From the NCBI GenBank assembly GCA_050014075.1, contig JBEKEA010000002.1, positions 26,860-90,859 on the forward strand: a stretch of DNA of 64,000 bases. The letters are read 5' to 3'. The notes under the pieces were generated by a model, which had not been told where the DNA came from, searched no databases, and was given only the letters and a program-made list of their open reading frames with translations. The stretch is from Sedimentisphaerales bacterium. GTDB lineage: Bacteria; Planctomycetota; Phycisphaerae; Sedimentisphaerales; UBA12454. The position numbers and the translations under genes are program-made. This document shows positions 1-64,000 of the stretch, piece by piece (within the stretch, counting starts at the first letter, position 1; each line of letters starts with the position of its first letter).

Positions 1-157
1 GCGAACCTTCTCTGGCTTCGATGATTTTTTTATAAATATCTATCTTGTCCCAGTTTTTCCGCTGCTGCGGCTCGCGCTGGGTAAGATTGGCCTTCATCGC
101 AAAGTTTGTCTGAGGCAGATTTAACGTCTTACTGTAGTTTTTCTTGTCTTCGCTCAT
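1..157 (-). CDS. ileS: isoleucyl-tRNA synthetase, N-terminal fragment (continues beyond window start)
   Basis: Reverse translation from the ATG (complement of 155-157) gives MSEDKKNYSKTLNLPQTNFAMKANLTQREPQQRKNWDKIDIYKKIIEAREGS. This fits the conserved IleS N-terminus (TLNLP.T.F.M...L..REP....W). It is absent from the ORF track because the window edge truncates it. Confidence 0.8.
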   Translation of the reverse strand, partial: MSEDKKNYSKTLNLPQTNFAMKANLTQREPQQRKNWDKIDIYKKIIEAREGS

Positions 158-184
158 TGTTTTAGGTTCCTGATAAAACAAAGA

Positions 185-213
185 ATAATAGTTTCTATTC
201 CATTACCTGTCAA
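185..213 (-). promoter_or_regulatory. putative sigma70-type promoter for ileS
   Basis: The minus strand reads TTGACA (208-213), a 17-nt spacer, then TATTAT (185-190), about 28 nt upstream of the ileS ATG. Confidence 0.45.
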
Positions 214-230
214 GTATTTATAACAAAAAA

Positions 231-257
231 GCCTTGCAGGATTTTGGCCCGCAAGGC
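231..257 (-). terminator. rho-independent terminator-like hairpin
   Basis: GCCTTGC (231-237) pairs with GCAAGGC (251-257). On the minus strand the hairpin is followed by TTTTTTGTT. It lies between the small ORF at 285-383 and the ileS promoter. Confidence 0.5.
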
Positions 258-284
258 TTTAATACTAATTATATATTTAAGCCT

Positions 285-383
285 TTAGGGCGTCACACCA
301 ATAATTATAGCGATAATAATAGCGATGCGGGAGATTGGGTTGTTTGAAAGGCCTAAAGCAGATTGTTTTGAAATATTAGTCAT
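285..383 (-). CDS. possible 32-aa small hydrophobic peptide
   Basis: Reverse translation gives MTNISKQSALGLSNNPISRIAIIIAIIIGVTP with a hydrophobic C-terminus, followed by the terminator hairpin. There is no homology support and it is too short for the ORF track. Confidence 0.2.
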   Translation of the reverse strand: MTNISKQSALGLSNNPISRIAIIIAIIIGVTP

Positions 384-434
384 TTGAGTATCCTTATACC
401 AGTTTTTCGGCAATAGTCAAGGAGTTCTTAACTT

Positions 435-471
435 AGTTATCGGTTATCTGTTATCAGTTATCTGTTATCAG
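435..471. repeat. heptad tandem element, GTTATCN unit x5
   Basis: Reads agttatc ggttatc tgttatc agttatc tgttatc, then AGCACGAGCGG. The same junction GGTTATCAGCACGA recurs at 34972-34985. Confidence 0.85.
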
Positions 472-540
472 CACGAGCGGCTTCGACGATGTGTTTTTTG
501 TTATTGAAGCCAATTGAAAGCGGGGGTATAATTTAGGAAT

Positions 541-570
541 AGTTATCAGGGAGCAGTTATCGGTTATCAG
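541..570. repeat. heptad tandem element, GTTATCN family
   Basis: Reads agttatc agggagc agttatc ggttatc, with 7-bp phasing. Confidence 0.75.
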
Positions 571-722
571 CGAAAAAAGAAATATGAGACAGAAGACATC
601 AATCATGCGAAGGTTCGCCGAGTAATACGTGATGGTGGTTTTGTAAATGGTTATTAGTAAATTAAGATGTTATGTGGATTAATCTAATTATTATTCGATG
701 AGAGAGAATGACGGGAGGATTT

Positions 723-1763
723 ATGAAATCGCTGCTGATTGCTCTGACCGCTTTGTTTCTTTTTTCCCCGGCCACTTCGTTCGCTGGCGATCCTAACTTC
801 AAGATTGCGCCCAAGTTCGAGGCCGCGTGGATATTTTCCAAGGGGATTGCAGCCGTCAAGATTGGTGAAAAATGGGGGTACATAGACCGAGCGGGAGCCC
901 TGTCCATTCAGCCTCGATTTGATGCTGTCCAACTCTTGTACGATCCTAATGAACTTTTTTCCGAGGATCTTGCGGCAGTTCAGGTGCAAAAGAAATGGGG
1001 ATATATAGACAAAAAAGGGAATATGGTAATCGAGCCACGCTTCGACGAAGCAGAGAGTTTTCACGATGGATTCGCTCTGGTTGCATTGAACGAGGAAGGC
1101 TGTTCAAAGTACGGCTTCATCGACAAATCTGGAAAGTATTTGGTCAAGCCTATCTACGACTTCGGTGGCAATTTTTCACACGGAATGGCTAATGTCGTTG
1201 CCGGCAACCAGCAAGGCTATGTTGATAAACAGGGCAAGACCCAGATGCTGGGCAGATTCTCAGAGGTCACTAAATTCTTCGAGGGGTTGGCTGCGGTTCG
1301 TCAGGAGGGGAAATGGGGATACGTTGATGTAACCGGGAAAATCATTATCAAGCCACAGTTTGAGGAGTTTATACCAGGGTGGTTCTCGGAAGGCCTTTGC
1401 AGTGTTAAGGCGAACAACAAAAGGGGATTCATTGATAGAAACGGAATCATCGTGATTGAGCCAAAATTCGACCTTGTGGGCGAATTCGCTGAGGGGTTTG
1501 CCGTTGTAGGCATCGCCGGTTCCCATGGATACATTGACCGGACAGGCAAGATGGTTATTCAACTAAAATATGCAGACGCTTCCAATTTCTCGGAAGGCTT
1601 AGCGAAGGTATGCGTCACCCCTCTGGGACCATGGGGCTACATTAACACAAAAGGAGATCTGATAATCGCACCGCAGTTTGAAAAGGCAACCGATTTTTCT
1701 GAAGGTTTTGCTGCTGTGAGAGTCGGGAAGAAATGGGGGTATATATCGAAACCAACAAATTGA
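723..1763 (+). CDS. secreted WG-repeat (KWG-type) protein
   Basis: ORF 708-1763. The ATG at 723 is preferred because GGGAGGA lies 4 nt upstream. It has an N-terminal signal peptide (MKSLLIALTALFLFSPATSFA) and about 9 repeats of the (K)WGYIDxxGxxxIxPxFD pattern. Confidence 0.85.
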   Translation: MKSLLIALTALFLFSPATSFAGDPNFKIAPKFEAAWIFSKGIAAVKIGEKWGYIDRAGALSIQPRFDAVQLLYDPNELFSEDLAAVQVQKKWGYIDKKGNMVIEPRFDEAESFHDGFALVALNEEGCSKYGFIDKSGKYLVKPIYDFGGNFSHGMANVVAGNQQGYVDKQGKTQMLGRFSEVTKFFEGLAAVRQEGKWGYVDVTGKIIIKPQFEEFIPGWFSEGLCSVKANNKRGFIDRNGIIVIEPKFDLVGEFAEGFAVVGIAGSHGYIDRTGKMVIQLKYADASNFSEGLAKVCVTPLGPWGYINTKGDLIIAPQFEKATDFSEGFAAVRVGKKWGYISKPTN

Positions 1764-1844
1764 TACCTGAGTGTGTTGGCGGCGGTAAATGAAATTGCCG
1801 CGGTGTTCATCAAAGGTGCGAAAAGTGGAATGGTGAAACAAATT

Positions 1845-1912
1845 TAAGATTTGAAATTTGGAATTTCAGAGACGAACGACGAACCCCGTCATACGGTGAT
1901 GACGGGGCTAAC
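1845..1912. repeat. heptad run followed by ACGACGAAC-hairpin-GCTAAC module
   Basis: Reads aagattt gaaattt ggaattt cagagac gaacgac. Then a 9-bp stem CCCCGTCAT (1884-1892) pairs with ATGACGGGG (1899-1907), with a 3' flank CTAACC. A parallel module sits at 37737-37846. Confidence 0.75.
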
Positions 1913-1934
1913 CATTTAACGAAAACATAATACG

Positions 1935-2318
1935 CTACTGCGGTTCATCGCCCAATGGGATTTCGTCAATCCTGCATTCAGGGCATTTAGCAATCCTGAA
2001 AATGCCCCTCTGTCTTACAACGAGGCGTATGGGCTTGCCGTTCAAGTCAAAACAGCGCGCACAATACGGCGATGTGTCGAGTGTGCCATCAGCATTTCTT
2101 GCCCAATACACATTATTGCTAAAGAACAACCTGCCCGTTTCGACCGCATCGTATTTGGCAAGACGCTGCTCTGCCTCTTGCAGCCTTTGTTGCGTTTCCA
2201 AAAGCTTTTGTTGGAGTTCGAGGTCTTTGTTTATACTAGCTACTTTGGCAAGATTGGCGGGGAGTGTGATAAGTTGTTTGAGCCACGTCCAGAATGCATT
2301 AAACCAACCCAAAGCCAT
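1935..2318 (-). CDS. hypothetical protein: amphipathic N-terminus, coiled coil, C-terminal zinc ribbon
   Basis: ORF 1935-2339. The internal ATG at 2318 has GGAG 8 nt upstream. The middle segment is Q/E/L-rich (LELQQKLLETQQRLQEAEQRLAKY). The C-terminus has CARC...CPEC (CxxC x2). Confidence 0.5.
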   Translation of the reverse strand: MALGWFNAFWTWLKQLITLPANLAKVASINKDLELQQKLLETQQRLQEAEQRLAKYDAVETGRLFFSNNVYWARNADGTLDTSPYCARCFDLNGKPIRLVVRQRGIFRIAKCPECRIDEIPLGDEPQ

Positions 2319-2402
2319 AATTTGGTCTCCAAAACACACAGACTTATACGGAGAATATATAGGAAGTTTAGCTGTTTTGCAAGTAAAATCAAAAGTGAGA
2401 AG

Positions 2403-3017
2403 TTATCTTATCTTAAACTCATTTAGGTCTGTCTCTAACAGAAAACTTCTAAACGGTTCGTATTTAAAAGATTCGAAATTCAGCGGCGCGTATTCTTCAT
2501 CGCCGGACTGCAAAACAAATTTATCGTGCGCGTAAGCCGCTAAAATCCTGTGCTCGGGACAATCAGGGACATAGAAACAATATCGTTTGCCATTGCTATC
2601 GTTAAATTGTGCTTTGCAATAAGTATTGCCGCTTTGCTTTGTGCAAATGCAAACGCCTGCAAAACCACTATTATTTCTGGCTTTTACATTCAGGGCGTTT
2701 TGCCGGTATGTGGCAATTCTCAAGTTCTCTCTTCGATTATCGAATGTGTCGCCGTTAATGTGGTCAACAACCATTCCAGCCGGCGGATTGGTAATGAAAC
2801 GCGCAAGCGATACGAGCCTTGGAGGACTGGAGCCGAGAAGAATGGCAGGATAACTATTTCCATTTCCGGAAAAACGCAAGCCGATTATACCTTCGGCATA
2901 TTTGCTGCGTTGAGTAGGGCGAACATTGAAAATCTGATAATAAATATCAGGGTCAACTTTGACAGGCCGGCCTGCAATCGTGAAAGTCAGAAAATCGGTT
3001 GCGCTTTGTGTGGACAT
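2403..3017 (-). CDS. HNH endonuclease with AP2-like DNA-binding domain (homing or phage-type)
   Basis: Contains VVDHINGDTFDNRRENLRIATYRQN (HNH_3-type H-N-N core), followed by SGFAGVCICTKQSGNTYCKAQFNDSNGKRYCFYV, which resembles AP2/ERF-type strands. Confidence 0.7.
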   Translation of the reverse strand: MSTQSATDFLTFTIAGRPVKVDPDIYYQIFNVRPTQRSKYAEGIIGLRFSGNGNSYPAILLGSSPPRLVSLARFITNPPAGMVVDHINGDTFDNRRENLRIATYRQNALNVKARNNSGFAGVCICTKQSGNTYCKAQFNDSNGKRYCFYVPDCPEHRILAAYAHDKFVLQSGDEEYAPLNFESFKYEPFRSFLLETDLNEFKIR

Positions 3018-3242
3018 AGAAAAATAAGTGAAAAGTTAAAAGTTAAGGATATAGAAAAGGGAGATTTGATTAGTTTTAGAATTTACGGTTTGTCATTTAC
3101 AGTATCTTGGGAACTGTAAGCTGTTTAAAATAAGCATATTATGTGAATAAATGCCTTAAAATTCACTAATTATCAAACAACAAGGGTATTTTACTATATT
3201 TCTAACTAAAAATCAACTGAAAAATGAGATGAAAGGGATATA

Positions 3243-5093
3243 ATGGTGTTGTTGAAAAAACAATCAGATAAATATTGGTTTATTTTCATCTGTGCGGTAA
3301 TGACGATTGTTACGCTGGCGGTTTATTGGCAGATGCGCCAATATGATTTTATCAGCCTTGACGATTTCGGTTATGTAAGGGACAATCCGAATGTTCGCTA
3401 CGGATTCAGCTGGGCAAACGTCGGATGGGCGTTTAGCAGCGGTTACGCCAGTAACTGGCATCCATTGACATGGCTTAGTCATATGCTGGACTGCGAGCTT
3501 TACGGAACTAACGCCGGTATGCATCATCTGACTAATTTATTCCTGCATATCGCAAATGTTCTTTTGCTTTTTGCCGTTCTTAGGGCAATGACTGGTGCGC
3601 TTTGGCCAAGTGCCTTCGTTGCCGCGCTCTTCGCATTGCATCCGCTGCACGTCGAGTCGGTAGCGTGGATATCGGAACGCAAGGATGTTCTGAGCACTTT
3701 TTTCGCTCTGCTGACAATGGCGGCATATCTGCGATATGTCAAAAAACCGAGTATCGCACGATACCTGCCGGCGTTGCTGCTTTTTGCGTTAGGACTTATG
3801 GCAAAGCCTATGCTGGTAACTTTGCCGTTTGTGCTGCTTCTGCTGGATTATTGGCCTCTGGAGCGGTTTAAGCCGGCAAATATGAAAACGGCGAAGCGCC
3901 TTGTTTTTGAAAAAGGACCTTTTTTTATATTGTCGGCAGCATCGAGTATTATTACTATTTTTGTTCAAAAAATAATCACGGTCAACCAGCTTCCTTTAAA
4001 TCTTCGCATCGCCAATACATTCATATCTTATGTCAAGTATATCGAAAAGATGATTTGGCCGGTCAACCTGGCGATATTTTATCCGCATTCCGATATGAAA
4101 TTATCAATGCCGCAGGCTTTTGCTTGTGCTTTACTGCTGCTGGGAATATCTGCCGGAGTGATTTGCCTTGCCCGGAAACGAAAATACCTTTTGTTCGGCT
4201 GGCTGTGGTATCTTGGAACTCTGGTTCCGGTAATTGGTCTGGTCCAGGTGGGAGGTCTGGCTATGGCCGACCGTTATACATATATGCCGCTTACAGGGCT
4301 GTTTATCATTATTGCATGGGGAGCTAACGACCTGCTGACAGGATGGAAGTATAAAAAAATTATACATGGCATATCAGCGACTATGATTCTTTTGGCATTG
4401 GCTGTCTGGACATTTTTTCAGGCAGGATACTGGCGCAACAGCTTAACCCTTTTTGAACATGCTATCGCGGTTACTGAGGATAATTATTTGGCGCATAAAT
4501 GTTTGGCCGATGCCCTGCACGGCCAGGATAAAAATGAGGAGGCAATCGAACATTACCGCAAGGCGATTGAAATCGGCGAAAACTATGCATCTGCGTATGT
4601 CGGCCTGGGTTCAGTCCTGATTGATACTGGGAAAACCGACCAGGCAGAGGAGTATCTTGCAAAAGCGATACAACTCGACCCGGAGTCGGGCAAGGCGTAT
4701 GGCGAGCTGGGACGGGCTATGGCGAAAAAAGGTAAAATGAGTGAGGCGGCTGCTCTTTTCGAAAAGGCCGCTAGGCTTGAGCCTTACTGGATTGACCCGA
4801 TTAATGCTCTTGCGTGGAATCTTGCGACTTATAATGATGCAAAAATCCGCAATCCCGTCAGGGCGGTCCAGTTGGCAAAACGTGCATGCGAACTTACAAA
4901 TTATGAAAACCCCGCTATAATGGATACGATGGCGGCGGCTTATGCAGCGGCGGGCGACTTCAGCAAAGCGATAGAAACTTGTGAAAAAGCTCTGGCATTA
5001 TGCAAATCCGCTCAGCAGAGCGAGCTTAAAAGGGAAATTGAAAATCGGCTGATTTTGTATAAAGCCGGCAAACCTTATATCGAGGCACAGTGA
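3243..5093 (+). CDS. TMTC/DUF1736-type GT-C glycosyltransferase (putative protein O-mannosyltransferase) with C-terminal TPR repeats, paralog 1
   Basis: 616 aa and multi-TM. First-loop DD motif (FISLDDFGYV), the motif HPLHVESVAWISERKDVLSTFF shared by all four paralogs, and a TPR-rich C-terminus. Confidence 0.8.
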   Translation: MVLLKKQSDKYWFIFICAVMTIVTLAVYWQMRQYDFISLDDFGYVRDNPNVRYGFSWANVGWAFSSGYASNWHPLTWLSHMLDCELYGTNAGMHHLTNLFLHIANVLLLFAVLRAMTGALWPSAFVAALFALHPLHVESVAWISERKDVLSTFFALLTMAAYLRYVKKPSIARYLPALLLFALGLMAKPMLVTLPFVLLLLDYWPLERFKPANMKTAKRLVFEKGPFFILSAASSIITIFVQKIITVNQLPLNLRIANTFISYVKYIEKMIWPVNLAIFYPHSDMKLSMPQAFACALLLLGISAGVICLARKRKYLLFGWLWYLGTLVPVIGLVQVGGLAMADRYTYMPLTGLFIIIAWGANDLLTGWKYKKIIHGISATMILLALAVWTFFQAGYWRNSLTLFEHAIAVTEDNYLAHKCLADALHGQDKNEEAIEHYRKAIEIGENYASAYVGLGSVLIDTGKTDQAEEYLAKAIQLDPESGKAYGELGRAMAKKGKMSEAAALFEKAARLEPYWIDPINALAWNLATYNDAKIRNPVRAVQLAKRACELTNYENPAIMDTMAAAYAAAGDFSKAIETCEKALALCKSAQQSELKREIENRLILYKAGKPYIEAQ

Positions 5094-5112
5094 AAGGTAT
5101 TTTGTAAAACAG

Positions 5113-6768
5113 ATGTATAAAACTACAAACAAATATCATATTCACCTGATTTATATATTGCTGACCATAGTTACTTTTATCGCTTTTGAACCGATAATGA
5201 GCAATGGATTCATAAGCTTCGATGATGATGCGTATATTTATCACAACAGCAATATTACTACCGGCCTGACGGGTAAAAATATCGGTTGGGCATTTACGAA
5301 TATTCATGCCAACAATTACCATCCGTTAACTTCGCTGTCGCATATGCTTGATTGTCAGTTTTTCAAGCTGGACGCCGGCGCTCATCATTCAATCAATTTG
5401 CTTTTACATATAGCCAATACGTTATTATTGTTTACGGTTTTGAGCAGAATGACAAAAAGAGCCTGGGCGAGCGCATTTGTCGCGGCACTTTTTGCGCTGC
5501 ATCCGCTTCACGTGGAATCTGTTGCCTGGGCGTCGGAGCGAAAAGACGTGCTCAGCACATTTTTCCTGATGCTCACTCTTCTGGCTTATGCAGGTTATGT
5601 AAAACGGCCGGGGGCAGGACGGTATTTATTAACGCTGGTTTTGTTCGTATTGGGTCTTTTGAGCAAGCAAATGCTTGTAACGGTGCCGTTTATTCTGCTG
5701 TTATTGGATTACTGGCCGCTTGAACGATTCAAGAAAACTAAACTCAGCAGTCTGATACTTGAGAAAATTCCATTTTTGGTTTTATCGGCGGCTTTGGGTA
5801 TTGTTACCGTTATCATTCAGCACAAAATGGGGCTGCTGAAGACCTTTTCAAACTATCCGTTTCAATGGCGAATCGAAAATGCCATTGTGTCATATATTAT
5901 ATATATCGAAAAAATGTTTTGGCCTGTCAACCTGGCAATATTTTATCCGCATCCGAAGGGCGACATCACTTTTTGGCAAGTTGCGGGGTCGCTGCTTATC
6001 CTTTTATTTATAACATTTCTGGCTATATGGAAAATACGCCGATGGCCTTATGTCGCTGTCGGCTGGTTATGGTTTTTGGTGACCCTCGTGCCGGTTATAG
6101 GAATAGTGCAAGTGGGCCTGCAGGGCTGGGCAGATAGATATACTTATGTTCCTTATATCGGGCTTTTTATTATTGCCTGGGTTGCCTGCGACCTGCCGGC
6201 TGGGGTTCAATATCAAAAAACGATTTTTTCGTTATCTGCCTGCATTATTCTTTTATCGCTGGGCGCTAAGACCTTTATTCAGACTCTGTATTGGCAAAAT
6301 AACATTATGTTATATTCTCATGCCGCGGAAGTTGTTGAAAATAACTGGTGGGCGTATAATTTTATGGGAAAAGCGTTAGCTTCTCAGGATGAATTTAATG
6401 AAGCGATTGTGCTGTTCGAAAAGTCTTTGGCAATCTACCCGCAAAATATCACAGTAAATTATGAAATGGGCAAAGCATTTTTGGGGGCGGGCGACGCGAA
6501 CGATGCTGTAAAATTGTATCAGCAGATGCTTGGTCCGCTGCCGGATAATCCAAATGAGCCGGTCAAAGTTGATGATAATCCTGTTCTTAAAGATTTGTAT
6601 GTAAACGCGAATATTAATCTTGCAATCGGATTATCGCGGCAGGGAAATCTTAAAGAATCGGCCAGGCGTTTCGAGGAAGCTTTGCGGGTTGCGCCTGACG
6701 CAGAGGCGGCACGCAAGGGGCTTGAAGATTTAAAGAAGCAGGCTAAGGATAATTCTTTATTGCCTTGA
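5113..6768 (+). CDS. TMTC/DUF1736-type GT-C glycosyltransferase with TPR repeats, paralog 2
   Basis: 551 aa with the same architecture (FISFDDDAYI; HPLHVESVAWASERKDVLSTFF). Its TGA stop (6766-6768) lies inside the TTGACA -35 box of the duplicated polA promoter. Confidence 0.8.
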   Translation: MYKTTNKYHIHLIYILLTIVTFIAFEPIMSNGFISFDDDAYIYHNSNITTGLTGKNIGWAFTNIHANNYHPLTSLSHMLDCQFFKLDAGAHHSINLLLHIANTLLLFTVLSRMTKRAWASAFVAALFALHPLHVESVAWASERKDVLSTFFLMLTLLAYAGYVKRPGAGRYLLTLVLFVLGLLSKQMLVTVPFILLLLDYWPLERFKKTKLSSLILEKIPFLVLSAALGIVTVIIQHKMGLLKTFSNYPFQWRIENAIVSYIIYIEKMFWPVNLAIFYPHPKGDITFWQVAGSLLILLFITFLAIWKIRRWPYVAVGWLWFLVTLVPVIGIVQVGLQGWADRYTYVPYIGLFIIAWVACDLPAGVQYQKTIFSLSACIILLSLGAKTFIQTLYWQNNIMLYSHAAEVVENNWWAYNFMGKALASQDEFNEAIVLFEKSLAIYPQNITVNYEMGKAFLGAGDANDAVKLYQQMLGPLPDNPNEPVKVDDNPVLKDLYVNANINLAIGLSRQGNLKESARRFEEALRVAPDAEAARKGLEDLKKQAKDNSLLP

Positions 6769-6793
6769 CATTACGCCATGCAATAAATAAATT
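6765..6793 (+). promoter_or_regulatory. duplicated polA-type promoter driving paralog 3
   Basis: TTGACA (6765-6770), 17 nt, TAAATT (6788-6793), then 7 nt to the ATG at 6801. It is near-identical in layout and sequence to the polA promoter at 10180-10208. Confidence 0.55.
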
Positions 6794-6800
6794 ATCAGCT

Positions 6801-8411
6801 ATGGCAAAAAATTTCTACAGAATTGACGGCCGCACACGTATCATTTTAATTTGTCTTGTCCTAACGTCAATGGTGTTAGCAGTTTTTGCCCAGGTACGCA
6901 GTCACGAATTTATTAATTACGACGACCCAGCCTACGTTACCGGAAATAATGCTGTCCTGAATGGTTTGTCCGCTGACAGTATCCTCTGGGCCTTTACGAC
7001 AGGTTGCTTCGGCAATTGGAATCCGCTGACGTGGATTTCATATATGCTGGACCGGCAGTTCTTCGGCTCAGGTCCCGCAGGATTTCACCTCACTAATCTT
7101 ATTCTCCATATCGCCAATGCCTTGATTCTATTTATTGTCTTAAAACAAATGACAAATGCGGTTTGGCAAAGCGCCTTCGTAGCGGCCCTGTTTGCGATTC
7201 ATCCTCTTCACGTCGAATCCGTCGCCTGGATTTCAGGCCGCAAGGATGTTCTGAGTACCTTTTTCGCTCTGCTGACAATGGCCGCATATCTGCGATATGT
7301 CAAAAAACCGGGTATCGCACGATACCTGCCGGCGCTGCTGCTTTTTGCGTTAGGCCTTATGGCAAAGCCAATGATTGTTACTTTGCCTTTTGCTTTTCTT
7401 CTGCTGGACTATTGGCCGCTGAATCGTATCAGAAATTTTAGCGGACAAAATATTTATCGTTTGATTTTGGAAAAAGTTCCCTTCCTTGTTTTATCCGTCG
7501 CTGCAGGTGTCGTCACCTATTATACACAAAAAAATATTGGAGCACTGCCGTCTTTTGCTGGGATGCCTCTGAAGTATCGTATTTTAAATGCCTTAATATC
7601 TTATGCAAAATATATTGGAAAAATGTTTATTCCGACCGGTCTCGCTCCGTTTTATCCTCACCCCCGTGAAGACGTATCGATTTTATACGCTCTGATTTCC
7701 GCCATTATCTTATTGGCTATAACTATTGTTGTTCTTTATTTCGTCAAAAATCGTCGGTATCTCCTTACGGGCTGGTTCTGGTATCTCGGAACGCTGATTC
7801 CGGTTCTCGGTATCATTCAGATTGGTTCGCATGCTATGGCCGATAGATATACTTATGTTCCACTGATTGGTTTATTTATAATGGTATCATTTGGCGGTGC
7901 TGAATTATTCGGCAAACTGCGATACGGCATCCGGATTTCCGCCGTCTCGGCTGCCGTTATAATTTTTGCACTGATGATTTGCACTTACAGGCAGGTGGGC
8001 TTTTGGCGCAACAGCATTACACTTTTTGAACACACCGCACAAGTTACTCAAAATAATTATTTGGCATACAGCAACCTTTCAAATGCGCTTGGTCAAAAAG
8101 GAGATTATGATGCCGCTATAAAAAACGGACTTGAGTCGCTGCGTATTCGGCCGAATTACGACACGCCGTGCTATAATCTTGGAATGGCTTATTATAGTAA
8201 AGGTGACACGGAAAAGGCAATTTACTACTGGACAGAGGCTCTAAAAATCAATCCGAAGTTTCCTGAGGCCAATTACGCTCTTGCGACAGCATTACTTAAT
8301 AAGAATGAGGTCGCACAGGCGATAAAATATCTTCAGGAGGAATTAAAAATAAATCCGAACCACACCGGCGCTAAAAAACTTCTCTCTAAACTAATATCCG
8401 CTACTCGGTAG
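6801..8411 (+). CDS. TMTC/DUF1736-type GT-C glycosyltransferase with TPR repeats, paralog 3 (N-terminus derived from polA 5' end)
   Basis: The ORF track begins at a TTG at 6765. The ATG at 6801 is preferred because 6757-6845 aligns with the polA promoter and first codons (MAKNFYRIDG vs MAKTLYIIDG). Family motif present: HPLHVESVAWISGRKDVLSTFF. Confidence 0.8.
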   Translation: MAKNFYRIDGRTRIILICLVLTSMVLAVFAQVRSHEFINYDDPAYVTGNNAVLNGLSADSILWAFTTGCFGNWNPLTWISYMLDRQFFGSGPAGFHLTNLILHIANALILFIVLKQMTNAVWQSAFVAALFAIHPLHVESVAWISGRKDVLSTFFALLTMAAYLRYVKKPGIARYLPALLLFALGLMAKPMIVTLPFAFLLLDYWPLNRIRNFSGQNIYRLILEKVPFLVLSVAAGVVTYYTQKNIGALPSFAGMPLKYRILNALISYAKYIGKMFIPTGLAPFYPHPREDVSILYALISAIILLAITIVVLYFVKNRRYLLTGWFWYLGTLIPVLGIIQIGSHAMADRYTYVPLIGLFIMVSFGGAELFGKLRYGIRISAVSAAVIIFALMICTYRQVGFWRNSITLFEHTAQVTQNNYLAYSNLSNALGQKGDYDAAIKNGLESLRIRPNYDTPCYNLGMAYYSKGDTEKAIYYWTEALKINPKFPEANYALATALLNKNEVAQAIKYLQEELKINPNHTGAKKLLSKLISATR

Positions 8412-8462
8412 AGATATATCTTCTTGACAGGAACGTTCTGCGGGGACTACTATATTGTAATT

Positions 8463-8576
8463 ATGGCAAAAACTTTATACATAATTGATGGTCACGCGCA
8501 CATTTACGCGGCATATTATGCGCCAATGAGTCAAAAACTTTCCAGCCCAATCGGCGAACCAAAAATTATCCCTTAA
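8463..8576 (+). pseudogene. orphan 5' remnant of polA (37 codons)
   Basis: Translates as MAKTLYIIDGHAHIYAAYYAPMSQKLSSPIGEPKIIP*. The first 29 residues are identical to PolA (10217...), and the DNA is about 90 percent identical by eye over about 90 nt. Its TAA stop ends 3 nt before the paralog-4 ATG. Confidence 0.85.
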
Positions 8577-8579
8577 ATA

Positions 8580-10136
8580 ATGAATAAAATATCAAGCAAA
8601 TATTATGTCCCTTTAATCTGCATTGCCCTGGCATTTATAAACCTGGCGGTTTACTTGCAAGTCCTCAATCACGATTTCATCGACTTTGATGATGACCTGT
8701 ATGTTACTAAAAATACCAATGTGCAATCCGGCCTGACCTTAAAAGACATAAAATGGGCCTTCACAACGAACCAGGCGTATAATTGGCATCCATTGACTTG
8801 GATATCGCATATGCTGGATTGCCAGCTTTATGGTTTAAATCCTGCCGGCCATCACTTCACAAATGTAATTTTTCACATAGCGAATACCTTATTTTTATTT
8901 CTGGTCTTCAAACGTATGACCGGTAACTTATGGCAAAGTGCTTTTGTTGCAGCCCTGTTTTCTCTGCACCCGCTTCATGTTGAATCAGTTGCCTGGGTCT
9001 CGGAGCGAAAAGACGTCCTCAGCACCTTTTTCTTGTTGCTCACTATATGGTTTTACATACGCTACACTCATCACCGACGGCTCGCTGATTACCTGCTGGT
9101 TATGCTTACCTTAGCGCTAGGCCTAATGGCCAAACAAATGCTGGTAACACTACCGTTTGTTCTGCTTCTATTAGACTATTGGCCTCTGCAGCGATTTACA
9201 TGGCCGTTAAAACAAAAAAAACATAAAGGTACATCTGCAACAACTTCACTTTCTCGCTGCTTCGTGGAGAAAGTGCCCTTTTTGGCTTTGTCTTTTATCG
9301 CAAGTCTAATCGTTCTTTATGTCCAATCAAAAGCTACGCTTGTAAGAAGCACAATTCAGATGCCAATCGTTTTTCGCATTGCAAATGCAATTCTTGCTTA
9401 TACAAAATATATCACAGAGATGTTCTGGCCCTTTCATTTGGGGATTCTTTATCCATACCCACAGACCAATCCTCAACTGTGGCAGGTTTTGACCGCTGGC
9501 TTACTGCTTCTGTGCATCACTGCCATAGTGTTCCGTTTGTCCCGCAACCGTCGCTGGCTCATAGTTGGATGGCTCTGGTACCTTGGAACCCTCGTTCCCG
9601 TAATCGGACTGGTGCAGGTCGGACTTCAGTCAATGGCTGACCGCTACACCTATGTCCCTTTCATTGGTCTATTCATCATCATTACATGGGGCGCCGCCGA
9701 ACTTATTGCAAAACTAAAATACAAGAATATTATCTTTGCAGCAGGTGCCGGGGTGGTGCTCCTGGTTTTATCGGTACTCACTTGGCTGCAACTGTCATAC
9801 TGGGAAAATAGCATTACATTGCTTGAGCATACCGTAGCTGTCACTGCCAACAATGATATTATACACTACAACCTGGGCATACTGCTGATAGAGCAAGGCA
9901 AGACTGACCAGGCCATTGAACATTGGCTTGAAGCCGTAAGAATCAGGCCTGAACAGCCGACAATTCACAATAATCTTGCGATTTTATTTGCTAAGCAGGG
10001 CAAAATCGAGGAGGCAATCCAACAATATCGCCAGGTGCTCAAATACAGACCTAACGATACCGTCGCATATAACCGCCTTAAAGCCCTCTTGGCCGCTCAA
10101 GAGAAATCTGCTGCCGAAGACAAAACTCCGAAATAA
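8580..10136 (+). CDS. TMTC/DUF1736-type GT-C glycosyltransferase with TPR repeats, paralog 4
   Basis: 518 aa, with FIDFDDDLYV, HPLHVESVAWVSERKDVLSTFF and a C-terminal TPR region. No SD is visible upstream; it abuts the polA-remnant ORF. Confidence 0.8.
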   Translation: MNKISSKYYVPLICIALAFINLAVYLQVLNHDFIDFDDDLYVTKNTNVQSGLTLKDIKWAFTTNQAYNWHPLTWISHMLDCQLYGLNPAGHHFTNVIFHIANTLFLFLVFKRMTGNLWQSAFVAALFSLHPLHVESVAWVSERKDVLSTFFLLLTIWFYIRYTHHRRLADYLLVMLTLALGLMAKQMLVTLPFVLLLLDYWPLQRFTWPLKQKKHKGTSATTSLSRCFVEKVPFLALSFIASLIVLYVQSKATLVRSTIQMPIVFRIANAILAYTKYITEMFWPFHLGILYPYPQTNPQLWQVLTAGLLLLCITAIVFRLSRNRRWLIVGWLWYLGTLVPVIGLVQVGLQSMADRYTYVPFIGLFIIITWGAAELIAKLKYKNIIFAAGAGVVLLVLSVLTWLQLSYWENSITLLEHTVAVTANNDIIHYNLGILLIEQGKTDQAIEHWLEAVRIRPEQPTIHNNLAILFAKQGKIEEAIQQYRQVLKYRPNDTVAYNRLKALLAAQEKSAAEDKTPK

Positions 10137-10179
10137 GTCAGTTAAGTTACACTTTGCAGGCAGCCCTTTGCTTATTACC

Positions 10180-10208
10180 TTGACATCGCACCGGACAATA
10201 AATAAAGT
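10180..10208 (+). promoter_or_regulatory. putative polA promoter, near-leaderless
   Basis: TTGACA (10180-10185), 17 nt, TAAAGT (10203-10208). Only 8 nt (TATCAGCT) separate the -10 box from the ATG at 10217, and there is no SD. Confidence 0.5.
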
Positions 10209-10216
10209 TATCAGCT

Positions 10217-12931
10217 ATGGCAAAAACCTTATATATAATTGACGGTCACGCACACATTTATGCGGCGTATTATGCGCCAATGAGTCAGAAACTTTCCAGC
10301 CCGACAGGTGAGCCTACCAAAGCCACATATATTTTCACCACGATGATTTTGAAACTTCTCGAAACAAAAAAGCCGGATATGCTCGTTGTCGCGATGGATT
10401 CCAAAGAGCCAAGTTTCCGTGCGGAAATTTACAAAGAATACAAGGCACACAGGCAGCCGATGCCTGAAGATATGCCAAAGCAGATAAATCGCATCGAGCA
10501 GATTCTTGAAGCAATGAATATCCCAATTATCCGCAAAAGCACATTCGAGGCCGACGACATAATCGGGACACTGGCGGCTAAAGCCGTAAAAGCCGGCATT
10601 GATACTTATATCTGCTCCAAAGACAAAGATATGCTCCAGCTTCTTGAGATTGGCGTTCATATATATGATGTAAAAACAGACGCTGTAACTGATGCCAAAT
10701 CATTTAAGCAGGAAACCGGCTTTGAGCCGCGGCAGTTTATCGATGTCCTTGCGCTGCAGGGCGATGCGAGCGATAACGTGCCCGGCGTTCCGGATGTCGG
10801 ACCAAAAACAGCCATTGAATGGATAAAACAATATGGCTCGCTTGAAGGCCTTTACGAACACGCCGATGAAATTAAAGGCAAACGCGGCGATAACCTGCGA
10901 AACTCAAAGGACATGGCGTTTCTCAGCAGAAAACTTGTAACAATAAATTGCGATATGCCCGTTGAAATCGACCAGAAGAATTTTGCCGTCAAAGAACCTG
11001 ATAAAGAAAAACTTACTGCGGTTTTCACAGGACTTGGCTTTAACAGGCTTTTAGGCCAGCTCAGCCTATCGCAGACCGAAACGCAAACTGAGGAAATTCG
11101 TAATAAAGACGGTTTCAACTCGATAAAAACTGTTAAACATAATTATCATTTAATTGACTCGCCTGAAAAACTCGATGATTTTTCCGCAAAGTTAAAAGAA
11201 CAAAAACTGTTTGCTGTCGATACCGAAACAACCTCAATATCTGCACATCGTGCCGAGCTTGTTGGAATAAGTATATCCTGGGAGGCTCATAACGCATATT
11301 ATATTGCCGTCAAAGGACCGATGGGGGCAAAATGCCTGGGTCTGTCGGTTGTGAAAGGGAAACTCGCGGCGATTTTCGCGGATGAAAAAATAAAAAAAAT
11401 CTGCCAGAACGCAAAATACGATATGATTGTTCTGCACAATTCCGATATGCCCGTTAAAGGCCTTGTATTCGATACTATGATAGCTTCCTATGTCCTCGAT
11501 GCCGAGAGAAGAAGTCATTCGCTCGATAATATGGCGTTGGATTTTCTTAACTATCGCAGCATTCCGATTTTCGACCTGATTGGCAAAGGCAAAAATCAAA
11601 TGAGCTTCGAGCTGGTCGATACGGCATCGGCCTGCGATTACTCCTGCGAAGACGCTGATTTTACATTTCAGCTTTATCACTACTTGGGCGAAAAACTTGA
11701 AAAAGAGCCAAAGCTAAAACATCTCTTCGAAAAAATTGAAATGCCTCTTGTCGAAGTCTTAACCACAATGGAGCTTAACGGCGTAAAAGTCGATATCCAG
11801 ATTCTCAGGCAGTTGTCAATTGAGATAAATAATCTGCTCGATCAGGTAACTGAAAAAATCCACAAACTTGCCGGCAGCGCATTCAATATAGATTCGCCCA
11901 AGCAGCTTTCCGATATATTATTCGACAAACTCGGCTTAAAATCAGTGCGAGAGGGCAAAACAGGCCATAGCACCGATGCCGACGTCCTCGAGGAACTGGC
12001 CGGCGAACATCCAATTATCGAACAGATTCTTCAGCAACGCCAGTTAAGCAAACTCAAGAATACTTATACTGACAAACTCGGTGCGCTGATAAATCCGCGA
12101 ACCGGCAGGGTGCACGCAAGTTTCAACCAGACAATTACCGCTACCGGCAGACTCAGTTCTTCCGACCCCAATTTGCAGAACATCCCCATTCGCACGGATA
12201 TAGGCAAAAAAATTCGTTCCGCGTTCGTGCCGGAGAAAAAAACAGATAAAATCGTCAGCCTCGACTATTCGCAGATTGAGCTTCGTATGGTTGCGCATTT
12301 CAGCGGCGACAAGGAATTAAAAAAAGCTTTCGAACAGGATAAGGACATTCACAGTTTTGTCGCCTCGCAGATTTACAACGTGGACATAAAAGACGTAACG
12401 AGCGAAATGCGGTCACGCTGCAAGGCAGTCAATTTCGGCCTGATTTACGGGCAGGGAGCCTTTGGCTTGAGCCGGACTACGGGTATGAACGTCGGCGAGT
12501 CGAAAAAATTCATCGAAGAATATTTCGCAAAATACAGCTCAATTCAGAAATTTAAAAAAGATGCGATAGAGACAGCCATAAAAACCGGCTATGCTGAAAC
12601 CATTTGCGGCAGAAGGAGAACAATTACCGGCCTGGACAGCAAAAACGGCAATGTACGTTCGCAGGCGGAAAGACTGGTGATAAATACGCTGGTTCAGGGT
12701 TCTGCCGCCGATTTGATTAAAATCGCGATGATAACGATTCAGAAAAAAATTGAGAACGAAAACCTGCCTGCGAAAATGATTTTACAGATTCACGATGAGC
12801 TGGTTTTTGAAGCTGACGGGAAACAGGCAAAAAAACTCGCTGATATTTTCGGCGATGAAATGACCGGCGCGATAAAACTTAATGTTCCGCTCAAAGTCGA
12901 TATTACAATTGGCGATAGCTGGCTCGGATAA
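10217..12931 (+). CDS. polA: DNA polymerase I
   Basis: 904 aa with three regions: a 5'-3' exonuclease N-terminus (LYIIDGHAHIYAAYYA), a 3'-5' exonuclease region (FAVDTETTS), and polymerase motifs (DYSQIELRMVAH, QVHDELVFE-like QIHDELVFE). Confidence 0.97.
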   Translation: MAKTLYIIDGHAHIYAAYYAPMSQKLSSPTGEPTKATYIFTTMILKLLETKKPDMLVVAMDSKEPSFRAEIYKEYKAHRQPMPEDMPKQINRIEQILEAMNIPIIRKSTFEADDIIGTLAAKAVKAGIDTYICSKDKDMLQLLEIGVHIYDVKTDAVTDAKSFKQETGFEPRQFIDVLALQGDASDNVPGVPDVGPKTAIEWIKQYGSLEGLYEHADEIKGKRGDNLRNSKDMAFLSRKLVTINCDMPVEIDQKNFAVKEPDKEKLTAVFTGLGFNRLLGQLSLSQTETQTEEIRNKDGFNSIKTVKHNYHLIDSPEKLDDFSAKLKEQKLFAVDTETTSISAHRAELVGISISWEAHNAYYIAVKGPMGAKCLGLSVVKGKLAAIFADEKIKKICQNAKYDMIVLHNSDMPVKGLVFDTMIASYVLDAERRSHSLDNMALDFLNYRSIPIFDLIGKGKNQMSFELVDTASACDYSCEDADFTFQLYHYLGEKLEKEPKLKHLFEKIEMPLVEVLTTMELNGVKVDIQILRQLSIEINNLLDQVTEKIHKLAGSAFNIDSPKQLSDILFDKLGLKSVREGKTGHSTDADVLEELAGEHPIIEQILQQRQLSKLKNTYTDKLGALINPRTGRVHASFNQTITATGRLSSSDPNLQNIPIRTDIGKKIRSAFVPEKKTDKIVSLDYSQIELRMVAHFSGDKELKKAFEQDKDIHSFVASQIYNVDIKDVTSEMRSRCKAVNFGLIYGQGAFGLSRTTGMNVGESKKFIEEYFAKYSSIQKFKKDAIETAIKTGYAETICGRRRTITGLDSKNGNVRSQAERLVINTLVQGSAADLIKIAMITIQKKIENENLPAKMILQIHDELVFEADGKQAKKLADIFGDEMTGAIKLNVPLKVDITIGDSWLG

Positions 12932-12938
12932 GGCTCTA

Positions 12939-13835
12939 TTATTGTAAATCGCTAAAGGAAATAAGCTTGATATTATTTTCTTTAATACAATTCTTTATGT
13001 CGTTATCACACAAAACCTGAGCATCGAATTCATTGAACGCGGGCAGTTCATCAGAGGATTGTTCATTATATTTCGGGTGAAAGCCCATTTCAGATGTTCC
13101 ATAGGGAAGCGCTTTAAGGCATTGGATAACTCTTTCCTTTAACCCTTTTGGTGGAGTGGGTATGAGATAAGCTAAAGTAATAAATCTGTCCGGCGTAAGC
13201 AGTCCGTCCTTTCTCATAATTGAATGAGCGACCGCCCGTCTATTTGCCCTTCGAAATTTCATAAAATTCAATAATATCTTTTCCAGTTTGCAATAAATAT
13301 TTGCATTGGGGGCTGTCCAATATAATCCGTTATTTGTTCTGGCTGCGGGAATCCCATAGAGCTTGTGCAATTTTATTAAGGCCGCTCTCACGGCGGGTCT
13401 TCTATGAGTTCCATTGTGGCTGTCAAAATGTGTAATATGCACTCCCAAATCCAAAGCCCGCAATAATTGCGCTTCAAGTTCTCTGTAAACTTGTTCTTTT
13501 GCCTTGTCGTTGGATAGAAGATTTTTATGTTGTTTTGAAGCAGCCAGGAAATTACCTTGGAAATCTATTAAATTGTCAACTTTGTCGGGGTCGGTTAGAG
13601 GTTTTCCTTCCGTGAGATTTAAATGCAGCCCGATGGAAAGATTAGGAAATGCTTTAGCTCTCGAAATAGCATACTCTGCGGCCGGCATATTGCTCATTAA
13701 AGTGGCACTGGTTATTATGCCGTTGATATGACAATCAATTATGGCATCAGTAGTACCTTTGGAAAGCCCAAAGTCGTCGGCATTGACGATCAGTTTTTTA
13801 ACGTTAGTAAAATTCATCGCGGATAACATAAACAA
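12939..13835 (-). CDS. ChbG/YdjC-family carbohydrate deacetylase
   Basis: Contains LIVNADDFGLSKGTTDAIIDCHINGIITSATLM, HLNLTEGKPL and HFDSHNGTH, the YdjC-like pattern. The start may instead be the ATG at 13817. Confidence 0.75.
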   Translation of the reverse strand: MFMLSAMNFTNVKKLIVNADDFGLSKGTTDAIIDCHINGIITSATLMSNMPAAEYAISRAKAFPNLSIGLHLNLTEGKPLTDPDKVDNLIDFQGNFLAASKQHKNLLSNDKAKEQVYRELEAQLLRALDLGVHITHFDSHNGTHRRPAVRAALIKLHKLYGIPAARTNNGLYWTAPNANIYCKLEKILLNFMKFRRANRRAVAHSIMRKDGLLTPDRFITLAYLIPTPPKGLKERVIQCLKALPYGTSEMGFHPKYNEQSSDELPAFNEFDAQVLCDNDIKNCIKENNIKLISFSDLQ

Positions 13836-13960
13836 AAACAGGTCTAAAATCCAGCTTTTACTGGAACTATTTTAAGGTTTTACGAATACTTGTTTTTATC
13901 GCAAATATAGGATAAACTGCGGAGTCGGTTTTTTATCGTTAACTTTAAAAGAGAAATTGT

Positions 13961-14191
13961 ATGGGAAATTTCCCTGAAAATATTGGTAAAATGCTGATTT
14001 TTATGGGGGCGGTTCTGCTTTTTGCGGGAGCGGCTTTTCTTGTCCTGGGCAAAATCGGGTTTTTCCGCCTGCCCGGCGACGTAGAAGTCGGCGGCAAAAA
14101 CTGGCGTCTGTTTTTTCCGATTACCAGCAGTATTATCATTTCTATTGTTCTTACGCTTGTTTTATGGCTGATTAGCTGCCTGAGAAAATAA
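13961..14191 (+). CDS. DUF2905-family small membrane protein
   Basis: 76 aa with two TM segments and a central RLPGDVEVGGKNW motif typical of DUF2905. Confidence 0.65.
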   Translation: MGNFPENIGKMLIFMGAVLLFAGAAFLVLGKIGFFRLPGDVEVGGKNWRLFFPITSSIIISIVLTLVLWLISCLRK

Positions 14192-14198
14192 ATAAATT

Positions 14199-15443
14199 AT
14201 GCTCCAACTATTCAAAGACAAGAATTTACTGAAGCTCTGTTTTGCAGCGTTCTTTATGAGCGCCTGCCTGCAATTGGTCAGTATTGTGCTCCCCTTTGCG
14301 GTAAAGGCTATAAACGGCAGCGATACCGATGTCGGCCTGTGTTTTATGGCGCAGATGGGCACTTATGTTATTTTTTGTATACTGGCTGTTTTAATAATCG
14401 ACAAACTCAACCCCAAAAAAGTTCTGCTGATAGCCGCCGGTGCAGAAATTATTGTTTCATTGGGCTTTCTTGCGACAGTCAAATACGGAAACAGTAACGG
14501 CATATTCTTTAGTCCTGTAACACGGCTGATTATCCTGATGTCAATGAACGGAATCATCACAGCATTTTTCTGGCCGACGATGATGGGCTGGATTTCAACC
14601 GGTCACGAAGGACTTGAGCTTACAAAAAGATTCGGCTTTTATAACGTAACCTGGGGAATGGCAAATACGGCTCTGCCGATTGTCGGCGGGTATCTTATGG
14701 AAGTCAATTATCCATGGCCGCTGGCGCTGGCGGTTGTTTTCGCAGTCCTTTGTTTAATATCACTTTTTCCGACAAGGCATACGAGTCAAATTCCGGCAAT
14801 GCACCAAAATATCACCGATGACGCCGGCCGGCAGATACCGCTGGAAAACAGGTCTTTTGTCTGGATATCGCGAGTCGCTCTTTTTACTACATTAGTATGC
14901 GTTGGCATTTTCAGGAGCCAGCTTGGAATTTTGTATAAATTTCAGCTTGGATTTGCCGAATCTACTTACGGCTGGTCGGTTTCGCTTATGTGCCTTTTTA
15001 ATATTGCGGTTTTTTATATGATGGGCAAAAGCCACTATTGGCATTATAAGAAGGCACTCTACGCGGCAGCACAAGTTTCAATTATTGGCTGTATGGCGAT
15101 GATGATTATATGCAAAAGCCTCCCGCTGCAATTGCTCGCATCCGGTATGGCAGGGGTTTGGTATGGATACGTTTACAGTTCACATCAGTATTACGGCGTT
15201 TCAGGCAGCAAAAAACGTTCCAACCTCATGGCCGTGCACGAAACAATTATCGGCGCAGGTTTCGCAACGGGTTCTTTATTCGGCGGGATATTAAGCGATG
15301 CCTTCGGCAGATATTCGCCATACTGGTTTGGCTGTGCAGTTATTGTCGCAGGAGGATTAGTCCAGATAGTCTTGTGGTTTATTGCCCGCAGACCTGCTCA
15401 GATTTCCTCGAAGGAAGAAACATCTGTTTTTACATCGCCGTAA
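14199..15443 (+). CDS. MFS transporter
   Basis: 414 aa with about 12 hydrophobic segments and the MFS-like two-halves organisation. Confidence 0.7.
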   Translation: MLQLFKDKNLLKLCFAAFFMSACLQLVSIVLPFAVKAINGSDTDVGLCFMAQMGTYVIFCILAVLIIDKLNPKKVLLIAAGAEIIVSLGFLATVKYGNSNGIFFSPVTRLIILMSMNGIITAFFWPTMMGWISTGHEGLELTKRFGFYNVTWGMANTALPIVGGYLMEVNYPWPLALAVVFAVLCLISLFPTRHTSQIPAMHQNITDDAGRQIPLENRSFVWISRVALFTTLVCVGIFRSQLGILYKFQLGFAESTYGWSVSLMCLFNIAVFYMMGKSHYWHYKKALYAAAQVSIIGCMAMMIICKSLPLQLLASGMAGVWYGYVYSSHQYYGVSGSKKRSNLMAVHETIIGAGFATGSLFGGILSDAFGRYSPYWFGCAVIVAGGLVQIVLWFIARRPAQISSKEETSVFTSP

Positions 15444-15455
15444 GGCGATTCCTCA

Positions 15456-15487
15456 CTATTAACTATCAACTACCAACTATCAACTAT
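15456..15487. repeat. heptad tandem element, TAYCAAC unit
   Basis: Reads tattaac tatcaac taccaac tatcaac tat, starting 13 nt after the MFS stop. Confidence 0.85.
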
Positions 15488-15519
15488 AAGAAGTTTCACC
15501 CGCGAGGGTGAAACTTCTT
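15488..15519. terminator. perfect 14-bp-stem palindrome, candidate bidirectional terminator overlapping the xerD stop
   Basis: AAGAAGTTTCACCC (15488-15501), loop GCGA, GGGTGAAACTTCTT (15506-15519). It lies between the convergent MFS and xerD genes and encodes the last xerD codons (KKFHPRG). Confidence 0.6.
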
Positions 15520-16431
15520 ATGAATACTCCGCAGTCTTTCCATGTCAACGTGAGTATATATCTGCGTTGTCGCAATATCGACGTGCCCGAGCATCTCCTG
15601 CACGCTGCGCAAATCCGCTCCGCCGCTTAAAAGATGAGTCGCAAAGCAATGCCGAAGAGTATGCGTCGTCATCTGCTTTGGTAATCCCGCCCGGCAGGCG
15701 TATTTTTTTACAATTCGCCAGAGTTCAATTCTGCTAAGTGCTCTGCCCGTTCGCGAAAGGAACAGGGCGTCGCCGCTGCAAGGCTTGGCCAGTTTCCCTC
15801 GAAATTGCTCGATATATTGTTCAATAGCCCCAATCGCGGCATGGTTGAGAGGAATTACCCGTTCCTTTTTACCTTTGCCCAGGCATCGGACATATCCGAT
15901 TTTAAGATTCGCATCGCCAATTTTCAGCCCCGCGACTTCGCTCGCCCTTGCGCCGGTAGCGTAAAGTAATTCGAGAAGGGCACGGTCTCTGAAATAATAA
16001 GGCTCTTTCTCATCCGGACAGTCCATCAGTTTTGTAACCTGGTCTTTGCTGCAAACAATTGGAAGTTTCTGCCAAAGCTTTGGGCTTTCAAGAAATACTG
16101 TTAAATCGTCCTTGATGTGTCCCATCATTTTGCAGTAGCGCAGAAACATTTTCAGCGCGACTACCGAGCGGTTAATCGAGGCTTCTGCTTTATTTTGGCG
16201 GGCAAGGACCTTTGCGTAATCATAAAACTCAGCTGTAGTAATCTTATCAGGCTTCTTAATCCCTTTCGAAAGGCAAAATATGACAAATTCCCGCAGGTCT
16301 CTGCCATAGCCGAGGATGGTGTTTTCGCTAAGGCCGGCTTCGACGGTCAGGTAATTTAGGAATGCCAGCACCGTCTTTCCAAACGGCTCAGCATCTAAAA
16401 CTGTATTAAGATTCTGCACTTGTAACGACAT
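15496..16431 (-). CDS. xerD: tyrosine site-specific recombinase, XerD/XerC-like
   Basis: 311 aa with an N-terminal SAM-like core-binding domain (FLNYLTVEAGLSENTILGYGRDLREF) and a catalytic region (HTLRHCFATHLLSGGADLRSVQEMLGHVDIATTQIYTHV). Confidence 0.85.
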   Translation of the reverse strand: MSLQVQNLNTVLDAEPFGKTVLAFLNYLTVEAGLSENTILGYGRDLREFVIFCLSKGIKKPDKITTAEFYDYAKVLARQNKAEASINRSVVALKMFLRYCKMMGHIKDDLTVFLESPKLWQKLPIVCSKDQVTKLMDCPDEKEPYYFRDRALLELLYATGARASEVAGLKIGDANLKIGYVRCLGKGKKERVIPLNHAAIGAIEQYIEQFRGKLAKPCSGDALFLSRTGRALSRIELWRIVKKYACRAGLPKQMTTHTLRHCFATHLLSGGADLRSVQEMLGHVDIATTQIYTHVDMERLRSIHKKFHPRG

Positions 16432-16563
16432 ATTATGATAAAGTCCGATAAATTACGGTTTTTATGCTAATTTTAGGCAATTGTTTCATTGCTCTATGTT
16501 TTGTTTCGACAAAAGCACTCACTTTCCCTTAATATAAAGTTCAAAATGATAGAGAAGCAATAA

Positions 16564-16854
16564 ATGACACTATTTTATGTTTATTTCCTTGCGAGTTGTA
16601 AAAATGGCTATCTTTATATTGGCGTAACAAAAGATTTGATTGGCAGGGTTAGAAAACACAAAAATAATTCTCTCGATGGTTATGCAAAAAAACTCGGAAT
16701 TCACAATCTTGTTTACTATGAAACTTTTGATGATATTAACAAAGCCATTGCTCGCGAAAAGCAGTTAAAAAAATGGAAAAGGCAGTGGAAGATTAAATTA
16801 ATCGAAAAGGATAATTCCGACTGGAAAGATTTATATCCCAATTTAACCCTTTAG
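16564..16854 (+). CDS. stand-alone GIY-YIG nuclease-domain protein
   Basis: 96 aa with YVYFLASCKNGYLYIGVTKDLIGRVRKHK...YYE...AIAREKQLKKWKRQWK, the GIY-YIG (UPF0213-like) pattern. Confidence 0.9.
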   Translation: MTLFYVYFLASCKNGYLYIGVTKDLIGRVRKHKNNSLDGYAKKLGIHNLVYYETFDDINKAIAREKQLKKWKRQWKIKLIEKDNSDWKDLYPNLTL

Positions 16855-17100
16855 GATGATTCCTGCGTTCGCCAGGAATTTCTTCCTTGAAGCACCTTCT
16901 CTGGAGGTCATTCCCGAGAAGGTACTTCTTTGAATCCGCTACAGGGAATTCTTCCTTGAAGTATCTTCAATGCAGTGTCATTCCTGAGAACCTGCATCTT
17001 TGGCTCCACTACAAGGAACATCCGGCATTTCACCGTATTATCACTTGCTTATATAACTTCCTCAGATATAAATCATTCCTTGAGGAAGCAACATCGAATT
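16855..17100. repeat. degenerate tandem hairpin-repeat array immediately 3' of the GIY-YIG gene
   Basis: Hairpin ATTCCTG (16859-16865) pairs with CAGGAAT (16873-16879). GTCATTCC(C/T)GAGAA repeats at about 16907 and 16977, 70-nt spacing. AATT(T)CTTCCTTGAAG occurs twice. Hairpin CTTCCTCA (17057-17064) pairs with TGAGGAAG (17081-17088). Confidence 0.7.
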
Positions 17101-17176
17101 TTTAACTATGAAATACTTACAGGTTAGTTCTATGTAGTTTTGAAACCAGTTGTAGCTAAGTAGTAGAAAGAAAAAA

Positions 17177-17626
17177 TTGAGCGAGACTAAGTTTTATCAA
17201 AACATGACACAACTCGGAACGGGAATAGGAGTATGCTTTGACAAGAAACTAATTACTTCGGCGTTGGTCCTATTGTATTCAGCGATTGATATAACCAGTT
17301 GGCTGGCCTCAGACAAACCAAACGCAACAGTACGTGAGTGCTTTGTAACATGGGTTGAAAAATATTTATTGGCATCTAAACCATTAAAATGTACAGCACT
17401 TGAGTTGTATTCAGCCAGATTTGGTCTTGTACATACCTTGACACCCGACTCACAACTGGTTGAACAGGGGAAAGCACGTCTAATTGCTTACGCTTGGGGT
17501 ACTGCGAAGTCCAATGATCTGAGTAAATTAATCGATATGACAAAATTGTCGGATAAGGCCGTAGCAGTTCAAGTTGAAGAACTATGGCTTGGAGGCTTGG
17601 TTTGCTTGCGTTCAGCAAGGAGTTAG
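17177..17626 (+). CDS. hypothetical protein (possible frameshifted gene)
   Basis: 149-aa ORF with a TTG start, in an AT-rich region. After about 17600 the +1 frame stays open and reads AWRLGLLAFSKELEGNTSKAVRVYERADKFFSNLAIKPFEHLLDSNNLI. Confidence 0.4.
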   Translation: MSETKFYQNMTQLGTGIGVCFDKKLITSALVLLYSAIDITSWLASDKPNATVRECFVTWVEKYLLASKPLKCTALELYSARFGLVHTLTPDSQLVEQGKARLIAYAWGTAKSNDLSKLIDMTKLSDKAVAVQVEELWLGGLVCLRSARS

Positions 17627-17859
17627 AAGGTAATACATCAAAGGCGGTTAGAGTATATGAAAGAGCAGATAAATTCTTCTCAAATTTAGCCATTAAACCC
17701 TTTGAGCATTTGCTTGACAGTAATAACTTAATTTGAACAAGTTCAATGGTATTGTTATAAATAGAGTAACCGTTTATTTTTACTCCTCGAATTATTTTCC
17801 CGCCGCGGCGTTTCCTTAACTTTTCACTTCATTCGCTATCTCATCGGGGCTCGTCTAAA

Positions 17860-17936
17860 CTGATAACCGATAACTGAGTTTCTGATAACTATTAACTATC
17901 AACCAGCGACTTTTATCCGCCTCAGGTGGAAGCGAC
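17860..17936. repeat. heptad element (CTGATAA / CTATCAA units) plus GAGGCGGATAAA-type hairpin module
   Basis: Reads ctgataa ccgataa ctgagtt tctgataa ctattaa ctatcaa ccagcgac, then TTTTATCCGCCTCAGGTGGA, which is the reverse complement of the module at 57841-57858 and 54826-54840. Confidence 0.8.
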
Positions 17937-18424
17937 TATTTACTGGGAATAGTCAACTTGGAACCGACAACAAGATTACTCTTAGCTGTAAGTTTGGGAT
18001 TCAGTTTGAGTATATCGTTGACGCGGCTGCCGTTGCCGAGCTGGCTTTTAGCTATGCTCCAAAGGCTGTCCCCGCTTTTTATGGTATATTGTTTTGCATC
18101 TGTCGGGATGGAGTTGTCTGTCTTTGTATTTCCTGCGCTAGCGGTGGCGGCTGGTGCGGTTGCTGTTGCCTGCTCTGAGGCAGGGGTCGGGTTTTTAAGT
18201 GTTTCATTTTCGAATTTAGCCAGTTGCAAATCGCCGTTTAATTTATCTACAGTGGCGTTGCAATTATTAATTCTTTCCTGTGACGCTGCCTCTGACTGCT
18301 GCATCTTTTTTTGCATATCGGCGATTGCTGCCTTGCTCTTTGCATTTGTTATGAATACCCCGGCTCCTAATCCGGCTCCGAGTGCGACTATTACGATGAT
18401 AATAACTAATACGACTTTTTTCAT
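17936..18424 (-). CDS. membrane-anchored LysM domain protein
   Basis: N-terminal TM segment (VVLVIIIVIVALGAGLGAGVFI), a coiled region, and a C-terminal LysM domain (YTIKSGDSLWSIAKSQLGNGSRVNDILKLNPKL...GSKLTIP). Confidence 0.8.
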   Translation of the reverse strand: MKKVVLVIIIVIVALGAGLGAGVFITNAKSKAAIADMQKKMQQSEAASQERINNCNATVDKLNGDLQLAKFENETLKNPTPASEQATATAPAATASAGNTKTDNSIPTDAKQYTIKSGDSLWSIAKSQLGNGSRVNDILKLNPKLTAKSNLVVGSKLTIPSK

Positions 18425-18534
18425 TGTTAGTTTCTTTCAAAAATCCTTTTTAAATTCTTTGCCGGCTTGTTCCCGGCACTCAACATTAAACCGAATAGAA
18501 TATCAATACTCTCTAAAAACATCAAATGAATAAT

Positions 18535-19100
18535 CGGAGCGAAGCGGAGACCCCAGCGCTTAGTTTTGCTCGCGGGCAAAACTGCAGGGGATAGTTCCAA
18601 CACATCGTGACGCCTTAAAGCAATTTTGCCGTGTCAATCTGTGTTAATCCGTGTCTGAAAATCCTCTGTGGTCTCGGTGATCTCGGTGGCTAAAATATAT
18701 CTTCTTTGTCTTTGTGCCTTAGTGTCTTGGTGGCTATAAGCATTCAAAAAAACACAAAAATTATCAAAAAACAGGGCAAATTAATCAAAACTTGTCCGCC
18801 TCAGGCGTGATTAGTTCAAAAAAATCAAAAAAAATCAAAAATTTTCAAAATCTTTACTAAAACTTGTCCTCGCAACTACTTACAAACCATTTTTTAAAAA
18901 ATACTTACGCAAATAAAGGACTTATGGCAGACTCCATTTTACATTTTTTCCCTGTCTCGCCATAGTCTTTTGGCGATGGCGGAAACGCAAAATAAGGACT
19001 TACAGCTTTCGGATTTCGAAATTCGTATTTTTTTCATAGCGACTATCAATTATAAACTATGAACTAATTAACCAAACATTTCTTGCCATTCCACAGTAAG
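18535..19100. repeat. gene-free mosaic repeat block A
   Basis: Region 18838-18926 (reverse complement) matches 54066-54154 at roughly 85 percent by eye (CATAAGTCCTTTATTTGCGTA...GACAAGTTTTAGTAAAGATTTTGAAAA). It also shares the modules CTCTGTGG.CTCGGTG, GTCCGCCTCAGGCG, CGCCATAG...TGGCGATGGCGG and an ACGCAAA(T)AAGGACTTA duplication. Confidence 0.8.
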
Positions 19101-19204
19101 TATAGTATTATTTTAAAATAGTTAGTAGTTTTGTTTGCTTCGTATTTCGTTATAGGCCTCGGCCTAACTAACGCACTGCAAAGGACTTAATGAATATCGT
19201 CTCA

Positions 19205-19279
19205 CGGGGTGTAGCTCAGTTTGGCTAGAGCGCCTGGTTTGGGACCAGGAGGCCGTAGGTTCGAATCCTATCACCCCGA
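19205..19279 (+). tRNA. tRNA-Pro (anticodon UGG)
   Basis: A manual cloverleaf fits. Acceptor CGGGGTG/CACCCCG, D-arm GCTC/GAGC, anticodon stem CCTGG/CCAGG with loop TTTGGGA (anticodon TGG, G37), T-arm GTAGG-TTCGAAT-CCTAT, discriminator A. CCA is not encoded. Confidence 0.9.
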
Positions 19280-19322
19280 TATCGTTTTTTGACGAAAAAA
19301 ATCAGGTTTTTAAGGTAAAAAA

Positions 19323-21185
19323 ATGTGCGGCATTGTTGCTTATCTTGGCAAAAAACCGGCTCAGCCAATTCTAATAGAAGGCCTAAAACGACTTGAGTAC
19401 AGGGGTTACGACTCAGCGGGTTTGGGCCTGATAAATGGCAACGAGATAAAAATCATTAAATCCAGCGGCCGGATAAGCGTTCTTGAGGAAATTCTCGGCG
19501 ATCCTGACCCGAAAGAAGTTGTCGGCATTGGCCACACACGCTGGGCGACGCACGGCCAGCCGAACACTATAAATGCTCACCCGCACTTGGATTACACCGG
19601 CAAAATCGCGCTCGCTCACAACGGCATTATCGAAAATTACAGCACATTAAAAACCTGGCTCATCAGCAAAGGCTGCACGTTCAAAAGTGAGACCGACACT
19701 GAAGTTATCGCAAATCTTATTGGTTATTTATATTCGAATATTGACGGCGAAGATTGTCCCAAAGACGACCAGAACCGTTTTGAATGGGCTGTGCAGCACG
19801 CATTGAATGAGCTTGTCGGAACTTATGGCCTGGCAATACTTTGCGCCGATTTTCCTGAGATGCTGATTGGCGCGAAAAAAGGCAGTCCGTTGATTTTGGG
19901 CCTTGGCAAAAATGAATATGTTATCGCATCTGACGCCGCCGCGATAGTCGAGCATACAACTCAGGTTATTTATCTATCTGATAATGAAATGGTTACGATA
20001 ACCCCCCAGGGTTTTCACACAAAAACAATAGATAACGTTGAAATACATAAAGAGCTCAAGCAGATAGAATTTTCACTAAATGCGATTGATCTCGACGGTT
20101 TTAAACATTATATGCTGAAGGAAATCTACGAGCAGCCCAAGGCCCTTAGTATGTGCCTTGGCGGCAGACTTGATTTGCGCGATGGCAGGATAGTGCTCGG
20201 CGGAATAGGCAAATACTGGCGCGAATTTACAAGAGCGAAAAGAATTATCATTAACGCCTGCGGAACCGCCTGGCACGCAGGTCTTATCGGCGAATTCCTC
20301 ATCGAGCAATTAGCCAGAATCAACGCTGAAACTCAGTATGCAAGTGAATTTCGTTATCGAAATCCGATTATTGAAGACGATACGGTAGTTATAGCAATCA
20401 GTCAGTCGGGCGAAACGGCCGATACTCTTGCCGCTGTTGAGCAGGCCAGGGAACGCGGTGCAATTACGCTCGGCATTGTCAATGTCGTAGGCTCAACAAT
20501 TGCCAGGGCTACCGATGCGGGAGTTTATCTGAGGGTCGGTCCTGAAATCGGAGTCGCGAGCACAAAGGCGTTTACCGCTCAGGTCGCTGTGCTTGCTATG
20601 CTGGGCATTGAGCTTGGCAGAAGAAGACATCTTTCTTCTGAACAGGTCAGGTTATATATTGAAGAGCTTTCAAGGATTCCTTCGAAAATCGAAGATGTTC
20701 TTGCTCTTTCAGAACATATTAAAAAAATTGCCGAAGCGACGTGTGACAGAGAGAATTGGCTCTTTTTGGGCCGAGGGTTTAATTATCCGGTCGCTTTGGA
20801 AGGTGCGCTTAAACTAAAAGAGATAAGTTATATTCACGCAGAAGGTCTGCCCGCCGCGGAAATGAAACACGGCCCAATCGCGCTCATAACTAAAGGTATG
20901 CCTGCGGTTTTCATTGCGACTAAATGCTCGCAATACGACAAAATTATCGGCAATATCGAAGAAGTAAGAGCTCGCGGCGGGAGGACAATCGTTGTCGCCA
21001 ACAAAGGCGATGCTAACATCCGTCAATACGCTGATTTTCTTATTGAAGTGCCCGAAGTGTTAGAGGAATTGCAGCCGATGGTTACCGTAGTACCGCTGCA
21101 AATTTTAGCGTATCACGCTGCCGTCCTCCGCGGCCACGATGTAGATAAGCCCCGAAACCTGGCAAAAAGCGTAACGGTCGAATAA
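19323..21185 (+). CDS. glmS: glutamine--fructose-6-phosphate aminotransferase
   Basis: 620 aa with an N-terminal MCGIVAY (Cys nucleophile), two SIS domains, and the C-terminus KPRNLAKSVTVE. Confidence 0.97.
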   Translation: MCGIVAYLGKKPAQPILIEGLKRLEYRGYDSAGLGLINGNEIKIIKSSGRISVLEEILGDPDPKEVVGIGHTRWATHGQPNTINAHPHLDYTGKIALAHNGIIENYSTLKTWLISKGCTFKSETDTEVIANLIGYLYSNIDGEDCPKDDQNRFEWAVQHALNELVGTYGLAILCADFPEMLIGAKKGSPLILGLGKNEYVIASDAAAIVEHTTQVIYLSDNEMVTITPQGFHTKTIDNVEIHKELKQIEFSLNAIDLDGFKHYMLKEIYEQPKALSMCLGGRLDLRDGRIVLGGIGKYWREFTRAKRIIINACGTAWHAGLIGEFLIEQLARINAETQYASEFRYRNPIIEDDTVVIAISQSGETADTLAAVEQARERGAITLGIVNVVGSTIARATDAGVYLRVGPEIGVASTKAFTAQVAVLAMLGIELGRRRHLSSEQVRLYIEELSRIPSKIEDVLALSEHIKKIAEATCDRENWLFLGRGFNYPVALEGALKLKEISYIHAEGLPAAEMKHGPIALITKGMPAVFIATKCSQYDKIIGNIEEVRARGGRTIVVANKGDANIRQYADFLIEVPEVLEELQPMVTVVPLQILAYHAAVLRGHDVDKPRNLAKSVTVE

Positions 21186-21205
21186 AAAAACTCTGGTAGT
21201 TACAG

Positions 21206-21514
21206 TTAAACGTCTTCTACAAGAATGGCCTTGGCTGTATCTGTAAGCACTTTTGCTTTGTGTTTTTTGCCTGCCGGTATAAAGACGCCATCTCCCTGAC
21301 TGAGAGTTATTACTTTTCCATCGAAATTTATTTCCATTTGTCCTTCAAGTAAATAGCCGATATGCCCTTTTATGCACCAATCCTGCTCGACAAATTCTTT
21401 TGTATATTCTACTAACCGCATTTTCCTGCCGCCTTGTTCAAAGGCCTTGAACCTTACACCGGCCGCAGGTGATTGCCATTCCATCGAGTCAAAATCTATT
21501 TTGTATTGCTCCAT
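21206..21514 (-). CDS. cupin domain protein
   Basis: 102 aa containing GDGVFIPAGKKHKA, a cupin-2-like beta-barrel motif. Confidence 0.65.
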   Translation of the reverse strand: MEQYKIDFDSMEWQSPAAGVRFKAFEQGGRKMRLVEYTKEFVEQDWCIKGHIGYLLEGQMEINFDGKVITLSQGDGVFIPAGKKHKAKVLTDTAKAILVEDV

Positions 21515-22001
21515 TTTTCTGCGTCCTTAACAGTTTCTTCATTTTGTAATAATCAAGTTTTTTACCGTTTTTGACTTTCACAAAAGTCTTCTTTATGGTT
21601 TTATAGCCCAGCGAATCGTAAAATTTCTTGGCCGGCAGTGATGAATCCAGTTTGACAGTTCTGATTCCGGCCGAAAGGGCCTTTGTCTGGAGCTTTTGCA
21701 TAAGAAGTTTGCCTAAACCCTTTTTCTGGAATTTGGGATTAACAAAGACTCTCATAATATAGTCATCTATTAAAGTTGCGGTTCCGATGATTCGATTGCT
21801 TTTTTCTAAAACAATGGTGTATCCTTCTTTAGTGCCTTTTAAAATATTCTCATTATTGTGATAATCTTTAAAATATTTTATCGACTCGGCATTATAAAAC
21901 GGAAGATAATTTATATCGATTGTTTTATGTATCAAGTCTCTGACTGTGTCTAAATCAGACGATTTGAACTTTCTCATTTTTAGATTATTTTTTCCTGACA
22001 T
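21489..22001 (-). CDS. GNAT family N-acetyltransferase
   Basis: Contains VFVNPKFQKKGLGKLLM (acetyl-CoA binding Q/RxxGxG/A motif). 170 aa. Confidence 0.8.
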   Translation of the reverse strand: MSGKNNLKMRKFKSSDLDTVRDLIHKTIDINYLPFYNAESIKYFKDYHNNENILKGTKEGYTIVLEKSNRIIGTATLIDDYIMRVFVNPKFQKKGLGKLLMQKLQTKALSAGIRTVKLDSSLPAKKFYDSLGYKTIKKTFVKVKNGKKLDYYKMKKLLRTQKNGAIQNRF

Positions 22002-22002
22002 T

Positions 22003-22491
22003 TTATTTTCCAGTATCTTTTGCCATCATAATTATATCCGGCCGTTCAGTCCAGCCGGTATGTTTCCAGAACTTTCTGCCGGCACGGTTTTTCACAAAGG
22101 CGCATAGAGTACATTTTGAAAAACCTATGGCGGCCAATTTTGACAGTGCCCGATTTACCAGGGCTTTGCCGATTCCTTTTTTACGGTAGGAACGGTCAAC
22201 CGCCAAATGATATAAATGACCGCGTCTGCCATCGTGACCGCACAATAAGGTGCCAACTATTTTTTTATTATCGCGGGCGACAAAACTTAAACCCGGATTA
22301 CGCCGAAGGTATCTTGCCATTCCTTTTCTGGAGTCCGCGTCATTATGCAGCCCCATACCTTCGGTGCTTTCCCAGAGCCGAAGAGCTTCGTCGTAATCCC
22401 TGATTTTCATCTCAGCTATTTTAATTTCAGTTTTCATTGGAATTTTTGTATTTATTTTATCGTTTTTAGCAATTACCGTCAAGTAAGTCAT
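22003..22491 (-). CDS. GNAT family N-acetyltransferase
   Basis: Contains LAVDRSYRKKGIGKALV. The start may be the internal ATG at 22437 (MKTEIKIAEMKIRDY). Confidence 0.8.
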   Translation of the reverse strand: MTYLTVIAKNDKINTKIPMKTEIKIAEMKIRDYDEALRLWESTEGMGLHNDADSRKGMARYLRRNPGLSFVARDNKKIVGTLLCGHDGRRGHLYHLAVDRSYRKKGIGKALVNRALSKLAAIGFSKCTLCAFVKNRAGRKFWKHTGWTERPDIIMMAKDTGK

Positions 22492-22580
22492 CTCTCTGAC
22501 CGAAAGTTATTGCTTTTTCACCGAACATTTATTTTTCTTGCAAAGCATAATTAATATATATATCCTTGGTCAGGTTACTT

Positions 22581-24131
22581 ATGAAAAAAACGCCGAATAA
22601 TAAAAATCCTGAGCGCATTTTCCTTTTCTTAATCCTGTTTGCATCTTTGATTTTGTTTCTCGGCAGCCTTGGAAGTCAATGTTTGTGGCAGGATGAGGCG
22701 CAAACGGCTTTAATCAGCAAAACCATACTAACCGAGGGTGTGCCGCGTGGCACCGACGGCAAAAATTTCTTTTCCCAGGAGTTAGGCAGTGAATACGGCG
22801 ATAATTACATCTGGAAATGGCATACCTGGCTGTCGTTTTATGTAGTAGCCGCTTTTTACGCATTATTCGGAATCGGCACATTTGTTTCCAGGCTTCCCTT
22901 TGCGTTTTTCGGCATAGGCTGTGTCTTTATGACCTATCTGCTTTGCAGGGCGATGTGGGAGGACAAAAAAATCGCTTATACTGCGGCGGTGCTTTTGGTA
23001 ACCTGCGTTCCTTTTTTGCTTTTGGCCCGGCAATGCCGTTACTACAGTATGACCGCGTTCCTTTCGTTATGGGGACTGTATTCTTACGTTAAAATCCTCG
23101 AAGGCAGGAAACACGCTTATATCACTTTGTTTTTAGCTTCGGTATTTCTTTTCCATACCAATTATGTATATTGTGCGCCTTTGTTTTTCAGTATTCTGCT
23201 GCACGCCTTGCTTTTTTATCGAAACAAATTGCTGGTAATTTTGTTGCCGGTCGGCGTTGCGGTTTTAATCAATATTCCCTGGATAGTATGGTTGTCTGGA
23301 ATGAAATATGGAGATACTTACAATGCGAGATTTTTATATATCGAGGCATATCTTGGTTTCCAAACTGAATATGTCAGGGAAATGTGCACGTATGTGTTCT
23401 CGCCGTATTTTCTTTTGGCCATTCCGGCGACGGCTGTTATGTTAAAAATAAGGAATCAGCCCATTTTCTCTGAAGGTTCGCAATACGGGAAAATGTTATG
23501 CCTGCTAATATTTTTCGCGGCCTCGACGATAATCGCTCTTTCATTTGTAAGTCCCGCGCCTTTTTTCCGCTATTTGTCGCCGATAGTGCCCGTTTTTGTT
23601 ATTTTCACGGCTTGTCTGGCGGTTCTTATGGGCAGAATACATTTTTTAATGCCTGCTGCGTTTGTCGCGTTAATAATCATTGTCAGCCCTATGAAAGACT
23701 TTATATATGAGTTGACGCATGAGTATAAAGGCCCTATTGACGGAATCGTAAAATATTTAAACGAACACGGAAGCAGGGACGATATTGTCGCGATAACTTA
23801 CGGAGATATGCCGGTAAAATTTTATACGAATATGCGGGTTATCGGAGGCCTTACGGGCGAGAACCTTTCCGATGCTAAAAAGGCCAAATGGGTAATTATG
23901 AGAAAATATTCGATATGTAAGAGAGACGAGAGAGTTAAAAATTATCTGCTTAAGAATTTATCTCCGGAAAACTACGAAAGAATAACAATTGATTATCCTG
24001 ATATTCCTTTTGAGAATAGAGAAGAACTGGCTGGTTACCATACCGACAAGCTGGCCGGCCATCATTTCAGAACGGTTACAGACGAAGACAGAGTTTTGAT
24101 TCATCATAAAATCAACAAGGCCAATGAATAA
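22581..24131 (+). CDS. GT-C membrane glycosyltransferase (GT39/ArnT-like)
   Basis: The ORF track starts at 22566; the ATG at 22581 (MKKTPNN) is preferred. Multi-TM, with a first-loop motif LWQDEAQTALISKTIL typical of ArnT/PMT-like enzymes. Confidence 0.65.
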   Translation: MKKTPNNKNPERIFLFLILFASLILFLGSLGSQCLWQDEAQTALISKTILTEGVPRGTDGKNFFSQELGSEYGDNYIWKWHTWLSFYVVAAFYALFGIGTFVSRLPFAFFGIGCVFMTYLLCRAMWEDKKIAYTAAVLLVTCVPFLLLARQCRYYSMTAFLSLWGLYSYVKILEGRKHAYITLFLASVFLFHTNYVYCAPLFFSILLHALLFYRNKLLVILLPVGVAVLINIPWIVWLSGMKYGDTYNARFLYIEAYLGFQTEYVREMCTYVFSPYFLLAIPATAVMLKIRNQPIFSEGSQYGKMLCLLIFFAASTIIALSFVSPAPFFRYLSPIVPVFVIFTACLAVLMGRIHFLMPAAFVALIIIVSPMKDFIYELTHEYKGPIDGIVKYLNEHGSRDDIVAITYGDMPVKFYTNMRVIGGLTGENLSDAKKAKWVIMRKYSICKRDERVKNYLLKNLSPENYERITIDYPDIPFENREELAGYHTDKLAGHHFRTVTDEDRVLIHHKINKANE

Positions 24132-24187
24132 TCAGACAGCAGAATATTCAAGTCCGGGGGATAAAGTTGTATAATCTCTCTATAACA

Positions 24188-25765
24188 TCAATGGGGCGTG
24201 TTCGGATATTTCATGAGATACAGAGCATATATTTCGTCGGGCTGGATGCTTTCTGTAAATAGTCCAATTGAGGTTATGGGGTATTTTGTTCGTTTGATAT
24301 CAAAATCAAAACTAAAAAGGAGCACGACGTCTTCTTTTTTCTTTAACATATAATCATAACTTCTGTCTAAAAGGATATCTACAAATTCCTGACTTGACCC
24401 GCATTGTCGTACTAACACCTCCCACTTGTTGTCAAAAATAAGGTACGTCCCTAACCGGTTACTTTGCAGGTAATAAATCGGGGTATCCAGACGAGCGGCT
24501 ACTGCAGAGGCAACAGAATCAAAACAGCCTATTATGGGTTTTTGCGTCAACTTTTGTTCCACAAGATACTCGGCAACTTTTTTGCTGGCGGAAAAGGGAT
24601 ATTTCCAATCGCATCCGCATGCGTACAAGCCAGTGATTGCCTGTAGAATTAAAATAAAAGTAAAACAATAAACTGAGGCTCTCTGCAGTAAAACAGCGAT
24701 GTTTTCTAATAAACGATTGGGGATTTTGTATTCCGAATAATGTGAGTACAACCAAAAACAAATCACTAATACAATAAACAAATGTCCATGATGCCGCAGG
24801 GAGCCGAGATACATTATGTAAAAGAACAAGAAGAGTCCCACCGTTGCCGCACCATAGGAAATCGCAATGAAAGGTTTTTTTATAAATGCCAGCAAAAAGA
24901 AAAGAAATAAAACCACTGACAAGATAACTTGTGTGTTAAGTGAAGCGATAATATTCGTTTGCCAGAAATGCATTGCGTTGCTGGGGATTGGAACATAACT
25001 TCTCCATAACGTTGCAAGCGTCTGTTTTGCAAGGTCTATGTCCAGGTGCAGAATCGGGGGTTTTACCCAACTGTCGGGCGGGGTAATCATTTGAAACACA
25101 GAAAGGGAAATGCCCGAAATAAAAATTGCAACACCAAACAGAAACAGGAAAACTTCTTTTTTTATAAAAGCAACTCCAGCCTTCTTTGTGTAGAGCAGAG
25201 TCATAAAGTAAAGAGTTCCCAGCCAGATGGAAAGCATCAGGCTATACACATTGGCTTGTGCGCATATAGCCAGCAAACAAGGCAATATCCATCCGGGTTT
25301 TTTGCGGGGATCATAGAAGGAAAGAAACAAAAATAAGAAGAAAATGCCTATGGCATAATCCCGTGCGATTACTGCATACTCGTAAAGCGCAAAGTACCCA
25401 AAAGCAAACAATAACTTTTGAAGCCGTGAGAACGGTGAATAGTTTGTAACAAGATAAACCGTTCCTCCTGCAATAAGAAGGTGGATGATTTGCATCGCCA
25501 GGGGATTGCCGGTGAATTTGCTCGCAAAATAAGGAAACAAATACCAAAGAATGGGATGTCCATCATATTTTTTATGCTCTAACAGCTCGGAAAAAGAGTG
25601 ACTGTGCTTTACCTCCATCCATACTTGAAGTTCATCCCGCCACATTTCATGATGAAACAGAGTGACGGCTCCCAATAAGAGAAAGCCGCACATCAATCCT
25701 GTTGAAAAGAAGATTTTTGATCGCAGGATAGCGGGCAGGTTCTGTGTACTTTTCGGCAACCTCAT
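24188..25765 (-). CDS. polytopic membrane protein, possible GT-C glycosyltransferase
   Basis: Start trimmed to the ATG at 25765 (MRLPKSTQ) to avoid overlap with the upstream ACT gene. It has more than 10 TM segments and a first-loop MWRDELQVW (D-E) motif. There is no firm family assignment. Confidence 0.45.
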   Translation of the reverse strand: MRLPKSTQNLPAILRSKIFFSTGLMCGFLLLGAVTLFHHEMWRDELQVWMEVKHSHSFSELLEHKKYDGHPILWYLFPYFASKFTGNPLAMQIIHLLIAGGTVYLVTNYSPFSRLQKLLFAFGYFALYEYAVIARDYAIGIFFLFLFLSFYDPRKKPGWILPCLLAICAQANVYSLMLSIWLGTLYFMTLLYTKKAGVAFIKKEVFLFLFGVAIFISGISLSVFQMITPPDSWVKPPILHLDIDLAKQTLATLWRSYVPIPSNAMHFWQTNIIASLNTQVILSVVLFLFFLLAFIKKPFIAISYGAATVGLFLFFYIMYLGSLRHHGHLFIVLVICFWLYSHYSEYKIPNRLLENIAVLLQRASVYCFTFILILQAITGLYACGCDWKYPFSASKKVAEYLVEQKLTQKPIIGCFDSVASAVAARLDTPIYYLQSNRLGTYLIFDNKWEVLVRQCGSSQEFVDILLDRSYDYMLKKKEDVVLLFSFDFDIKRTKYPITSIGLFTESIQPDEIYALYLMKYPNTPH

Positions 25766-25796
25766 AACCCTTTTTAAAAAAACAGCATTGTTTAAA

Positions 25797-26258
25797 TCAG
25801 CCTTGCCTTGACGTCGGCGGACGCCGTTCCGCCTGACGCGAGTCGCTGTCCGATTCAAGAGATTCACCAAGTATCTTCATTGCTTTTTTAACATCTGCGA
25901 CTTTAAGAACCGCCGTTGTTTTGCCGCCTTTAGCACCGGCCGTAACATAAGCGTAAGCTATATTAATATGTTCCTTTGCCAGTTTTTCTGCAACTGCCGC
26001 GAACGCGCCGGCCCTATTAGGCAGTGTGACGCAAAGCACTTCCGTTTCGTTGAACTGCATATTAATATGATTAAGTACGTCCCGCATCTTGTCCGCCGAT
26101 TCCGGCACAATCCGCAGCACACCGTGCTCCACAGAGTCCATCACGGTAAGAGCGGTAATATTAATTTTTGCCCGTGCGAATTCCGAGAGAATCTGCGCCA
26201 TAATGCCGGGCTTGTTAACCATAAAAATCGAAAACTGCTTTTCAATAATCATACTCAT
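25797..26258 (-). CDS. ACT-domain protein (tandem ACT)
   Basis: Has two beta-alpha-beta-beta-alpha-beta-like units (FSIFMVNKPGIMAQILSEFARAKINITAL and LCVTLPNRAGAFAAVAEKLAKEHINIAYAY). Confidence 0.7.
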   Translation of the reverse strand: MSMIIEKQFSIFMVNKPGIMAQILSEFARAKINITALTVMDSVEHGVLRIVPESADKMRDVLNHINMQFNETEVLCVTLPNRAGAFAAVAEKLAKEHINIAYAYVTAGAKGGKTTAVLKVADVKKAMKILGESLESDSDSRQAERRPPTSRQG

Positions 26259-26263
26259 CCTCT

Positions 26264-26638
26264 CTAATTAGATTTTTGGAGTTTTTTCAAATCATTTATC
26301 GCAGCTTTGGTATCTGGATAAAACTTAAATATCTTGTCGAGGTTTGTAATCTTAAAAACACGGTAAAGCTGCGGATTTATCCCGCTGATTAATACATTTC
26401 CTTTCTGGGCAGATGATTTTTTCTTTGCGTCGAGAAGCAATCCTAATGCCTGCGACGAGAAAAATTTCACGCCGCTGAAGTCAATAATAATGTTTTTGGG
26501 CTTTTGATTTTTTATAAGCTCTGAAATTTGCTGTGCCACATCCTCCAGACCCTGTTCGGTGCCAAGGCTTGTAGTGTTAAAACATACTATCGTGGCAATC
26601 GGCTCGGTTATTATTTTTATTACATTATAATCTGTCAT
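26264..26638 (-). CDS. STAS-domain protein (anti-sigma-factor antagonist-like)
   Basis: Contains IIIDFSGVKFFSSQALGLLLDAKKK...ISGINPQLYRVFKITNLDKIFKFYPD, the SpoIIAA/STAS pattern. Confidence 0.75.
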   Translation of the reverse strand: MTDYNVIKIITEPIATIVCFNTTSLGTEQGLEDVAQQISELIKNQKPKNIIIDFSGVKFFSSQALGLLLDAKKKSSAQKGNVLISGINPQLYRVFKITNLDKIFKFYPDTKAAINDLKKLQKSN

Positions 26639-26688
26639 ATAGAATCGAATATATTATATATATCTGCGTTATAAAAGTCGAGAAAGAT

Positions 26689-27648
26689 TTATGTTTTAAA
26701 ACAGGCCGCGAAATGTCCGGTTGTCTTTTCTTCCAGCGGCGGTATTTCTCTGCAGCAAAATCCGTCTGCTATGGGGCATCTGCCCGAAAATGGGCAGCCC
26801 GCAGGCGCTTCCTGGCTGATTTCGGAGACAAATGCCGAAGATTTTTTCCTTTCCGGCACAGGCAGGGGAATAGCCGATAGCAGAAGCTTTGTATAAGGAT
26901 GCAGCGGTTTTTCATAAAGCACAGGTGCAGGAGCGATTTCAACAATTTTGCCAAGATACATTACCGCCACAATATCGCTGATAAATTCGACCACCGACAA
27001 ATCGTGAGCGATAAAAAGATATGTCAGCCTGAACTGCTCCTGAAGGTCCTTAAGCAGATTTAAAATCTGCGACTGAATTGAAACATCCAGTGCGCTTACC
27101 GGCTCATCGCAGATAACCAGTTTTGGCTCAACCGCAAGTGCTCTTGCGATGCCGATTCGCTGCCGCTGCCCGCCGGAAAATTCGTGCGGATAGCGATTGA
27201 TATGTGCCGCAGACAGCCCGACTTTCTGGAGCAGATTCGCTATTCGGTCTATCATCTCCGAACCTTTAGCGATTTTATGAATGCGCAGAGGCTCTGCGAT
27301 AATCGAACCCACCGTCATTCTCGGATTTAGCGAGCTGTATGGGTCCTGGAAAACTATTGATATATCTTTTCGTATCCTTCTCAGTTCCGACTGATGAAGA
27401 GGCAAAATGTTTTCGCCGTTGAAAGATACCTTTCCGCCTGTCGCGTGAATAAGCCGTGCAATCGTTCTGGCCGCAGTGGTTTTGCCTGAGCCGCTTTCGC
27501 CCACAAGTCCGAACGTGCTTCCACGCGGTATCTGAAAACTTATATCGTCAACGGCTTTGACGTGGCCGACAGTTTTTCTAAGCAGTCCCTTTTTGATGGG
27601 AAACCACGTCTTAAGATTTTCAACTTTTAGTAATATATTTGTGTTCAT
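26689..27648 (-). CDS. peptide ABC transporter ATP-binding protein (OppF/DppF-like)
   Basis: Walker A GESGSGKT, signature FSGGQRQR, Walker B LVICDEPVSALD, and the C-terminal oligopeptide-type Cys motif. Confidence 0.9.
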   Translation of the reverse strand: MNTNILLKVENLKTWFPIKKGLLRKTVGHVKAVDDISFQIPRGSTFGLVGESGSGKTTAARTIARLIHATGGKVSFNGENILPLHQSELRRIRKDISIVFQDPYSSLNPRMTVGSIIAEPLRIHKIAKGSEMIDRIANLLQKVGLSAAHINRYPHEFSGGQRQRIGIARALAVEPKLVICDEPVSALDVSIQSQILNLLKDLQEQFRLTYLFIAHDLSVVEFISDIVAVMYLGKIVEIAPAPVLYEKPLHPYTKLLLSAIPLPVPERKKSSAFVSEISQEAPAGCPFSGRCPIADGFCCREIPPLEEKTTGHFAACFKT

Positions 27649-27654
27649 TCGTGT

Positions 27655-28686
27655 TTACCTGTCCTGAGCCTTGCCGAATGGATTCGTGGTTAATTTTGTT
27701 TCGTATCCCGGCGCGTACCAGCACGCAGCGAAATGGTCTTTTGAAACTTCTCTTAATTCCGGTTCCACCGTTTGGCATTTCTTATCGTTGCATCCGATAG
27801 GGCAGCGGGTATGAAATTTGCAGCCGCTGGGGAAATTCAGCGGTTCTGGAACGTTTCCTGCGATGGTATTAAGTCTTTTTTGTCTTGCCCCGAGCTGCGG
27901 CAGCGAATGCAAAAGTCCCTGCGTATAAGGATGCAGCGGATTTTTAAATAATTCTTTGCACGAGCATTTCTCCGCGATTTTCGAAGCATACATTACCGCG
28001 ACATCATCGGCACGCTGGGCCACGACTCCGAGGTCGTGCGTAATCAGGAGGATACTCATATTTTCACTTTGCTGCAGTTCGTCGAGTAAATCGAGAATCT
28101 GTGCCTGTATGGTAACATCGAGCGCGGTCGTCGGCTCATCTGCAATCAGCAGCGAAGGCTTGCACGATATCGCCATCGCAATCATAACTCGCTGCCTCAT
28201 TCCGCCGGAAAGCAGGTGCGGATATTCTTCCATCCTCCGTGCCGGGTTGGGAATACGAACCTTATCAAGCATTTCCTGGGCCATTGACCACGCCTGGTCG
28301 TAAGTTTTTTTCTGATGCAGCGTAATCGCTTCGACAATCTGGTCGCCGATGGTATAAACAGGGTTTAAACTCGTCATCGGCTCCTGAAAAATCATCGCGA
28401 TTTTATTGCCGCGTATTTGCCGCATTTGTTTTTCAGAAAATTCAAGAATGTTTCTCTCTCTATAAAGGATTTTTCCAGATTCTATCCTGCCCGGCGGAGA
28501 CGGTATCAGCCGCATAATCGAAAGGGCGGTTACGCTTTTGCCGCATCCGCTTTCGCCGACAAGAGCAAGAGTTTTTCCCTTTTCAATTTCAAAGGACACA
28601 TCCTGCACAGCCTTTGCGACGCCAAGTTCGGTATCGAAAAAGGTCGAAAGGTTTTGAACCGATAAAATTATTCCGTTTTCTGTCAT
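27655..28686 (-). CDS. peptide ABC transporter ATP-binding protein (OppD/DppD-like)
   Basis: Walker A GESGCGKS, signature LSGGMRQR, Walker B LLIADEPTTALD. Confidence 0.9.
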   Translation of the reverse strand: MTENGIILSVQNLSTFFDTELGVAKAVQDVSFEIEKGKTLALVGESGCGKSVTALSIMRLIPSPPGRIESGKILYRERNILEFSEKQMRQIRGNKIAMIFQEPMTSLNPVYTIGDQIVEAITLHQKKTYDQAWSMAQEMLDKVRIPNPARRMEEYPHLLSGGMRQRVMIAMAISCKPSLLIADEPTTALDVTIQAQILDLLDELQQSENMSILLITHDLGVVAQRADDVAVMYASKIAEKCSCKELFKNPLHPYTQGLLHSLPQLGARQKRLNTIAGNVPEPLNFPSGCKFHTRCPIGCNDKKCQTVEPELREVSKDHFAACWYAPGYETKLTTNPFGKAQDR

Positions 28687-29879
28687 ACTGCCTTTCTCAG
28701 TTTCGGGTCGATTGCGTCCCGCAGACCTTCGCCAAGAAGGTTATACGCAGTTACCGTAAAAAATATCGCAAGACCGGGAAAGAAAGTCAGCCACCACAAA
28801 AATTCACCCGTCGTGCTAACGCCTGTACTTAGCATCTGTCCCCAGCTCGGCGTCGGCGGAGCAACGCCAAAGCCCAGAAAGCTCAGCGCCGATTCGATAA
28901 ATATCGCTCCAGCCACTCCGAATGTTATACTGACAAGAACCGGCGCGATTCCGTTTGGCAGCATATGGCGAAACAAAATGCTTCGCAGCGGCAGACCCAG
29001 CGAAATTGCCGCCTGCACGAAATCCTGGTTTCGCAGTTTGAAAAATTCCGCGCGTATGAATCTTGCGTCGTCCGTCCAGCTTGTTATGCCGATGATTATC
29101 ATTATATTCAGCAGACTTCGCGGAAAAAACGCGACGATAGTGATAATCAGAAAGAACGTCGGCACCGACATCATAATTTCCAGCAGTCTCATCCCGATAA
29201 AATCAATTTTTCCGCCGAAGTAACCCATTATCGCGCCGAAAACGATTCCGATAACGCTTGAAATGCCCACTGCCACAAATCCGACGGACAATGAAATGCG
29301 TGTGCCGTGAATGAGTCTGCACAAAACGTCCGAACCGACGTCATCTGTGCCGAGCCAGTGTTCATTGCTCGGCGGTTTCTGGCTGACCTTTATATCTGTT
29401 CGCCCGTATCCGTAGGGGACCAGCGGAAAAATCGCGTTGCTCGCTTTGCCGCTCGCTATCATTGCCCTGTAATCGGTGGCGTCGAGTTTGCGAGGAAAGA
29501 AAATTTGCAGGAGTATAATGCCGACAAGCAATATTCCTGTGCAGATTAACACCTGCTTCCATAATACTCCCGACCTCAGGAATGGGTCAATCTTTCGGCT
29601 GTTGCGCCTGATTAATGAAACCAGAGTGATACCGGTTATCGCGGCAAGAAATACCGAATAGTCATTTGCCGTAAGGGTATCGAAAAGCGGAAAATGCACT
29701 TTGCCGTTAATATTAATTATCAAAGGCTTGTCATTTGCGATAAACGGCGCAAGAACCGCAATAGTGAAAAGTATTATTATAAACCAGAGACATACCAGGT
29801 TCGTCCGGTTCTTTGAAAACTGCTGCCAGACAAGCTGACCGTAAGATGTTCCCCAGTTTTTTTTATCCGCTTCGTTCAT
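28683..29879 (-). CDS. peptide ABC transporter permease (OppC/DppC-like)
   Basis: 398 aa with the binding-protein-dependent transport EAA-type region (AAISLGLPLRSILFRHMLPN). Confidence 0.85.
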   Translation of the reverse strand: MNEADKKNWGTSYGQLVWQQFSKNRTNLVCLWFIIILFTIAVLAPFIANDKPLIININGKVHFPLFDTLTANDYSVFLAAITGITLVSLIRRNSRKIDPFLRSGVLWKQVLICTGILLVGIILLQIFFPRKLDATDYRAMIASGKASNAIFPLVPYGYGRTDIKVSQKPPSNEHWLGTDDVGSDVLCRLIHGTRISLSVGFVAVGISSVIGIVFGAIMGYFGGKIDFIGMRLLEIMMSVPTFFLIITIVAFFPRSLLNIMIIIGITSWTDDARFIRAEFFKLRNQDFVQAAISLGLPLRSILFRHMLPNGIAPVLVSITFGVAGAIFIESALSFLGFGVAPPTPSWGQMLSTGVSTTGEFLWWLTFFPGLAIFFTVTAYNLLGEGLRDAIDPKLRKAV

Positions 29880-30874
29880 TCCATACTCTCAAAACTTATT
29901 CTCGGGTCTGCGATTGCATAAGCGATATCGGCAAGCAGCAAGCCGACAATGTCGAGAAATCCTGCCGTTGTCGCGACCGCCATCACTACGTTGTAATCGC
30001 GAGTTGTAATTGCCTCGAATGCCAGTCTGCCCATGCCCGGTATGCTGAAAATACTTTCGATAATGACTGAGCCGCCAATCATTGCCGGCAGCAGAGACGC
30101 CATAATTGTAATTATAGGTATAACGCTATTTCGAAAGGCGTGCCTGAATGTTACCGTCCAGTTATCCAGTCCTTTTGCTCTTGCTGTGCGGATATAATCG
30201 CTGCGAAGATTATCGAGCATTCCCGCCCGCACCTGTTTTGTCAAATATGCAAAGCCCGAATAGCTCAGGCATATCACCGGCAGAACAAGATGCCACAGCC
30301 TGTCGCCCAGCCACGGAAAGAACGGCAAAGAGTCTGCGAAATTGCTGCTTAACCCCGCAGGCGGAAACCAGTTTTTGAATGTCGGTCCGCAAAAATAACC
30401 AATCATCATCTGTCCGACCCACATACTCGGCAGCGACCACAGCATAAATAAAATTATCGAGCTTACCTTGTCGGAGAATTTGCCCTGTCTTACCGCCGTA
30501 AATATTCCTAACGGGATTGAGATAAGATAAATAATCACGATTGAAATAAGGTTTAAGGTAATTGTAACCGGCAGCCGCTCCTTAATGAGGTCAATCACAG
30601 GCCGGTGATGTTTGATTGAATCGCCAAAATCCAGTTTGACGACGCGTTTCAGCCATATTGCGTATTGGACAGGTATAGGCTTATCAAGGCCGTATAACGC
30701 CATTCGCACCTTACGCACATCTGCCGCACGCTGAGCGTCCATCTGGCCGCCCGGCCCCATCGACAGGCTCACAGGGTCGCCCGGCGCAGCTCGGCTTATC
30801 GCAAAAACCATTATGGTTATGCCCAGTATCGTCGGAATCATTAACAATATTCTGCGTATTATATAAGTCGTCAT
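29876..30874 (-). CDS. peptide ABC transporter permease (OppB/DppB-like)
   Basis: N-terminus MTTYIIRRILLMIPTILGITIMVFAI. The ATG at 30874 is preferred over 30889 because the extension would read through the heptad repeat. Contains YIRTARAKGL. Confidence 0.85.
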   Translation of the reverse strand: MTTYIIRRILLMIPTILGITIMVFAISRAAPGDPVSLSMGPGGQMDAQRAADVRKVRMALYGLDKPIPVQYAIWLKRVVKLDFGDSIKHHRPVIDLIKERLPVTITLNLISIVIIYLISIPLGIFTAVRQGKFSDKVSSIILFMLWSLPSMWVGQMMIGYFCGPTFKNWFPPAGLSSNFADSLPFFPWLGDRLWHLVLPVICLSYSGFAYLTKQVRAGMLDNLRSDYIRTARAKGLDNWTVTFRHAFRNSVIPIITIMASLLPAMIGGSVIIESIFSIPGMGRLAFEAITTRDYNVVMAVATTAGFLDIVGLLLADIAYAIADPRISFESME

Positions 30875-30875
30875 A

Positions 30876-30908
30876 CTATTAACTATCAACCAGCAACTAT
30901 CAACTAAC
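30876..30908. repeat. heptad tandem element filling the oppA1-oppB intercistronic spacer
   Basis: Reads ctattaac tatcaac cagcaac tatcaac taac. It occupies essentially all 35 nt between the stop at 30910 and the start at 30874. No SD is visible. Confidence 0.85.
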
Positions 30909-30909
30909 T

Positions 30910-32649
30910 TTATTTATATCGCTGCTTTTCCTTCGGAACATACCACTCGAACGGGTCGATGCCGAGCTTATGAACTATTACGTTTTCAAATCGCCTGTCC
31001 ACAAAATAATATCGCGGCCTTGTAAACAAAAAAGTATAAGGCTGCTCATCATACAGTAATTTTTGAAACTTATAATATATAGCATCTCTTTTTTCTTCAT
31101 TAAGTTCCCGCCGCCCTTCTTCTATGAGTTTATCCGCCTGTGGGTTATTAAAAGACACATAATCGCTGCCGCTCTGAATTTGCGACGAATGGAATAACTG
31201 ATATGGGTCCTCTTCGACAACTCCGCCCCATTGTGACTCGGCAGCGTCGAAGTCGCGGTTATGAAGATTTCCTAAATATATTGACCATTCAACCGGATTG
31301 GGGATGACATCTATCCCAACTTTCGCGGCGTCATCTTTGAGCAATTTTGCTATTTGTTCCGATGATGCGCCTCCCGCAGGATACGAATATTTGAATCGCA
31401 GCGGGATTCCATCTTTGTCGCGAATACCGTCGCCGTCGTGGTCTATCCAGCCTGCCTCGTCCAGCAGTTTAGCTGCTAACTGAGGGTCATACGGCCAGGG
31501 CTTGATATTCGAGTCATTTGCTTTGCCGTAAATATAAAACGGCCCTGTAATTACCATTCCTTTACCGCGAGTAAGGATTTCCACCATTGCCTTGCGGTCT
31601 GTTAAGCAGGTCATTGTCTGCCGGACTTTTTTGTCTTTGAAAAATGGTCTCTGTTCGTTCCACCCGATATACCAGTAGGCAAATGTCGGGTCCCAGAATA
31701 TTATTGCTCTAAATTCCTTTGCAAAATCCGGTTCTTTTGGCAGGGTCGTAACCTGTTCAGAGCCGGGTTCAAACATATCAATGTCATGAGAACGCAACGC
31801 CTGAACGGCGGCAGGGGCGTTTGCGATAAACTTATAAACAATTTTTTTCAGATTCGGTTTTTTGTCCCAGTAATTTTCATTCCGCTTCAATACTACCTGC
31901 TGGCCGACATCCCATTTTTCAAATACATACGGCCCGCTGCCTACAGGATTTGAAACCCGCTTATTGAATTCCTCAGGATTTTTAAACTGATATATATGTT
32001 TTGGAAAAATATCGAGCTCACCAACGGATTCTATCGTCTTCCAATACCGCTCTTTTAGAATGAATTTAATCGTCCGGTCATCAAGTTTGACCGCATTGGT
32101 TATGTTTTGAAGGTAATTGCGAAGGCTGGCACAGTCGGTTTTAGGATTCATAATCGTCTGGAAAGAAAAGACCACATCGTCTGCCGTTACAGGTACGCCG
32201 TCCGAAAAATGAATGTTGTCTTTTAATGTGATGGTTATCTCCAGCCCATTATCTGAAATATCCATCTTTGCCGCAAGCTTTGGCTTGAGTTTTATGCTGT
32301 TTGCATCGAGGTCCTGTATAAAAAGGCTTTCGATGATTGTTGACTCGACAACATTTCTTGTGCTGATATCGGCATCAACCACCACCGGGTTCAAGGTTCG
32401 CGGCTCACCGGTAATGTCCCAGATAAGCCAGTCGCCCTCGTCGCCGGGATATTTATTTGCAGACTGGGCGGTTAAATTTGACTCCTGCTTATTCATTGTT
32501 GTCTGCCGCTGACCCGATACCGCGTCCAGGATGACATTAAGTCTTTCATACAGCCTGTCCGATTGAATCATCGACAAAACCTGCAGCAGTATTACCGCAC
32601 CGAGCAGTAAAACCAGAAAAAACGTAAATAATCCTGACCGGCCGTTCAT
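30910..32649 (-). CDS. family-5 ABC substrate-binding protein (OppA/DppA-like), membrane-anchored, paralog 1
   Basis: The ATG at 32649 (MNGRSGLFTFFLVLLL) is preferred: TGGAG lies upstream and it parallels paralog 2. SBP_bac_5-like body. Confidence 0.85.
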   Translation of the reverse strand: MNGRSGLFTFFLVLLLGAVILLQVLSMIQSDRLYERLNVILDAVSGQRQTTMNKQESNLTAQSANKYPGDEGDWLIWDITGEPRTLNPVVVDADISTRNVVESTIIESLFIQDLDANSIKLKPKLAAKMDISDNGLEITITLKDNIHFSDGVPVTADDVVFSFQTIMNPKTDCASLRNYLQNITNAVKLDDRTIKFILKERYWKTIESVGELDIFPKHIYQFKNPEEFNKRVSNPVGSGPYVFEKWDVGQQVVLKRNENYWDKKPNLKKIVYKFIANAPAAVQALRSHDIDMFEPGSEQVTTLPKEPDFAKEFRAIIFWDPTFAYWYIGWNEQRPFFKDKKVRQTMTCLTDRKAMVEILTRGKGMVITGPFYIYGKANDSNIKPWPYDPQLAAKLLDEAGWIDHDGDGIRDKDGIPLRFKYSYPAGGASSEQIAKLLKDDAAKVGIDVIPNPVEWSIYLGNLHNRDFDAAESQWGGVVEEDPYQLFHSSQIQSGSDYVSFNNPQADKLIEEGRRELNEEKRDAIYYKFQKLLYDEQPYTFLFTRPRYYFVDRRFENVIVHKLGIDPFEWYVPKEKQRYK

Positions 32650-32663
32650 ATAAAGCTCCAAAT

Positions 32664-32702
32664 CTATTGACTATTAACTATCAACTACCAACTATCAACT
32701 AC
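32664..32702. repeat. heptad tandem element between the two SBP paralogs
   Basis: Reads tattgac tattaac tatcaac taccaac tatcaac tac. It overlaps the stop codon of the upstream SBP gene. Confidence 0.85.
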
Positions 32703-34441
32703 TTATACTTCTGTTTATCTTTCGGCACAAACCATTCTTCTTCTTTAAGACCGAGTTTATGAACAATTACATTTTCAAATCGTGGTGAAATTATACGGTA
32801 TGTCGGCCTTGAAAACAAAAAAGTATATGGCTGTTCATAGTGTACAATACTATGAAATTTTCGGTTCAATTCTATACGTTTTTCCTCATCCATTGTGCAT
32901 CTTATCTGCTCAAGAAGTTTGTCGGCCTCAGCGTTTCTAAAGCACACATAATTCGACCCGTGATTATCTATTTGAGATGAGTGGAAAATCTGATAGTACT
33001 CTTCCATAATATCTCCGCCCCAGCCCATCACTATCGCGTCAAATTTATGGTCCGGCAGCTTTGTTACTAGGACCGACCATTCGACAGGGTCGGGTATTAT
33101 TTCAATTCCAAGTTTAGCGGCTGAATCTTTAACAATATTTACTAAATTCTGATATAAAGCATAATCCGCTGAATAGGAAAACTTGAATCGAAAAGGAATT
33201 CCGTTTTTATCGCGGATTCCATCGCCGTCGGTATCTTTCCAGCCGGCCTCGTCGAGAAGTTCGGCGGCTTTTTTAGGGTCATACGGCCAGGGCCGGATAT
33301 TGGGGTCGTTTTCTTTACTGAATATGTAATATGGTCCGGTTATTTCATGCCCGCTGCCTTTAAGAAGATATTCGAGAAGAGCCTTTCTGTTTATCATCTC
33401 TGTCATAGCAAGTCTTACCCGCCTGTCGCCGAAGAAGGGCGTATTTTCGTTCCACCCGATATAGAAAAATGGCGAACCCGGATTCCAGTATACAAGACAT
33501 TTAAAATCATTTTTAAATTTTTCATCTTTAATTGCGTCCATAAACTGGTCCGGCGAAGGAATCATCATGTCCACATCGCCGCTGCGCAGCGCCTGCAGTC
33601 TGGCCTTGTCGTTGATTATAAATTTATACATTACTTTTTTTATCTTTGGCTTGATGCCCCAGTAATTTTCGTTTCTGCGGAACGTTGCTTTATCTCCCGT
33701 GTCCCATTTTTCAAAAATATACGGTCCGCTGCCGATTGGATTTGATACCCGTTTATTAAATTCCTCCGGGTCTTTAAATTCGTAGATATGTTTCGGATAT
33801 ATGCCGATGTCCCAAAATGATAAAATTTCAAGCGCCTTGAAATATGGTATTTTCATATAAAATTTGACTGTCTTTTCGTCGACCTTTTCGACGCCTTTTA
33901 CATCAATATACGATTGTGCAAAATCAGCGGCATCTATTTTCGGATTTATGACGGTCTGGTAAGTGAAAATAACATCGTCAGCCGTAATTGGCACACCGTC
34001 TGAGAAGTGAATATCGTCTCTTAATGTAAAAGTAATTTCCATTCCGTCCGGCGATACTTCATAGCTTTTGGCCAGCAGCGGTTTCAGCTTGATTTCATTG
34101 TAATCGTAGGCCAAAAGAGGCTCAAAAACATTTTCAAACATCATCCATCTGGCATATATATCTGAGTTAACCGAAATCAGGTTAAGCGTTTTCGGCTCGA
34201 TAGCCAATGCCCACACGAGCCAGTCGCCCTCATCGCCTGCGGTTGCCGCAGCCTGATTTTCGGCTTGTTTTGCTGGTATTTGATTTTGCACTGGTGCGCT
34301 GAATATGATTTTTTCGAGTGAATTTAATCTTTGGCTGAATCTGCTAAACTGGTTTTGGGTTAATAACTGCAATAATATTATGATGATTAGAAGGAAGAGG
34401 AAAAAAAATGCCTTTGCGCCAGTACCCGGCAGTCCGTTCAT
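32699..34441 (-). CDS. family-5 ABC substrate-binding protein (OppA/DppA-like), membrane-anchored, paralog 2
   Basis: 580 aa with GGAGG 8 nt upstream of the ATG and an N-terminal TM anchor. It is colinear with paralog 1 (for example IHFSDGVP(V/I)TADDV(V/I)F, FNKRVSNP(V/I)GSGPY(V/I)FEKWD). Confidence 0.85.
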   Translation of the reverse strand: MNGLPGTGAKAFFFLFLLIIIILLQLLTQNQFSRFSQRLNSLEKIIFSAPVQNQIPAKQAENQAAATAGDEGDWLVWALAIEPKTLNLISVNSDIYARWMMFENVFEPLLAYDYNEIKLKPLLAKSYEVSPDGMEITFTLRDDIHFSDGVPITADDVIFTYQTVINPKIDAADFAQSYIDVKGVEKVDEKTVKFYMKIPYFKALEILSFWDIGIYPKHIYEFKDPEEFNKRVSNPIGSGPYIFEKWDTGDKATFRRNENYWGIKPKIKKVMYKFIINDKARLQALRSGDVDMMIPSPDQFMDAIKDEKFKNDFKCLVYWNPGSPFFYIGWNENTPFFGDRRVRLAMTEMINRKALLEYLLKGSGHEITGPYYIFSKENDPNIRPWPYDPKKAAELLDEAGWKDTDGDGIRDKNGIPFRFKFSYSADYALYQNLVNIVKDSAAKLGIEIIPDPVEWSVLVTKLPDHKFDAIVMGWGGDIMEEYYQIFHSSQIDNHGSNYVCFRNAEADKLLEQIRCTMDEEKRIELNRKFHSIVHYEQPYTFLFSRPTYRIISPRFENVIVHKLGLKEEEWFVPKDKQKYK

Positions 34442-34689
34442 CAGCTCAAACCTCCATTGTTTCTGTTATTTTCGACGACCCGGAAATTCTATCAAAAAAA
34501 CATCCTATGTGCCAATCTTTTCCATTCAGTGAGGTTGCATCTGAAAGCACAACTTCCAATCGATGATATTAAAATTTTTTGAACGAAAAATAATCCGCAG
34601 GACGCCACAGGCGGGACTTAGGAATGAAAAATTGGGAAATTTGAAAATTTTTTCGTTTATTTTTGACGCAACCATCTTAAAAAATAAGG

Positions 34690-34985
34690 AGTTAGGTCGA
34701 AAAACCCTTCGACTGCGCTCAGGGCAGGCGACGTAAAAAATGACGTAAGTCCTTTGTTTTCGAGGGGGTTTTTTATGTAAGTGTTTGCAGGGACAAGTTT
34801 TAGTGGCGTAATCCGCTAAGGGATGCCTCACGGCAGCCATCTCGACGATATAGATTTTGATTTTTTTGCCCTGTTTTGGAATGATTTACCCCTGTTTTTT
34901 GATGATTTTGGTGTTTTTTTAAATACAGTTATCGGTTATCAGATCATCAAGTTATTGGGAAACGGTTATCGGTTATCAGCACGAA
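34690..34985. repeat. mosaic repeat block B ending in a heptad element
   Basis: Shares TTCGACTGCGCTCAGGGCAGG, GTAAGTCCTTTG, GGGACAAGTTTTAGT, GATTTTGATTTTTTTGCCCTGTTTT and TTTTGGTGTTTTTTTAAAT with blocks A and C. Region 34927-34985 holds GTTATCN heptads, followed by GCGGGGGGATTTTTTATGG, which is also at 55029-55046. Confidence 0.75.
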
Positions 34986-35186
34986 CAACTCAGGCGGGGG
35001 GATTTTTTATGGTGGAGTTTGGGAAGAAAAAGTGTATAATTAAATATTGTTTAGTTTAATTTATCGGAGTGAAGGAAGAGAAAACATGCGGCATAAGTCT
35101 GTTGGCATTTTGTGCCGCCACAAGTTATCTTAATTTCCTTTTTCGCTGCTGTTAGTTTAGACCAAATTTTTTGGAAGAAGAAGAAA

Positions 35187-36050
35187 ATGAAAAAAAAACT
35201 TCGGGCAGCATTACTCATTATCGTTTTGCTGATGAGTATTCTTGCACAAGCTGATGATATCTATATATCGAGTTTTAATGGTCCCTATAACGGGGCAATT
35301 TATAAATACGATTCCAGTGGAAACAAGACTATATTTGCCTCGGGCTTAATGAATCCCTGGGGTCTTGCAGCTGACAAAAGCGACAATATTTATACAACTA
35401 AAATTGATGGACACATTTATAAATATGATATAAACGGAAATATGTCCACCTATGCAACAGGTATATTGAGTTGTTCGAGTTTAACGTTTGATAAAAATGA
35501 CAATCTCTACATTACCTGCGATATAAACGGGGAGGGACTAGTTTACAAAATTGATTCCAGCGGAAAAGGAAATGCTTTCGTCACAGGATTGGGCCATCAC
35601 CCCCAAGGCCTTGCATTTGACAATAACAATAATCTCTATGTGGCTGTTGTAGTAAACGGAATAGGGACAATCGAGAAATTCGATTCCAATGGAAACAGGA
35701 CTACTTTTGCATCCGGTCTTACAAATCCTCGCGGCCTGATGTTTGACAGTACGACTTCTTCTCTTTACGCTGCTGAGCAGAACAATATCGCGATATACGA
35801 TTTAATTGGAAATACAAGCAGTTCAATAACAGTAGACGGAGGGTGGCCATGGGGTATGGCATTTGACAGCAGCAGAAATTTATTCGTAGCCGATCACGAG
35901 ATGGGAAATATTTACAAAATAGACCCGAGCGGAAACAGAACCATTTTTGATTCAGGATTGGAAGGTCCTTATTCTATCGTGATAATTCCCGAACCGGCGA
36001 CGCTTTTGCTGATTGGATTAGGAGCGGTAGCGATGAGAAAAAAAAGATAA
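35187..36050 (+). CDS. PEP-CTERM-anchored beta-propeller (NHL/SMP-30-like repeat) protein
   Basis: The ATG at 35187 (MKKKLRAALLIIVLLMS signal) is preferred over 35112. Repeated GLxxPxGLAFD units. C-terminus IPEPATLLLIGLGAVAMRKKR. Confidence 0.8.
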   Translation: MKKKLRAALLIIVLLMSILAQADDIYISSFNGPYNGAIYKYDSSGNKTIFASGLMNPWGLAADKSDNIYTTKIDGHIYKYDINGNMSTYATGILSCSSLTFDKNDNLYITCDINGEGLVYKIDSSGKGNAFVTGLGHHPQGLAFDNNNNLYVAVVVNGIGTIEKFDSNGNRTTFASGLTNPRGLMFDSTTSSLYAAEQNNIAIYDLIGNTSSSITVDGGWPWGMAFDSSRNLFVADHEMGNIYKIDPSGNRTIFDSGLEGPYSIVIIPEPATLLLIGLGAVAMRKKR

Positions 36051-36073
36051 TAAATTTTGGGAGAAGAAGCGAT

Positions 36074-37186
36074 ATGAGGAATAAACGGTTATTTATTTGT
36101 GCAGGTTCTACGGTTATTATTTTCATCAGCAGTTTTGCCTGCGCATATAATCAGGTTATAGACCTTGGAACGCTGGGCGGCAGTATCAGCACTGCGTATT
36201 CCATAAATGACAGCGGACAAATTGTCGGGCGGGCTTATAATAGTTCCGGCACATGGCGAGCGTGTCTTTTTGATTCAACGGGGGGCGGCAGAAATACAGA
36301 CCTGGGAACGCCCGGCAGCAATGAAAGTTACGCATATTCAATCAACAACAGCGGACAGATTGTCGGCAACGGACGATACAGTCCGACAAATTACGATTAT
36401 CGTGCCAGTCTTTTTGATAACACTGGAAACGGCAATAATACAGACCTGGGAACATTCGGCGGAAATCAAAGTTACGCCTTGTATATCAATAACAGCGGAC
36501 GGATTGTCGGCAGCGCTTACAACAGTTCCGGCTATGCGTACGCCTGTCTTTTCGATAAGACTGGCGCCGGCCACAATGTCAGCCTTGGCACACTGGGCGG
36601 CAATTATAGTGAAGGCTGGTCAATCAACAACAGCAATCAGATTGTCGGCTGGGCATCGGATAGTTTGAGCCAGCAGCGAGCCTGTCTATTTGACAACACC
36701 GGCGGCGGACACAATATCGACCTTGGGACGCTGGGCGGCAGTCAAAGCAAAGCCTGGTCAAACAACGACAGTGAACAAATTGTCGGACATGCTTACATTA
36801 GTTCAGGTAACTGGCATGCGTGTCTTTTTAACGCTGCCGGAAACGGGGCAAATATCGACCTTGGAACGCTGGGAGGGACTGATAGTATCGCTTATTCCAA
36901 TAACGACATTGGGCAGATTGTAGGCTATTCTACAATAAATGGCGGCAGCAATTGGCACGCCTGTCTTTTTGATTCGACAGGAAACGGGAATAATATTGAT
37001 CTGAACAATTTAATAGACCCCGCATCCGGCTGGGTGCTGCAGGCGGCACAAGACATAAATAACAACGGCTTGATTGTGGGCTTTGGAATTCATAACGGCC
37101 AGGATCACGCGTTTCTGCTTGTTCCTGAGCCTGCGACGCTTTTACTGATTGGATTGGGTGCGGTGATGCTAAGAAAAAAACATTAA
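36074..37186 (+). CDS. PEP-CTERM-anchored HAF-repeat extracellular protein
   Basis: About 8 repeats of LGTLGGxxSxAxxINxSGQIVG...ACLFD. C-terminus DHAFLLVPEPATLLLIGLGAVMLRKKH. Confidence 0.8.
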   Translation: MRNKRLFICAGSTVIIFISSFACAYNQVIDLGTLGGSISTAYSINDSGQIVGRAYNSSGTWRACLFDSTGGGRNTDLGTPGSNESYAYSINNSGQIVGNGRYSPTNYDYRASLFDNTGNGNNTDLGTFGGNQSYALYINNSGRIVGSAYNSSGYAYACLFDKTGAGHNVSLGTLGGNYSEGWSINNSNQIVGWASDSLSQQRACLFDNTGGGHNIDLGTLGGSQSKAWSNNDSEQIVGHAYISSGNWHACLFNAAGNGANIDLGTLGGTDSIAYSNNDIGQIVGYSTINGGSNWHACLFDSTGNGNNIDLNNLIDPASGWVLQAAQDINNNGLIVGFGIHNGQDHAFLLVPEPATLLLIGLGAVMLRKKH

Positions 37187-37225
37187 GAACGTCCAACATT
37201 GAACACTGAACATTTAACTTTGAAT
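37187..37225. repeat. heptad element, TGAACAY family
   Basis: GAACGTCCAACATTGAACACTGAACATTTAACTTTGAATG is about 90 percent identical by eye to 58706-58743. Confidence 0.85.
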
Positions 37226-37303
37226 GTGGAACCGCCGAGGCGGGAAATTTTGTCGTTGAGTTTAGTGGAACCGCCGAGGCGGGAAATTTTGTCGTTGAGT
37301 TTA
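37226..37303. repeat. perfect 39-bp tandem duplication
   Basis: GTGGAACCGCCGAGGCGGGAAATTTTGTCGTTGAGTTTA occurs twice (37226-37264 and 37265-37303). Each copy carries a CCGC-CGAG-GCGG mini-hairpin. Confidence 0.95.
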
Positions 37304-37376
37304 AAAGAAGGGGAGATATAATTTTTTTGTTGCGTAGTATAGTCAGACAACAGAAACAAAAGACCGGGTGTGAATA

Positions 37377-37721
37377 ATGTATGAACATCGTTCAGAACCG
37401 CTGCTGCCGATAAGGCAGTTTATTTATCGATTTCTCCGGCATTTTTTGCTTGCGCTGGTTGTTATCGCCTTTGCGCTGGGGATAGGCATAATCGGCTATC
37501 ATCATTTTGGGGAACTTTCATGGATTGACTCTTTTCTCAATGCCGCGATGATTCTCGGAGGGATGGGGCCTGTCAATGAACTGCATTCGTCAGCGGCTAA
37601 GTTATTTGCCGGCTGCTATGCACTCTTTGCGGGACTTGGATTCATTGCCATTGCCGGTATCCTTATATTGCCGTTTGCACACCGATTTCTCCATACTCTC
37701 CATTTAGACGACCACGATTAA
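37377..37721 (+). CDS. small integral membrane protein, unknown function
   Basis: 114 aa with about 3 hydrophobic segments. No recognisable motif. Confidence 0.45.
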   Translation: MYEHRSEPLLPIRQFIYRFLRHFLLALVVIAFALGIGIIGYHHFGELSWIDSFLNAAMILGGMGPVNELHSSAAKLFAGCYALFAGLGFIAIAGILILPFAHRFLHTLHLDDHD

Positions 37722-37736
37722 AAGGAATAAGAAAGT

Positions 37737-37846
37737 GAAATCCGAAATACGAATATCGAAATCCGAAACAAATCAGAAATTCAAAATTTCAATGTTCAAA
37801 ACACACCAAAAACGACGAACCCCCACTAAAAGTGGGGGCTAAACAG
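37737..37846. repeat. heptad run (GAAATMC units) followed by ACGACGAAC-hairpin-GCTAAAC module
   Basis: Reads gaaatcc gaaatac gaatatc gaaatcc gaaacaa atcagaa attcaaa atttcaa tgttcaa. Then AACGACGAA, stem CCCCCACT (37820-37827) pairing with AGTGGGGG (37831-38), then CTAAAC. Confidence 0.8.
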
Positions 37847-37904
37847 GCGGGATAATCGATTATTTAATAATTGACAAATTATGGGGGATTGTTAGGATTA
37901 TAAT

Positions 37905-37942
37905 CAGATTACAGATAACAGATTATAGATTATAGTTAATAG
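37905..37942. repeat. heptad element, CAGATWA unit
   Basis: Reads cagatta cagataa cagatta tagatta tagttaa tag, just upstream of thrS. Confidence 0.75.
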
Positions 37943-37982
37943 AAAACTGAAATATTATTTAGGTTGAAAGACCAGAATATCG

Positions 37983-39902
37983 ATGGCGAAAGTAACACTG
38001 CCTGACGGCAAAGTATTGGATGTTCAAGACGGCCTGACAATCGGTCAGGTAGCGGAAAAAATAGGCAAGGGACTGGCCCGCGACGCAGTTGCCGGCAAAA
38101 TAAACGGCCAAACGGTCGATTTAAACACACCAATTAAAACAGATGTTTCCCTTTCAATTATAACAGTCAACAAACCTGACGGGCTGGAGATAATCCGACA
38201 TAGCTGCGCTCACGTTATGGCTGAGGCGATTTGCAGTATCTGGCCGAAGGCACAGCTCGTTTACGGGCCGACGGTCGAGGATGGGTTCTATTACGATATC
38301 GACCTTGACGACCCGATTCGGCCGGAAGATTTTGAAAAAATCGAAAAGAAAATGGCTGAAATAGCCGAGAAGAATGTGCCGATTACCCGGCGGGAATTGA
38401 GCAGAGGCGAAGCAGTCAAGCACGTCGCAGGCAATAAATATAAAATCGATAATATAAACCGCGCGACGGACGATACGATAAGTTTCTATTCGCACGGCGG
38501 TGGGTTCGAGGATTTGTGCAGGGGGCCGCACGTTCCGAGCACGGGCAAAATCGGATTCTTTAAGATTATGTCGGTGTCGGGGGCATACTTTCACGGCGAC
38601 CAGGCACAGAAAATGCTGCAGCGGGTTTACGGCACCGCGTGGGCGACGAAAAAAGAACTCGATGAATATCTGCACAGGCTCGAAGAGGCGAAGAAACGCG
38701 ACCATCGGTTCCTCGGCAAGCAACTCGATATTTACAGCGTGCACGACGATATCGGGCCGGGGCTGATACTTTGGCATCAGAATGGGTCGCTGATTCGGCA
38801 TATAATCGAGACGTTCTGGAAAGAAGAACATCTTAAACGCGGATACGATCTTATTTACACGCCGCACATTGCGACGGAAAAGATTTATCAGAAAAGCGGA
38901 CATCTGGAAAAATACTCAGAGATGATGTATGCACCGATGAAAATCGACGAGATGAATTATTATCTCAAGCCGATGAACTGTCCGGGCCATTATATGATTT
39001 ATAATAACAGTCCGCGGAGCTATCGCGATTTGCCGATGCGGTTCTGCGAATTGGGAATGGTGTATCGTTATGAGCCGAGCGGGACGCTGCACGGGATGCT
39101 GCGGGTTCGCGGGTTTACGCAGGACGATGCTCATACTTTCTGCACGCCGGGGCAGCTTGGGCAGGAGCTTGACCTGATTCTTGAACTGATGAATTTTATG
39201 ATGGTAACGTTCGGATATACTTATAAGGCGTATCTTGCGACTCGGCCGGCGAAATTTCTCGGCACGGAAGAGGAATGGGACCGGGCGACGAAAGAATTGC
39301 GGCTGGCGATGGAGAGACGCGGGCTGAAGTATGAAGTCGATGAAGGCGGCGGAGTGTTTTACGCGCCGAAGATTGATATTAAGCTGATTGATTCGCTGGG
39401 GCGCGAATGGCAGGGGCCGACACATCAGGTTGATTTGCAGGCGGCAAAGAGATTCGATATTCGATATGTCGGCGAAGATAATGCGCTGCACGAGCCGGTG
39501 ATTATTCATCGGACGGTGCTGGGCAGTATGGAGCGGTTCATCGGCGGATTGATTGAGCATTACGGCGGCAATTTCCCGCTGTGGCTGTCGCCGGAGCAGA
39601 TGAGGGTGCTGACTATCAGCGAAAAGTCAAACGATTACGCGCAAAAGCTGCACCAGAGATTGAAAGCTGAAGGATTGCGGTGCGGGATTGATATGTCCGA
39701 CGAAAAAGTCGGAGCGAAAATTATCCGGGCGCATAATGCAAAGACACCTTATATGCTTGTAGTCGGACCGAAAGAGGCAGAAACCCAAAGCGTAAGTGTC
39801 AGGATTCGCGGAGGCAACGAGAGCAAGAGCGTCAGCGTAGAGCAATTTGTCGCCGCGGCAAAAGAGAAAATTACTTCTAAAACACAGGATATAAATTTAT
39901 AA
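37983..39902 (+). CDS. thrS: threonyl-tRNA synthetase
   Basis: 639 aa with an N-terminal TGS domain, an editing-domain HSCAHVMA motif, a class II core and a C-terminal anticodon-binding domain. Confidence 0.97.
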   Translation: MAKVTLPDGKVLDVQDGLTIGQVAEKIGKGLARDAVAGKINGQTVDLNTPIKTDVSLSIITVNKPDGLEIIRHSCAHVMAEAICSIWPKAQLVYGPTVEDGFYYDIDLDDPIRPEDFEKIEKKMAEIAEKNVPITRRELSRGEAVKHVAGNKYKIDNINRATDDTISFYSHGGGFEDLCRGPHVPSTGKIGFFKIMSVSGAYFHGDQAQKMLQRVYGTAWATKKELDEYLHRLEEAKKRDHRFLGKQLDIYSVHDDIGPGLILWHQNGSLIRHIIETFWKEEHLKRGYDLIYTPHIATEKIYQKSGHLEKYSEMMYAPMKIDEMNYYLKPMNCPGHYMIYNNSPRSYRDLPMRFCELGMVYRYEPSGTLHGMLRVRGFTQDDAHTFCTPGQLGQELDLILELMNFMMVTFGYTYKAYLATRPAKFLGTEEEWDRATKELRLAMERRGLKYEVDEGGGVFYAPKIDIKLIDSLGREWQGPTHQVDLQAAKRFDIRYVGEDNALHEPVIIHRTVLGSMERFIGGLIEHYGGNFPLWLSPEQMRVLTISEKSNDYAQKLHQRLKAEGLRCGIDMSDEKVGAKIIRAHNAKTPYMLVVGPKEAETQSVSVRIRGGNESKSVSVEQFVAAAKEKITSKTQDINL

Positions 39903-39943
39903 CAGGATGCTTATAAAATTATTGAGATTGAAAGGGAAATAAT

Positions 39944-40453
39944 ATCAGCAAGATAAAACTAAAAGTCAATGGGCAAATCAGCGCCAATCCGGTCCGCCTT
40001 ATATCGGCGGATAACGCTCAAATTGGAGTTGTGAGCATCAGCGAGGCTCTTGAACAGGCCAAACAGGCGGAGCTGGACCTGGTTGAGATTGCTCCGGAAG
40101 GCAGCCCGCCGGTGTGCAGGATAATGGATTTCGGCAAGTATCTGTATGCTCTGAAAAGAAAAGAAAAACAAAATATGAAAAAGCAGCATGTAGTTACTTT
40201 GAAAGAAATCCGGCTGCGGCCAAAGACAGACCCGCACGACTGCGAAACGAAAATAAATCATGCCCGCGAATTTTTCAAGAAGGGGCACAAGGTGCAGTTT
40301 ACGATGATGTTCAAAGGACGCGAGATGATGCATGTTGATCTTGGACAGGCGATGATGAACAAAATTGTCGCGTCGCTGGAAGACGTTTCAAAAGTCGAAC
40401 ATCCTGCGTCTGTGCTGGGCAAAAGAATGACAGTGATAATGGTTCCCAAATAG
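39944..40453 (+). CDS. infC: translation initiation factor IF-3, probable non-AUG (AUC) start
   Basis: The ORF track starts at an internal GTG (40031), but the frame is open from 39932 and encodes ISKIKLKVNGQISANPVRLISADNAQIGV, the conserved IF-3 N-domain. There is no in-frame ATG, GTG or TTG upstream. AAAGGGA lies 6 nt before the ATC at 39944. Confidence 0.85.
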   Translation: MSKIKLKVNGQISANPVRLISADNAQIGVVSISEALEQAKQAELDLVEIAPEGSPPVCRIMDFGKYLYALKRKEKQNMKKQHVVTLKEIRLRPKTDPHDCETKINHAREFFKKGHKVQFTMMFKGREMMHVDLGQAMMNKIVASLEDVSKVEHPASVLGKRMTVIMVPK

Positions 40454-40563
40454 CCGGCAGAACAAGGGCGAAGAAAACAAAAGTAAATTGTTGACGCTGC
40501 GACGAAAGGTTGCTAAAATACTAATCTTTAATTTTTAAAACAAGAGATGTAAGGTTTAGAAAT

Positions 40564-40761
40564 ATGCCAAAGATGAAAACCCATAAGGGATTGAAGAAAC
40601 GCGTAAAAGTAACGGCCAGCGGTAAAGTTATGGCTCATAAGAGCTTTAAGGGGCACCTGATGACTGGAAAATCAGCCAAAAGGCGCCGCCGACTGGATAA
40701 ACCAATGATCATTACCGAAGTATATGCAAAATGTATGCGGGAAATGCTCAACCAGCATTAA
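40564..40761 (+). CDS. rpmI: 50S ribosomal protein L35
   Basis: [22 protein letters not shown]..., 65 aa, in the canonical position after infC. Confidence 0.95.
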
Positions 40762-40776
40762 TAAAGGAAGGCTGAT

Positions 40777-41133
40777 ATGCCACGAGTAAAAAAAGGGTCA
40801 GCAACCCGAAAAGCAAGAAAACGAGTCATGAAACGCATGAGCGGCCACCGAGGCGACGTCAGCAGGAATTACCATCTTGCCAAAGAGAGCGGAATAAGGT
40901 CTGAAGTATTCGCCAGAGTCGGACGCAAACAAAAGAAAAGACAATTCCGAAGACTGTGGATAATACGATTGAACGCAGCCTGCACAATGCGGAAAATTCG
41001 ATACGGCCAGTTTATCAACGGATGCAAAAAAGCCGCTATCGGGCTTAATAGAAAAATGCTCAGTGAAATAGCAATCGCCGACCCGGCCGCTTTCGATGTC
41101 ATAGTTGAAAAGGCGCGAGCCGCTTGTGCTTGA
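40777..41133 (+). CDS. rplT: 50S ribosomal protein L20
   Basis: MPRVKKGSATRKARKRVMK...RQFRRLWIIRLNAA, 118 aa. Confidence 0.95.
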   Translation: MPRVKKGSATRKARKRVMKRMSGHRGDVSRNYHLAKESGIRSEVFARVGRKQKKRQFRRLWIIRLNAACTMRKIRYGQFINGCKKAAIGLNRKMLSEIAIADPAAFDVIVEKARAACA

Positions 41134-42115
41134 GAAATTCAGACAAATCGGTAAGGACGCTCTTGAATCGCTCAAAAAGGTAACGAACCCGGCACAACTC
41201 GAAGAATACCGCATCCGTTTCCTTTCGCGAAAAGGAGCGGTAACAGAAATGCTGAGCCAAATCGGACAAGCTCTCCCTGAACAGCGAAAAGAAGCCGGGG
41301 CACTTGCCAATAAAATCAAACAGGAAGTAACCGAGGCGTTCGAACTTCTCAAAACAACCCTGCAGGGCGCAGGCACACAAAAAGGACCTATCATTGATGT
41401 AACTTTGCCGGGAGTGGAATTTGAAAAAGGCAAAGCACATATAATAACGCAAACCATAAATGAACTGCTCGAAATATTCGGCAGAATGGGATTCGCTATC
41501 GCATACGGGCCGGAAGTTGAGGATGAATGGCATAACTTCGTCGCGCTGAATATACCGGCCGGACACCCTGCAAGAGACCCTTCAGATAATTTCTGCATAG
41601 ATAATAATAAACTGCTGCGAAGCCAGACATCGACGATTCAAATTCGCACGATGGAAAAACAAAAGCCGCCGATAAGAGTTGTCGCGCCGGGCAGAGTTTA
41701 CCGGCCTGATACGGTTGACGCGACGCATATGTTTATGTTCCATCAGCTCGAGGCACTGGTGGTCGATGAAGGCATTTCAATGGTCGATATGAAAAGCACC
41801 ATCGCGCAATTTATCGCAGTATTTTTCGGAAAAGACGTCAAGTGGAGACTTCGTCCGAGCTTTTTCCCGTTCACTGAGCCAAGCGCAGAAGTGGATTTAC
41901 TGTTCGTCGCAAATGACGGCACAGAAAAATGGATCGAAGTTGGCGGATGCGGAATGGTTGACCCGAATGTTCTTAACGCGGTCAATATCGACAGCGAAAA
42001 ATATACCGGCTGGGCGTTCGGGTTCGGAATCGAACGGCTTGCAATGCGAAAATACGGCATTACAGATATAAGACTATTTATCGAAAACGATATCCGCTTC
42101 CTTAAACAGTTCTAA
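41126..42115 (+). CDS. pheS: phenylalanyl-tRNA synthetase alpha subunit
   Basis: Class II motifs (FRPSFFPFTEPSAEVD, GWAFGFGIERLAM). The GTG at 41126 is preferred, giving (M)LEKFRQIGKDAL and overlapping the rplT stop. The track's TTG at 41105 is also possible. Confidence 0.93.
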   Translation: MLEKFRQIGKDALESLKKVTNPAQLEEYRIRFLSRKGAVTEMLSQIGQALPEQRKEAGALANKIKQEVTEAFELLKTTLQGAGTQKGPIIDVTLPGVEFEKGKAHIITQTINELLEIFGRMGFAIAYGPEVEDEWHNFVALNIPAGHPARDPSDNFCIDNNKLLRSQTSTIQIRTMEKQKPPIRVVAPGRVYRPDTVDATHMFMFHQLEALVVDEGISMVDMKSTIAQFIAVFFGKDVKWRLRPSFFPFTEPSAEVDLLFVANDGTEKWIEVGGCGMVDPNVLNAVNIDSEKYTGWAFGFGIERLAMRKYGITDIRLFIENDIRFLKQF

Positions 42116-42926
42116 TACCTTTTGCGGCGAGGCGTTCTGCGGTTTTTGATTCAACTTCCTTTGTAAGTAATTCTTTGTCAAGCGGGGGTTGCTGCTGCGC
42201 GAGATAAGAGGTTAAAAAATGCGTTTTGTCGGCATCGGTTAAACTTTCACGAAGCATATTTATCTGCACAAGGTTTTTTATCCTTAACCGCATAGGCAGC
42301 TTATTAAATTTTTTCGTCCTCTCGTTGTCGAGAAAAATAAAATCGTATTTACCGTCCTGTTTTGGATTCGACAAGCTCACCACAGGTTTTACCAAAACGT
42401 TGCCGAGGCGTAAATCGCCGTGGGAAAAGCCCTGATTGTGCATCCTGCCGACGGTTTGGCCGAATTGCTCCATCAATTCTCTTTTTTCAGAATCCGCCAG
42501 TTTAATAAACAATTGGTAAATGGGCAGACAATCCTGAATTTCGGTCGTGATTAGAAAATCGGCGGTTATAAAGCCGGCAAAGGATTTTTGGCAGAGGGCG
42601 ACGGCGGGGGGAGTTGAAAAACCTTTTTCTCTCAGCATTCGGCCGGCCTTGAAGGCCCTGTCGGCTCTTGTAGAAATAAGGTTTTTTAGAATATCAGAAA
42701 AATTGCGATTGAGATAACGCTTGAGGATGAGATTATATACTTTCGACCTGAATAAAACAGAGAATTTTAAAACGGAGGCGAATTTTGAGGATGTTAGTTT
42801 TTCAAAAGAGCTTCTATGGCCGTTGGGAAACTGAACCTCAGATAAAATTACAGATTCAAAACCAGACGGGAAATCATCGGCGAGTTTAATTTTCCAGCCG
42901 GCCAGTTTGATTGTGCTGTAAGTCAT
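42102..42926 (-). CDS. lipopolysaccharide (Kdo/WaaP/InaA-family) kinase
   Basis: Contains HNQGFSHGDLRLGNVLV and FIFLDNERT, a protein-kinase-like catalytic loop plus DxD. Its 3' end overlaps the pheS 3' end by 14 nt (convergent). Confidence 0.7.
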   Translation of the reverse strand: MTYSTIKLAGWKIKLADDFPSGFESVILSEVQFPNGHRSSFEKLTSSKFASVLKFSVLFRSKVYNLILKRYLNRNFSDILKNLISTRADRAFKAGRMLREKGFSTPPAVALCQKSFAGFITADFLITTEIQDCLPIYQLFIKLADSEKRELMEQFGQTVGRMHNQGFSHGDLRLGNVLVKPVVSLSNPKQDGKYDFIFLDNERTKKFNKLPMRLRIKNLVQINMLRESLTDADKTHFLTSYLAQQQPPLDKELLTKEVESKTAERLAAKGIRTV

Positions 42927-42937
42927 AACAGAATCTT

Positions 42938-43774
42938 TTAATAGCCGAGGACGGCGATGCCGAGTTTGTTCGCGAGTTCTATCGTTTCGGGCTTATCGAT
43001 AATAATTGTTTTTCCTGCTTCGACAACCAGACAGGAAGCGCCGTTTTGAGACAGGGCTGTGATTGTATCAGGGCCGACGCAGGGGACATCGAAACGTAAA
43101 TCCTGGTCGGGCTTTGAGGCTTTTAAAAGAGTCCAGGCGCCTTTTTTGCAGGATTGGCCTGCGCGGACAATCATTTTTTCGGTGCCTTCAATCGCCTCGA
43201 CGGCAATTACGACTTTTTCCTTAACGGCAATGACTTGTCCAATGCCCATTTGCGCAATTGATTTGAGAAGCGGCCAGCCAAAGTCGATATCCTGCTGAAT
43301 GTCGGCTGGGGGCTTAATTTTTGTCATAACGCCTTTGTCGGCTAAATGCTCTTTACAATATTTTGTCGAGTCCTGCAAAATAATACCTCCGCAGGCAAGC
43401 TCATCGGCCAAGGCCTGCAACATCACCTGGTCAGTTTTATTTTTTCCCCTCAGACGCCAGTAAAAAATTCTAAGCGCCCGCCAGTCGGGCAGATATTTCA
43501 AAATCCGCCAGGGCGTAAAAAGTTTATCTTTGTGAACTTTGCCTACCAAAATGGCGTCGGTAACACCCTGGTTTTTTAATTTTCTAATCCAGGCGCCCGG
43601 ACGGGCAAGCGGAACCTGCGAATAATAATCAACTCCATCAGCAAGTGCCGGGTCGGGATTATCGCCAAGGCCGGTGCAAACGACGCGGCAGCCTGCCTGC
43701 TTTGCGCCCTGAGCAACGAGAAAGGGCAGCCTTCCTGCGCCCGCTATCAGACCTATAATTTTTTTATCACTCAT
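42938..43774 (-). CDS. lpxI: UDP-2,3-diacylglucosamine diphosphatase LpxI (DUF1009)
   Basis: IGLIAGAGRLPFLVAQGAKQAG N-terminus, about 278 aa, immediately downstream of and overlapping lpxD. Confidence 0.75.
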   Translation of the reverse strand: MSDKKIIGLIAGAGRLPFLVAQGAKQAGCRVVCTGLGDNPDPALADGVDYYSQVPLARPGAWIRKLKNQGVTDAILVGKVHKDKLFTPWRILKYLPDWRALRIFYWRLRGKNKTDQVMLQALADELACGGIILQDSTKYCKEHLADKGVMTKIKPPADIQQDIDFGWPLLKSIAQMGIGQVIAVKEKVVIAVEAIEGTEKMIVRAGQSCKKGAWTLLKASKPDQDLRFDVPCVGPDTITALSQNGASCLVVEAGKTIIIDKPETIELANKLGIAVLGY

Positions 43775-44813
43775 TATTAGAGGATTTTTTAAGGCGGCTA
43801 ATTGCCTTTTTCATTTCCGGCAGGTCCTGGATTAAGCTGTAAGCGCGTCTTGCCTTTGCGGCATCGATTGCCGGAGCGCCGACGACAGACTGGCCATCTG
43901 GAATATCGTTTATTACGCCGGCCTGGGCAGCAATCATAACGCAATTTCCGATTTTAATGTGTCCGACAATACCGACCTGAGCGGCAATGACGCAGTGATG
44001 GCCGATTGTCGTAGAGCCCGCGATGCCAATCTGGCCGACGAACAGACAATGGGGGCCGACTTTTGCGCCGTGGCCGATATCGATAAGGTCGCCGAATTTG
44101 CAGCCTTTGCCGATAATCGTATCGTCAATAGCGCCTCGCTGGATACAGCAATTTGCGCCGATTTCAACGTCGTCTTCGATTACAGCTCTTCCTATTTGCG
44201 GAATTTTGTGGTGTATGCCTTTATGCGTCGAGTAGCCGTAGCCGTCTTTGCCAATTGAGGCGTTTGAATTAATGATAACATTGTTGCCGAGTATGCTGCC
44301 ATCGTAAATCACAGCATTCGGATATAAAATGCAGTTGCTGCCGATTTTTGCATCAGGGCCGACGAATGCGCCGGGATAGATTATGGTATTTTCGCCGATA
44401 ACGGCGTTGTCGCATACGGTTGCGAAATCGTAAATGTTGCAGCCTTTACCGATGCGGGCTGTTTCAGCAATCGATGCTTTTTTCGAGATGCCGGTTTGTT
44501 TGTGCTGCCTGTGGCCGTAAAGAAGGATAGTGATTTGAGCATAGGCGTAATATGGGTCTTCGGCGATGAGCAGCGAGGCGGAGCAGGGAATGTCTTTGCC
44601 GACAATTATGGCGCCGGCTTTTGTGGTCGCAACGGCCTTTTCATATTTGGGATTGGATAGGAAACTTATGTCCGAAGTGGTTGCGCTGTCGAGTGTCGCG
44701 ACTGCAGAAATTACCATTTTCGCGTCGCCCTTGACCTTACCGCCTACATGCTGGGCCAGTTGTCCTAAAGTTTTAGTCTGCATTAGTGCCTTTTTTGTCC
44801 TTAATTCAAACAA
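43767..44813 (-). CDS. lpxD: UDP-3-O-acylglucosamine N-acyltransferase
   Basis: N-terminal LpxD domain (LGQLAQHVGGKVKGD...ISFLSNPKY) followed by a long left-handed beta-helix of hexapeptide repeats. Confidence 0.9.
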   Translation of the reverse strand: MFELRTKKALMQTKTLGQLAQHVGGKVKGDAKMVISAVATLDSATTSDISFLSNPKYEKAVATTKAGAIIVGKDIPCSASLLIAEDPYYAYAQITILLYGHRQHKQTGISKKASIAETARIGKGCNIYDFATVCDNAVIGENTIIYPGAFVGPDAKIGSNCILYPNAVIYDGSILGNNVIINSNASIGKDGYGYSTHKGIHHKIPQIGRAVIEDDVEIGANCCIQRGAIDDTIIGKGCKFGDLIDIGHGAKVGPHCLFVGQIGIAGSTTIGHHCVIAAQVGIVGHIKIGNCVMIAAQAGVINDIPDGQSVVGAPAIDAAKARRAYSLIQDLPEMKKAISRLKKSSNNE

Positions 44814-44840
44814 AGTATTATAACGCTTAATTACACAGGG

Positions 44841-45914
44841 TCAAGCACTTAAGAATTTAAGAGCGGCGCGGCTGACGAGGCCGACCGCATCGGGAGATGG
44901 CTTTTGAAAATCAGAGGAGTCGAATTTGAAGGTTTTTGTCTTTGGGCCAATGGGGGAATAAATATCGGGATTGGACGGCCCGAAACAGGTAATCGCTGGA
45001 ATGCCGCAAGTCGAGGCGATATGCGCGACGCCGGTGTCGTTGCCGACAAAGCAGCCGGCACAGCAGAGGAGCTGAAATGTCTGGGTAAGCGAAAATTCAG
45101 TCAGCATCGGGGCAAGGGCGGATATTCTGTCGATGGTTTTTTTGTTGAAACGTTCCAGTTCCGCAGGGCCGAGAAGGAAAATTACTGTTTCGCCGGCTTC
45201 GAGCAGCTCTTCGGCCAATAAATAAAAGTTATCTATGTGCCAGCATTTTTTTTCGCCTCCGCTGCCGGGATGAATTATGGCGGGTTTGTATTTTTTCTTT
45301 AAGCCGAGCGAATCGAGAATCCTGCGGCCCGCGGCAAGGTCGGATTTGAGGGGCTTTAGAAATTTTTTCTTATCAACGGTGAAACGGGGCTGCGATTTGC
45401 GATGGTTGTAATCGGGGCAGGAGGAGAGAATCGAATCGATATAAAATTTTGTGATGTGATACTTGTAACCTGCAGGAGGCTTTGGCAAGAGAGTAACGAC
45501 CTCGACGGCGTTGCTGCAGTTTGCGGTATAAATCAGGTTGTGCTCGAAGTCGTCGCCGGGTGAGCCGAGAAAAGTAAAGATATACTGGAAACCCGCGAAG
45601 GCGGTTACCAGCGGGTCGCCGTCCGGGACTTCAAAATCTTTTTTGGCGACGAAAAGCCTGTGCAAATCGACGGAGTCGAGGTCTCTTATACTGTCGATGC
45701 CGCTTCGGGTCGGGAAATATTCCATATAATTACTTCTGCCGAGAATGGTGATAGTGCCGATATCGAGAGTTTTTTTCAGGAATTGCGCAATCGGCAGCGT
45801 CAGGACGCAATCGCCTATAGCGCCGGGTTGAATAATCAGGGCACGGTTGGCGGTCTTATGCGATTCTTTTTCGGCAGAAGATAAAATATTCAAAATGTCG
45901 CGTTCTTCGTTCAT
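44841..45914 (-). CDS. glycosyltransferase family 9 (LPS heptosyltransferase-like)
   Basis: Contains ALIIQPGAIGDCVLTLP and FVGNDTGVAHIASTCGIPAITCFGPSNP, GT9 hallmarks. Confidence 0.8.
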   Translation of the reverse strand: MNEERDILNILSSAEKESHKTANRALIIQPGAIGDCVLTLPIAQFLKKTLDIGTITILGRSNYMEYFPTRSGIDSIRDLDSVDLHRLFVAKKDFEVPDGDPLVTAFAGFQYIFTFLGSPGDDFEHNLIYTANCSNAVEVVTLLPKPPAGYKYHITKFYIDSILSSCPDYNHRKSQPRFTVDKKKFLKPLKSDLAAGRRILDSLGLKKKYKPAIIHPGSGGEKKCWHIDNFYLLAEELLEAGETVIFLLGPAELERFNKKTIDRISALAPMLTEFSLTQTFQLLCCAGCFVGNDTGVAHIASTCGIPAITCFGPSNPDIYSPIGPKTKTFKFDSSDFQKPSPDAVGLVSRAALKFLSA

Positions 45915-46996
45915 TGGTCCAGAGCCTTGTCAATCCATGCGCCGCCGGCCATTTTAAGACCAAGAGGCGTTTGGAGATAATAAACAACAGCCTGGCCGGG
46001 CGTTACCGCTCGCAGAGGCTGGTCGAATTCCACTTTTACGCAATTTTGCTGCGGGTAAACGGTACCATCAACCGGCTTATGATTATAACGTATTTTTATT
46101 TTCGCCGCAAATGGCTGGGTCGGAATATCAATGAGCCAATTGGGACCGGAGGCCAGAAGCGATTTGCAAATCAGGTCTTCGGCGGGGCCAAGCGTTACTG
46201 TGTTTGTGATACTGTCGAGTTTTGTAACATACCAGGGAATGCCCATAGCGACTTTTACGCCTCTGCGCTGGCCGATAGTGAAATTATGAATGCCGGTATG
46301 TGTGCCGAGGATTTTGCCGGCGGTGTCGATAATGCTTCCCTCTTTCGCGACGTCGGGGCAAAGCTGACAGAGTTTGGCGGCGTAATCGTTATCCGGAATG
46401 AAGCAGATTTCCTGCGAATCGGGTTTGTCGCTTACTGAAAGACCAAGTTTTGTTGCCATTTGACGGGTTTGCTCTTTGTTATCGAAACTGCCGAGCGGAA
46501 AAATCAGATACGGCAAAACGGCACGGTCAATCATCGCAAGGGCGTAAGACTGGTCTTTTGCAGTGTTGGCGGCGGTGTAAAGAGCGGCCCCGGCGGGGTC
46601 GTGATGAATGGCAACATAATGGCCGGTAGCGAAAAAATCGGCACCGTTTGCTCTTGCGTAATCGAACAATTTTCCAAACTTGATGAGGCGATTGCACAGG
46701 ACGCAGGGATTTGGAGTTCTGGCGTGCTTGTACTGGCCGCAAAAATAATCGAGAATGGTTTTAAAATCTTCTCTTAAATCCAGGGCCTGGAATTTAATGC
46801 CGAGCTGTTTTGCAATAGCCCGGGCGTCGTCGCAGTGCTGCTGGGCGTGGTCGTGAACAATCATAAAGACTGCGGTGCAGTCGCATCCTGCCTCGAGGAG
46901 CAGCGCGGCAGCGGTAGAGCTGTCAACTCCGCCGCTGGCCGCGACAAAAACTTTTTTACCTTTTATTGACTTTGTATTATCCAATCCGGTGCACAA
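45911..46996 (-). CDS. mnmA: tRNA 2-thiouridine(34) synthase
   Basis: PP-loop VFVAASGGVDSS, with the conserved NPCVLCN and GHY motifs. Confidence 0.93.
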   Translation of the reverse strand: MCTGLDNTKSIKGKKVFVAASGGVDSSTAAALLLEAGCDCTAVFMIVHDHAQQHCDDARAIAKQLGIKFQALDLREDFKTILDYFCGQYKHARTPNPCVLCNRLIKFGKLFDYARANGADFFATGHYVAIHHDPAGAALYTAANTAKDQSYALAMIDRAVLPYLIFPLGSFDNKEQTRQMATKLGLSVSDKPDSQEICFIPDNDYAAKLCQLCPDVAKEGSIIDTAGKILGTHTGIHNFTIGQRRGVKVAMGIPWYVTKLDSITNTVTLGPAEDLICKSLLASGPNWLIDIPTQPFAAKIKIRYNHKPVDGTVYPQQNCVKVEFDQPLRAVTPGQAVVYYLQTPLGLKMAGGAWIDKALDQ

Positions 46997-47005
46997 CGAA
47001 TTTTA

Positions 47006-47842
47006 TTATTTCTTCTTTTCGAACAGTCCCTTGAGCTTACTTGCCGCATCCTGTGTTCCCTGGTCTGTAGAGCTGCCTGCGGGTTTGTCTGTGGGTTTAA
47101 AAAGCCCTTTTATGCTTTCGGTGGCCGATTCAAACGATTTTCCTGCATTCTGAATGGAACCAGTTAAATCGGACGGGAGAATGCCGGCGCCTTTAGCCGC
47201 TATTTCGGCTGAAATCGCTGCGAATATTTTGCCGACAACATCGCCGAGGGATGATTTTTCGCCGCCTAAGTTAGACAGATGTATTGATGCGATTCTTAAA
47301 GTTAAGGCATCGGATTTGCCGGGTATAGGGAGAAGTTTTGCGGTTACACCAATGTTTTTCATATCGACAGTTGAAATGTGAACGCTTTTGCCTTTTTTTG
47401 CCGGCTCGGCAGTCTTAGTCTCGGTTTGCTGCGGCTTTGGCATTGATTTGAGTATGTCGCTAAGATTGTTCGTCATGCCTTTCTGCTCGATTACCATAGT
47501 GACGCCGTCAATCGTAATATCGTTGATTTCGACAGGGTTGCTTAAAAGCGAACTGATACTGGTTGTTACCGAAATTGAGTTTGCTTCGAGAACATTTTTA
47601 TACTGGTAGCCGGGCGGGTTTCCGATTTTGAGATTGGAAATTGTAACGTTGCCAGAAAAAATGCTCAAGCTCACCATTGCCGCGGAGGCGTCGACGTTGA
47701 GCTGCTGCTTAACAGCGGTTTTAATAGCATACTTAAGTATGCCGTCGATGGAAACAAATCCGATAATCACCACAAGAAAAATTATTACAATTGCAGCGAT
47801 GAGAACATTGGAGCCATGACTTTTTTTAGTTTTTTCGGCCAT
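47006..47842 (-). CDS. membrane-anchored AsmA-like/DUF748-like protein
   Basis: N-terminal TM segment, then LSIFSGNVTISNLKIGNPPGY, which resembles the AsmA-family N-terminal region. Confidence 0.45.
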   Translation of the reverse strand: MAEKTKKSHGSNVLIAAIVIIFLVVIIGFVSIDGILKYAIKTAVKQQLNVDASAAMVSLSIFSGNVTISNLKIGNPPGYQYKNVLEANSISVTTSISSLLSNPVEINDITIDGVTMVIEQKGMTNNLSDILKSMPKPQQTETKTAEPAKKGKSVHISTVDMKNIGVTAKLLPIPGKSDALTLRIASIHLSNLGGEKSSLGDVVGKIFAAISAEIAAKGAGILPSDLTGSIQNAGKSFESATESIKGLFKPTDKPAGSSTDQGTQDAASKLKGLFEKKK

Positions 47843-47865
47843 TTTAGTACTCCTTCACACAAATT

Positions 47866-49560
47866 TTACTGGCTATTGTTCTTGACGATTTTATTTAACT
47901 GGTCCAGCAAATCCTGCGAGACCTTAAATCCCTGCTGCTGGGCGATTTTGGCGTGGTTGAGAGCCTGGCTGTATTTGTTGAGCATATAAAAAGTGATAGC
48001 GAGGTTGTTGTGAGCGGCAGGATAGTTCCAGCGAAACTCAACGGCTTTTAAATAAGAATCTTTGGCCTCCTGATATTGTTTTTGTTCCGAATACGCGACG
48101 GCCAGATTAAAATAAAGGTTCGGGTCTTTCGGACTTAGTTTTATCGCGGTTTTATATTTGTCTTCAGCGAGGTCGTAACGCTTTTTGCCCATATAAACGC
48201 CTGCAAGATTCTGGTAGGCTGCGAGCATATTCGGGTCGCATTTTATCGCGTCTTCATAGGCCTGGATTTCATCATCCGGCCAGCCGAGCTTGTCGCAAAC
48301 AAGACCGATGCCCAGATGCGCTCTGGCGTTGTGCGGGTCGAAATAAACAGCGGAGCGGAACTGTTCGATAGCATCGTAATACATTTCCTTCTGGAAATAG
48401 GCGTAGCCAAGACCGCAGGCGGCCTCGACGGAGTTGGGTTTTAAGGCAAGAACAAGACGGTAATTCGAAATGGCCTTATCATACTGAGCGCGGTCGTGAT
48501 AAATACCGGCAAGAATCATATATATATCCGGGTCGTGCGAATTGATGTCGATGGCCTGCTTGAGCACTGATATCGCTTTGTCGCTTTGACCTTTCGAATG
48601 ATACGCCTGGGCTAGCCCTTTGTAAATTTCCATATAATTGGGGTCAAGCTCGAGCGCAATGGAGTATTGCTTGATTGCAATATCCGTCTGGCCTTTTTTC
48701 CTGTACGCATTGGCAAGATTGTGATGAGTTTTGGCGTCGGCATAATTAATTCTCAGAGCCTCCTGGTACTGCTCAATCGCCAAATCGGGCATATTTTTCT
48801 TCACGTAAATATTGCCGAGATTGGTCCTGGATTCCGGCAGAGAAGGATTTAGCGCAACAGCCAGTTGCTGATAATAAAAAGCGTAATCTATCTGATTGCT
48901 GGTGTAATAAATATTGGCCAGGTTGTTAAAAAAGCATCCTATGGTTTCCTTCCTGGTGAGGTTTCGAAGGTAAATGCCGTTCGAGCTGTCAGGAATTTTG
49001 AATTCTTTTATATAGTGCTTGTCGGGCGGGCTTACGCCGCTCAGAGTGGTTTCAATATTGAACGATACGCCTTTATCTGTGCAGCGAACAAAGAAATGGC
49101 CCGGCACGACCACGCCATTGAGCGGCAGATTGAGCCTTTCGCCGATGGAAAGATACAGAATCGACAGGCTCAGACAATAACCTCTTTTGTTATCGATGAC
49201 GGTGTTTAGAAAAAGGTCGTCGGGATTGTCGGCGTTGCTTACGGGCTTAAAACCCATTTCCTTGAATAAAAGATTATTGATAGCCTCAGCTATCTTGTGG
49301 CTGTTAGTAGAATTACCGACATTTTTGCGGACCTGGTCGGCCATATCATCGATGATATCAAGATAATGATTAATGTTGAGCTGAGTGTTCCACCTTTTGC
49401 TTACCAGCAGAATACTGGCGGCAACGTCGATGTCGTCTTCGTCAAGCTTTAGAACCTGTTCAATCGAATTGGGATAATTTCCCGACGGAACGGCTTTTAC
49501 AGCAGGGGCAAATGCCAGGCAAGTTGTAATCAGTATGAAAGAATAAAATATCGTTTTCAT
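47866..49560 (-). CDS. secreted transglutaminase-like domain plus TPR-repeat protein
   Basis: Signal peptide, KRGYCLSLSILYLSIGERLNLPLNGVVVPGHFFVR (transglutaminase-like/SirB1-type), and about 9 TPR units. Confidence 0.7.
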   Translation of the reverse strand: MKTIFYSFILITTCLAFAPAVKAVPSGNYPNSIEQVLKLDEDDIDVAASILLVSKRWNTQLNINHYLDIIDDMADQVRKNVGNSTNSHKIAEAINNLLFKEMGFKPVSNADNPDDLFLNTVIDNKRGYCLSLSILYLSIGERLNLPLNGVVVPGHFFVRCTDKGVSFNIETTLSGVSPPDKHYIKEFKIPDSSNGIYLRNLTRKETIGCFFNNLANIYYTSNQIDYAFYYQQLAVALNPSLPESRTNLGNIYVKKNMPDLAIEQYQEALRINYADAKTHHNLANAYRKKGQTDIAIKQYSIALELDPNYMEIYKGLAQAYHSKGQSDKAISVLKQAIDINSHDPDIYMILAGIYHDRAQYDKAISNYRLVLALKPNSVEAACGLGYAYFQKEMYYDAIEQFRSAVYFDPHNARAHLGIGLVCDKLGWPDDEIQAYEDAIKCDPNMLAAYQNLAGVYMGKKRYDLAEDKYKTAIKLSPKDPNLYFNLAVAYSEQKQYQEAKDSYLKAVEFRWNYPAAHNNLAITFYMLNKYSQALNHAKIAQQQGFKVSQDLLDQLNKIVKNNSQ

Positions 49561-49862
49561 TTGCTTTGGCTCACAATGTCATCAATAGCTTGCTCGGTAA
49601 CATTTTTTACAGATACCTGTTTAACTTTGGCGGTCAGACCCGCTGTAATAGCTATATACGCTTTCGGAACGTTAAGTATCTCCGACAGAAAATTAACAAG
49701 TGCCTGGTTCGCTTTGCCTTTTTCGGGCACGGCGGAAAGCCTGATTTTTAACATTCCATTGTATATCCCCGCGACCTGCGTTTTGCTGCTGCGAGGCACA
49801 ACCTTGACATTAAAAAGCAGCAGGCCGTCTTTTTTGACAATTTTCAACGCGTCGTCAGACAT
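49557..49862 (-). CDS. DUF167 (YggU) family protein
   Basis: Contains VKVVPRSSKTQVAGIYNGMLKIRLSAVPEKGKANQALVNFLSEIL. Confidence 0.8.
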   Translation of the reverse strand: MSDDALKIVKKDGLLLFNVKVVPRSSKTQVAGIYNGMLKIRLSAVPEKGKANQALVNFLSEILNVPKAYIAITAGLTAKVKQVSVKNVTEQAIDDIVSQSK

Positions 49863-50169
49863 CTAAGCCGTATTCCCTGATATTTTTGCCGACGGCAGCC
49901 TGGATATAACGCTCTATCTGCGAGGCAAGCTCGCCGACGGCTTCAATTTGAAAATCCTCATAATGGCCGGGCACAAATTCACCGTTCAGCGCTTTTTTGA
50001 AGACCTTGACCCTTATAATCGGGCAGGCGTGGTCTTTTTTGCTGAAATCGGAGTTCTGGTGCTCGGTAAGCTCAATTCGCCAGTCTTCGCTGATGAATAC
50101 CAGCGCTTTGCCTGTAAAAACAGAGGTTGGAAAAAATTCATAAAGCGATTTAAGTATATCCATTTTCAA
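49855..50169 (-). CDS. hypothetical protein
   Basis: 104-aa ORF overlapping the DUF167 start by 8 nt (operon context). No recognisable motif. Confidence 0.45.
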   Translation of the reverse strand: MKMDILKSLYEFFPTSVFTGKALVFISEDWRIELTEHQNSDFSKKDHACPIIRVKVFKKALNGEFVPGHYEDFQIEAVGELASQIERYIQAAVGKNIREYGLDV

Positions 50170-50311
50170 TGCCTGTAAAAATCAATAGTATTATATCATG
50201 CTCAGTTTAATATTTCCGATAATCCGCGGGTAACACCTTTTAAATAAGATGTTGCGATTTTCATCGCGGAAGTTTCTTACCCTTAAGGGTATATTATAGC
50301 TTTTTAATAAA

Positions 50312-51256
50312 TTATTTCAAGCTGCCGATAAGTTCGGCAACAGCGGTAATATTTTGCCGCCGCAGGTAGTCCTTAATCCCCTGGATAATTTTAACCGCAC
50401 AATCAGGATAGATAAACCCGCCTGTGCCTATCGTAACGGCTGTCGCGCCGGCGATGATAAACTCAACAGCGTCGGATGCGGTTCTAATTCCTCCGCCGCC
50501 GATTATAGGAACGCCTGCCGGTTTGGCTACTTCATTGTAAACTTTATTCACAAGATAAACCGCAATCGGCTTTATGGCAGGGCCGGAAAGGCCGCCGGTG
50601 CGATTGGCCAGAACAGGCCGTTTGGTCTCAATATCGATAACCATCGCGGTAAAAGTATTAACAAGACTCAGGGCATCTGCGCCGCATTCAACCGCTGCGC
50701 GGGCAATTGCGCTGATGTCAGTAACGGACGGCGTAAGTTTGACAATGAGGATTTTGTCGCGGACGACTTTTTTTACCTCGGTTGTAATCTGGCGGACAAG
50801 AGCAGGGTCTGTGCCGAAGGTTATGCCGCCTTGTTTGACGTTGGGACAACTTATATTTAATTCCAGACCTGCTATTCGGCGGCATTGCGAAAGTTTGTCG
50901 GCAACGGCGACGTATTCATCGATGGTCTGGCCGGCGATATTTACAAAAAACGGAGTTTTATATCGTTCCATCATCGGGACTTTTTCCTGAATGAATTTTT
51001 CGACGCCGATGTTCGCAAGGCCGATAGCGTTTAGCATTCCCGAATCGGTTTCGACAATCCGCGGGACATCATTGCCAAGCCGAGGTTTGATGGTGATGCT
51101 TTTTGTTATAAAAGCGCCGAGCTGATTTATATCAAGAAAATCATCGAGCTCATCGACGTAGCCGCACGTTCCGGATGCGGTAATCAGCGGGTTAATCAGG
51201 CTGACTTTGCCGACATTTACTGAAAGATTAATATCGTTGTTTTTCTTTATTCCCAT
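50312..51256 (-). CDS. pyrD: dihydroorotate dehydrogenase, class 1B catalytic subunit
   Basis: Contains NPLITASGTCGY, GLELNISCPN and GGLSGPAIKPIA. Confidence 0.93.
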   Translation of the reverse strand: MGIKKNNDINLSVNVGKVSLINPLITASGTCGYVDELDDFLDINQLGAFITKSITIKPRLGNDVPRIVETDSGMLNAIGLANIGVEKFIQEKVPMMERYKTPFFVNIAGQTIDEYVAVADKLSQCRRIAGLELNISCPNVKQGGITFGTDPALVRQITTEVKKVVRDKILIVKLTPSVTDISAIARAAVECGADALSLVNTFTAMVIDIETKRPVLANRTGGLSGPAIKPIAVYLVNKVYNEVAKPAGVPIIGGGGIRTASDAVEFIIAGATAVTIGTGGFIYPDCAVKIIQGIKDYLRRQNITAVAELIGSLK

Positions 51257-52188
51257 ACGACCTCATCAGACCAGAAAACAGGGCCGTCCTTACAGCAGAG
51301 CTTGTATATAGTGTTTCCGCTCGCTTTATCGCGGCATTTAACCGCGCAGCTTTGGCATAAGCCTGTTCCGCAGGCCATCCTGCGTTCAAGGCTGACCTGG
51401 CAGGGGAGTTTGAACTGCGAACTAATCGCAGTGGTCGCGGAAAGCATCGCTTCAGGGCCGCAGGCGTAAACTATCGTGTCTTTGCCGTCAGGTTTATTTT
51501 TAGTAAGCCAGTTTTCTAAAGATTGCGAAATAAATCCCTTAGTGCCGGCAGTACCATCGTCTGTGCTTATAAATGTTTTGATATTAAGCCGGCTAAATTC
51601 GCCGAGGGTGATATCTGTTTCTTTCTTTAGCTTGCTCGTTTCAATATCGAAAAATGCCAGACCCGCCAATGTCTTTGCGCCGACAAAAGCAATTAACTCG
51701 ATAGGACATTGTTTTTTCAAGACCTTGGCAAGATGTATAAGTGGGGGAGCGCCCATTCCGCCGGCGACAAGTAACGCAAGTTTTTTATTTTCCGGCAATT
51801 TAAAGCCGCTGCCAAGCGGACCAATGAAATTAACAGAGTCTCCGATTTTGAGAGTTTTCATTCTCAATGTCGCAGGGCCCAGAACGCAATAAAGAATTTC
51901 CACGACAGTAGTATCATTATTGCAATCGATGTCGGCAAAGCTGAAAGGTCTTCGCAGAATAATATCTCTTTGAGCCGAGTCCCAAAGCTGGCCAGGAATT
52001 AACTTCTCAGACGGCAGGGCAAGTTTTGAAACATCAATTTCAATAAATTGGCCGGCAGATGCGTGTGAAAATGGGATGTTAGCCTTTTTTTCAAGTTCGA
52101 GAGTTAAACGGCAAAATTTATCGCCCAGGCTGCGATTCATTAAGACTGTCGCGTTGAAGATTCCTTTTTTTGACGGTGAGTCTGTCAT
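51247..52188 (-). CDS. pyrK: dihydroorotate dehydrogenase electron-transfer subunit
   Basis: FAD/NAD-binding fold with a C-terminal 2Fe-2S motif MACGTGLCQSCAV. Overlaps the pyrD start. Confidence 0.88.
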   Translation of the reverse strand: MTDSPSKKGIFNATVLMNRSLGDKFCRLTLELEKKANIPFSHASAGQFIEIDVSKLALPSEKLIPGQLWDSAQRDIILRRPFSFADIDCNNDTTVVEILYCVLGPATLRMKTLKIGDSVNFIGPLGSGFKLPENKKLALLVAGGMGAPPLIHLAKVLKKQCPIELIAFVGAKTLAGLAFFDIETSKLKKETDITLGEFSRLNIKTFISTDDGTAGTKGFISQSLENWLTKNKPDGKDTIVYACGPEAMLSATTAISSQFKLPCQVSLERRMACGTGLCQSCAVKCRDKASGNTIYKLCCKDGPVFWSDEVVWE

Positions 52189-52602
52189 AAGTAGCTATAT
52201 TTAAATCAATTACGCAATGAAATGTCAATACATTTATGGTGAGCCAGCTTGTCCTGTTTACCCTGAGCTTGTCGAAGGGAGCAGCATCGAAGGAGTCGAA
52301 TCCATAAAAAAACTCCCGGAATAGTCATCCACTGGCATTCCGGAAGTTCGCCACGGCTTAAAAGCCGCAAAAATCTCGTTTTCATCGGGCGTAAGTATAT
52401 CCATCACAGATATGATTGTCAATCTACTTAGAAAAATTACAAAAAATTGCATAACTATTTATGAATGAATAAGTTATGGTAAAAAAATACGAAAAATTGG
52501 AAAAATTTAGAATAAATCGCAAATATGCGCAATAAGTTATTGTGCAGTAATGACTTAGATTATTTGTTGATTTGCGTGCAGTTTCTTGTAGAATCTCTGC
52601 CT

Positions 52603-53988
52603 ATGTCTAAAATAAAAACAGGATGTTTTGCGGTACTGGCGCTGGTTTTTTTGCAGCAGTTGGCTTGCGGCGCGACTCTGCAGGAAAAGATAAATGAAAT
52701 AATTTCGAGGAAAGACCAGAAGAACGTTCAATACAGCATTGCGGTTCTCGATCCTCAAACCGGCAACTGCGTTTACAGTAATAATCCAGCAAGGTCGCTG
52801 ACGCCGGCTTCGAATATGAAACTTGTAACAAGTTTCACTACGCTGAAACGGCTCGGAGCCAATTATAATTTTGTAACAAAGGCCGGCCTGATTGACCAAA
52901 AACTTGTCGTAATTGGAAGCGGCGACCCGCTTTTAGGTCTGCCCGGCAAAGATTTCATTACGAAAATTGTCGATTCTCTTAAAGCTAAGGGAATTAATAA
53001 ATTAGACGGCGTAATAATCGATAGTTCTATTTTCGACGGCGAATACTTTCATCAGAATTGGCCAAAAGCACAGCTTAACAGGCCTTATGCCTGCGAAATA
53101 AGCGGGCTGAATTATAACGGCAACTGCATAAAAATTACCGCAACAAACGTCGCAGGCAAAATTAAACTGACTAAAGAGCCAAATACGATGTTTTTGCGAT
53201 TACTAAATAATGTTAATGTCGCACCGACATCAAAGGGCGAAAGCGAAGTAGGCTCAAACCGGACCGAGCAGGAAAATATGATTATGGTTTACGGTAAATG
53301 CAAAAATACCGCTTCATTCGATGTCGCAATCGAAAAGTCGCCGCAGTTTTTCGGTTATCTTCTTTGCGAAAGCCTTGGCAGGGCAGGGGTTGCGATTGCA
53401 AATCCTGTAGCAACCGAAGCAGGCGTCAATCCGCAAAATATGCAAATCGTCGCTGAATTCAATACACCCATAATGGAAGTAATTCATAACTGCAATAAAG
53501 ACAGTCTGCATATAGCCGCGGAGAGCCTTTTAAAGACTTTGGCTGCAAGTAGTTCCGGCGGCAAGGCAGGAAGCTGGCAGGGCGGCAGGAACGCAATAGA
53601 TAGTTATCTTGCGAGCCTGGGAGCTACCAAAGGCGAATATTATATCGACGACGGAAGCGGACTTAGCAGCGTAAATAAACTTTCAGCAAATGTGCTAACT
53701 AAAGTGCTTCTCGACGCTTATAAAAGCCCGCTTTGGCTGGCGTTCAAGCAGACACTTGCCGTCGGCGGAGTAGATGGCACAATAAAAAAACAATTCTATA
53801 AAGCAAAATATAAAAACAGGGTCTTCGCAAAAACCGGATATATCAACGGCGTTCGAGCCCTTTCCGGCGTGTGCGTAACCTTAGGCACCAACAAGGAATA
53901 TATCTTTTCAATCGTTACAAACAACGCAAATTACCCCACCAAAAAAGCAATATTCGATATCGTTCAGTCAATTATGGATTCTCAATAA
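52603..53988 (+). CDS. dacB: D-alanyl-D-alanine carboxypeptidase/endopeptidase (PBP4, peptidase S13)
   Basis: The ATG at 52603 (MSKIKTGCFAVLALVFLQQLACG signal) is preferred over 52525. SxxK active site PASNMKLVT, with a KTG motif (AKTGYI) near the C-terminus. Confidence 0.85.
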   Translation: MSKIKTGCFAVLALVFLQQLACGATLQEKINEIISRKDQKNVQYSIAVLDPQTGNCVYSNNPARSLTPASNMKLVTSFTTLKRLGANYNFVTKAGLIDQKLVVIGSGDPLLGLPGKDFITKIVDSLKAKGINKLDGVIIDSSIFDGEYFHQNWPKAQLNRPYACEISGLNYNGNCIKITATNVAGKIKLTKEPNTMFLRLLNNVNVAPTSKGESEVGSNRTEQENMIMVYGKCKNTASFDVAIEKSPQFFGYLLCESLGRAGVAIANPVATEAGVNPQNMQIVAEFNTPIMEVIHNCNKDSLHIAAESLLKTLAASSSGGKAGSWQGGRNAIDSYLASLGATKGEYYIDDGSGLSSVNKLSANVLTKVLLDAYKSPLWLAFKQTLAVGGVDGTIKKQFYKAKYKNRVFAKTGYINGVRALSGVCVTLGTNKEYIFSIVTNNANYPTKKAIFDIVQSIMDSQ

Positions 53989-53997
53989 TTGACTGGA

Positions 53998-54026
53998 GTT
54001 GATAGTTGGTAGTTGATAGTCATAAG
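53998..54026. repeat. heptad tandem element (GTTGATA, inverted orientation of TATCAAC)
   Basis: Reads gttgata gttggta gttgata gtcataag, 10 nt after the dacB stop. Confidence 0.85.
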
Positions 54027-55073
54027 TCGTTTGTTTACGTTGAAAAAACGTAAAAAGGTGCATTTCATAAGTCCTTTATTTGCGTACTGTTTTTTTGAAA
54101 AATGGTTTGTAAGTTTTTAGCGGGACAAGTTTTAGTAAAGATTTTGAAAAATTTTGAAAATTTTGGATTATTTTGAACGAATTTTGATTTTTTTGCCATG
54201 TTTTTATACGATTTTTCACTTTTTTTAATCACTGATTACGCAGATATAAAAGATATGTTTTCACCACAGAGAGCACCGAGGCCACAGAGATTTTTAGACG
54301 CTGATCCGCCTCCGTCAAGGACTATGGTGGACAAGTTTCGCAGATTACGTTCACCACGAAGGGCGGAAGAAACACGAAGACAATATTAATTTCACCACCG
54401 AGCCACAGAGCTCATCTGCCGTCGCTACGAGCTATGGCGGACAGGCAGAACGCACAGAGGCGATATTGCTTTAAGACATCCCTACGGGATTTAATAATTC
54501 TAAAATCAAACCCTCCCTGAAGCCGACCCATTCGACTACGCTCAGGGTAGGGCTTCGTCCGGGTTTATATTTTGTAATTATTGCCCCTAAGGGGCTTTTG
54601 TCTTAAAGCAATAGAACATTTTCACTATGCTGTATTGCAGTATACTGTAATACAGTATACTGCATACGAGTATAGAGATTTAAGATTTTTGATACTGGGA
54701 GTTTTTGATACTAAAGATTTTTTGAAGAAAGGGGAATTAGTGCAGGCGTCCGCCGTCGTCCCTAAGGGCTTCCGTCTTCGCCAAAAGGCTACGAACGGAC
54801 AGGATGACGAGATCTTCGCTTCGCTCCGAGGCGGATAAAAGTCGGTGGTGGTGGTTTTTGGTGTTGTAGGGGGCCCCCTTGCGGGGGTTTCCGCTGCGCT
54901 CCAACGCTGTGGCTCCGACGAAAAATTCTTTTTATAAAAGTGTTTTACGTAGCCACTAAGTCACCAAGACACGAAGATAATTTTAAATTCTAAATTTTTA
55001 ATGTTGAATTGCGGAGCCACCGAAAGCGGGGGAATTTTTTATGCGGCAAAAAGGAAATTTAAAATAGGTGACT
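54027..55073. repeat. gene-free mosaic repeat block C (about 1 kb)
   Basis: Region 54066-54154 matches block A (reverse complement) and partly block B. It has multiple CACCACAGAG/CACCGAGCCACAGAG units, four CCG(Y)C..TCGC...CTA(T/C)GG(Y)GGACAGG-type hairpin modules, GACTACGCTCAGGGTAGG, GAGGCGGATAAAAG and GAAAGCGGGGGAATTTTTTATG, plus a perfect palindrome at 54636-54664. Confidence 0.8.
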
Positions 55074-55099
55074 GTCCCTAGTTTTTCCTATTTTTCCAA

Positions 55100-55318
55100 T
55101 TAAGCCAATCCGTCTTTGAACTTTGGTGCAAGTACGTTCCCTCCTGGGAGGATAGTTTTATCCTCTCTTTGGATGGATCCTGGTTTGATAGCATCTCTCG
55201 GAATTTTCTTAACCTCGTGAGAGTATGGCTCGATGATCTCATAGTTCCCGTTTTTGTCAACGCGAATGTCATCTGCGCGACGGGTTTGACCGGCAATATT
55301 TAAACGAAACCTTGACAT
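55100..55318 (-). CDS. 72-aa orphan protein with strong expression signals
   Basis: MSRFRLNIAGQTRRADDIRVDKNGNYEIIEPYSHEVKKIPRD... with SD AAGAGGTG 5 nt upstream and a consensus promoter at 55363-55391. I recognise no family. Confidence 0.6.
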   Translation of the reverse strand: MSRFRLNIAGQTRRADDIRVDKNGNYEIIEPYSHEVKKIPRDAIKPGSIQREDKTILPGGNVLAPKFKDGLA

Positions 55319-55362
55319 AATTACACCTCTTTTCGAATAAAAATCTGTTTATTCTGGTGTAA

Positions 55363-55391
55363 ATTATAGGTAACTGTCATATAGTAGTCAA
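55363..55391 (-). promoter_or_regulatory. near-consensus sigma70 promoter for the 72-aa gene
   Basis: The minus strand reads TTGACT (55386-55391), 17 nt, TATAAT (55363-55368), about 45 nt upstream of the ATG at 55318. Confidence 0.6.
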
Positions 55392-55433
55392 GTCAAAAAA
55401 CATACAAAATAAATAAACGGCCACTATTTATTC

Positions 55434-55457
55434 GTCCCCTATTTATTCCTATTTTTT
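55434..55457. repeat. GTCCC-CTATTTATT-CCTATTTT boundary element (left of R-M pair)
   Basis: GTCCCCTATTTATTCCTATTTTTT. There is a direct copy at 55074-55095, an inverted copy at 57793-57822, and a related copy at 63961-63994. Confidence 0.65.
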
Positions 55458-55503
55458 CTTGAGATTTTAAAACAAAGATGCTGGATGACTTTCCCCAAAA
55501 ATA

Positions 55504-57009
55504 TCAAAACATTACCAATTGATGCGTCTCATTATTTTCAATCATATCGTTTTTCCCGCAAAAACCAGCAAGCTTTACAAGGCTAAGTAGATTCAATATT
55601 TCCAGAGTGATTGGTCTTTTGGAATCCCACCAGACATAGGCAGATAAAAATTCTTTTGCCGCCTGCGAAGATAACAATTCATAAAAAATTTCAGCCTGTT
55701 CTTTCGACCTGCAACTCAGAAAATAACAGGTATCATCAAAAACAACAGGCTTGTCATTATAAGGACCTATAAGACGAAATCGTATATTTTTATAGAAACC
55801 TGAGATGGCAATTTTCCAATCAGTAAAGGTATAATCTCCAATACCGAAAATTGAAAACTGCGGATTGTTTTTATATATAACACTTGTTCTTTGTTCAAAT
55901 AGGTCCGCATATTTCTTCAAATAATTCCAAGTTTTAGGCGAATGCTGTTTAATAACACTTGTTTGCTCGCCAACAAAATGCTGCGGCACAAGCATATAAC
56001 GATTTATAATTTTGATTTCACCATTAGCCAAATCGGAACTTTTAAGCATTGGGAAAAGACAATCATCTTCCAACTCAACCATTTCTCCAAAACCATTTAT
56101 ATAATGGTTACTTTCTTTTTTAAGCTCCATAACTTTAACACAGTCATGTTTTATGCCGGAACGCCATTTAAAAGGTTCACTTTTATCTGCCGATAGATGT
56201 TTCCACTTTTCAAATAACACAATATCAGGAATAAGACGATTTACTTTAAAAGCAGCGGTATGTTCAAGTGAGTTGCGATCAAAATTTTTATAAATTTTGC
56301 ACTGAAGAGTAGGATTTCTCTGTCCAATTTTGATCACGAAGAAGCAAGCATCCACTGCAACTTCAAAATGCTGCTGTGAGTTGATTTTGTATATATTGCT
56401 CCATTCGAGAGGCAACTGATTTTTCCACTGATAAAGCAATACTTTTCGAGCAACGGCAGTTTTACAGAGCATTGCCAAGCAGGCATCTCGACCTTTGAGC
56501 CGGTCTAACATACTGATTATCATCCATTCAGAAATATCAAAATTGCTCTTTCCTGTGACGGCATCCAGACCTTTCATATTCTGGAAGTTCGATTTTCCTG
56601 GCAGGTTTTTACCGCCAAAACTCCCCATCCCTGAATTAGTAACCCAAGGAGGATTGCCGATGACAAGAATCGGATCCGGCATTGATTCTATCTGTTTTTG
56701 CCAGTCGAAAGAAAAGAAATCACCTTGTTTTATCGCGGGTGTGACATTATTTATAAACGGCGTGATTTTCTCGCGAGCTTCGCTCAAATATTCTTCTGAT
56801 ATATCAAGACCGAAACATTGTTTTGCCGAGGTGAATACTTCCAATGCGGCAAATAAAAAATTACCTCTACCACACGTAGGTTCGATTATCGAAGCAGGAG
56901 AAAGTTCAGCTTTCAGTAGCAAACAAGCTTCTTTAGCCAAATCTCGTGGAGTCTGCCAATCGCCTAATTCTATTTTCTTTTTGTTTTTTGAAATATTCAT
57001 TATTAACAA
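55504..57009 (-). CDS. N6-adenine DNA methyltransferase (gamma-class, Eco57I/TaqI-like) with C-terminal target-recognition region
   Basis: Motif I IIEPTCGRGNFLFAALE and motif IV VIGNPPWV, in the gamma order. 501 aa. The region is visibly AT-rich relative to its neighbours. Confidence 0.8.
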   Translation of the reverse strand: MLIMNISKNKKKIELGDWQTPRDLAKEACLLLKAELSPASIIEPTCGRGNFLFAALEVFTSAKQCFGLDISEEYLSEAREKITPFINNVTPAIKQGDFFSFDWQKQIESMPDPILVIGNPPWVTNSGMGSFGGKNLPGKSNFQNMKGLDAVTGKSNFDISEWMIISMLDRLKGRDACLAMLCKTAVARKVLLYQWKNQLPLEWSNIYKINSQQHFEVAVDACFFVIKIGQRNPTLQCKIYKNFDRNSLEHTAAFKVNRLIPDIVLFEKWKHLSADKSEPFKWRSGIKHDCVKVMELKKESNHYINGFGEMVELEDDCLFPMLKSSDLANGEIKIINRYMLVPQHFVGEQTSVIKQHSPKTWNYLKKYADLFEQRTSVIYKNNPQFSIFGIGDYTFTDWKIAISGFYKNIRFRLIGPYNDKPVVFDDTCYFLSCRSKEQAEIFYELLSSQAAKEFLSAYVWWDSKRPITLEILNLLSLVKLAGFCGKNDMIENNETHQLVMF

Positions 57010-57671
57010 ATCTTTTGAATACCTTTAACTTTTCCCGCCTCATTAATTATACGTTGGTACTGAAGCCGCCATTGAAGTGCATTTGAAATAGTGAGATAAC
57101 CCATTTGAGGTGGATTCTTGAGGAGTTCTTGTGCTATTTTCTCAGCTTCAATGTCATCCACCGGCAACATTCTTTCATGTAAAAAGGCAACGATATCGTC
57201 GACATTTCCTTTATTTTCAATTATCTTACGAAGTCCTGTAGTCGTCTGGAAATCACCTGTGTTGTCTTTTTCGACAAATATAGTATGTAAAATCTTCAGT
57301 CTACCTGTTTTAAACTTTCCATCGTCAGTTTTGTCATAGACAAAAACGAGAAGAGAATAACCTAATCCATAAATTTTTTGCCGCGCTGACCTGTAAGGAC
57401 AGGAAGACTGAGGCTGCTTGATACTTGTAACTTTTATATCCACATTTAACTGCGGAAAATCTATTCCTGAAGCGGAATTACCTTCTGAAAAATCATACTT
57501 TCCAGACAAATACATTCGGAATTTCTGTTCAAAATAAGTACCTATGGCCTTCCCATCGGTTACTCCGAAAATAGCGGGTTCATCGTGTTTTGATTCGCGA
57601 ACAGCAAAATAATGAGCTTCTTCACAGAGTTTAGCCTCGCTTAATTTTAGTTTTGCCTTCATCCGTGCCAC
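57003..57671 (-). CDS. putative type II restriction endonuclease (PD-(D/E)XK-like)
   Basis: Overlaps the methyltransferase start by 7 nt. Candidate catalytic segment GIDFPQLNVDIKVT (D...D-x-K). No named family recognised. The start may be the ATG at 57662. Confidence 0.5.
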   Translation of the reverse strand: MARMKAKLKLSEAKLCEEAHYFAVRESKHDEPAIFGVTDGKAIGTYFEQKFRMYLSGKYDFSEGNSASGIDFPQLNVDIKVTSIKQPQSSCPYRSARQKIYGLGYSLLVFVYDKTDDGKFKTGRLKILHTIFVEKDNTGDFQTTTGLRKIIENKGNVDDIVAFLHERMLPVDDIEAEKIAQELLKNPPQMGYLTISNALQWRLQYQRIINEAGKVKGIQKIC

Positions 57672-57792
57672 AGGCCTACTTTAAGATAAATTGAAATTTA
57701 AAACCGCCAAAAATAGCAAACTAATCTTATCAGAATAATGACAGACAGGCAATAAAAAAGAACAGCACTAATTCAATTTATTTTACCGTAGT

Positions 57793-57870
57793 AAAATAGG
57801 AGTAAATAAATAGGTGCGGGACAGGCAAACCCTGCCAAGGTCCGCCTGAGGCGGATAAATGTTGGCAGGG
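57793..57870. repeat. inverted boundary element plus nested hairpin module ending GGGCTAACC
   Basis: AAAATAGG (57793-57800), AATAAATAG (57805-57813) and GGGAC (57818-57822) mirror the left element. Stem CCCTGCCAA (57830-38) pairs with TTGGCAGGG (57862-70) and encloses TCCGCCTGAGGCGGATAAA. Confidence 0.65.
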
Positions 57871-57879
57871 CTAACCGAT

Positions 57880-58650
57880 TTATATCGGAAGTGTAATTAT
57901 AAACTTTGTCCCTTGATTAATCTTTGAATCTACTTCGATAGTGCCGTTGTGGGAATTAATTATTTCCTTGCAGAAAACAAGGCCCAATCCAGAACCAACT
58001 CTTGCAGCGGGCCCCTCAGGGGTTTTTGTTGTAAAGAACGGCTCAAATAACTTGTCCATATTCTCCTGCTCAATTCCGCAGCCTGTATCGCCGACCTCTA
58101 TGATAACTGTATCCTGCTGCCTGCGAGCGGTTATCTGGAGCGTTCCGCCTAATGGCATCATCGCTTCACGAGCGTTTAAAATCAGGTTCATTAAGACCTG
58201 CTGCATCTGAACCGGCACAGCAAGAATATCAAGCTCTTCCGGTATTTCCATTTTGACTTTAAGACTGTCTTTTTCGAATTCCCTGCCGATACAGGAAAAG
58301 ACCTCTTCGATGAGCTGTTTCAATCTGCATTGGCGTTTTTCGAGGGCTTCGCCGTTGACGACGGCAAGCATACTTTCGAGAATTTCAGATGCCCTTGCGC
58401 TGTTGTGCACGGTCTTTTGCAGGGCTTTTTGAGTTAGCGGGAGGTCGGTTGGATTATTTAACGCAACCTGAGCGTAATTGCCCAGCGGCATAAGAATATT
58501 ATTAATTTCGTGAGCTACAATCGCACTGATAGTGCCCAGATTTGCCAGGGCCTGGAGCTTTGCCAGGCGTGCTTCAAGCTCTTTGTTCTGCTGTAGTTGC
58601 AGGTTAATCTCTTTGTTGAGAGAACGGCGCTTTTCAATCAATTGAGTCAT
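57880..58650 (-). CDS. cytoplasmic sensor histidine kinase (HisKA + HATPase_c, no TM or sensor domain)
   Basis: N-terminal coiled coil, H-box SAIVAHEINNIL, N-box LNLILNAREAM, G1 DTGCGI and G2 GSGLGL. Confidence 0.85.
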   Translation of the reverse strand: MTQLIEKRRSLNKEINLQLQQNKELEARLAKLQALANLGTISAIVAHEINNILMPLGNYAQVALNNPTDLPLTQKALQKTVHNSARASEILESMLAVVNGEALEKRQCRLKQLIEEVFSCIGREFEKDSLKVKMEIPEELDILAVPVQMQQVLMNLILNAREAMMPLGGTLQITARRQQDTVIIEVGDTGCGIEQENMDKLFEPFFTTKTPEGPAARVGSGLGLVFCKEIINSHNGTIEVDSKINQGTKFIITLPI

Positions 58651-58705
58651 TTACATGCTCCGAAGCAGCAAAGAAATAAGGGAAGTAAGGAATTAATGAT
58701 TAAAA

Positions 58706-58743
58706 TTGAACGTCCAACATTGAACATCGAACATCCAACTTTG
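58706..58743. repeat. heptad element, TGAACAY family
   Basis: TTGAACGTCCAACATTGAACATCGAACATCCAACTTTG is a copy of 37187-37225. The palindrome GCCTTTGGCAAAGGC follows at 58760-58774. Confidence 0.85.
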
Positions 58744-58902
58744 TTTGAATGAGGAATTTGCCTTTGGCAAAGGCTTCAAATGAGTATATTCCCTACATTC
58801 ACAATTCATTACTGCCGGCATTTTTTGCTATGAAAAAAACAATATTAGGATAAAATTACAATATTATATTTATCGACATTTAGGGCGTTTTTCCTTAAAG
58901 AT

Positions 58903-59157
58903 ATGGATAATAAAGCCGTTTTAGACGAGTTGCTTGAGTTACTTGAGAAAAATAATGTTAAAATACGTAAAGATTCGCTGGGCGGGGGAGGGTCGGGATT
59001 GTGCAAAATAAAAGGCGAATACCTGTTCTTTCTGGATATGGATTCGAGCTCTTATGAAGTTGCGATAAGCTGCGCAAAAGCTGTGAATGAAATTATAGAT
59101 ATTGAAACGATTTATTTAAAGCCGGAAGTAAGGGAGTTCCTTGAGGGAAATAAGTAA
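58903..59157 (+). CDS. hypothetical 84-aa protein
   Basis: MDNKAVLDELLELLEKNNVKIRKDSLGGGGSGLCKIKGEYLFFLD.... Lies divergent from the histidine kinase and upstream of the response regulator. No recognised family. Confidence 0.45.
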   Translation: MDNKAVLDELLELLEKNNVKIRKDSLGGGGSGLCKIKGEYLFFLDMDSSSYEVAISCAKAVNEIIDIETIYLKPEVREFLEGNK

Positions 59158-59183
59158 CTCAGTTATCAGTTATCGGTTATCAG
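59158..59183. repeat. heptad tandem element, GTTATCN family
   Basis: Reads ctcagttatc agttatc ggttatc ag, starting right after the stop codon at 59155-59157. Confidence 0.8.
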
Positions 59184-59225
59184 AAAATCAGGTTTGAAAT
59201 TGAAGATTAACGGAGTGAACAAACG

Positions 59226-59708
59226 ATGGCGAAGAATACGGCAAAAAAAACGAATAGCGAAGAAGAAAACGTCAAGACTGCAATAATACTCGTCGTTGAC
59301 GACAATGAGCAGAATCTTGAACTGCTGCAGGCATATCTCGAAGACCTTCAGTGCCGAACAATTCCCGCAAAGGACGGCGTAGAGGCGCTTGAGATAATCA
59401 AGAAATCAAAACCTGATTTGGTGCTGCTGGATGTTATGATGCCGAAGATGAGCGGGTTCGAGGTTTGCAGGAGAATTAAAAACAATCCGCAGACGACGGA
59501 TTTGCCGGTGATTATGGTTACAGCCCTTAATGAGCTTGGCGATATCGAAAGGGCGATTGAGTCGGGAACAGACGATTTTTTAAGCAAGCCCGTAAATAAA
59601 TTGGAGCTTATTACCCGCGTAAAAACAATGCTCAAACTCAAGCATCTTTCCGACCGACTCGAAAGAACCCTTGCATATCTGAGCGAAATAGAAAAACAAG
59701 CGAAATAA
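59226..59708 (+). CDS. single-domain response regulator (receiver plus short C-terminal coiled coil)
   Basis: Contains ILVVDDNEQNLELL, DLVLLDVMMPKMSGFEV and VIMVTA...KP. There is no output domain. Confidence 0.88.
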   Translation: MAKNTAKKTNSEEENVKTAIILVVDDNEQNLELLQAYLEDLQCRTIPAKDGVEALEIIKKSKPDLVLLDVMMPKMSGFEVCRRIKNNPQTTDLPVIMVTALNELGDIERAIESGTDDFLSKPVNKLELITRVKTMLKLKHLSDRLERTLAYLSEIEKQAK

Positions 59709-59720
59709 ACTAAATTCGAA

Positions 59721-59791
59721 GGGCAGACACACAGGTCTGCCCCTACATATCCCGGCAAACACATAGGACATAGGTTTGCCCCTACGTATCC
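59721..59791. repeat. two tandem variable-stem hairpins each followed by CCCTACRTATCC
   Basis: GGGCAGAC (59721-28) pairs with GTCTGCCC (59735-42), then CTACATATCC. GGCAAAC (59754-60) pairs with GTTTGCC (59774-80), then CCTACGTATCC. Confidence 0.8.
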
Positions 59792-60000
59792 TCACAATGA
59801 CATAACAGGGGGCCGATAATATTTGCGGCATAAAAGTCGCTAAACACGTCATAGGACTGCCTAAAAAACGGCGATTTTGAGCCAAAAAGCGGAATTTTGG
59901 GGGTAAATCGATTAAGACAGGCCATAGGGGGGTCGATACAGCAATAGCTTAAAAGTTAAAGTTAAAAACTCTAAACTTTGGAATTAAACAAGCTAATTGT

Positions 60001-61584
60001 ATGTCAAAAATACTTGAAATCCTCGGCAGGGCGGTCGCGGTAAATACTGCCGGCCTGCTATGGCAATGGATTGATATGACTATAACTTCTAACCCTCAAG
60101 GCGGGTATGAGGCTATTAATGAAATATTGAATTTGGTTTCCCTGGCCAGTTTTGATATCGCAGAGGAAAGAACCGCAAAATACCTGCTCGAAAGGCCCAG
60201 TTGCGCCGTCGGCAGAATGGCGGCGACCGCACTTTGCCTTGAGAAATCAGACCTTAAAGGGGCGATAGAAAATCTCCAGACGATTTATTGCAAGCAGCCT
60301 AATAATACAATCGCGCTGTATGCGATGGGGCATTGTTATGAAAGACTATATAAGGAAGCGGAAGCGATAGAATTTTATCAGGACTGCCTGAAGTTCAAGA
60401 ATTACCTGGAACTGCCGCGATTGAGACTTGCTGCTATATATTTCAAAAACGGGCAAATCGAAAAGGCAATACAGGAATACCGCAAACAAATCAGCGAATA
60501 TCCAGACGATATAGAAACTCTGGTTTTGCTGGGACATTTGTATATGGAAATAGGCGATAACGAATCGGCGGTTGAGGCGTTTAATAATGCTATTCTGATA
60601 CATCCTGACAATTTTAACAGCACGGCGGGCGAAGAAGAAAAAATCCAGGAATTGATGGACCAGCAAAGCCCTTATGAAGCTATAGATTATTTGAATGAGC
60701 TTCTGGAAAAACAGCCTGAAGCGGCGGATATACATATTCAGCTTGCGGAAATTTTCGCGCAGAACGCAGACTTTGCGCAAGCTGTAGTTCATCTTGAAAA
60801 AGCAATAAGATTCGAGCCAAATTGCCTGGCGGCTTATGTAAAGCTTGGGTCCTTATATGTAATTCATTCAAATTTGTCGCTGGCGGCTGAATTATTTAAT
60901 AAGGCAGGTGCGATAAATGACGAGATTGTTGATGCGTATGTCGGGCTGGCGGCGGCACAGAGGAAACTGGCCGACGAAACTTCAGCGATGGCGACTTTAA
61001 GCCTGGCCGGGGCTATTGTGCAAAACAGCTGCATATTATTTGCCGAGGCGGCAAGATTAAGACTTAGCGCGGCAAACGGGGTTGAAATCGACAAGCAAAC
61101 GGCCGACAAAATCGTTCTTGAGACGTTCGAAAGAGGATATATGGAAAATCCTGAAAATTTCTCTGTCGGATACGCCCTGGGCACAATTCTAATGAAACGC
61201 AGGCAATTCAAACAAGCAGGCGAAAAATTCGCAGATGTTTTCCAAAGAAACGAGACAAATTACAGGGCATTGACAAGACTGATACTTTGCTTTGCCGAAC
61301 TGAATGATAAAACAGCGGCAATGCGATATCTGGAAGCACAAAACAAACCAGGCAGCCAGCTAATAGAACTGCATTACAAAACAGCACTTTTATACTGCAA
61401 CAGGGCAGCATTCATGAACGCCCTTAAGACAAGCAGAAAAGAAGATCTCAAAGACTTCGATGCAGCCTGGACATTTACGACATTAAACGAAACACTTCAG
61501 AATATGGGGCTGATTGACCGAGCTTATGCCTGCTGGAATTTGCTGGGCGATATGGTCAATGCGGCTTCACAACGGACTGAATAA
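60001..61584 (+). CDS. TPR-repeat protein
   Basis: 527 aa with multiple 34-residue A/Y/L-patterned repeats (for example AEAIEFYQDCLKFKNYLELPRLRLAAIYFKNGQIEKAIQEY). Confidence 0.75.
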   Translation: MSKILEILGRAVAVNTAGLLWQWIDMTITSNPQGGYEAINEILNLVSLASFDIAEERTAKYLLERPSCAVGRMAATALCLEKSDLKGAIENLQTIYCKQPNNTIALYAMGHCYERLYKEAEAIEFYQDCLKFKNYLELPRLRLAAIYFKNGQIEKAIQEYRKQISEYPDDIETLVLLGHLYMEIGDNESAVEAFNNAILIHPDNFNSTAGEEEKIQELMDQQSPYEAIDYLNELLEKQPEAADIHIQLAEIFAQNADFAQAVVHLEKAIRFEPNCLAAYVKLGSLYVIHSNLSLAAELFNKAGAINDEIVDAYVGLAAAQRKLADETSAMATLSLAGAIVQNSCILFAEAARLRLSAANGVEIDKQTADKIVLETFERGYMENPENFSVGYALGTILMKRRQFKQAGEKFADVFQRNETNYRALTRLILCFAELNDKTAAMRYLEAQNKPGSQLIELHYKTALLYCNRAAFMNALKTSRKEDLKDFDAAWTFTTLNETLQNMGLIDRAYACWNLLGDMVNAASQRTE

Positions 61585-61757
61585 GCAAATAAACCTTATT
61601 ACGTTATGTGCGGCCATTTTCTAAAAAAGACGAATGAAACATAACATATATTATAGGACGTTATATATAATGCAACAAAACGCCATTAAGAATAGCTTTT
61701 AATGAATTCATCAGCTAAAACGGCCTTGAGGCGATTGTTTAAGGCCCTGTAGAAAGT

Positions 61758-62402
61758 CTATTCGTTTGACTCAGGAATTGTTCTTCGGGACTGCTTTGGT
61801 GCTGTTGTCGTTGTTTGGCCCGATTTAACCGGATTAGGCTTGATTGCAACAGGAATTGAATGCTTCTGGCATGTGCGGCTGACAATCTCAATGGCCTTGC
61901 AGATATTCTTATCGCCATATTGCAGCGAACAGGCAGAGACAACCTGGCAGGCATTGATAATGTGGTCGCGAGACGAGTTTTCCATACCGGCCGGCAGATA
62001 CTTTGAAATATAGGAAATATCTCTAAGAGGCGATATCGCAATAGTAAAAAGTATAAAATTAGTGATTAGTAATCCGCCGGCGAAGGCCAAAATTGCTCCG
62101 CCGATGGTATCTATCAGCCTGGGAAGCGAAACACAGAAAGTTTTAGTCAAATATATAAAGCTTATGAATTGCGTGATAATAAAATAAATAAGTGCCACTA
62201 AAAACATAACCGTGATATTTGCAGATGGGCCGAGGGGGTCTAAATACTCCCCTGCCAGGTCGAGAACCATCGGGGCAAGCATTACACCAAGATAAACGGC
62301 GAGAATAGCATTAAACGCGAAAGGCCAGACGGCGAAAAGGCCTTTTTTGTAGCCCCATAGCCCGAAGAAACCTGCGATAATTAATGTAAATATTAAAACC
62401 AT
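61758..62402 (-). CDS. CvpA-like membrane protein with Cys-rich C-terminal tail
   Basis: The ATG at 62402 (MVLIFTLIIAGFFGLWGYKKGLF) is preferred, which removes the overlap with the upstream ATPase. Four TM segments in a CvpA-like layout (RLIDTIGGAILAFAGGLLITNFILF). Confidence 0.5.
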   Translation of the reverse strand: MVLIFTLIIAGFFGLWGYKKGLFAVWPFAFNAILAVYLGVMLAPMVLDLAGEYLDPLGPSANITVMFLVALIYFIITQFISFIYLTKTFCVSLPRLIDTIGGAILAFAGGLLITNFILFTIAISPLRDISYISKYLPAGMENSSRDHIINACQVVSACSLQYGDKNICKAIEIVSRTCQKHSIPVAIKPNPVKSGQTTTTAPKQSRRTIPESNE

Positions 62403-62412
62403 AATTTCAGCC

Positions 62413-63951
62413 TTAAGAAATCTTCTTAATCTCATCGAGAGATGTAACGCCCGCAATAACAAGTTTCATTGCCTGCTTATGCAGATTGCTTTTCATCTGT
62501 TCATCGTCCTTTGCGCTGCTTGCGATAGTAATTTTGCTCTCGGAAATTTTACGTTTAACCTCCTCGTCAATAACCATAATATCAAAAACTCCAATTCTGC
62601 CTTTATAACCGGTGTCGCTGCAATTGCGGCAGCCAACCGGGGCATATATACCGGCAGGGTCAATATTTTTCTGCTGTAATGCTTTAATCTGCGCATTGCT
62701 CAGCGAGGCGTTTATTTTGCATTCATTGCAAAGTTTTCTGACAAGCCTCTGCGAAATTACGAGGTTAAGACCTGAAGCCATCAGCAAAGGACTGATGTGA
62801 AGATCTAAAAGACGGACCAGTGCGGCGCTATTGCTGCTGCTGTGCATAGTCGCCAAAACCATATGGCCGGTCTGAGAGGCCTTTAAAGCGATAGAAGCCG
62901 TTTCTTCGTCTCGAATTTCGCCAACCATTATAACATCCGGGTCTTGTCTTAATATGCTGCGAAGCGATTTTGCAAAGGTAATATCCGCTTTTGGATTGAC
63001 CTCAATCTGGCTGGCGCCGGTCAGGACGTATTCGACGGGGTCTTCAATCGTAATGACATTGCGGGTGTAAAAATCTATTTCCCTGAGCATCGCATAAAGC
63101 GAGGTGCTCTTGCCACTGCCTGTCGGGCCGCAGAAAAGTATCATCCCGGAATCTTTGCTTAAAGTATCCCTGACAATCTGGCAGGTTCGCTCGTCCATCC
63201 CGACTTCAGGTAAAGTCTGCGGCGCAAGGTTCTGGTTCAATATTCTTATGGAAAGTTTTTCTCCGTGCAATATGCCTGCGCTTGCAACGCGAAAAGATAC
63301 AGAGCCGTCGGGCGTTTTGGCGACAAAAGCGCCGTCCTGCGGCCGGCGTTTTTCGGCTATGTCCATTCCGGAAATCGCCTTAATACTGTTAACGACCGCG
63401 CCGCAAAGATAAGCATCAATTTTTTTATAAGGACTCAACACGCCATCGACTCTGAACCTGACGTCATAGTCAAAATTCTCAGCAGGGTTGATGAGTATAT
63501 CGCTGGCCAGCATTTCAACCGCATCGCCAATCAGTAGTTCGGCGACGGCGACGGTTTGCTTGGCATAGTCATCGTTAGATGTACCGCCGTATATTTCATG
63601 GATACTTCTACCGGATGGGTCGAGAAGTATGATTGAAGAGCTGCCTCGTGCCCCCCCTAACTTTGTGTATTTAATGGTTTTTATGGCGTGACCGAATGTT
63701 ACGATGAAAGCATCGGCTATCGAAACGCCGGTTTGCTCGACCTTCTTAAAAACATCGTAGGTAAAGAATAAAAACAGCACAAAAGGTGCGGCAAACAGCA
63801 TTAATACGTTTGTCCAGGGCTTCAAACGGGAGCTAATCAGGGTGCTAAACTCAAATCTCTGAAGCAGATACATACAAAGATAGACCCAGAAGATAAGAAA
63901 AGCCACTTTATATGGGCTAAACAGCAGTCCTGTCGCAACAAGCATTTTCAA
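62413..63951 (-). CDS. GspE/PilB-family secretion ATPase with N-terminal transmembrane anchor
   Basis: Walker A GPTGSGKST, Asp box DPDVIMVGEIRDEETA, His box GHMVLATMHSS, tetracysteine CNEC...CRNC. The first about 65 aa form 2 hydrophobic helices in place of the usual soluble N1/MshEN domain. Confidence 0.85.
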   Translation of the reverse strand: MKMLVATGLLFSPYKVAFLIFWVYLCMYLLQRFEFSTLISSRLKPWTNVLMLFAAPFVLFLFFTYDVFKKVEQTGVSIADAFIVTFGHAIKTIKYTKLGGARGSSSIILLDPSGRSIHEIYGGTSNDDYAKQTVAVAELLIGDAVEMLASDILINPAENFDYDVRFRVDGVLSPYKKIDAYLCGAVVNSIKAISGMDIAEKRRPQDGAFVAKTPDGSVSFRVASAGILHGEKLSIRILNQNLAPQTLPEVGMDERTCQIVRDTLSKDSGMILFCGPTGSGKSTSLYAMLREIDFYTRNVITIEDPVEYVLTGASQIEVNPKADITFAKSLRSILRQDPDVIMVGEIRDEETASIALKASQTGHMVLATMHSSSNSAALVRLLDLHISPLLMASGLNLVISQRLVRKLCNECKINASLSNAQIKALQQKNIDPAGIYAPVGCRNCSDTGYKGRIGVFDIMVIDEEVKRKISESKITIASSAKDDEQMKSNLHKQAMKLVIAGVTSLDEIKKIS

Positions 63952-63960
63952 ACTTTATTG

Positions 63961-63994
63961 CCCCTCACAAATCCTATTTTTTCCCTATTTTTCC
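63961..63994. repeat. CCTATTTTT tandem element upstream of the GspE-like gene
   Basis: CCCCTCACAAATCCTATTTTTTCCCTATTTTTCC is related to the elements at 55074-55095 and 55434-55457. Confidence 0.55.
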
Positions 63995-64000
63995 TTAATG

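Follow-up and report, generated by a model that had tools for sequence, protein, structure and literature searches.

Intergenic heptanucleotide tandem repeats are an over-represented class of simple sequence repeats (SSRs) in many bacteria (Mrazek 2007, as summarised in PMC4679880 and PMC4692102). In the same summaries of Mrazek et al. (2007), and in Huang and Mrazek (2014, PMC4060949), heptanucleotides are described as the most abundant of the long SSRs with 5-11-bp units, located between genes in free-living bacteria with large genomes, and slippage at a polymerase-determined length is the proposed origin. STRR heptamers are known in Calothrix (as cited in PMC4692102), GGGGAYT and GGGAATC heptamer repeats in Nostoc and Xanthomonas, respectively (PMC4692102), and TTTTGAA/GACYAAT repeats again in Nostoc (bioRxiv 10.1101/2022.06.06.494920). 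Direct repeats of TAACTGA occur in Beggiatoaceae, Cyanobacteria and Bacteroidetes (MacGregor 2015, PMC4679880); in the "BOGUAY" pattern they are in the forward orientation, with a start codon only a few nucleotides further on that usually lacks a Shine-Dalgarno sequence. Those of Microcystis are arranged in other ways, hence this pattern is species-specific (PMC4679880). We found no published record of such heptamer arrays in the Planctomycetota.

The window investigated here is a 64-kb stretch (64,000 nucleotides) of a MAG of an uncultured member of the Sedimentisphaerales (Planctomycetota). A period scan at 16 of 21 matches located 10 period-7 runs, compared with 0.03 in 30 dinucleotide shuffles; at 15 of 21 matches the figures were 14 and 0.37. 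Periods 4-6, 8-13 and 15 gave 0-4 runs each, while period 14, a multiple of seven, gave 5 and 8 runs at the two match thresholds, and enrichment is clear for these two periods only. The trait is a property of the lineage: against the 10 runs in 64 kb, Planctomycetota relatives totalling 431 kb gave 17, and 778 kb from other phyla, in which periods 6, 9 and 12 dominate, gave two. An excess of period 7 over shuffled controls is what an earlier note on this DNA had led us to expect, and its central claim, that the intergenic elements are dispersed, fall into families and keep to a period of 7 bases, was borne out. Head-to-tail 7-base units are present at every site it listed, with accurate coordinates (TRF and sequence); the scan added three more (3019-3054, 18998-19067 and 54977-55011). 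All 18 arrays lie in non-coding DNA, which makes up 11% of the window, and none is part of a reading frame.

This one stretch contains no fewer than five unrelated unit sequences, namely GTTATCN, GTTGATA, TGAACAY, GAAATCC and CAGATTA, plus AT-rich units; a separate repeat search recovered the TATCAAC and GTTATCN families (D9, D12, D15 and D16). The arrays are degenerate and 20-66 nt long. Tandem heptads are indeed present, but the 4-9 per site that had been claimed reduce to 2-5.5 clear units, and interruptions or a loose heptad pattern, not consecutive heptads, characterise 541-570, 1845-1883, 34927-34985 and the latter half of 37737-37802. Similarly, a single wobbling position describes only GTTATCN; the other families vary at two to four positions, and testing whether variation is concentrated at particular positions gave P = 0.08. 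A start close to a stop codon (≤15 nt) applies to 6/18 arrays, a marginal excess (P about 0.05), and not to the remainder. Nothing supports the remark that three units equal two helical turns (21 bp).

The view that the pattern fits no known kind of element has to be abandoned, since intergenic heptamer repeats have been published for several bacteria. The arrays are members of this described kind and do not form a new class. They share with STRR and other heptamer SSRs the tandem 7-bp units, commoner than chance and than other periods, the several families per genome, the non-coding location near start codons or promoters, the differences in length and sequence between related species, and a function that is not established. 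STRR, however, are long pure tracts, whereas the window arrays are short and degenerate, some are exact dispersed copies, and their unit sequences are not those published for STRR. The definition of long SSRs demands statistically long, near-perfect runs, whereas most of the arrays consist of 3-5 imperfect units, and no variation in unit number was seen between the two closest genomes. The earlier note rightly set aside REP palindromes, CRISPR and IS/MITE ends: the arrays are direct repeats with no palindromic fold or stem-loop better than shuffles (REP/BIME), the 7-bp units are contiguous, unlike CRISPR repeats of 24-48 bp with unique spacers of similar length, and no inverted termini were seen. 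Phase-variable contingency SSRs were also rejected, no array being in a reading frame or changing in unit number relative to the sister genome.

The GTTATCN family is closest to the TAACTGA repeats, in that the opposite strand of GTTATCA, once rotated, spells TAACTGA. The five-unit array at 435-471 (plus strand; TRF, period scan, D12/D16) reads TAACAGA TAACTGA TAACAGA TAACCGA on the minus strand (reverse complement TAACNGA) and is followed ~36 nt downstream by a promoter-like TTGAAG-17-TATAAT, as judged by eye. A doublet at 17860-17881 (minus strand; TAACCGA TAACTGA on the plus strand) is located downstream of the LysM gene. At least two direct repeats of TAACTGA or a one-base variant are present at both sites. 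The interrupted array at 541-570 (plus strand, 1+2 units; D12, D15) begins 11 nt past a TATAAT box, probably at the start of a 5' leader. Doublets surround a degenerate centre at 34927-34985 (plus strand; D16), which has the 3' flank CAGCACGARC in common with 435-471, and three GTTATCR units at 59158-59183 (plus strand; D15) run from the stop codon of an 84-amino acid ORF to 43 nt before a response-regulator gene. As with the TAACTGA repeats, these are short sets of 2-6 units, nearly all intergenic, mixed with other heptamers and missing from the same junctions in close relatives. In contrast, the host phylum (Planctomycetota) is outside the published list, TAACTGA is only one of the families, the arrays follow stop codons or lie near promoters rather than at start codons, and relative to neighbouring co-directional genes TAACNGA is mostly in the antisense strand. 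The BOGUAY arrangement is represented by no array in the window and by one in the ~94% sister genome L202, in which 5 nt separate a forward TAACNGA array ending in TAACTGGAG from the start codon (ATG) of a DUF302 gene.

The GTTGATA (TATCAAC) family shows that the arrays are dispersed copies of one another. The 32 nt at 15456-15487 (minus strand), inside a 92-nt insertion separating the convergent MFS and XerD genes, are identical (32/32 bases) to 32670-32701, 17 kb away, and 30875-30906 is 94% identical to both. The unit order GTTGATA-GTTGGTA-GTTGATA-GTTAATA is common to five copies. On the minus strand, the oppA1 stop codon (TAG) is where 32664-32702 (5.5 units) begins, with GGAG and the oppA2 ATG after it, and 30876-30908 fills the entire oppA2-oppB spacer, in the order stop codon, 2 nt, array and an ATG without a Shine-Dalgarno sequence. 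A short copy (GCTGGTTGATAGTTAATAG) at 17882-17910 (minus strand; D9) is found 25 nt past the LysM stop codon with a hairpin on either side, and four units at 53998-54026 (plus strand), 9 nt past the dacB stop codon, precede an AT-rich hairpin. The two TGAACAY arrays (plus strand) also resemble each other; the earlier figure of about 90 percent identity compares with about 89% here (32/~36 alignable bases, aligned by eye). That at 37187-37225 (5 units) has the stop codon of a PEP-CTERM gene on one side and a duplicated terminator hairpin on the other, and that at 58706-58743 is followed by a palindromic hairpin.

Also on the plus strand, the array at 37737-37802 passes gradually from GAAATCC units to degenerate A-rich sequence, with a GC hairpin downstream, and five CAGATTA units occupy 37905-37942 in the thrS 5' leader. 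By eye, the latter directly follows a TATAAT (about 37900-37905), although the promoter scan calls instead a TAGGAT ending at 37898 as the -10. Two arrays, this one and 541-570, begin right past a -10 box, and promoter-like sites lie downstream of two. The remaining arrays are a degenerate one of AAATTTG/GAAATTT type at 1838-1870 (plus strand; TRF, period scan), adjoining the terminator hairpin of gene 1935-2339 (minus strand); three AAGTTAA-type units at 3019-3054 (plus strand; TRF, period scan) beside the start of an HNH-endonuclease gene (2403-3017, minus strand); a degenerate composite of an inverted GAAATCC-family piece and then an AACTATN piece at 18998-19067 (no strand assigned; period scan), upstream of tRNA-Pro; and an AT-rich TAAATTN-type array at 54977-55011 (no strand assigned; period scan). 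The last three were missing from the original list.

Comparison with relatives shows the arrays to be lineage-specific insertions, three of the occupied junctions being overlapping or tightly coupled elsewhere. The XerD and MFS genes overlap by 16 nt in relatives of ~88% DNA identity, versus the 92-nt insertion in the window; oppA2 and oppB share an ATGA stop/start overlap in relatives; and the oppA1-oppA2 junction has an 8-nt spacer in some relatives and a different heptamer array in others. No such array was seen on the 3' side of dacB in relative L222. An inserted array can uncouple formerly overlapping genes and deprive the downstream one of a Shine-Dalgarno sequence, and units with TAG, TGA or TAA introduce stop codons in all three frames. 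The earlier note's check on conservation of position and phase in close relatives cuts both ways: 37737-37802 (unit for unit) and 37905-37942 keep position, phase and unit number in L202, and the thrS-leader array is also kept in L205, while at the junctions above arrays are absent in the ~88% and farther relatives. A similar heptamer array occupies the same thrS leader position in L004, and L202 carries an extra array at a synteny break. The two orthologous arrays differ from L202 at 9.1% and 10.5% of bases, compared with 10.8% for other spacer DNA; their drift is that of the neighbouring spacer, i.e. neutral. In this very small sample, no whole-unit (7-nt) indels, the mark of slippage between close strains, distinguish them from L202 and L205 (~94%), only substitutions.

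The arrays are predicted to be unstructured as RNA, with folding energies of 0 to -7.5 kcal/mol and z-scores of -2.2 to +1.3, no better than shuffles. No array matched an Rfam covariance model at the gathering score, the sole match in the window being tRNA-Pro (19205-19279). Nor is the unit sequence special: in IMG/VR, GTTATCN x4 occurs in 61 contigs versus 27, 80 and 21 for composition-matched permutations. AACTATC-type arrays were found in >120 metagenome contigs with GC contents of 21-67%, and their orientation relative to co-directional genes (25:17) shows no bias.

The arrays behave as tolerated filler and not as conserved signals. We propose, with about even confidence, that they are slippage-born, copy-pasted heptamer cassettes which survive only in permissive gaps, the Sedimentisphaerales counterpart of STRR and TAACTGA-type repeats. 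Strand slippage would amplify a 7-base unit locally, loops of this size perhaps escaping mismatch repair. The resulting 20-40-base array would then be copied to other non-coding sites; the copies themselves are evident, and the route may be recombination or templated, microhomology-type insertion. As their placement shows, copies survive only where harmless, whether a stop codon and its terminator enclose them, they separate two cistrons or a 5' leader begins with them, and once installed they are unstructured spacer DNA or RNA, drifting at the neutral rate. Several observations run counter to this proposal. We saw neither a transposase nor terminal inverted repeats nor a consistent target duplication that would account for the copying. 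Slippage predicts unit-number differences between strains, and none were seen, with only two orthologous arrays comparable. Orientation tracks transcription in the window (GTTGATA is in the sense strand at 3/3 unambiguous sites); the two arrays right after a -10 box and the one replacing the oppB ribosome-binding region would suit a regulatory element too; and the recurrence of TAACTGA and AACTATC in distant phyla has no obvious explanation in pure chance slippage.

It is conceivable, if rather unlikely, that the arrays are transcribed platforms for an RNA-binding protein engaging ~7 nt per domain or subunit (e.g. cold-shock-domain proteins or ribosomal protein S1) and tuning translation initiation or mRNA stability, a role proposed by MacGregor for the TAACTGA repeats (PMC4679880). 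The predicted single-stranded state, the oppB start codon directly after an array, the published arrangement before the DUF302 gene of L202, the position of the thrS array and of 541-570 right where 5' leaders begin, the L004 array at the same thrS position and the agreement of family orientation with the sense strand in the window would all fit. However, the arrays drift as fast as the adjacent spacer, the same genes in close relatives lack them or carry hairpins or other heptamers instead, the metagenome orientation is unbiased, the unit sequences are diverse, and several arrays are in 3' regions or between convergent genes.

A reading we consider improbable is that the arrays are DNA operators or iterons to which small dimeric DNA-binding proteins attach cooperatively in steps of 7 bp; many arrays lie between convergent genes, within operons or past stop codons, which is unexpected for operators. 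The model for it is the omega repressor (ribbon-helix-helix) of plasmid pSM19035, whose cooperative binding sites are series of WATCACW heptads (7 bp each), direct or inverted. The contiguous units, the strict period across several families, which could match paralogous binders, the direct arrays in the window with inverted pairs in other genomes (L037, L139, L091 and others), and the arrays abutting -10 boxes or upstream of promoter-like sites recall this system. Omega operators, however, have one consensus upstream of specific plasmid promoters and an identified binder, whereas the window arrays have many consensus sequences, mostly at 3' ends or inside operons; neutral drift and presence or absence at the same genes among relatives also oppose it, and no candidate binder gene adjoins any array among the minority of window genes scanned. 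Ends or remnants of a MITE/IS or other site-specific mobile element are slightly more improbable still. Identical 32-nt copies at distant loci, clean filled and empty sites at three junctions and the extra L202 array at a synteny break would be expected of such an element, but no terminal inverted repeats were seen at any array end and the three filled/empty site pairs show no consistent target-site duplication (both by eye), the elements are only 20-40 nt, no transposase was seen in that same minority of genes, and the XerD/MFS copy came within a larger, unique 92-nt insertion. Some sites (541-570, 1845-1883, 54977-55011) are short or degenerate enough to recall chance low-complexity sequence or an assembly artefact; this exceedingly improbable reading is refuted by the shuffle counts and by the recurrence of the arrays in other samples that were assembled independently (L203, L209 and L210 at 100%; L202 and L205 at ~94%).

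Beyond the cassette origin that we favour, a wider and distinctly speculative reading, which we think unlikely, is that the arrays are recognition tracks for a putative protein reading nucleic acid in 7-nt steps, one system across Planctomycetota, Cyanobacteria, Beggiatoaceae and Bacteroidetes. If this were true, such a reader would explain why identical units (TAACTGA, AACTATC) occur across phyla of very different base composition, and the arrays found where genes stop, cistrons meet or leaders begin would form a layer of post-transcriptional control partly replacing Shine-Dalgarno-based coupling.

The period-7 arrays described in the earlier note were reported by Tandem Repeats Finder at nearly all of the positions it listed, with sequences matching its description. 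Periodicity was scanned in 21-base windows in which a base had to equal the base 7 positions on at ≥16 (or ≥15) of the 21 positions, and 30 dinucleotide-preserving shuffles served as the control. In the 64-kb window, 10 period-7 runs were observed at 16/21 against a mean of 0.03 in the shuffles, and 14 at 15/21 against 0.37; the enrichment over shuffled controls, which that note proposed to check genome-wide, is present in the window, and chance is excluded as the origin of the arrays. Periods 4-6, 8-13 and 15 gave 0-4 runs in the same scan, and period 14, a multiple of 7, gave 5 and 8. Three further arrays (3019-3054, 18998-19067 and 54977-55011) were recovered by the scan. All 18 arrays lie outside reading frames in a window of which only 11% is non-coding. 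The first description was too generous in some respects: clear units number 2-5.5 per site rather than 4-9, the single wobbling position holds for GTTATCN and not elsewhere, and a start near a stop codon applies to six of the 18 arrays (≤15 nt, P about 0.05) and not to the rest. Concentration of variation at one position, tested as the sign of a constant core with a variable spacer, was not significant (P = 0.08). The arrays are a real and well-defined feature with strong statistical support.

The arrays form families of dispersed copies. The 32-base sequence ATAGTTGATAGTTGGTAGTTGATAGTTAATAG at 15456-15487 is identical to that at 32670-32701, 17 kb away; 30875-30906 shows 94% identity to this 32-base array, and 53997-54020 matches the 15456-15487 sequence at 24 of 24 bases. 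The order of variant units is the same in five copies of the GTTGATA array. An independent repeat search grouped the GTTGATA copies (repeat group D9) as well as the GTTATCN copies (D12, D15 and D16), the latter grouping taking in a common 3' flank, CAGCACGARC, at 435-499 and 34951-35007. Since separate slippage at each site would not yield identical copies, a shared unit order or a common flank, the arrays have been copied, and one array can be an exact duplicate of another elsewhere in the same genome.

The same DNA occurs at 100% identity in independent assemblies (L203, L206, L209 and L210), while a sister genome (L202, GCA_936421645.1) is about 92-94% identical to the window and a further relative (L216-L222) shows about 87-91% identity. 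The threonyl-tRNA synthetase has 83% and 80% identity to homologues in Phycisphaerae and Sedimentisphaerales MAGs; a cyanobacterial or Beggiatoaceae origin of the window, as the repeat type had suggested, is rejected in favour of Sedimentisphaerales. The convergent XerD and MFS genes share a 16-nt overlap in relatives at ~88% identity; at this junction the window carries an additional 92 bases, the array included. More distant relatives have opp operons in which oppA2 and oppB share an ATGA overlap and the oppA1-oppA2 gap is 8 nt; in the window each of these two junctions carries a 33-39-base GTTGATA array, and the oppB ATG directly follows its array with no Shine-Dalgarno sequence. After oppA1, two other relatives possess a hairpin and an array of another heptamer (TTTAAAA/TTAAAAT), and the region after dacB in relative L222 has no such array. 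The sister genome revealed neither an OppA2 ortholog at ≥90% nor homology to the region downstream of gene 1935-2339. The arrays are insertions specific to this lineage, including clean before-and-after cases in which overlapping or translationally coupled genes are separated by a 30-40-base array.

The sister genome has arrays of its own. At 7106-7145 of L202 a GTTATCN array coincides exactly with the point where synteny with the window breaks; read on the other strand, the array ends in TAACTGGAG, with the ATG of a DUF302 gene 5 nt further on. A G-rich array of about 8 TAGGGNA units occupies 2582-2638; in Nostoc and Xanthomonas, G-quadruplex formation has been reported for this type of array.

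Conservation in relatives, which the earlier note had set against random drift, is found in part: the two arrays upstream of thrS are unchanged in position, phase and number of units in L202 and L205 (~94% identity), and the arrays at the XerD/MFS, opp and dacB junctions are absent from relatives at ~88% identity and beyond. Against the sister genome the thrS arrays show substitutions only (9.1% and 10.5%; remaining spacer, 10.8%). Since these rates approximate that of the spacer and no units have changed, the arrays are neither hypervariable nor visibly constrained on the shorter timescale, and drift neutrally.

The arrays occupy free space, in permissive gaps. Those at 37187 and 53998 separate a stop codon from a terminator hairpin; those at 37737, 1838 and 58706 lie beside hairpins in other spacers, those at 30876, 32664 and 59158 between cistrons, and that at 15456 between convergent genes. 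Two more, at 541 and 37905, each open a 5' leader, right after a candidate -10 box. The thrS leader region has two parts conserved throughout the order, the -35 box (TTGACAA) and a 30-nt segment that precedes the ATG; what lies between them is a heptamer array in L202, L004 and the window, and a GC hairpin in L002 and L003. This segment (TTTGAGGTTTAAGGGCCGGAATA..CGATG; window 37943-37982) is found just before the thrS start codon in L002, L003, L004 and L202 and, together with the -35 TTGACAA, may represent a thrS leader or operator element.

Folding energies of the array RNAs ranged from 0 to -7.5 kcal/mol, no better than shuffles, and no array matched any Rfam family; a structured RNA or known RNA family was rejected on these grounds. 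A Rho-binding (rut-like) role of the G-free strand was likewise rejected because the sense strand at unambiguous sites is the G-rich GUUGAUA; the C-residue spacing expected for such binding is about 12 nt, not 7. Likeness of the GATAAC repeats to Fur boxes was dismissed since they repeat directly every 7 bp and contain no inverted half-site.

Several other elements were noted in the window. Directly after the TGAACAY array, a 39-bp unit (GTGGAACCGCCGAGGCGGGAAATTTTGTCGTTGAGTTTA) that contains a terminator-like hairpin stands twice in perfect tandem (37226-37303). Positions 1875-1915 and 37811-37845 have in common the motif AACGACGAA-CCCC(stem-loop)GGGG-CTAAMC, with the same flanks and different stem sequences; read from the minus strand, the motif looks like an intrinsic terminator, which suits the minus-strand gene 1935-2339, and no minus-strand gene precedes it at 37811. 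Three promoter-like sites (TTGAAG/TTGACA ... GGGGG ... TATAAT) have runs of 5-6 G within their spacer or immediately upstream of it (~520-535, ~37883-37887 and ~34996-35001), which may be a lineage-specific promoter feature. T-rich phased motifs unlike the heptamers (ATTTTGATTTTTTTGCCNTGTTTTT; period 10-21 bp, 80% alike) occupy the long spacers at 34854-34920 and 54137-54226 and resemble curved DNA or upstream promoter elements. The DNA polymerase I gene (start 10217) has its first ~100 nt (10216-10314) duplicated with 88% identity at 8462-8560, upstream of a gene starting at 8580, with a weaker third copy at 6789-6837. A spacer that holds small ORFs contains, at 16874-17018, a 70-bp unit (x2.1, 77% match).

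Period-7 runs characterise this clade, with 10 in the 64-kb window, 7 in 97 kb from the closest relatives, 17 in 431 kb from Planctomycetota relatives and 2 in 778 kb from other phyla, where the coding-type periods 6, 9 and 12 dominate. Array-rich loci also occur in unrelated MAGs (L037, 19 in 22 kb; L032, 4 in 6 kb). The heptamer arrays of L037 (CP070698.1, 'bacterium isolate bin582', 1-21875) have many different units, and several are paired in inverted orientation at a distance of 20-130 nt (17727-17757 with 17881-17911, for example, and 16788-16817 with 16911-16940), so that they could fold into long hairpins. The pattern ACTATCAACNNNCAACTATCAAC was found in more than 120 metagenome contigs of 21-67% GC, often with other heptamers adjacent and frequently with inverted pairs of arrays. 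Among these metagenome contigs, AACTATC arrays showed no significant strand bias relative to co-directional flanking genes (25:17), and their apparent nearness to stop or start codons arises in part because a given orientation does or does not contain stop codons. In IMG/VR, four GTTATCN units were present in 61 contigs and three composition-matched permutations in 27, 80 and 21; the same hexamer gave 38 contigs at period 6 and 13 at period 8. The GTTATCN unit is therefore not special, and period 7 is only modestly ahead there.

The earlier note set the arrays apart from REP palindromes, CRISPR, classical microsatellites and IS ends known to it; they do fit a known kind, a described class of heptamer repeats (PMC4679880, PMC4692102). 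GTTATCA of the window is, on the other strand, the TAACTGA of MacGregor (PMC4679880), who described 169 sets of 2-6 units in one Beggiatoaceae genome and also recorded such sets in other members of that family, in 15 cyanobacteria and in 5 Bacteroidetes. MacGregor reports them intermingled with 'a range of repeating heptamers', absent from the same junctions in close relatives, and subject to species-specific orientation rules. Rehm et al. (PMC4692102), citing Mrazek 2007, name heptameric repeats as an over-represented class of bacterial SSRs and relay the suggestion that polymerase slippage favours this length. A regulatory role, with no mechanism given, has been discussed for Nostoc heptamer repeats near start codons and promoters. 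Our literature search found no earlier report of heptamer arrays in Planctomycetota, and a 2025 STR survey does not mention heptamers. What is new here is the phylum, together with the clean insertion and copy evidence.

We give an even chance to a passive origin and passive maintenance of the arrays, in which slippage would make a heptamer run and a recombination or templated-insertion process would copy it. That the arrays are instead a binding platform for an RNA-binding protein we regard as rather unlikely: the oppB start without a Shine-Dalgarno sequence, the arrays at leader starts, the consistent sense strand within the window and the array before DUF302 in L202, which resembles the BOGUAY pattern (PMC4679880), all speak for it, but the neutral drift of the arrays and their presence or absence at the same genes in relatives speak against it. 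Clearly less probable is a DNA operator array of the omega/RHH type, and a miniature transposon seems slightly less probable still.

The practical importance of these arrays is modest. They widen the patchy spread of TAACTGA-type and other heptamers to a fourth distant lineage, the Sedimentisphaerales (Planctomycetota), which makes it harder to explain them by inheritance or one horizontal transfer, and more likely that a process common to many bacteria is at work.

Follow-up and report, generated by a model that had tools for sequence, protein, structure and literature searches.

The class 1 hairpins found in the window, the whole 64-kb stretch of DNA that was analysed, are very probably (probability about 0.8) dispersed copies of a Sedimentisphaerales REP family tied to a RAYT/TnpAREP-like Y1 transposase. 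The class 1 unit consists of AA, a CCC...GGG hairpin of 6-9 bp and an unpaired CTAA[A/C][C/T]. REP/RAYT is an already known kind of element; what is unusual here is the CTAA tag, and the phylum has been little studied. In PMC3733652, REPs are described as short hairpins that are tagged at one end by an unpaired tetranucleotide, fall into stem/loop families, lie mostly 3' of genes and are associated with RAYTs. Single-stranded REPs are processed by TnpAREP, with which they co-evolve (PMC8266576), and Y1 genes of Planctomycetes and Acidobacteria are flanked by atypical, non-GTAG hairpins (PMC6006769).

Hairpin inventory and gene context

Five hairpins of two classes with conserved flanks had been reported in a reading made from the letters alone (the sequence-only reading), and all five were confirmed, giving three class 1 and two class 2 copies in the 64 kb of genome covered:

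Class 1 copy 1, 1876..1913, + strand: 5' tail ACGACGAA (1876-1883), 9-bp stem CCCCGTCAT (1884-1892) / ATGACGGGG (1899-1907) with loop ACGGTG, 3' tag CTAACC
Class 1 copy 2, 37812..37845, + strand: 5' tail ACGACGAA (37812-37819), 8-bp stem CCCCCACT / AGTGGGGG (37820-37838) with loop AAA, 3' tag CTAAAC
Class 1 copy 3, composite, 57830..57876, + strand: hairpin within a hairpin, outer stem CCCTGCCAA (57830-57838) / TTGGCAGGG (57862-57870), inner hairpin TCCGCC-TGA-GGCGGA (57841-57855) followed by TAAATG, 3' tag CTAACC
Class 2a, 59721..59752, + strand: GGGCAGAC-ACACAG-GTCTGCCC, hairpin 59721-59742, tag CTACATATCC
Class 2b, 59754..59791, + strand: GGCAAAC-(13-nt loop)-GTTTGCC, hairpin 59754-59780, tag (C)CTACGTATCC

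All five are intergenic, have stems of 7-9 bp and, when folded as single-stranded DNA, adopt the reported shapes at energies of -5.6 to -16.4 kcal/mol; the corresponding z-scores range from -2.3 to -5.4. A REP is a GC-rich palindrome of some 20-40 nt that can fold into a stable hairpin, and the five agree with this. The CTAA tag is invariant in class 1 and is read on the other strand as TTAG at the 5' foot. No further or degenerate copies were detected in the 64-kb window, a relaxed search yielding noise only. Copy 1 lies 113 nt 3' of the stop codon of a WG-repeat gene (708-1763, + strand), and copy 2 adjoins the conserved thrS promoter region on its upstream side, 145 nt 5' of the thrS start at 37983. 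The thrS gene of the window matches that of a Sedimentisphaerales MAG at 100% identity. Copy 3, which is without the 5' tail of ACGACGAA form seen in copies 1 and 2, ends 3 nt from the stop codon (57880-57882) of a histidine-kinase gene on the - strand and would therefore fall in the 3' UTR of that gene in reverse orientation.

Flank enrichment and stem covariation

The pattern AACCC-N(10-40)-GGGCTAA occurs three times in the window against an expectation of 0.18, and at least three occurrences were reached in 0/100 shuffles; the class 1 flank pattern is thus present beyond chance. The word ACGACGAAC was found exactly twice in the 64 kb, both times as the 5' foot of a hairpin (0.40 expected; two occurrences reached in 4/100 shuffles). 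Flank words alone, with mismatches permitted, were not enriched in the window, and the signal is therefore that of hairpin and tag combined. In the 5' flank, the AA before CCC alone is general to the family, ACGACGAAC being confined to one lineage.

Covariation was evaluated on a wider sample, as had been suggested, using 44 distinct sequences selected solely by CCC-N16-GGGCTAA. In this set 98% of stem cells pair, 6/6 free pairs changed on both sides, and the covariation score was reached by 0/500 shuffles. The stem differences are compensatory, in agreement with the earlier claims that the stems are constrained at the level of structure and that the hairpins are other than simple duplicates. 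The further claim that the stems are unrelated was not upheld: 168 hairpins, from loci across many genomes, have 47 distinct 5' arms and fall into a restricted number of REP sub-families that recur, and all three types present in the window recur beside Y1-transposase genes elsewhere. Over all loci, 199/227 hairpins (88%) lie outside long ORFs, though long ORFs make up 73% of the DNA.

Identification of the associated transposase

Whether a nuclease or recombinase might recognise the flanks had also been asked, and the question proved a productive lead to a Y1 transposase gene that is flanked by the hairpins in related genomes. Genome contigs were scanned with the pattern ACGACGAACCCC-N(6-36)-GGGGCTAA, which returned 24 loci, approximately 17 of them from Planctomycetota; the window stems recur in these loci, tandem arrays are present, and in the acidobacterial loci the hairpins are followed by CTAA, too. 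A small ORF adjoins the hairpins in four hairpin-selected loci, and 4/4 of these ORFs matched Pfam Y1_Tnp (PF01797), with a best E-value of 3e-10, above the cutoff. The match to NCBIfam REP_Tyr_transpos (E = 2.6e-8, 33.9 bits) fell below the cutoff of 80, and the protein is therefore regarded as a divergent relative and no equivalog. The ~150-aa enzyme has about 3,600 homologues, and homologues carry the JGI label 'REP element-mobilizing transposase RayT'. Its HUH motif, NH[VI]H, occupies positions 84-87 (H85 100% and H87 99% conserved), and Tyr143 (98% conserved), within the Tyr motif Y[VI]xxHN, lies in the C-terminal helix, which spans residues 134-149 in the structural model; a conserved N-terminal extension, YMxTWTTYGTWLQGD, is also present. 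A fold search was needed because the sequence search of the PDB was weak, giving an IS200 match alone (E = 0.23). The AlphaFold model of the transposase (pLDDT 92.8) was compared with the PDB using Foldseek, and the top match was 4ER8_A, E. coli TnpAREP with a bound REP (E = 8.9e-6, TM 0.57); all 30 PDB fold matches at E <= 1e-3 belong to the same family, 4ER8 being followed by 29 IS200/IS605 TnpA chains. No Y1 transposase was found in the 64-kb window by tblastn and six-frame hmmsearch.

The association was also approached from the protein, with 80 metagenome loci (459 kb) picked by the ~150-aa HUH/Y1 transposase alone. Within 100 bp of the gene, hairpins with GG then CTAA reach densities of 8.1 per kb on one side and 11.2 per kb on the other; beyond 1-2 kb from it the density is 0.02-0.04 per kb. 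At least one hairpin is located within 300 bp of the gene in 76/80 loci, and hairpins are located on both sides in 56/80, the usual layout being a forward hairpin 45-70 bp 5' of the gene and an inverted one 7-14 bp past the stop. Throughout the 459 kb, 81% of GGG+CTAA words form the foot of a perfect hairpin whose stem is 6 bp or longer, compared with approximately 10% for GGG+NNNN. Where two loci have transposases over 90% identical, they share an identical hairpin arm in 97% of pairs; below 60% identity they do so in 1%. Hairpin type tracks transposase clade across loci. Same-orientation arrays are common, and in most clades the flanking hairpins are inverted; one clade (L005, L020, L026-L030) has identical, same-orientation hairpins on both sides of the gene, and a cluster with alternating orientation occurs in L069.

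All three window copies have counterparts in these collections. The stem of copy 1 flanks transposase genes in L052, L053, L058 and L069 and is also present in L015 and L016; for copy 2, an identical hairpin stands beside the L079 and L082 transposase genes, L022 holds another, and L007 has a near-identical one; and the composite design of copy 3 recurs in L015, L016 and L021.

If the enzyme acts as E. coli TnpAREP and IS200/IS605 TnpA do, it would bind hairpins that have folded in single-stranded DNA, and the conserved foot tetranucleotide would position cleavage and strand transfer, through which hairpins would be copied or moved into intergenic DNA. Transposase clades differ in the stem and loop that they use and retain the tag and the CCC/GGG foot, so that the flanks are the same while the stems differ yet pair. 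The window holds passive copies only, and the cognate gene must lie elsewhere in the genome or have been lost. Hairpins inserted after genes may also stabilise mRNA 3' ends.

Relationship to described elements

The REP/RAYT 'REPtrons' of Enterobacteria, Pseudomonas and Stenotrophomonas (PMC2817692, PMC3479197, PMC8266576) resemble the present system in their GC-rich extragenic hairpins with an unpaired foot tetranucleotide, in having several stem/loop sub-families per genome and clusters of alternating orientation, and in a Y1 HUH gene flanked by hairpins, usually inverted, whose type co-varies with the enzyme. They differ in the tag, which is GT[AG]G in REPtrons and CTAA (TTAG on the other strand) in class 1, and the stem foot here is invariably CCC/GGG and same-orientation arrays are common. 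The enzyme differs as well, being small (~150 aa), with an N-terminal extension, Y[VI]xxHN in place of YIxxNP, and a score under the NCBIfam RAYT cutoff.

Class 3 TnpAY1 of Planctomycetes, Acidobacteria and Proteobacteria (Quentin et al. 2018, PMC6006769) shares with the enzyme described here the phylum, the NHVH motif, a W then T or A, conservation that reaches further into the N-terminus (the profile is ~155 aa long), and non-GTAG hairpins that can be numerous per genome. Here NHVH/NHIH and W[STA] fit, but the published Tyr motif is YV[VI][AENY]EQ, as against Y[VI]xxHN, and the published 5' CnGA hairpin foot is absent from the surveyed class 1 hairpin set. Because of these two mismatches with the published description the class 3 label was withheld, the enzyme being a possible member. 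IS200/IS605 TnpA is alike in fold and catalytic motifs, and the hairpins of the clade with same-orientation copies on both gene sides resemble left and right IS ends; the present system differs in having no tnpB, in the inverted flanking hairpins of most clades, and in solo hairpins scattered far from any transposase gene, as in the window. An attC site of an integron has complementary core sites, RYYYAAC and GTTRRRY, at the ends of an imperfect palindrome, and such sites bound gene cassettes. An integron attC origin was rejected on inspection, the flanks (A)CGAA and CTAAMC not being mutually complementary and no cassette array or integrase being present.

Alternative explanations for the hairpins

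That the hairpins are primarily terminators or stabilisers of mRNA 3' ends, their shared flanks being terminator context with no mobile element involved, is improbable. Five of the five hairpins lie just 3' of a gene end, and REPs are known to affect mRNA stability (PMC3733652), but no T-run stands behind any hairpin on the + strand, where the terminator scan bore out the earlier remark that no U-tract follows. The consensus scan for intrinsic terminators, which was against this explanation, flagged copy 2 alone, as terminator-like on the - strand (hairpin then CGTCGTTTTT); that site has no gene preceding it and points away from any upstream - strand gene, because thrS itself is a + strand gene. 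The hairpins have no uniform orientation relative to neighbouring genes: copies 1 and 2 run along them and copy 3 against. Termination leaves unexplained the invariant CTAA tag, the ~300-fold concentration around the transposase gene, upstream included, and the tracking of hairpin type with transposase clade.

It is more improbable still, to the point of being scarcely credible, that the hairpins form a small structured RNA family or a cis-regulatory motif acting as RNA. The strong covariation of the stem and the conserved two-helix design of the composite form would suit such a role, but identical covariation is expected of an ssDNA hairpin bound by an HUH enzyme, and the hairpins lie either way round with respect to genes, can form arrays, and flank one particular gene family on both sides. 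A search of the window against Rfam at gathering thresholds identified one tRNA and nothing else, and around the hairpins there was no match even at E = 1.

Class 2 hairpins

The class 2 hairpins are tentatively taken, from their sequence, for a REP-like insertion that carries the classical GTAG tag. The two copies lie head to tail in a lineage-specific block, and the assignment is tentative because no further copies were found. Class 2a starts 13 nt past the stop of a response-regulator gene (59226-59708) and on the - strand reads GGATATGTAG then hairpin, the GTAG-tagged form. Direct comparison of 2b with 2a showed one compensatory pair change, G-C to A-T. The tag CCCTACRTATCC occurs in the window solely in the two tandem copies and in 0 of loci L001-L105, and a hairpin-plus-CTAC scan of L111-L115 gave nothing class 2-like; in these loci class 2 showed no connection with a transposase. 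Di Nocera et al. (2013, PMC3733652) portray the GTAG and CGTC REP superfamilies as tagged palindromes with variable stems, mostly 3' of genes, and class 2 resembles the GTAG superfamily in having GTAG at the hairpin foot on the - strand. The class 1 tag, by contrast, is neither GTAG nor CGTC, and class 2 is a head-to-tail pair, an arrangement that the same paper gives as rare, of negligible frequency.

A local tandem duplication of a hairpin at the end of the response-regulator gene, unrelated to REP/RAYT and with a coincidental GTAG, is a rather unlikely account of class 2, though it deserves serious weight. It is favoured by there being just two copies, adjacent and with a period of ~39 nt, by the failure to find others in the loci and relatives just named, and by the AGAC-TGCTG-GTCT hairpin with a T-rich tail that relatives have at this place, its AGAC/GTCT core being common to 2a. 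Against it, the block is a ~100-nt insertion or replacement, missing in a relative with a 98%-identical neighbouring protein, and indeed the entire block is missing from the orthologous spacer in L111, L112, L113 and L115. Read on the opposite strand, the foot of the hairpin has exactly GTAG, GTAG-tagged hairpin doublets occur in related genomes, and the 5' flank of 2a (TTCGAA) is like the CGAA tail of class 1. Among the ORFs adjoining the GTAG doublets in L055, L069 and L085, judged by size and position alone, there was no obvious transposase candidate.

Variation among relatives

In L111, in which the neighbouring protein is 98% identical, an orthologous copy 3 was found with an identical outer stem and a different inner hairpin; replacement of a hairpin, which had been suggested earlier, is thereby seen at a fixed site. 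The relatives L106, L107 and L109 lack the copy 2 hairpin upstream of thrS, and in L108 the site holds a different, degenerate hairpin with GGCTAAAT; this empty-site comparison is partly informative, because gene content upstream of thrS varies among the relatives. Approximately 100 kb of close-relative DNA contains almost none of these hairpins.

A more far-reaching proposal takes its grounds from the composite structure of copy 3 and from the exchange of the inner hairpin in L111, namely that the CTAA/TTAG system is an undescribed REP/RAYT subclass, widespread in Sedimentisphaerales and still active, which would use a new guide tetranucleotide, rebuild hairpins at fixed sites and insert one hairpin into the loop of another. 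This proposal is considered doubtful.

Implications

An odd sequence feature is explained here by a known mechanism, and no new class of biology is opened. Strong statistics extend the range of REP/RAYT to a tag that is neither GTAG nor CGTC, and the matched set of enzymes and hairpins (80 loci, 47 stem types) is usable for the study of how Y1 HUH enzymes read hairpins. The combination of AA, a CCC...GGG hairpin and CTAA[A/C][C/T] provides an annotation signature for Planctomycetota MAGs, and the location of these hairpins at gene-order breaks, together with their fast turnover in the lineage, matters when genomes are compared.

Hairpin elements in the window

The five hairpins reported by the sequence-only reading were all found where it had placed them. 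Three belong to class 1 (a CCC...GGG stem followed by a CTAA tag) and two, in tandem, to class 2, and all five are intergenic and just past a gene end:

1876-1913, class 1 copy 1, 113 nt past a WG-repeat gene
37812-37845, class 1 copy 2, flanked by a 114-aa ORF and thrS
57830-57876, class 1 copy 3, tag ending 3 nt away from the stop codon of a histidine-kinase gene that runs on the other strand
59721-59752 (2a) and 59754-59791 (2b), class 2, 13 nt past a response-regulator gene

Single-stranded DNA folding reproduced that reading's stems, with energies of -5.6 to -16.4 kcal/mol and z-scores of -2.3 to -5.4. The window contains exactly two instances of the 9-mer ACGACGAAC (0.40 expected), each directly 5' of a hairpin, and three of AACCC-N(10-40)-GGGCTAA (0.18 expected), a count reached in 0 of 100 shuffles. 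The flank words by themselves, with mismatches permitted, were not enriched in the window. The non-random feature is the hairpin and tag in combination. A relaxed search of the window found no extra copies, and tblastn and a six-frame hmmsearch detected no Y1 transposase gene in its 64 kb.

Stem covariation

Covariation was scored in 44 distinct sequences collected by CCC-N16-GGGCTAA alone, which leaves six inner pairs free. Standard pairs filled 98% of cells (86% when shuffled), two-sided changes were present at all six free pairs, the covariation score of 0.378 (versus 0.149) was reached in 0 of 500 shuffles, and the signal was lost when the 3' partner was slid by one to three columns. These results place the constraint on the structure, in line with the structure-level conservation and compensatory change suggested by the sequence-only reading. 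A single-stranded DNA hairpin read by an HUH enzyme explains the covariation as well as an RNA does.

Hairpin-led search and the adjoining transposase

The window thrS has a 100% identical counterpart in a Sedimentisphaerales MAG (Planctomycetota). Scanning genome contigs with ACGACGAACCCC-N(6-36)-GGGGCTAA gave 24 loci, of which about 17 came from Planctomycetota MAGs. The copy 2 hairpin, CCCCCACT-AAA-AGTGGGGG, was identical in locus L022 and differed by one loop base in L007; the copy 1 stem, CCCCGTCAT/ATGACGGGG, was also present in L015 and L016; and the composite form of copy 3, an outer stem around GTCC...GGAT followed by (T)AAATG, recurred in L015, L016, and L021. Tandem hairpin arrays, with linkers such as GCTAAATAATGACGAAC, were found among the scanned loci. 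Hairpins of the form CCCCGGGC...GCCCGGGG followed by a CTAA tag were seen in acidobacterial MAGs (Pyrinomonadaceae, Terriglobia; L012 at 3045; L024 at 2606, 2812, 3383, and 3453), with no transposase gene within these 8-kb loci.

A small ORF directly adjoins the hairpins in L021 and L005 and was detected by tblastn in four hairpin-selected loci (L005, L008, L020, and L021). All four copies matched Pfam Y1_Tnp (PF01797; best E = 3e-10, over the gathering score), and a match to NCBIfam REP_Tyr_transpos (E = 2.6e-8) was under that model's cutoff. A profile search returned about 3,600 homologues, many of which carry the JGI name 'REP element-mobilizing transposase RayT'. The HUH motif NH[VI]H lies at positions 84-87 (H85 100% and H87 99% conserved), Tyr143 is 98% conserved within the motif Y[VI]xxHN, and an N-terminal segment is also strongly conserved. 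The top PDB match of the AlphaFold model (pLDDT 92.8) was 4ER8, E. coli TnpAREP in complex with a REP hairpin, and matches 2-30 were all (29/29) IS200/IS605 TnpA chains. Domain matches, motifs, and modeled fold are all evidence that the ORF encodes a Y1 HUH transposase.

Hairpins around transposase genes

In the reverse test, 80 metagenome loci were picked by protein alone, and hairpins ending in GG and followed by CTAA were counted. Within 100 bp of the transposase gene their density was 8.1 per kb on the upstream side and 11.2 per kb on the downstream side; past 1-2 kb from the gene it was 0.02-0.04 per kb. At least one hairpin lay within 300 bp of the gene in 76 of the 80 loci, and on both sides in 56. 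In the commonest layout, a hairpin in forward orientation stood 45-70 bp upstream and an inverted one 7-14 bp past the stop codon, the latter often followed by a second forward hairpin. In the clade of L005, L020, and L026-L030, the hairpins on either side of the gene are identical and share one orientation, the arrangement expected of an IS200-type element; it is this clade whose hairpins bear the ACGACGAA tail seen in the window.

Of the GGG+CTAA words in the 459 kb of these loci, 81% mark the foot of a perfect hairpin (6 bp or longer), as do about 10% of all GGG+NNNN words. The family consensus has A at -1 (95%) and -2 (74%), CCC at the stem start (100%), and CTAA, then A/C, then C/T after the stem. 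Given this consensus, the 3' motif (G)CTAAMC noted earlier is the family tag, and the 5' motif ACGACGAAC is instead the tail of one lineage. All three window stem types occur beside transposase genes elsewhere: CCCCCACT-AAA in L079 and L082; CCCCGTCAT in L052, L053, L058, and L069; and CCCTGCCAW in many loci, where it and CCCCGTCAT often take alternate orientations (e.g. L069). An identical hairpin arm was common to 97% of locus pairs with transposases >90% identical and to 1% of pairs with transposases <60% identical; enzyme clade and hairpin type go together. In two near-identical loci (L085 5495-5538 and L089 1617-1636), the hairpin CCCCTCAA...TTGAGGGG has a 28-nt loop in one and a 4-nt loop in the other, an insertion into the hairpin loop.

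Identity of the class 1 hairpins

Class 1 has the anatomy and gene association of known systems of repetitive extragenic palindromes (REPs) and their transposases, RAYTs (PMC2817692, PMC3733652, PMC3479197, PMC8266576). It differs from them in its tag (CTAA/TTAG rather than GT[AG]G or CGTC), its fixed CCC/GGG stem foot, its small, divergent enzyme, and its frequent arrays in the same orientation. Among published groups, class 3 TnpAY1 comes closest to this enzyme; it is known from Planctomycetes and Acidobacteria, and atypical hairpins flank its genes (PMC6006769). Both share NHVH, W[TA], and an N-terminal extension; however, the enzyme is not assigned to class 3, because its Tyr motif is Y[VI]xxHN rather than the published YV..EQ and the CnGA foot published for class 3 hairpins (PMC6006769) was not seen in class 1. 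No paper mentioning a REP or RAYT in Sedimentisphaera was found.

Transcription terminators would also form hairpins at gene ends, and copy 2 was flagged as one on the - strand, but it was the sole site flagged and no gene precedes it there. No T-run follows any of the hairpins on the + strand, and termination leaves unexplained both the invariant tag and the clustering on either side of one gene family. Rfam gave no match to the hairpins even at E <= 1. attC sites were rejected, the two flanks not being mutually complementary. Identification of the class 1 hairpins as REP elements of a Y1 transposase is given a probability of about 0.85. The sequence-only reading was right about structural constraint, compensatory change, and the hairpins not being terminators, and missed this identity.

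Class 2 hairpins

On the - strand the class 2 units read GGATATGTAG-GGGCAGAC... and GGATACGTAG-GGGCAAAC..., with GTAG, the classical REP tag (PMC3733652), at the 5' foot; a single compensatory pair change, G-C to A-T, separates them. In L111, L112, L115, and L113 the orthologous spacer lacks the whole block (about 100 nt) and carries instead a short hairpin, AGAC-TGCTG-GTCT, and a T-rich tail. The motif CCCTACRTATCC was not found in L001-L105, nor a class 2-like hairpin in L111-L115 by a hairpin-plus-CTAC scan, and no transposase link was found. Given the GTAG foot and the absence in relatives on one side, and the lack of further copies and of a transposase link on the other, the odds that class 2 is a REP-like insertion are put near even, the main alternative being a gene-end hairpin duplicated locally. 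GTAG-tagged inverted doublets of REPIN type with other stems (GGTAG-GGTGGGC...GCCCACC, spacer, GGTGTGC...GCACACC-CTAC) occur at L055 157-208, L069 1604-1648, and L085 851-904; two or more REP superfamilies are thus present in the related genomes.

Other features of the window and loci

Upstream of a TPR gene that starts at 60001 lies a non-coding block (59836-59955), GTCGCTAAACACGTCATAG ... GGGGGTAAATCGATTAAGACAGGCCATAGGGGGGTCGATAC. The block shows high conservation in relatives with a TPR protein 80-98% identical; it matched nothing in Rfam and could be a leader or small RNA. Another repeat, GATTCTTCGCTKCGCTCAGAATGAC, forms an imperfect palindrome (ATTCT...AGAAT) and was counted eight times in the fetched loci, which total about 860 kb (L025 5919, L108 9828, L113 2899 and 4096, L094 4615, L054 1138, L074 2277, L103 3958). 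Four of these copies (L025, L108, and both in L113) adjoin a class 1 REP on its 5' side; the matches in the window are partial (34703-34722 and 59790-59803). An AT-rich stretch of 1.5 kb (53990-55500, GC ~0.39) has no ORF of at least 100 aa and contains a perfect 13-bp palindrome, TGCAGTATACTGT-AAT-ACAGTATACTGCA, at 54636-54664. The perfect 16-bp stem ATAAGAAGTTTCACCC-GCGA-GGGTGAAACTTCTTAT at 15486-15521, between two convergent ORFs and without a REP tag, resembles a gene-end hairpin of the bidirectional kind. At 3243-10136, four ORFs in tandem (518-616 aa) share near-identical internal segments (e.g. 3730-3758 and 7291-7319, 3800-3826 and 7361-7387) and appear to be paralogues.

Turnover at orthologous sites

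The copy 2 site was compared in relatives (L106-L110; thrS identity to the window 97%, 95%, 88%, and 85%). Copy 2 lies directly upstream of the thrS promoter and leader, which are kept across relatives from CGATT..TTTAATAATTGACA on (window 37850-37985); it is missing from L106, L107, and L109, and its place in L108 is taken by another hairpin, degenerate and followed by GGCTAAATAGGCGG. In this promoter and leader region the window alone carries about 23 nt of inserted GATTATA-like repeats (~37915-37945).

The copy 3 site was compared in L111, L115, and L113 (TPR proteins 98%, 87%, and 80% identical to the window's). L111 has the same outer stem and tag with an unrelated 5' flank, and its inner hairpin is TCCCC-TAC-GGGGA plus TTAAAATG, versus TCCGCC-TGA-GGCGGA plus TAAATG in the window. 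L115 (1-95) has CCCTGC-CACAGGT-GCAGGG and CCCCGC-CACAGGT-GCGGGG with the tag GTTAAAC rather than CTAAAC, and L113 has CCCCGCC-TCGAGC-GGCGGGG plus CTAAAT. The L115 tag is a variant resembling the tail that the inner hairpin carries in composite copies.

Copies 2 (37812-37845) and 3 (57830-57876) fall exactly at gene-order breaks relative to the closest relatives, the tag-side DNA being conserved and the 5'-side DNA unrelated, and both sites are hot spots of hairpin replacement. Swapped hairpins at orthologous sites come nearest to the 'templated hairpin replacement' suggested from sequence. As a putative mechanism, insertion or conversion carried out repeatedly by a hairpin-specific enzyme would fit the replacement observed. 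Inserted REPs may also have a secondary role in mRNA 3'-end stability.

Follow-up and report, generated by a model that had tools for sequence, protein, structure and literature searches.

Variable polysaccharide loci, such as cps (dexB-aliA) and the O-antigen locus (galF-gnd), are exchanged via their conserved flanks. In the T6SS effector-immunity arrays of Vibrio cholerae, genes are displaced by homology-facilitated illegitimate recombination (Kirchberger et al. 2017, PMC5361080), and genomic islands and prophages integrate into dusA and replace its 5' end (Farrugia et al. 2015, PMC4482086). The 64,000-nt stretch of DNA analyzed here (hereafter, the window), from a Sedimentisphaerales (Phycisphaerae) genome, contains at the start of polA an array that is a variable set of PMT_2/TPR membrane glycosyltransferase-like genes (Table 1); from 0 to at least 5 such paralogs adjoin polA in relatives. 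Stubs of polA are embedded in this array, and from sequence comparison we consider it probable, at roughly two chances in three, that these are scars of paralog modules that inserted at the polA start, captured its promoter and spread via polA homology.

Table 1 Features of the window upstream of and including polA.
Feature	Position	Strand	Remarks
Paralog P2	5113..6768	+	PMT_2-like membrane domain and TPR; terminates ..SLLP-stop
Copy B, promoter part (prom2 type)	6757..6800	+	-35 TTGACA 6765-6770, -10 TAAATT 6788-6793
Copy B, coding part	6801..6842	+	polA codons 1-14, in frame with P3
Paralog P3 (polA::P3 fusion gene)	6801..8411	+	536 aa
prom1, putative ex-promoter of polA	8424..8462	+	-35 TTGACA 8424-8429, -10 TACTAT 8448-8453
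Copy C, ORF of 37 codons	8463..8576	+	polA codons 1-33 (8463-8561), KIIP, TAA
Paralog P4	8580..10136	+	518 aa; cargo in laterally exchanged module
P4 module 3' flank, conserved	10137..10163	+	contains invariant 18-mer TAAGTTACACTTTGCAGG, 10143-10160
prom2, present polA promoter	10172..10216	+	-35 10180-10185, -10 TAAAGT 10203-10208
polA (DNA polymerase I)	10217..12931	+	904 aa, intact

The three polA 5' segments listed in a preliminary description of this DNA were all found in their places, with similarity far above chance (local alignment against shuffled sequences, z = 24 for copy B and z = 36 for copy C). Copy B (6757-6842) matches the polA region (10172-10258) at ~80% and shares with it an exact block of 19 nt, TTATCAGCTATGGCAAAAA; copy C (8463-8561) matches polA (10217-10315) at 86 of 99 nt. 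Codons 1-29 of copy C are indeed identical to PolA at the protein level; across codons 1-33, 11 differences are synonymous and a single codon is non-synonymous (T30I). A common promoter layout had been noted for 6763 and the true polA start; the promoter motif CCTTGACAT-N9-CAATAAATAAA has just two occurrences in the 64 kb, at 6763 and 10178, against a chance expectation of zero. The claim of a triplicate promoter has to be divided: because a different promoter-like element lies upstream of 8463 (TTGACA-18-TACTAT, 8424-8453, with the -10 ending 9 nt 5' of the ATG), the coding 5' end is present three times but a promoter of the same family only twice. The promoter-like sites at 6765, 8424, and 10180 match at 10/12 positions, and each is located 7-9 nt from its own ATG. 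That the contig is a chimera assembled through short repeats is conceivable, given that the source is a MAG contig and that assemblers can be misled by repeats, but we regard this as practically negligible: the longest exact repeat among the copies is ~20 nt, shorter than the assembly k; both P4 junctions are present, at 100% identity, in L147, an independent Logan assembly, and the junctions of the window also recur in the ENA, NCBI, and JGI copies; L141 and L145, which come from other samples, also contain copy B, and these two genomes and L148 have homologous architectures.

The coding part of copy B forms the N-terminus of P3 (MAKNFYRIDGRTRI compared to MAKTLYIIDGHAHI of PolA), in which the polA-derived H11 and H13 are changed to R. 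Takeover of the polA promoter, start codon, and N-terminus by P3 was correctly recognized at the outset, although the captured portion, starting from the ATG at 6801, comprises 14 codons rather than ~13. As also reported, the stop codon of P2 (TGA, 6766-6768) is contained within the duplicated -35 box; the P2 ORF thus runs into the promoter copy in the window, and the same ending (..PLLP-stop or ..PLLH-stop) is seen in L021, L002, and L011. Orthologs of P3 form seven clusters from different samples that have the N-terminus MAK[ND][FL]Y.IDGR..I, similar to that of PolA, so the fusion is old; wherever the context could be recovered, the fused gene is directly 5' of polA, and no MAKNFYRIDG ortholog unlinked to polA was found. 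Because the -10 of copy B ends only 7 nt 5' of the P3 ATG, the transcript is probably leaderless. L141 and L145 have almost the same promoter sequence, and in L002, 29 nt, encompassing the spacer and the -10, are deleted between the -35 and the GCT that precedes the ATG. The core of P3 (6886-7800) is mosaic: its identity to L141 is 46-70%, compared to more than 84% in the flanks.

Copy C, initially viewed as a further copy of the current polA promoter region, is better described as a displaced polA start. Together with the 50 nt upstream and the 3' end of P3, it is colinear with the P3-prom1-polA junction of L002, L141, L145, L142, and L140, sister genomes in which a prom1-type polA start is located directly 3' of P3; this colinearity identifies prom1 plus copy C as the ortholog of the predicted functional polA start of these five genomes. 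Because prom1 and copy C would be a working polA start in the sister genomes, P4 with a fresh prom2 appears to have been inserted into polA at codon 33. Genomes with a P3-polA junction were recovered six times, five of them with sequence, and of these six only the window shows the P4 insertion. It may be that several sister lineages instead lost P4 when copy C recombined with polA, but this would require several losses as opposed to one gain.

With L141, L002, and other genomes used for polarization, the branch leading to copy C carries 9 changes that are synonymous and 1 that is non-synonymous (neutral P ~1e-5 to 1e-4), which suggests that copy C served as a working polA 5' end throughout almost its entire separate history. 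The same pattern could result from purifying selection on the peptide if the 37-codon ORF itself were selected, as a leader peptide or for translational coupling with P4, and this reading is compatible with insertion at the polA start. The stop codon of copy C (TAA, 8574-8576) is followed by ATA and then by the ATG of P4, and no Shine-Dalgarno-like motif precedes P4; copy C is likely to be a leader ORF for this gene. L148 has a homologous 37-codon ORF, with prom2 in front, and shares with the window the junction of stub, tail, and P4 (TAAATAATG), the ORF length, and the position of the stop 3 nt 5' of P4, all retained although the stub is saturated with synonymous changes; the polA' part of the L148 stub has diverged like host genes (dS 1.76). 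Nevertheless, selection on the ORF appears unlikely: no conservation is seen in the last six residues ahead of the stop (EPKIIP in the window vs SSELIS in L148), the six differing polA' residues occupy sites that also vary in real PolA proteins, which fits descent from working polA genes, and P4 in L021 and L150 seems to be expressed without such an ORF.

Comparison of P4 with its genomic background reveals lateral mobility. Between the window and L021, dS is 0.17 for P4 and 1.28 for polA; for L150, the values are 0.24 and 1.33; and for L148, 0.32 for P4 with saturation for polA, at 63% amino acid identity. Overall, P4 dS is 0.17-0.41, compared to ~1.3 to saturated for polA in the same genomes. 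P4 has thus spread between distant relatives; L148, despite 63% PolA identity to the window, carries the same stub-P4 junction. The block of high identity begins exactly at the ATG (8580) and ends at 10163 in L021, ~10226 in L150, and ~10165 in L148. Counting against the insertion scenario, the present polA 5' end of the window bears no specific mark of foreign origin; polA codons 1-35 to 1-75 are also the most divergent stretch between L141 and L002.

The preliminary description, which rightly placed a recombination junction at the polA 5' end, attributed both the paralogs and the copies to repeated local tandem duplication, in which a head-to-tail unit running from the interior of a paralog to the interior of polA would have been duplicated in situ twice, within the window's own lineage, with subsequent divergence of the copies. 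The array-like layout of stub, gene, stub, gene, and polA, in which the repeat spacings are 1662 and 1754 nt, resembles such a product, and tandem duplication is a well-documented route to promoter capture (PMC11111574). Furthermore, the tail before P4 is similar to the final codons of the P2-type gene located upstream of P4 in its native setting in L150, as expected of a duplication junction; for the 18-nt tail, homology to the end of such a gene rests on ~9/12 matching bases. However, the four paralogs belong to four orthogroups, each predating the species splits, and P3 and P4 are only 48% identical; the neighbors of copy C are prom1 and P3, with no second P4 or prom2 beside it; the divergence of P4 from its counterparts in distant genomes is much smaller than that between the respective backbones; and a relic formed in situ should have accumulated mainly non-synonymous changes, in contrast to the 9:1 excess of synonymous ones. 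We therefore disfavor tandem duplication in situ as the origin of the window array and consider it improbable, and only tentatively suggest that a tandem duplication created the primary junction between stub and P4 in some ancestor.

Junctions at polA starts recur across lineages. As the common polA promoter, prom2 is found in L003, L005, L008, L010, L011, L019, L020, L021, and L150, and it is widely conserved as a polA promoter type in the order; in the window, its -10 ends 8 nt 5' of the ATG. In L021, prom2 and ATGGGA are joined to the ATG of P4, with 52/53 nt identical to the polA promoter of the same genome. L140 contains an L006-type promoter, AGG in place of the ATG, and polA codons 2-29, followed by a P3 with its native start, and in L142, a prom2-like promoter immediately precedes a native-start P3. 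Taken together, the comparisons show both the orthology of the stubs and the recurrence of such junctions in other lineages. Repeated hits on one gene start, even between lineages whose PolA identity is down to 63%, the identical stub-P4 junction in the window and L148, the invariant 18-mer marking the P4 module's right end, and the precedent of dusA islands, where the 5' end is replaced and a new promoter supplied (PMC4482086), could all point to a dedicated site-specific system, integron-like or integrase-mediated, that inserts glycosyltransferase cassettes at the polA start. We deem this very unlikely because the junctions differ in position (5' UTR, codons 2, 14, 29, and 33), each module consists of one gene, and the inserted units contain no integrase. 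The sole nearby recombinase is a conserved XerD (tyrosine recombinase), several kb away and present also in genomes free of insertions, and the P4 3' flank showed no predicted structure, inverted repeats, or attC-like fold (z = 0.5). Searches of the region yielded zero matches to RNA families and no terminator-like sites between the genes.

Under the favored scenario of module insertion, the array would grow and change as pre-existing paralog modules enter exactly at the polA start; the right side of the module would carry a promoter that takes control of polA, and the old polA promoter, the ATG, and the first codons would remain as a stub to the left of the insert. In the first, old event, P3 together with prom1 would have entered a prom2-polA gene after codon 14, and the resulting stub, copy B, would have given P3 its promoter, start codon, and cytoplasmic N-terminal tail. 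Later, a P4 module, consisting of a few last codons and the stop of a former upstream gene, P4, the 27-nt flank, and prom2, would have entered prom1-polA after codon 33, leaving copy C as prom1 and the 37-codon polA-derived ORF. The primary junctions might have formed by rare illegitimate recombination, through a tandem-duplication junction or with facilitation by homology, and the subsequent spread could have involved ordinary homologous recombination, with the polA stub or its promoter as the left arm and the promoter or polA as the right arm. By their location, the predicted promoter and start codon of each scar are placed to drive the inserted gene. Consensus match and spacing suggest that these promoters give leaderless mRNAs, which would explain the capture of promoter and ATG as a single unit, and the spacing between the stub ORF and P4 suggests that P4 is translated by coupling.

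Among the closest parallels are Rhs/CDI C-terminal displacement, which yields orphan 3' ends, and the T6SS arrays, where modules likewise enter beside a conserved anchor sequence, displace the prior gene end into a string of orphan fragments, and are swapped between strains by homologous recombination without an integrase. In those systems, however, the variable gene loses its own 3' toxin end to displacement and the cargo consists of toxin/immunity pairs, whereas in the polA array the displaced piece belongs to an unrelated housekeeping gene and is its 5' end, together with promoter and start codon; the cargo of this array is glycosyltransferase-like paralogs, and its stubs appear not to be dead but positioned as expression signals for the inserts. 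The dusA islands share insertion within the first codons of a housekeeping gene, with the remnant 5' end on the other side, and an insert that equips the target gene with another 5' end and promoter-like sequence and thus keeps it functional, as with the polA inserts; but those islands span 20-100 kb and employ a dedicated tyrosine integrase and a fixed att site, whereas the polA inserts are single 1.6-kb genes with variable junctions and no integrase. As in promoter capture at tandem-duplication or deletion junctions, a promoterless or new gene would be expressed from a neighbor's promoter through an illegitimate junction, including in-frame fusion to the neighbor's first codons. The known cases are recent and of laboratory scale, whereas the P3 fusion is fixed across at least seven ortholog clusters, the same site is used repeatedly, and the donor polA remains intact because the replacement promoter travels with the insert. 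Finally, as in the cps and O-antigen loci, hypervariable glycosyltransferase-type genes of mosaic ancestry adjoin a conserved housekeeping gene, but at polA, beyond mere adjacency, pieces of the flank appear to have been duplicated and built into the cassettes.

The 5' end of polA occurs three times in the window. The segment 8463–8561 within copy C matches polA codons 1–33 at 86 of 99 nucleotides, with codons 1–29 identical at the protein level, and copy B is about 80% identical to the polA promoter together with codons 1–14, including a 19-nt exact block; in local alignments, the z scores against shuffled sequences were 36 for copy C and 24 for copy B. The preliminary description, which noted the three copies and explained them by tandem duplication or insertion, with capture of the promoter by the upstream paralog P3, is confirmed as an observation and supported in part as an interpretation. 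The coding 5' end is present at all three sites, but the promoter was wrongly taken to be the same throughout: copy C carries a distinct promoter (TTGACA-18-TACTAT, 8424–8453), denoted prom1, and not prom2, the widespread polA promoter type that is found in copy B and precedes polA in the window. The polA 5' part with its promoter is joined to other segments (codons 1–14 to P3, and codons 1–33 to a short tail and P4), and, as reported, the stop codon of P2 lies inside the -35 hexamer of copy B. Prom2 is not a generic promoter consensus, given that the motif CCTTGACAT-N9-CAATAAATAAA is limited to two sites in 64 kb (6763 and 10178), and an assembly artefact is ruled out by the independent Logan contig L147, in which both P4 junctions are exact.

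Features of the polA locus (window coordinates; source of the assignment or position in the last column)
Feature	Coordinates	Strand	Remarks
HNH_3 gene	2403-3017	opposite to P1-P4	upstream of the array
P1	3243-5093	+	ORF map and Pfam scan
P2	5113-6768	+	ORF map and Pfam scan
Copy B	6757-6842		orphan stub; prom2-type promoter and polA codons 1-14
P3	6801-8411	+	ORF map and Pfam scan
Copy C	8424-8576		orphan stub; prom1 and polA codons 1-33
P4	8580-10136	+	ORF map and Pfam scan
polA	10217-12931		next after P4; all PolA domains present
YdjC, DUF2905, MFS transporter, XerD			downstream of polA
XerD	15496-16431	-	TIGR02225, 333.7 bits; conserved

Each of the four paralogs preceding polA has a polytopic domain at its N-terminus, followed by TPR repeats towards the C-terminus. 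In the Pfam scan, TPR families were clear in all four, and PMT_2 exceeded the Pfam cut-off in P4 only (33.8 vs 26.1 bits), with scores below it in P3 (24.5 bits) and P1 (20.3 bits) and no match in P2 at E < 1e-3. Relatives are annotated in the source records as "protein O-mannosyl-transferase", "glycosyltransferase family 39" or just "TPR protein", and the putative assignment of P1–P4 to glycosyltransferases derives from these annotations and the weak PMT_2 matches; NCBIfam and PDB searches with P3 and P4 yielded TPR matches only and no functional clue. The nearest relatives of the window genome are Sedimentisphaerales/Phycisphaerae MAGs. Across the genomes compared, from none to at least five paralogs adjoin polA. 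In a neighbour-joining tree of the membrane domains, the paralogs form four orthogroups (P1/Px, P2, P3 and P4), each with several genomes represented, and the P2/P3, P3/P4 and P1/P4 pairs are 43–50% identical and fall into separate, old orthogroups. The units flanking the junctions are not recent copies of one another, so that the tandem-duplication origin initially proposed for the paralogs is not supported; the paralogs predate the polA scars. In one relative, L011, the sole paralog before polA (8381–9967) is chimeric, with a P2-group N-terminal domain and a P1-type C-terminus, the last ~95 residues being 61% identical to those of P1 (..AGKPYIKPLLP*). Elsewhere in the window, short direct repeats based on GTTATC (GTTATCTGTTATCAGTTATC...) cluster at 429–571, upstream of a gene for a WG-repeat protein (708–1763).

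The 3' end of P3, the next 50 nt (prom1) and copy C are colinear with the P3 end, promoter and real polA start of five relatives (L002, L141, L145, L142 and L140), so that copy C is not, as first described, a duplicate of the present polA promoter region. The closest genome found, L141 (PolA 96% identical), has the order P1-P2-[copy B::P3]-prom1-polA, that is, the window order minus P4 and minus the second prom2. The differences between copy C and polA were polarised against L141, L002 and PolA genes that are more distant. Nine private synonymous changes and a single non-synonymous one (T30I) fall to copy C, and three or four private changes, all synonymous, to the working polA 5' end of the window. 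For an unconstrained relic, at least nine synonymous changes out of 10 have a probability of ~1e-5 to 1e-4, which implies that copy C belonged to a working polA for almost the whole of its separate history; selection on the stub peptide could produce the same bias but is the less likely explanation. We interpret copy C as a displaced, formerly functional polA start. Two other ideas were dropped. An imported 5' segment in the window polA was considered in a sliding-identity comparison with L002, L141 and L021, but the dip over the first 35–75 codons appears also between L141 and L002 and so is no evidence of import. Copy C and P3 do not form one foreign block either, given that the divergence of P3 is concentrated in its core (6886–7800), with nothing unusual in the 3' part of P3, in prom1 or in copy C. 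On the contigs L143 and L144, which end at this point, a native-start gene of the P3 family adjoins a methyltransferase gene; after it come a prom1-like sequence, which is degenerate, and a non-polA ATG (ATGCCCCTGCTT...); prom1 may originally have come from another locus.

The in-frame fusion of the polA start in copy B to P3 stands as described, but its extent had to be revised: P3 starts at the ATG at 6801 and captured polA codons 1–14. Searches with P3 identified orthologues at 60–72% identity; a metagenome scan with P3 yielded only paralogs at no more than 52% identity and no orthologues. Seven P3 clusters have a polA-like N-terminus (MAKDFYRIDGRAHI, MIKNLYIINGRSRV, MIKNLYIIDDRARV, MVKDFYKIDGRARI, MAKDFYKIDGRAHI, MAKDFYKIDGRARI and MAKNRKIIDGQIRI), and, combined, these restore almost all of the PolA sequence MAKTLYIIDGHAHI. 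Wherever context is available (gene order only for P0002), the fused P3 lies directly upstream of polA, and no fused orthologue unlinked to polA was found. More distant members of the P3 group (L142 and L140) keep a native start, MDNILIKHRNFW or MGNILTKYRRFW, so that the series runs from the native N-terminus (L142, L140) through a stub located before the native start (L140) to the fused form (window, L141, L145 and L002). The promoter copy of L141 and L145 is almost the same as that of copy B in the window; L002 has lost the 29 nt (spacer and -10) that separate the -35 from the GCT ahead of the ATG, and keeps the fused N-terminus. Both H11 and H13 are replaced by R in every fused version, with K or R frequent at position 7; the H-to-R changes recreate the K/R-rich tail before the first membrane helix seen in native members, and we infer that they are adaptive. 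We regard copy B as part of a gene fusion that is old and fixed.

Identity of P3 to its L141 orthologue is 46–70% in the membrane-domain core (6886–7800) and 84–99% in both flanks; dS against L141 is 0.17–0.30 for P1, P2 and polA and 0.78 for P3, where it is concentrated in the same interval. An internal stretch of the P3 gene has been replaced. P1 shows a short identity dip at 3829–3920. In several loci, whichever paralog precedes a prom2 copy reads into the promoter and terminates as ..LLP* or ..LLH*, its stop being the TGA within the -35 TTGACA (window 6757–6768; L021 8300–8320; L002 8340–8356; L011 about 9940–9960), so that the promoter doubles as coding sequence for the C-terminal residues of the protein upstream.

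The history of P4 is discordant with that of the backbone: overall, dS is 0.17–0.41 for P4 vs 1.3 to saturation for polA (0.17 vs 1.28 in the comparison of the window with L021, 0.24 vs 1.33 with L150, and 0.32 vs saturation, at 63% amino acid identity, with L148). The block of high identity begins precisely at the P4 ATG (~20 nt earlier in L148), spans a 27-nt flank and ends at 10163 in L021, ~10165 in L148 and ~10226 in L150, where it takes in a prom2 with 95% identity to that of the window. The left contexts differ. In L150, P4 is preceded by a P2-type gene and 8 nt; in L021, by the genome's own prom2 and ATGGGA fused to the P4 ATG (MGMNKIS), this promoter copy matching its own polA promoter at 52 of 53 nt; and in both L148 and the window, by a 37-codon polA stub ORF, which has a homologous tail and stops 3 nt short of P4. 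The L148 stub is preceded by prom2, and its polA-derived part has diverged from that of the window like host genes (dS 1.76), so that the stub is largely host-derived and the junction is shared. We therefore view P4 as a module that has been exchanged laterally and whose position is, in every case, the polA start. An alternative is that P4 was repeatedly lost elsewhere instead of being gained in the window; it would need several losses in place of one gain.

The P4 flank includes an 18-mer, TAAGTTACACTTTGCAGG (window 10143–10160), just after the P4 stop, that is invariant in L021, L148 and L150–L152 though P4 synonymous sites differ by 15–30%, and that is limited to P4-carrying loci; the flank has no significant fold (z = 0.5) and matches no Rfam family. 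The polA promoter of L148 (9560–9637) is hybrid-like, with prom2-type upstream and -35 sequence (TTTGCTTATGGCCTTGACA) and a prom1-like -10 (GGCTACTATATTTTGCTCG), which suggests that crossovers have occurred within the promoter. Two short Logan contigs of independent origin, L147 (equivalent to window 8514–10282) and L149 (from an L148-type locus), extend from the stub interior to the interior of the true polA 5' end, and the length of L147 is exactly one 1754-nt repeat period plus a 15-nt terminal overlap, TATTATGCGCCAATG. Strain variants with differences beyond the P4 module could explain these contigs, as could a form that is circular or tandem, excision via the stubs or an assembler effect. 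A more distant relative, L014, contains a 38-nt exact direct repeat (9754–9791 vs 9933–9970) derived from the region just upstream of polA, which may be another scar.

Promoter-like sites at 6765, 8424 and 10180 match 10 of 12 positions, and the ends of their -10 hexamers lie 7, 9 and 8 nt ahead of the respective ATGs, none of which is preceded by an SD-like motif; this spacing and the lack of SD suggest that the mRNAs of P3, the stub ORF and polA are leaderless. If so, promoter and ATG must be captured, and move, as one unit. The intergenic gaps contain no terminator-like sites. On this view, the prom2 of copy B would drive P3, prom1 would drive the stub ORF and then P4 by termination-reinitiation, and the second prom2 would drive polA. 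More widely in the window, at gene starts such as those of 51247–52188 (minus strand) and the XerD gene, only about a quarter of the genes with clear upstream gaps have an SD-like motif, and some of the others also show a -35/-10 pair whose end lies ~10 nt from the ATG. This pattern would fit an organism in which leaderless or SD-independent initiation is frequent. A search of the literature on leaderless transcription in Planctomycetes found nothing relevant.

We consider it reasonably probable, at about 65%, that the locus was shaped by insertion of the P3 and P4 modules at the polA start, with displacement of the former promoter and first codons. Rare illegitimate events, with a tandem-duplication junction or homology-facilitated illegitimate recombination as the primary event, would join the first polA codons to a paralog module carrying a promoter on its right side; polA would stay intact, with the module promoter, or promoter and 5' end, taking over. 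The finished module, bordered on both sides by polA-derived sequence, would then enter other genomes by ordinary double crossover, through stub or promoter on the left and promoter or polA on the right. Such spread would account for the shared junctions with host-like stubs, the differing left promoters, the sharp identity boundaries and the synonymous-only divergence. In the tail that leads up to P4 (..ATTATCCCTTAAATA ATG), there is a resemblance to the final codons and stop of P2-type genes, either those with a native place ahead of P4 or those ending beside polA (L150, ..GTTGCGCCTTAGATAAAGCA ATG; L003, ..ATCGCCCCTTAA; ~9 of 12 bases). We tentatively suggest a P2-type origin, in which the unit originally duplicated would have stretched from the end of P2 across P4 as far as polA codon 33, in agreement with the 1754-nt period.

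Throughout, polA is the conserved anchor, with orphan stubs also in L021, L140 and L148, and the inserts are single genes with a horizontal signal (the P4 dS discordance and the P3 core mosaic). A far bolder proposal, which we think improbable, casts the polA start in this clade as a dedicated landing pad for gene cassettes of a self-propagating kind: modules would carry the target stub as a portable homology arm and a replacement polA promoter, insert without a recombinase of their own into any recognisable polA, even at 63% protein identity, and gain immediate expression through the leaderless promoter and ATG that they had captured, forming an integron-like array with active excision or amplification via the stub repeats. 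The last feature is hinted at because the Logan contigs L147 and L149 are period-length; exchange between copy C and the polA 5' end would leave GCA-TATTATGCGCCAATGAGTCA-GAAAC upon deletion and GCG-TATTATGCGCCAATGAGTCA-AAAAC in a circle or tandem. A cassette system driven by an integrase, as in integrons, is not supported by the locus: no dedicated integrase adjoins the array or lies inside the inserts, the only candidate being XerD, which is present irrespective of insertions, and there are no fixed attachment or attC-like sites, with junctions at the 5' UTR and codons 2, 14, 29 and 33.

The locus provides a natural-genome record of a conserved housekeeping gene whose promoter was swapped repeatedly without gene loss, and in which discarded promoter and start-codon units appear to have been recycled to express newly arrived genes. 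It also preserves a stepwise record of a fixed in-frame N-terminal capture, from the native form through a stub before the native start to the fusion and the H-to-R changes, and an example of a single gene with short target-homology flanks spreading between distant lineages, which is relevant to the way in which uncultured Planctomycetota diversify their surface-glycosylation repertoires. Annotators should note that the 37-codon ORF and the odd N-terminus of P3 are real features, not gene-calling errors.

The nearest analogues of the polA locus are displacement arrays, such as Rhs/CDI orphan ends and the V. cholerae T6SS effector-immunity arrays, which are thought to form by homology-facilitated illegitimate recombination (PMC5361080), followed by promoter capture, which occurs at duplication junctions (PMC11111574), and, third, by dusA-targeting islands, which replace the gene 5' end and provide promoter-like sequence (PMC4482086). 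The polA locus differs from these systems in that an unrelated housekeeping gene has had its 5' end displaced, without an integrase and at junctions of varying position, and in that the stubs seem to be placed as expression signals. The polA-start stubs are a variation on the known phenomena of displacement and promoter capture, not a separate category.
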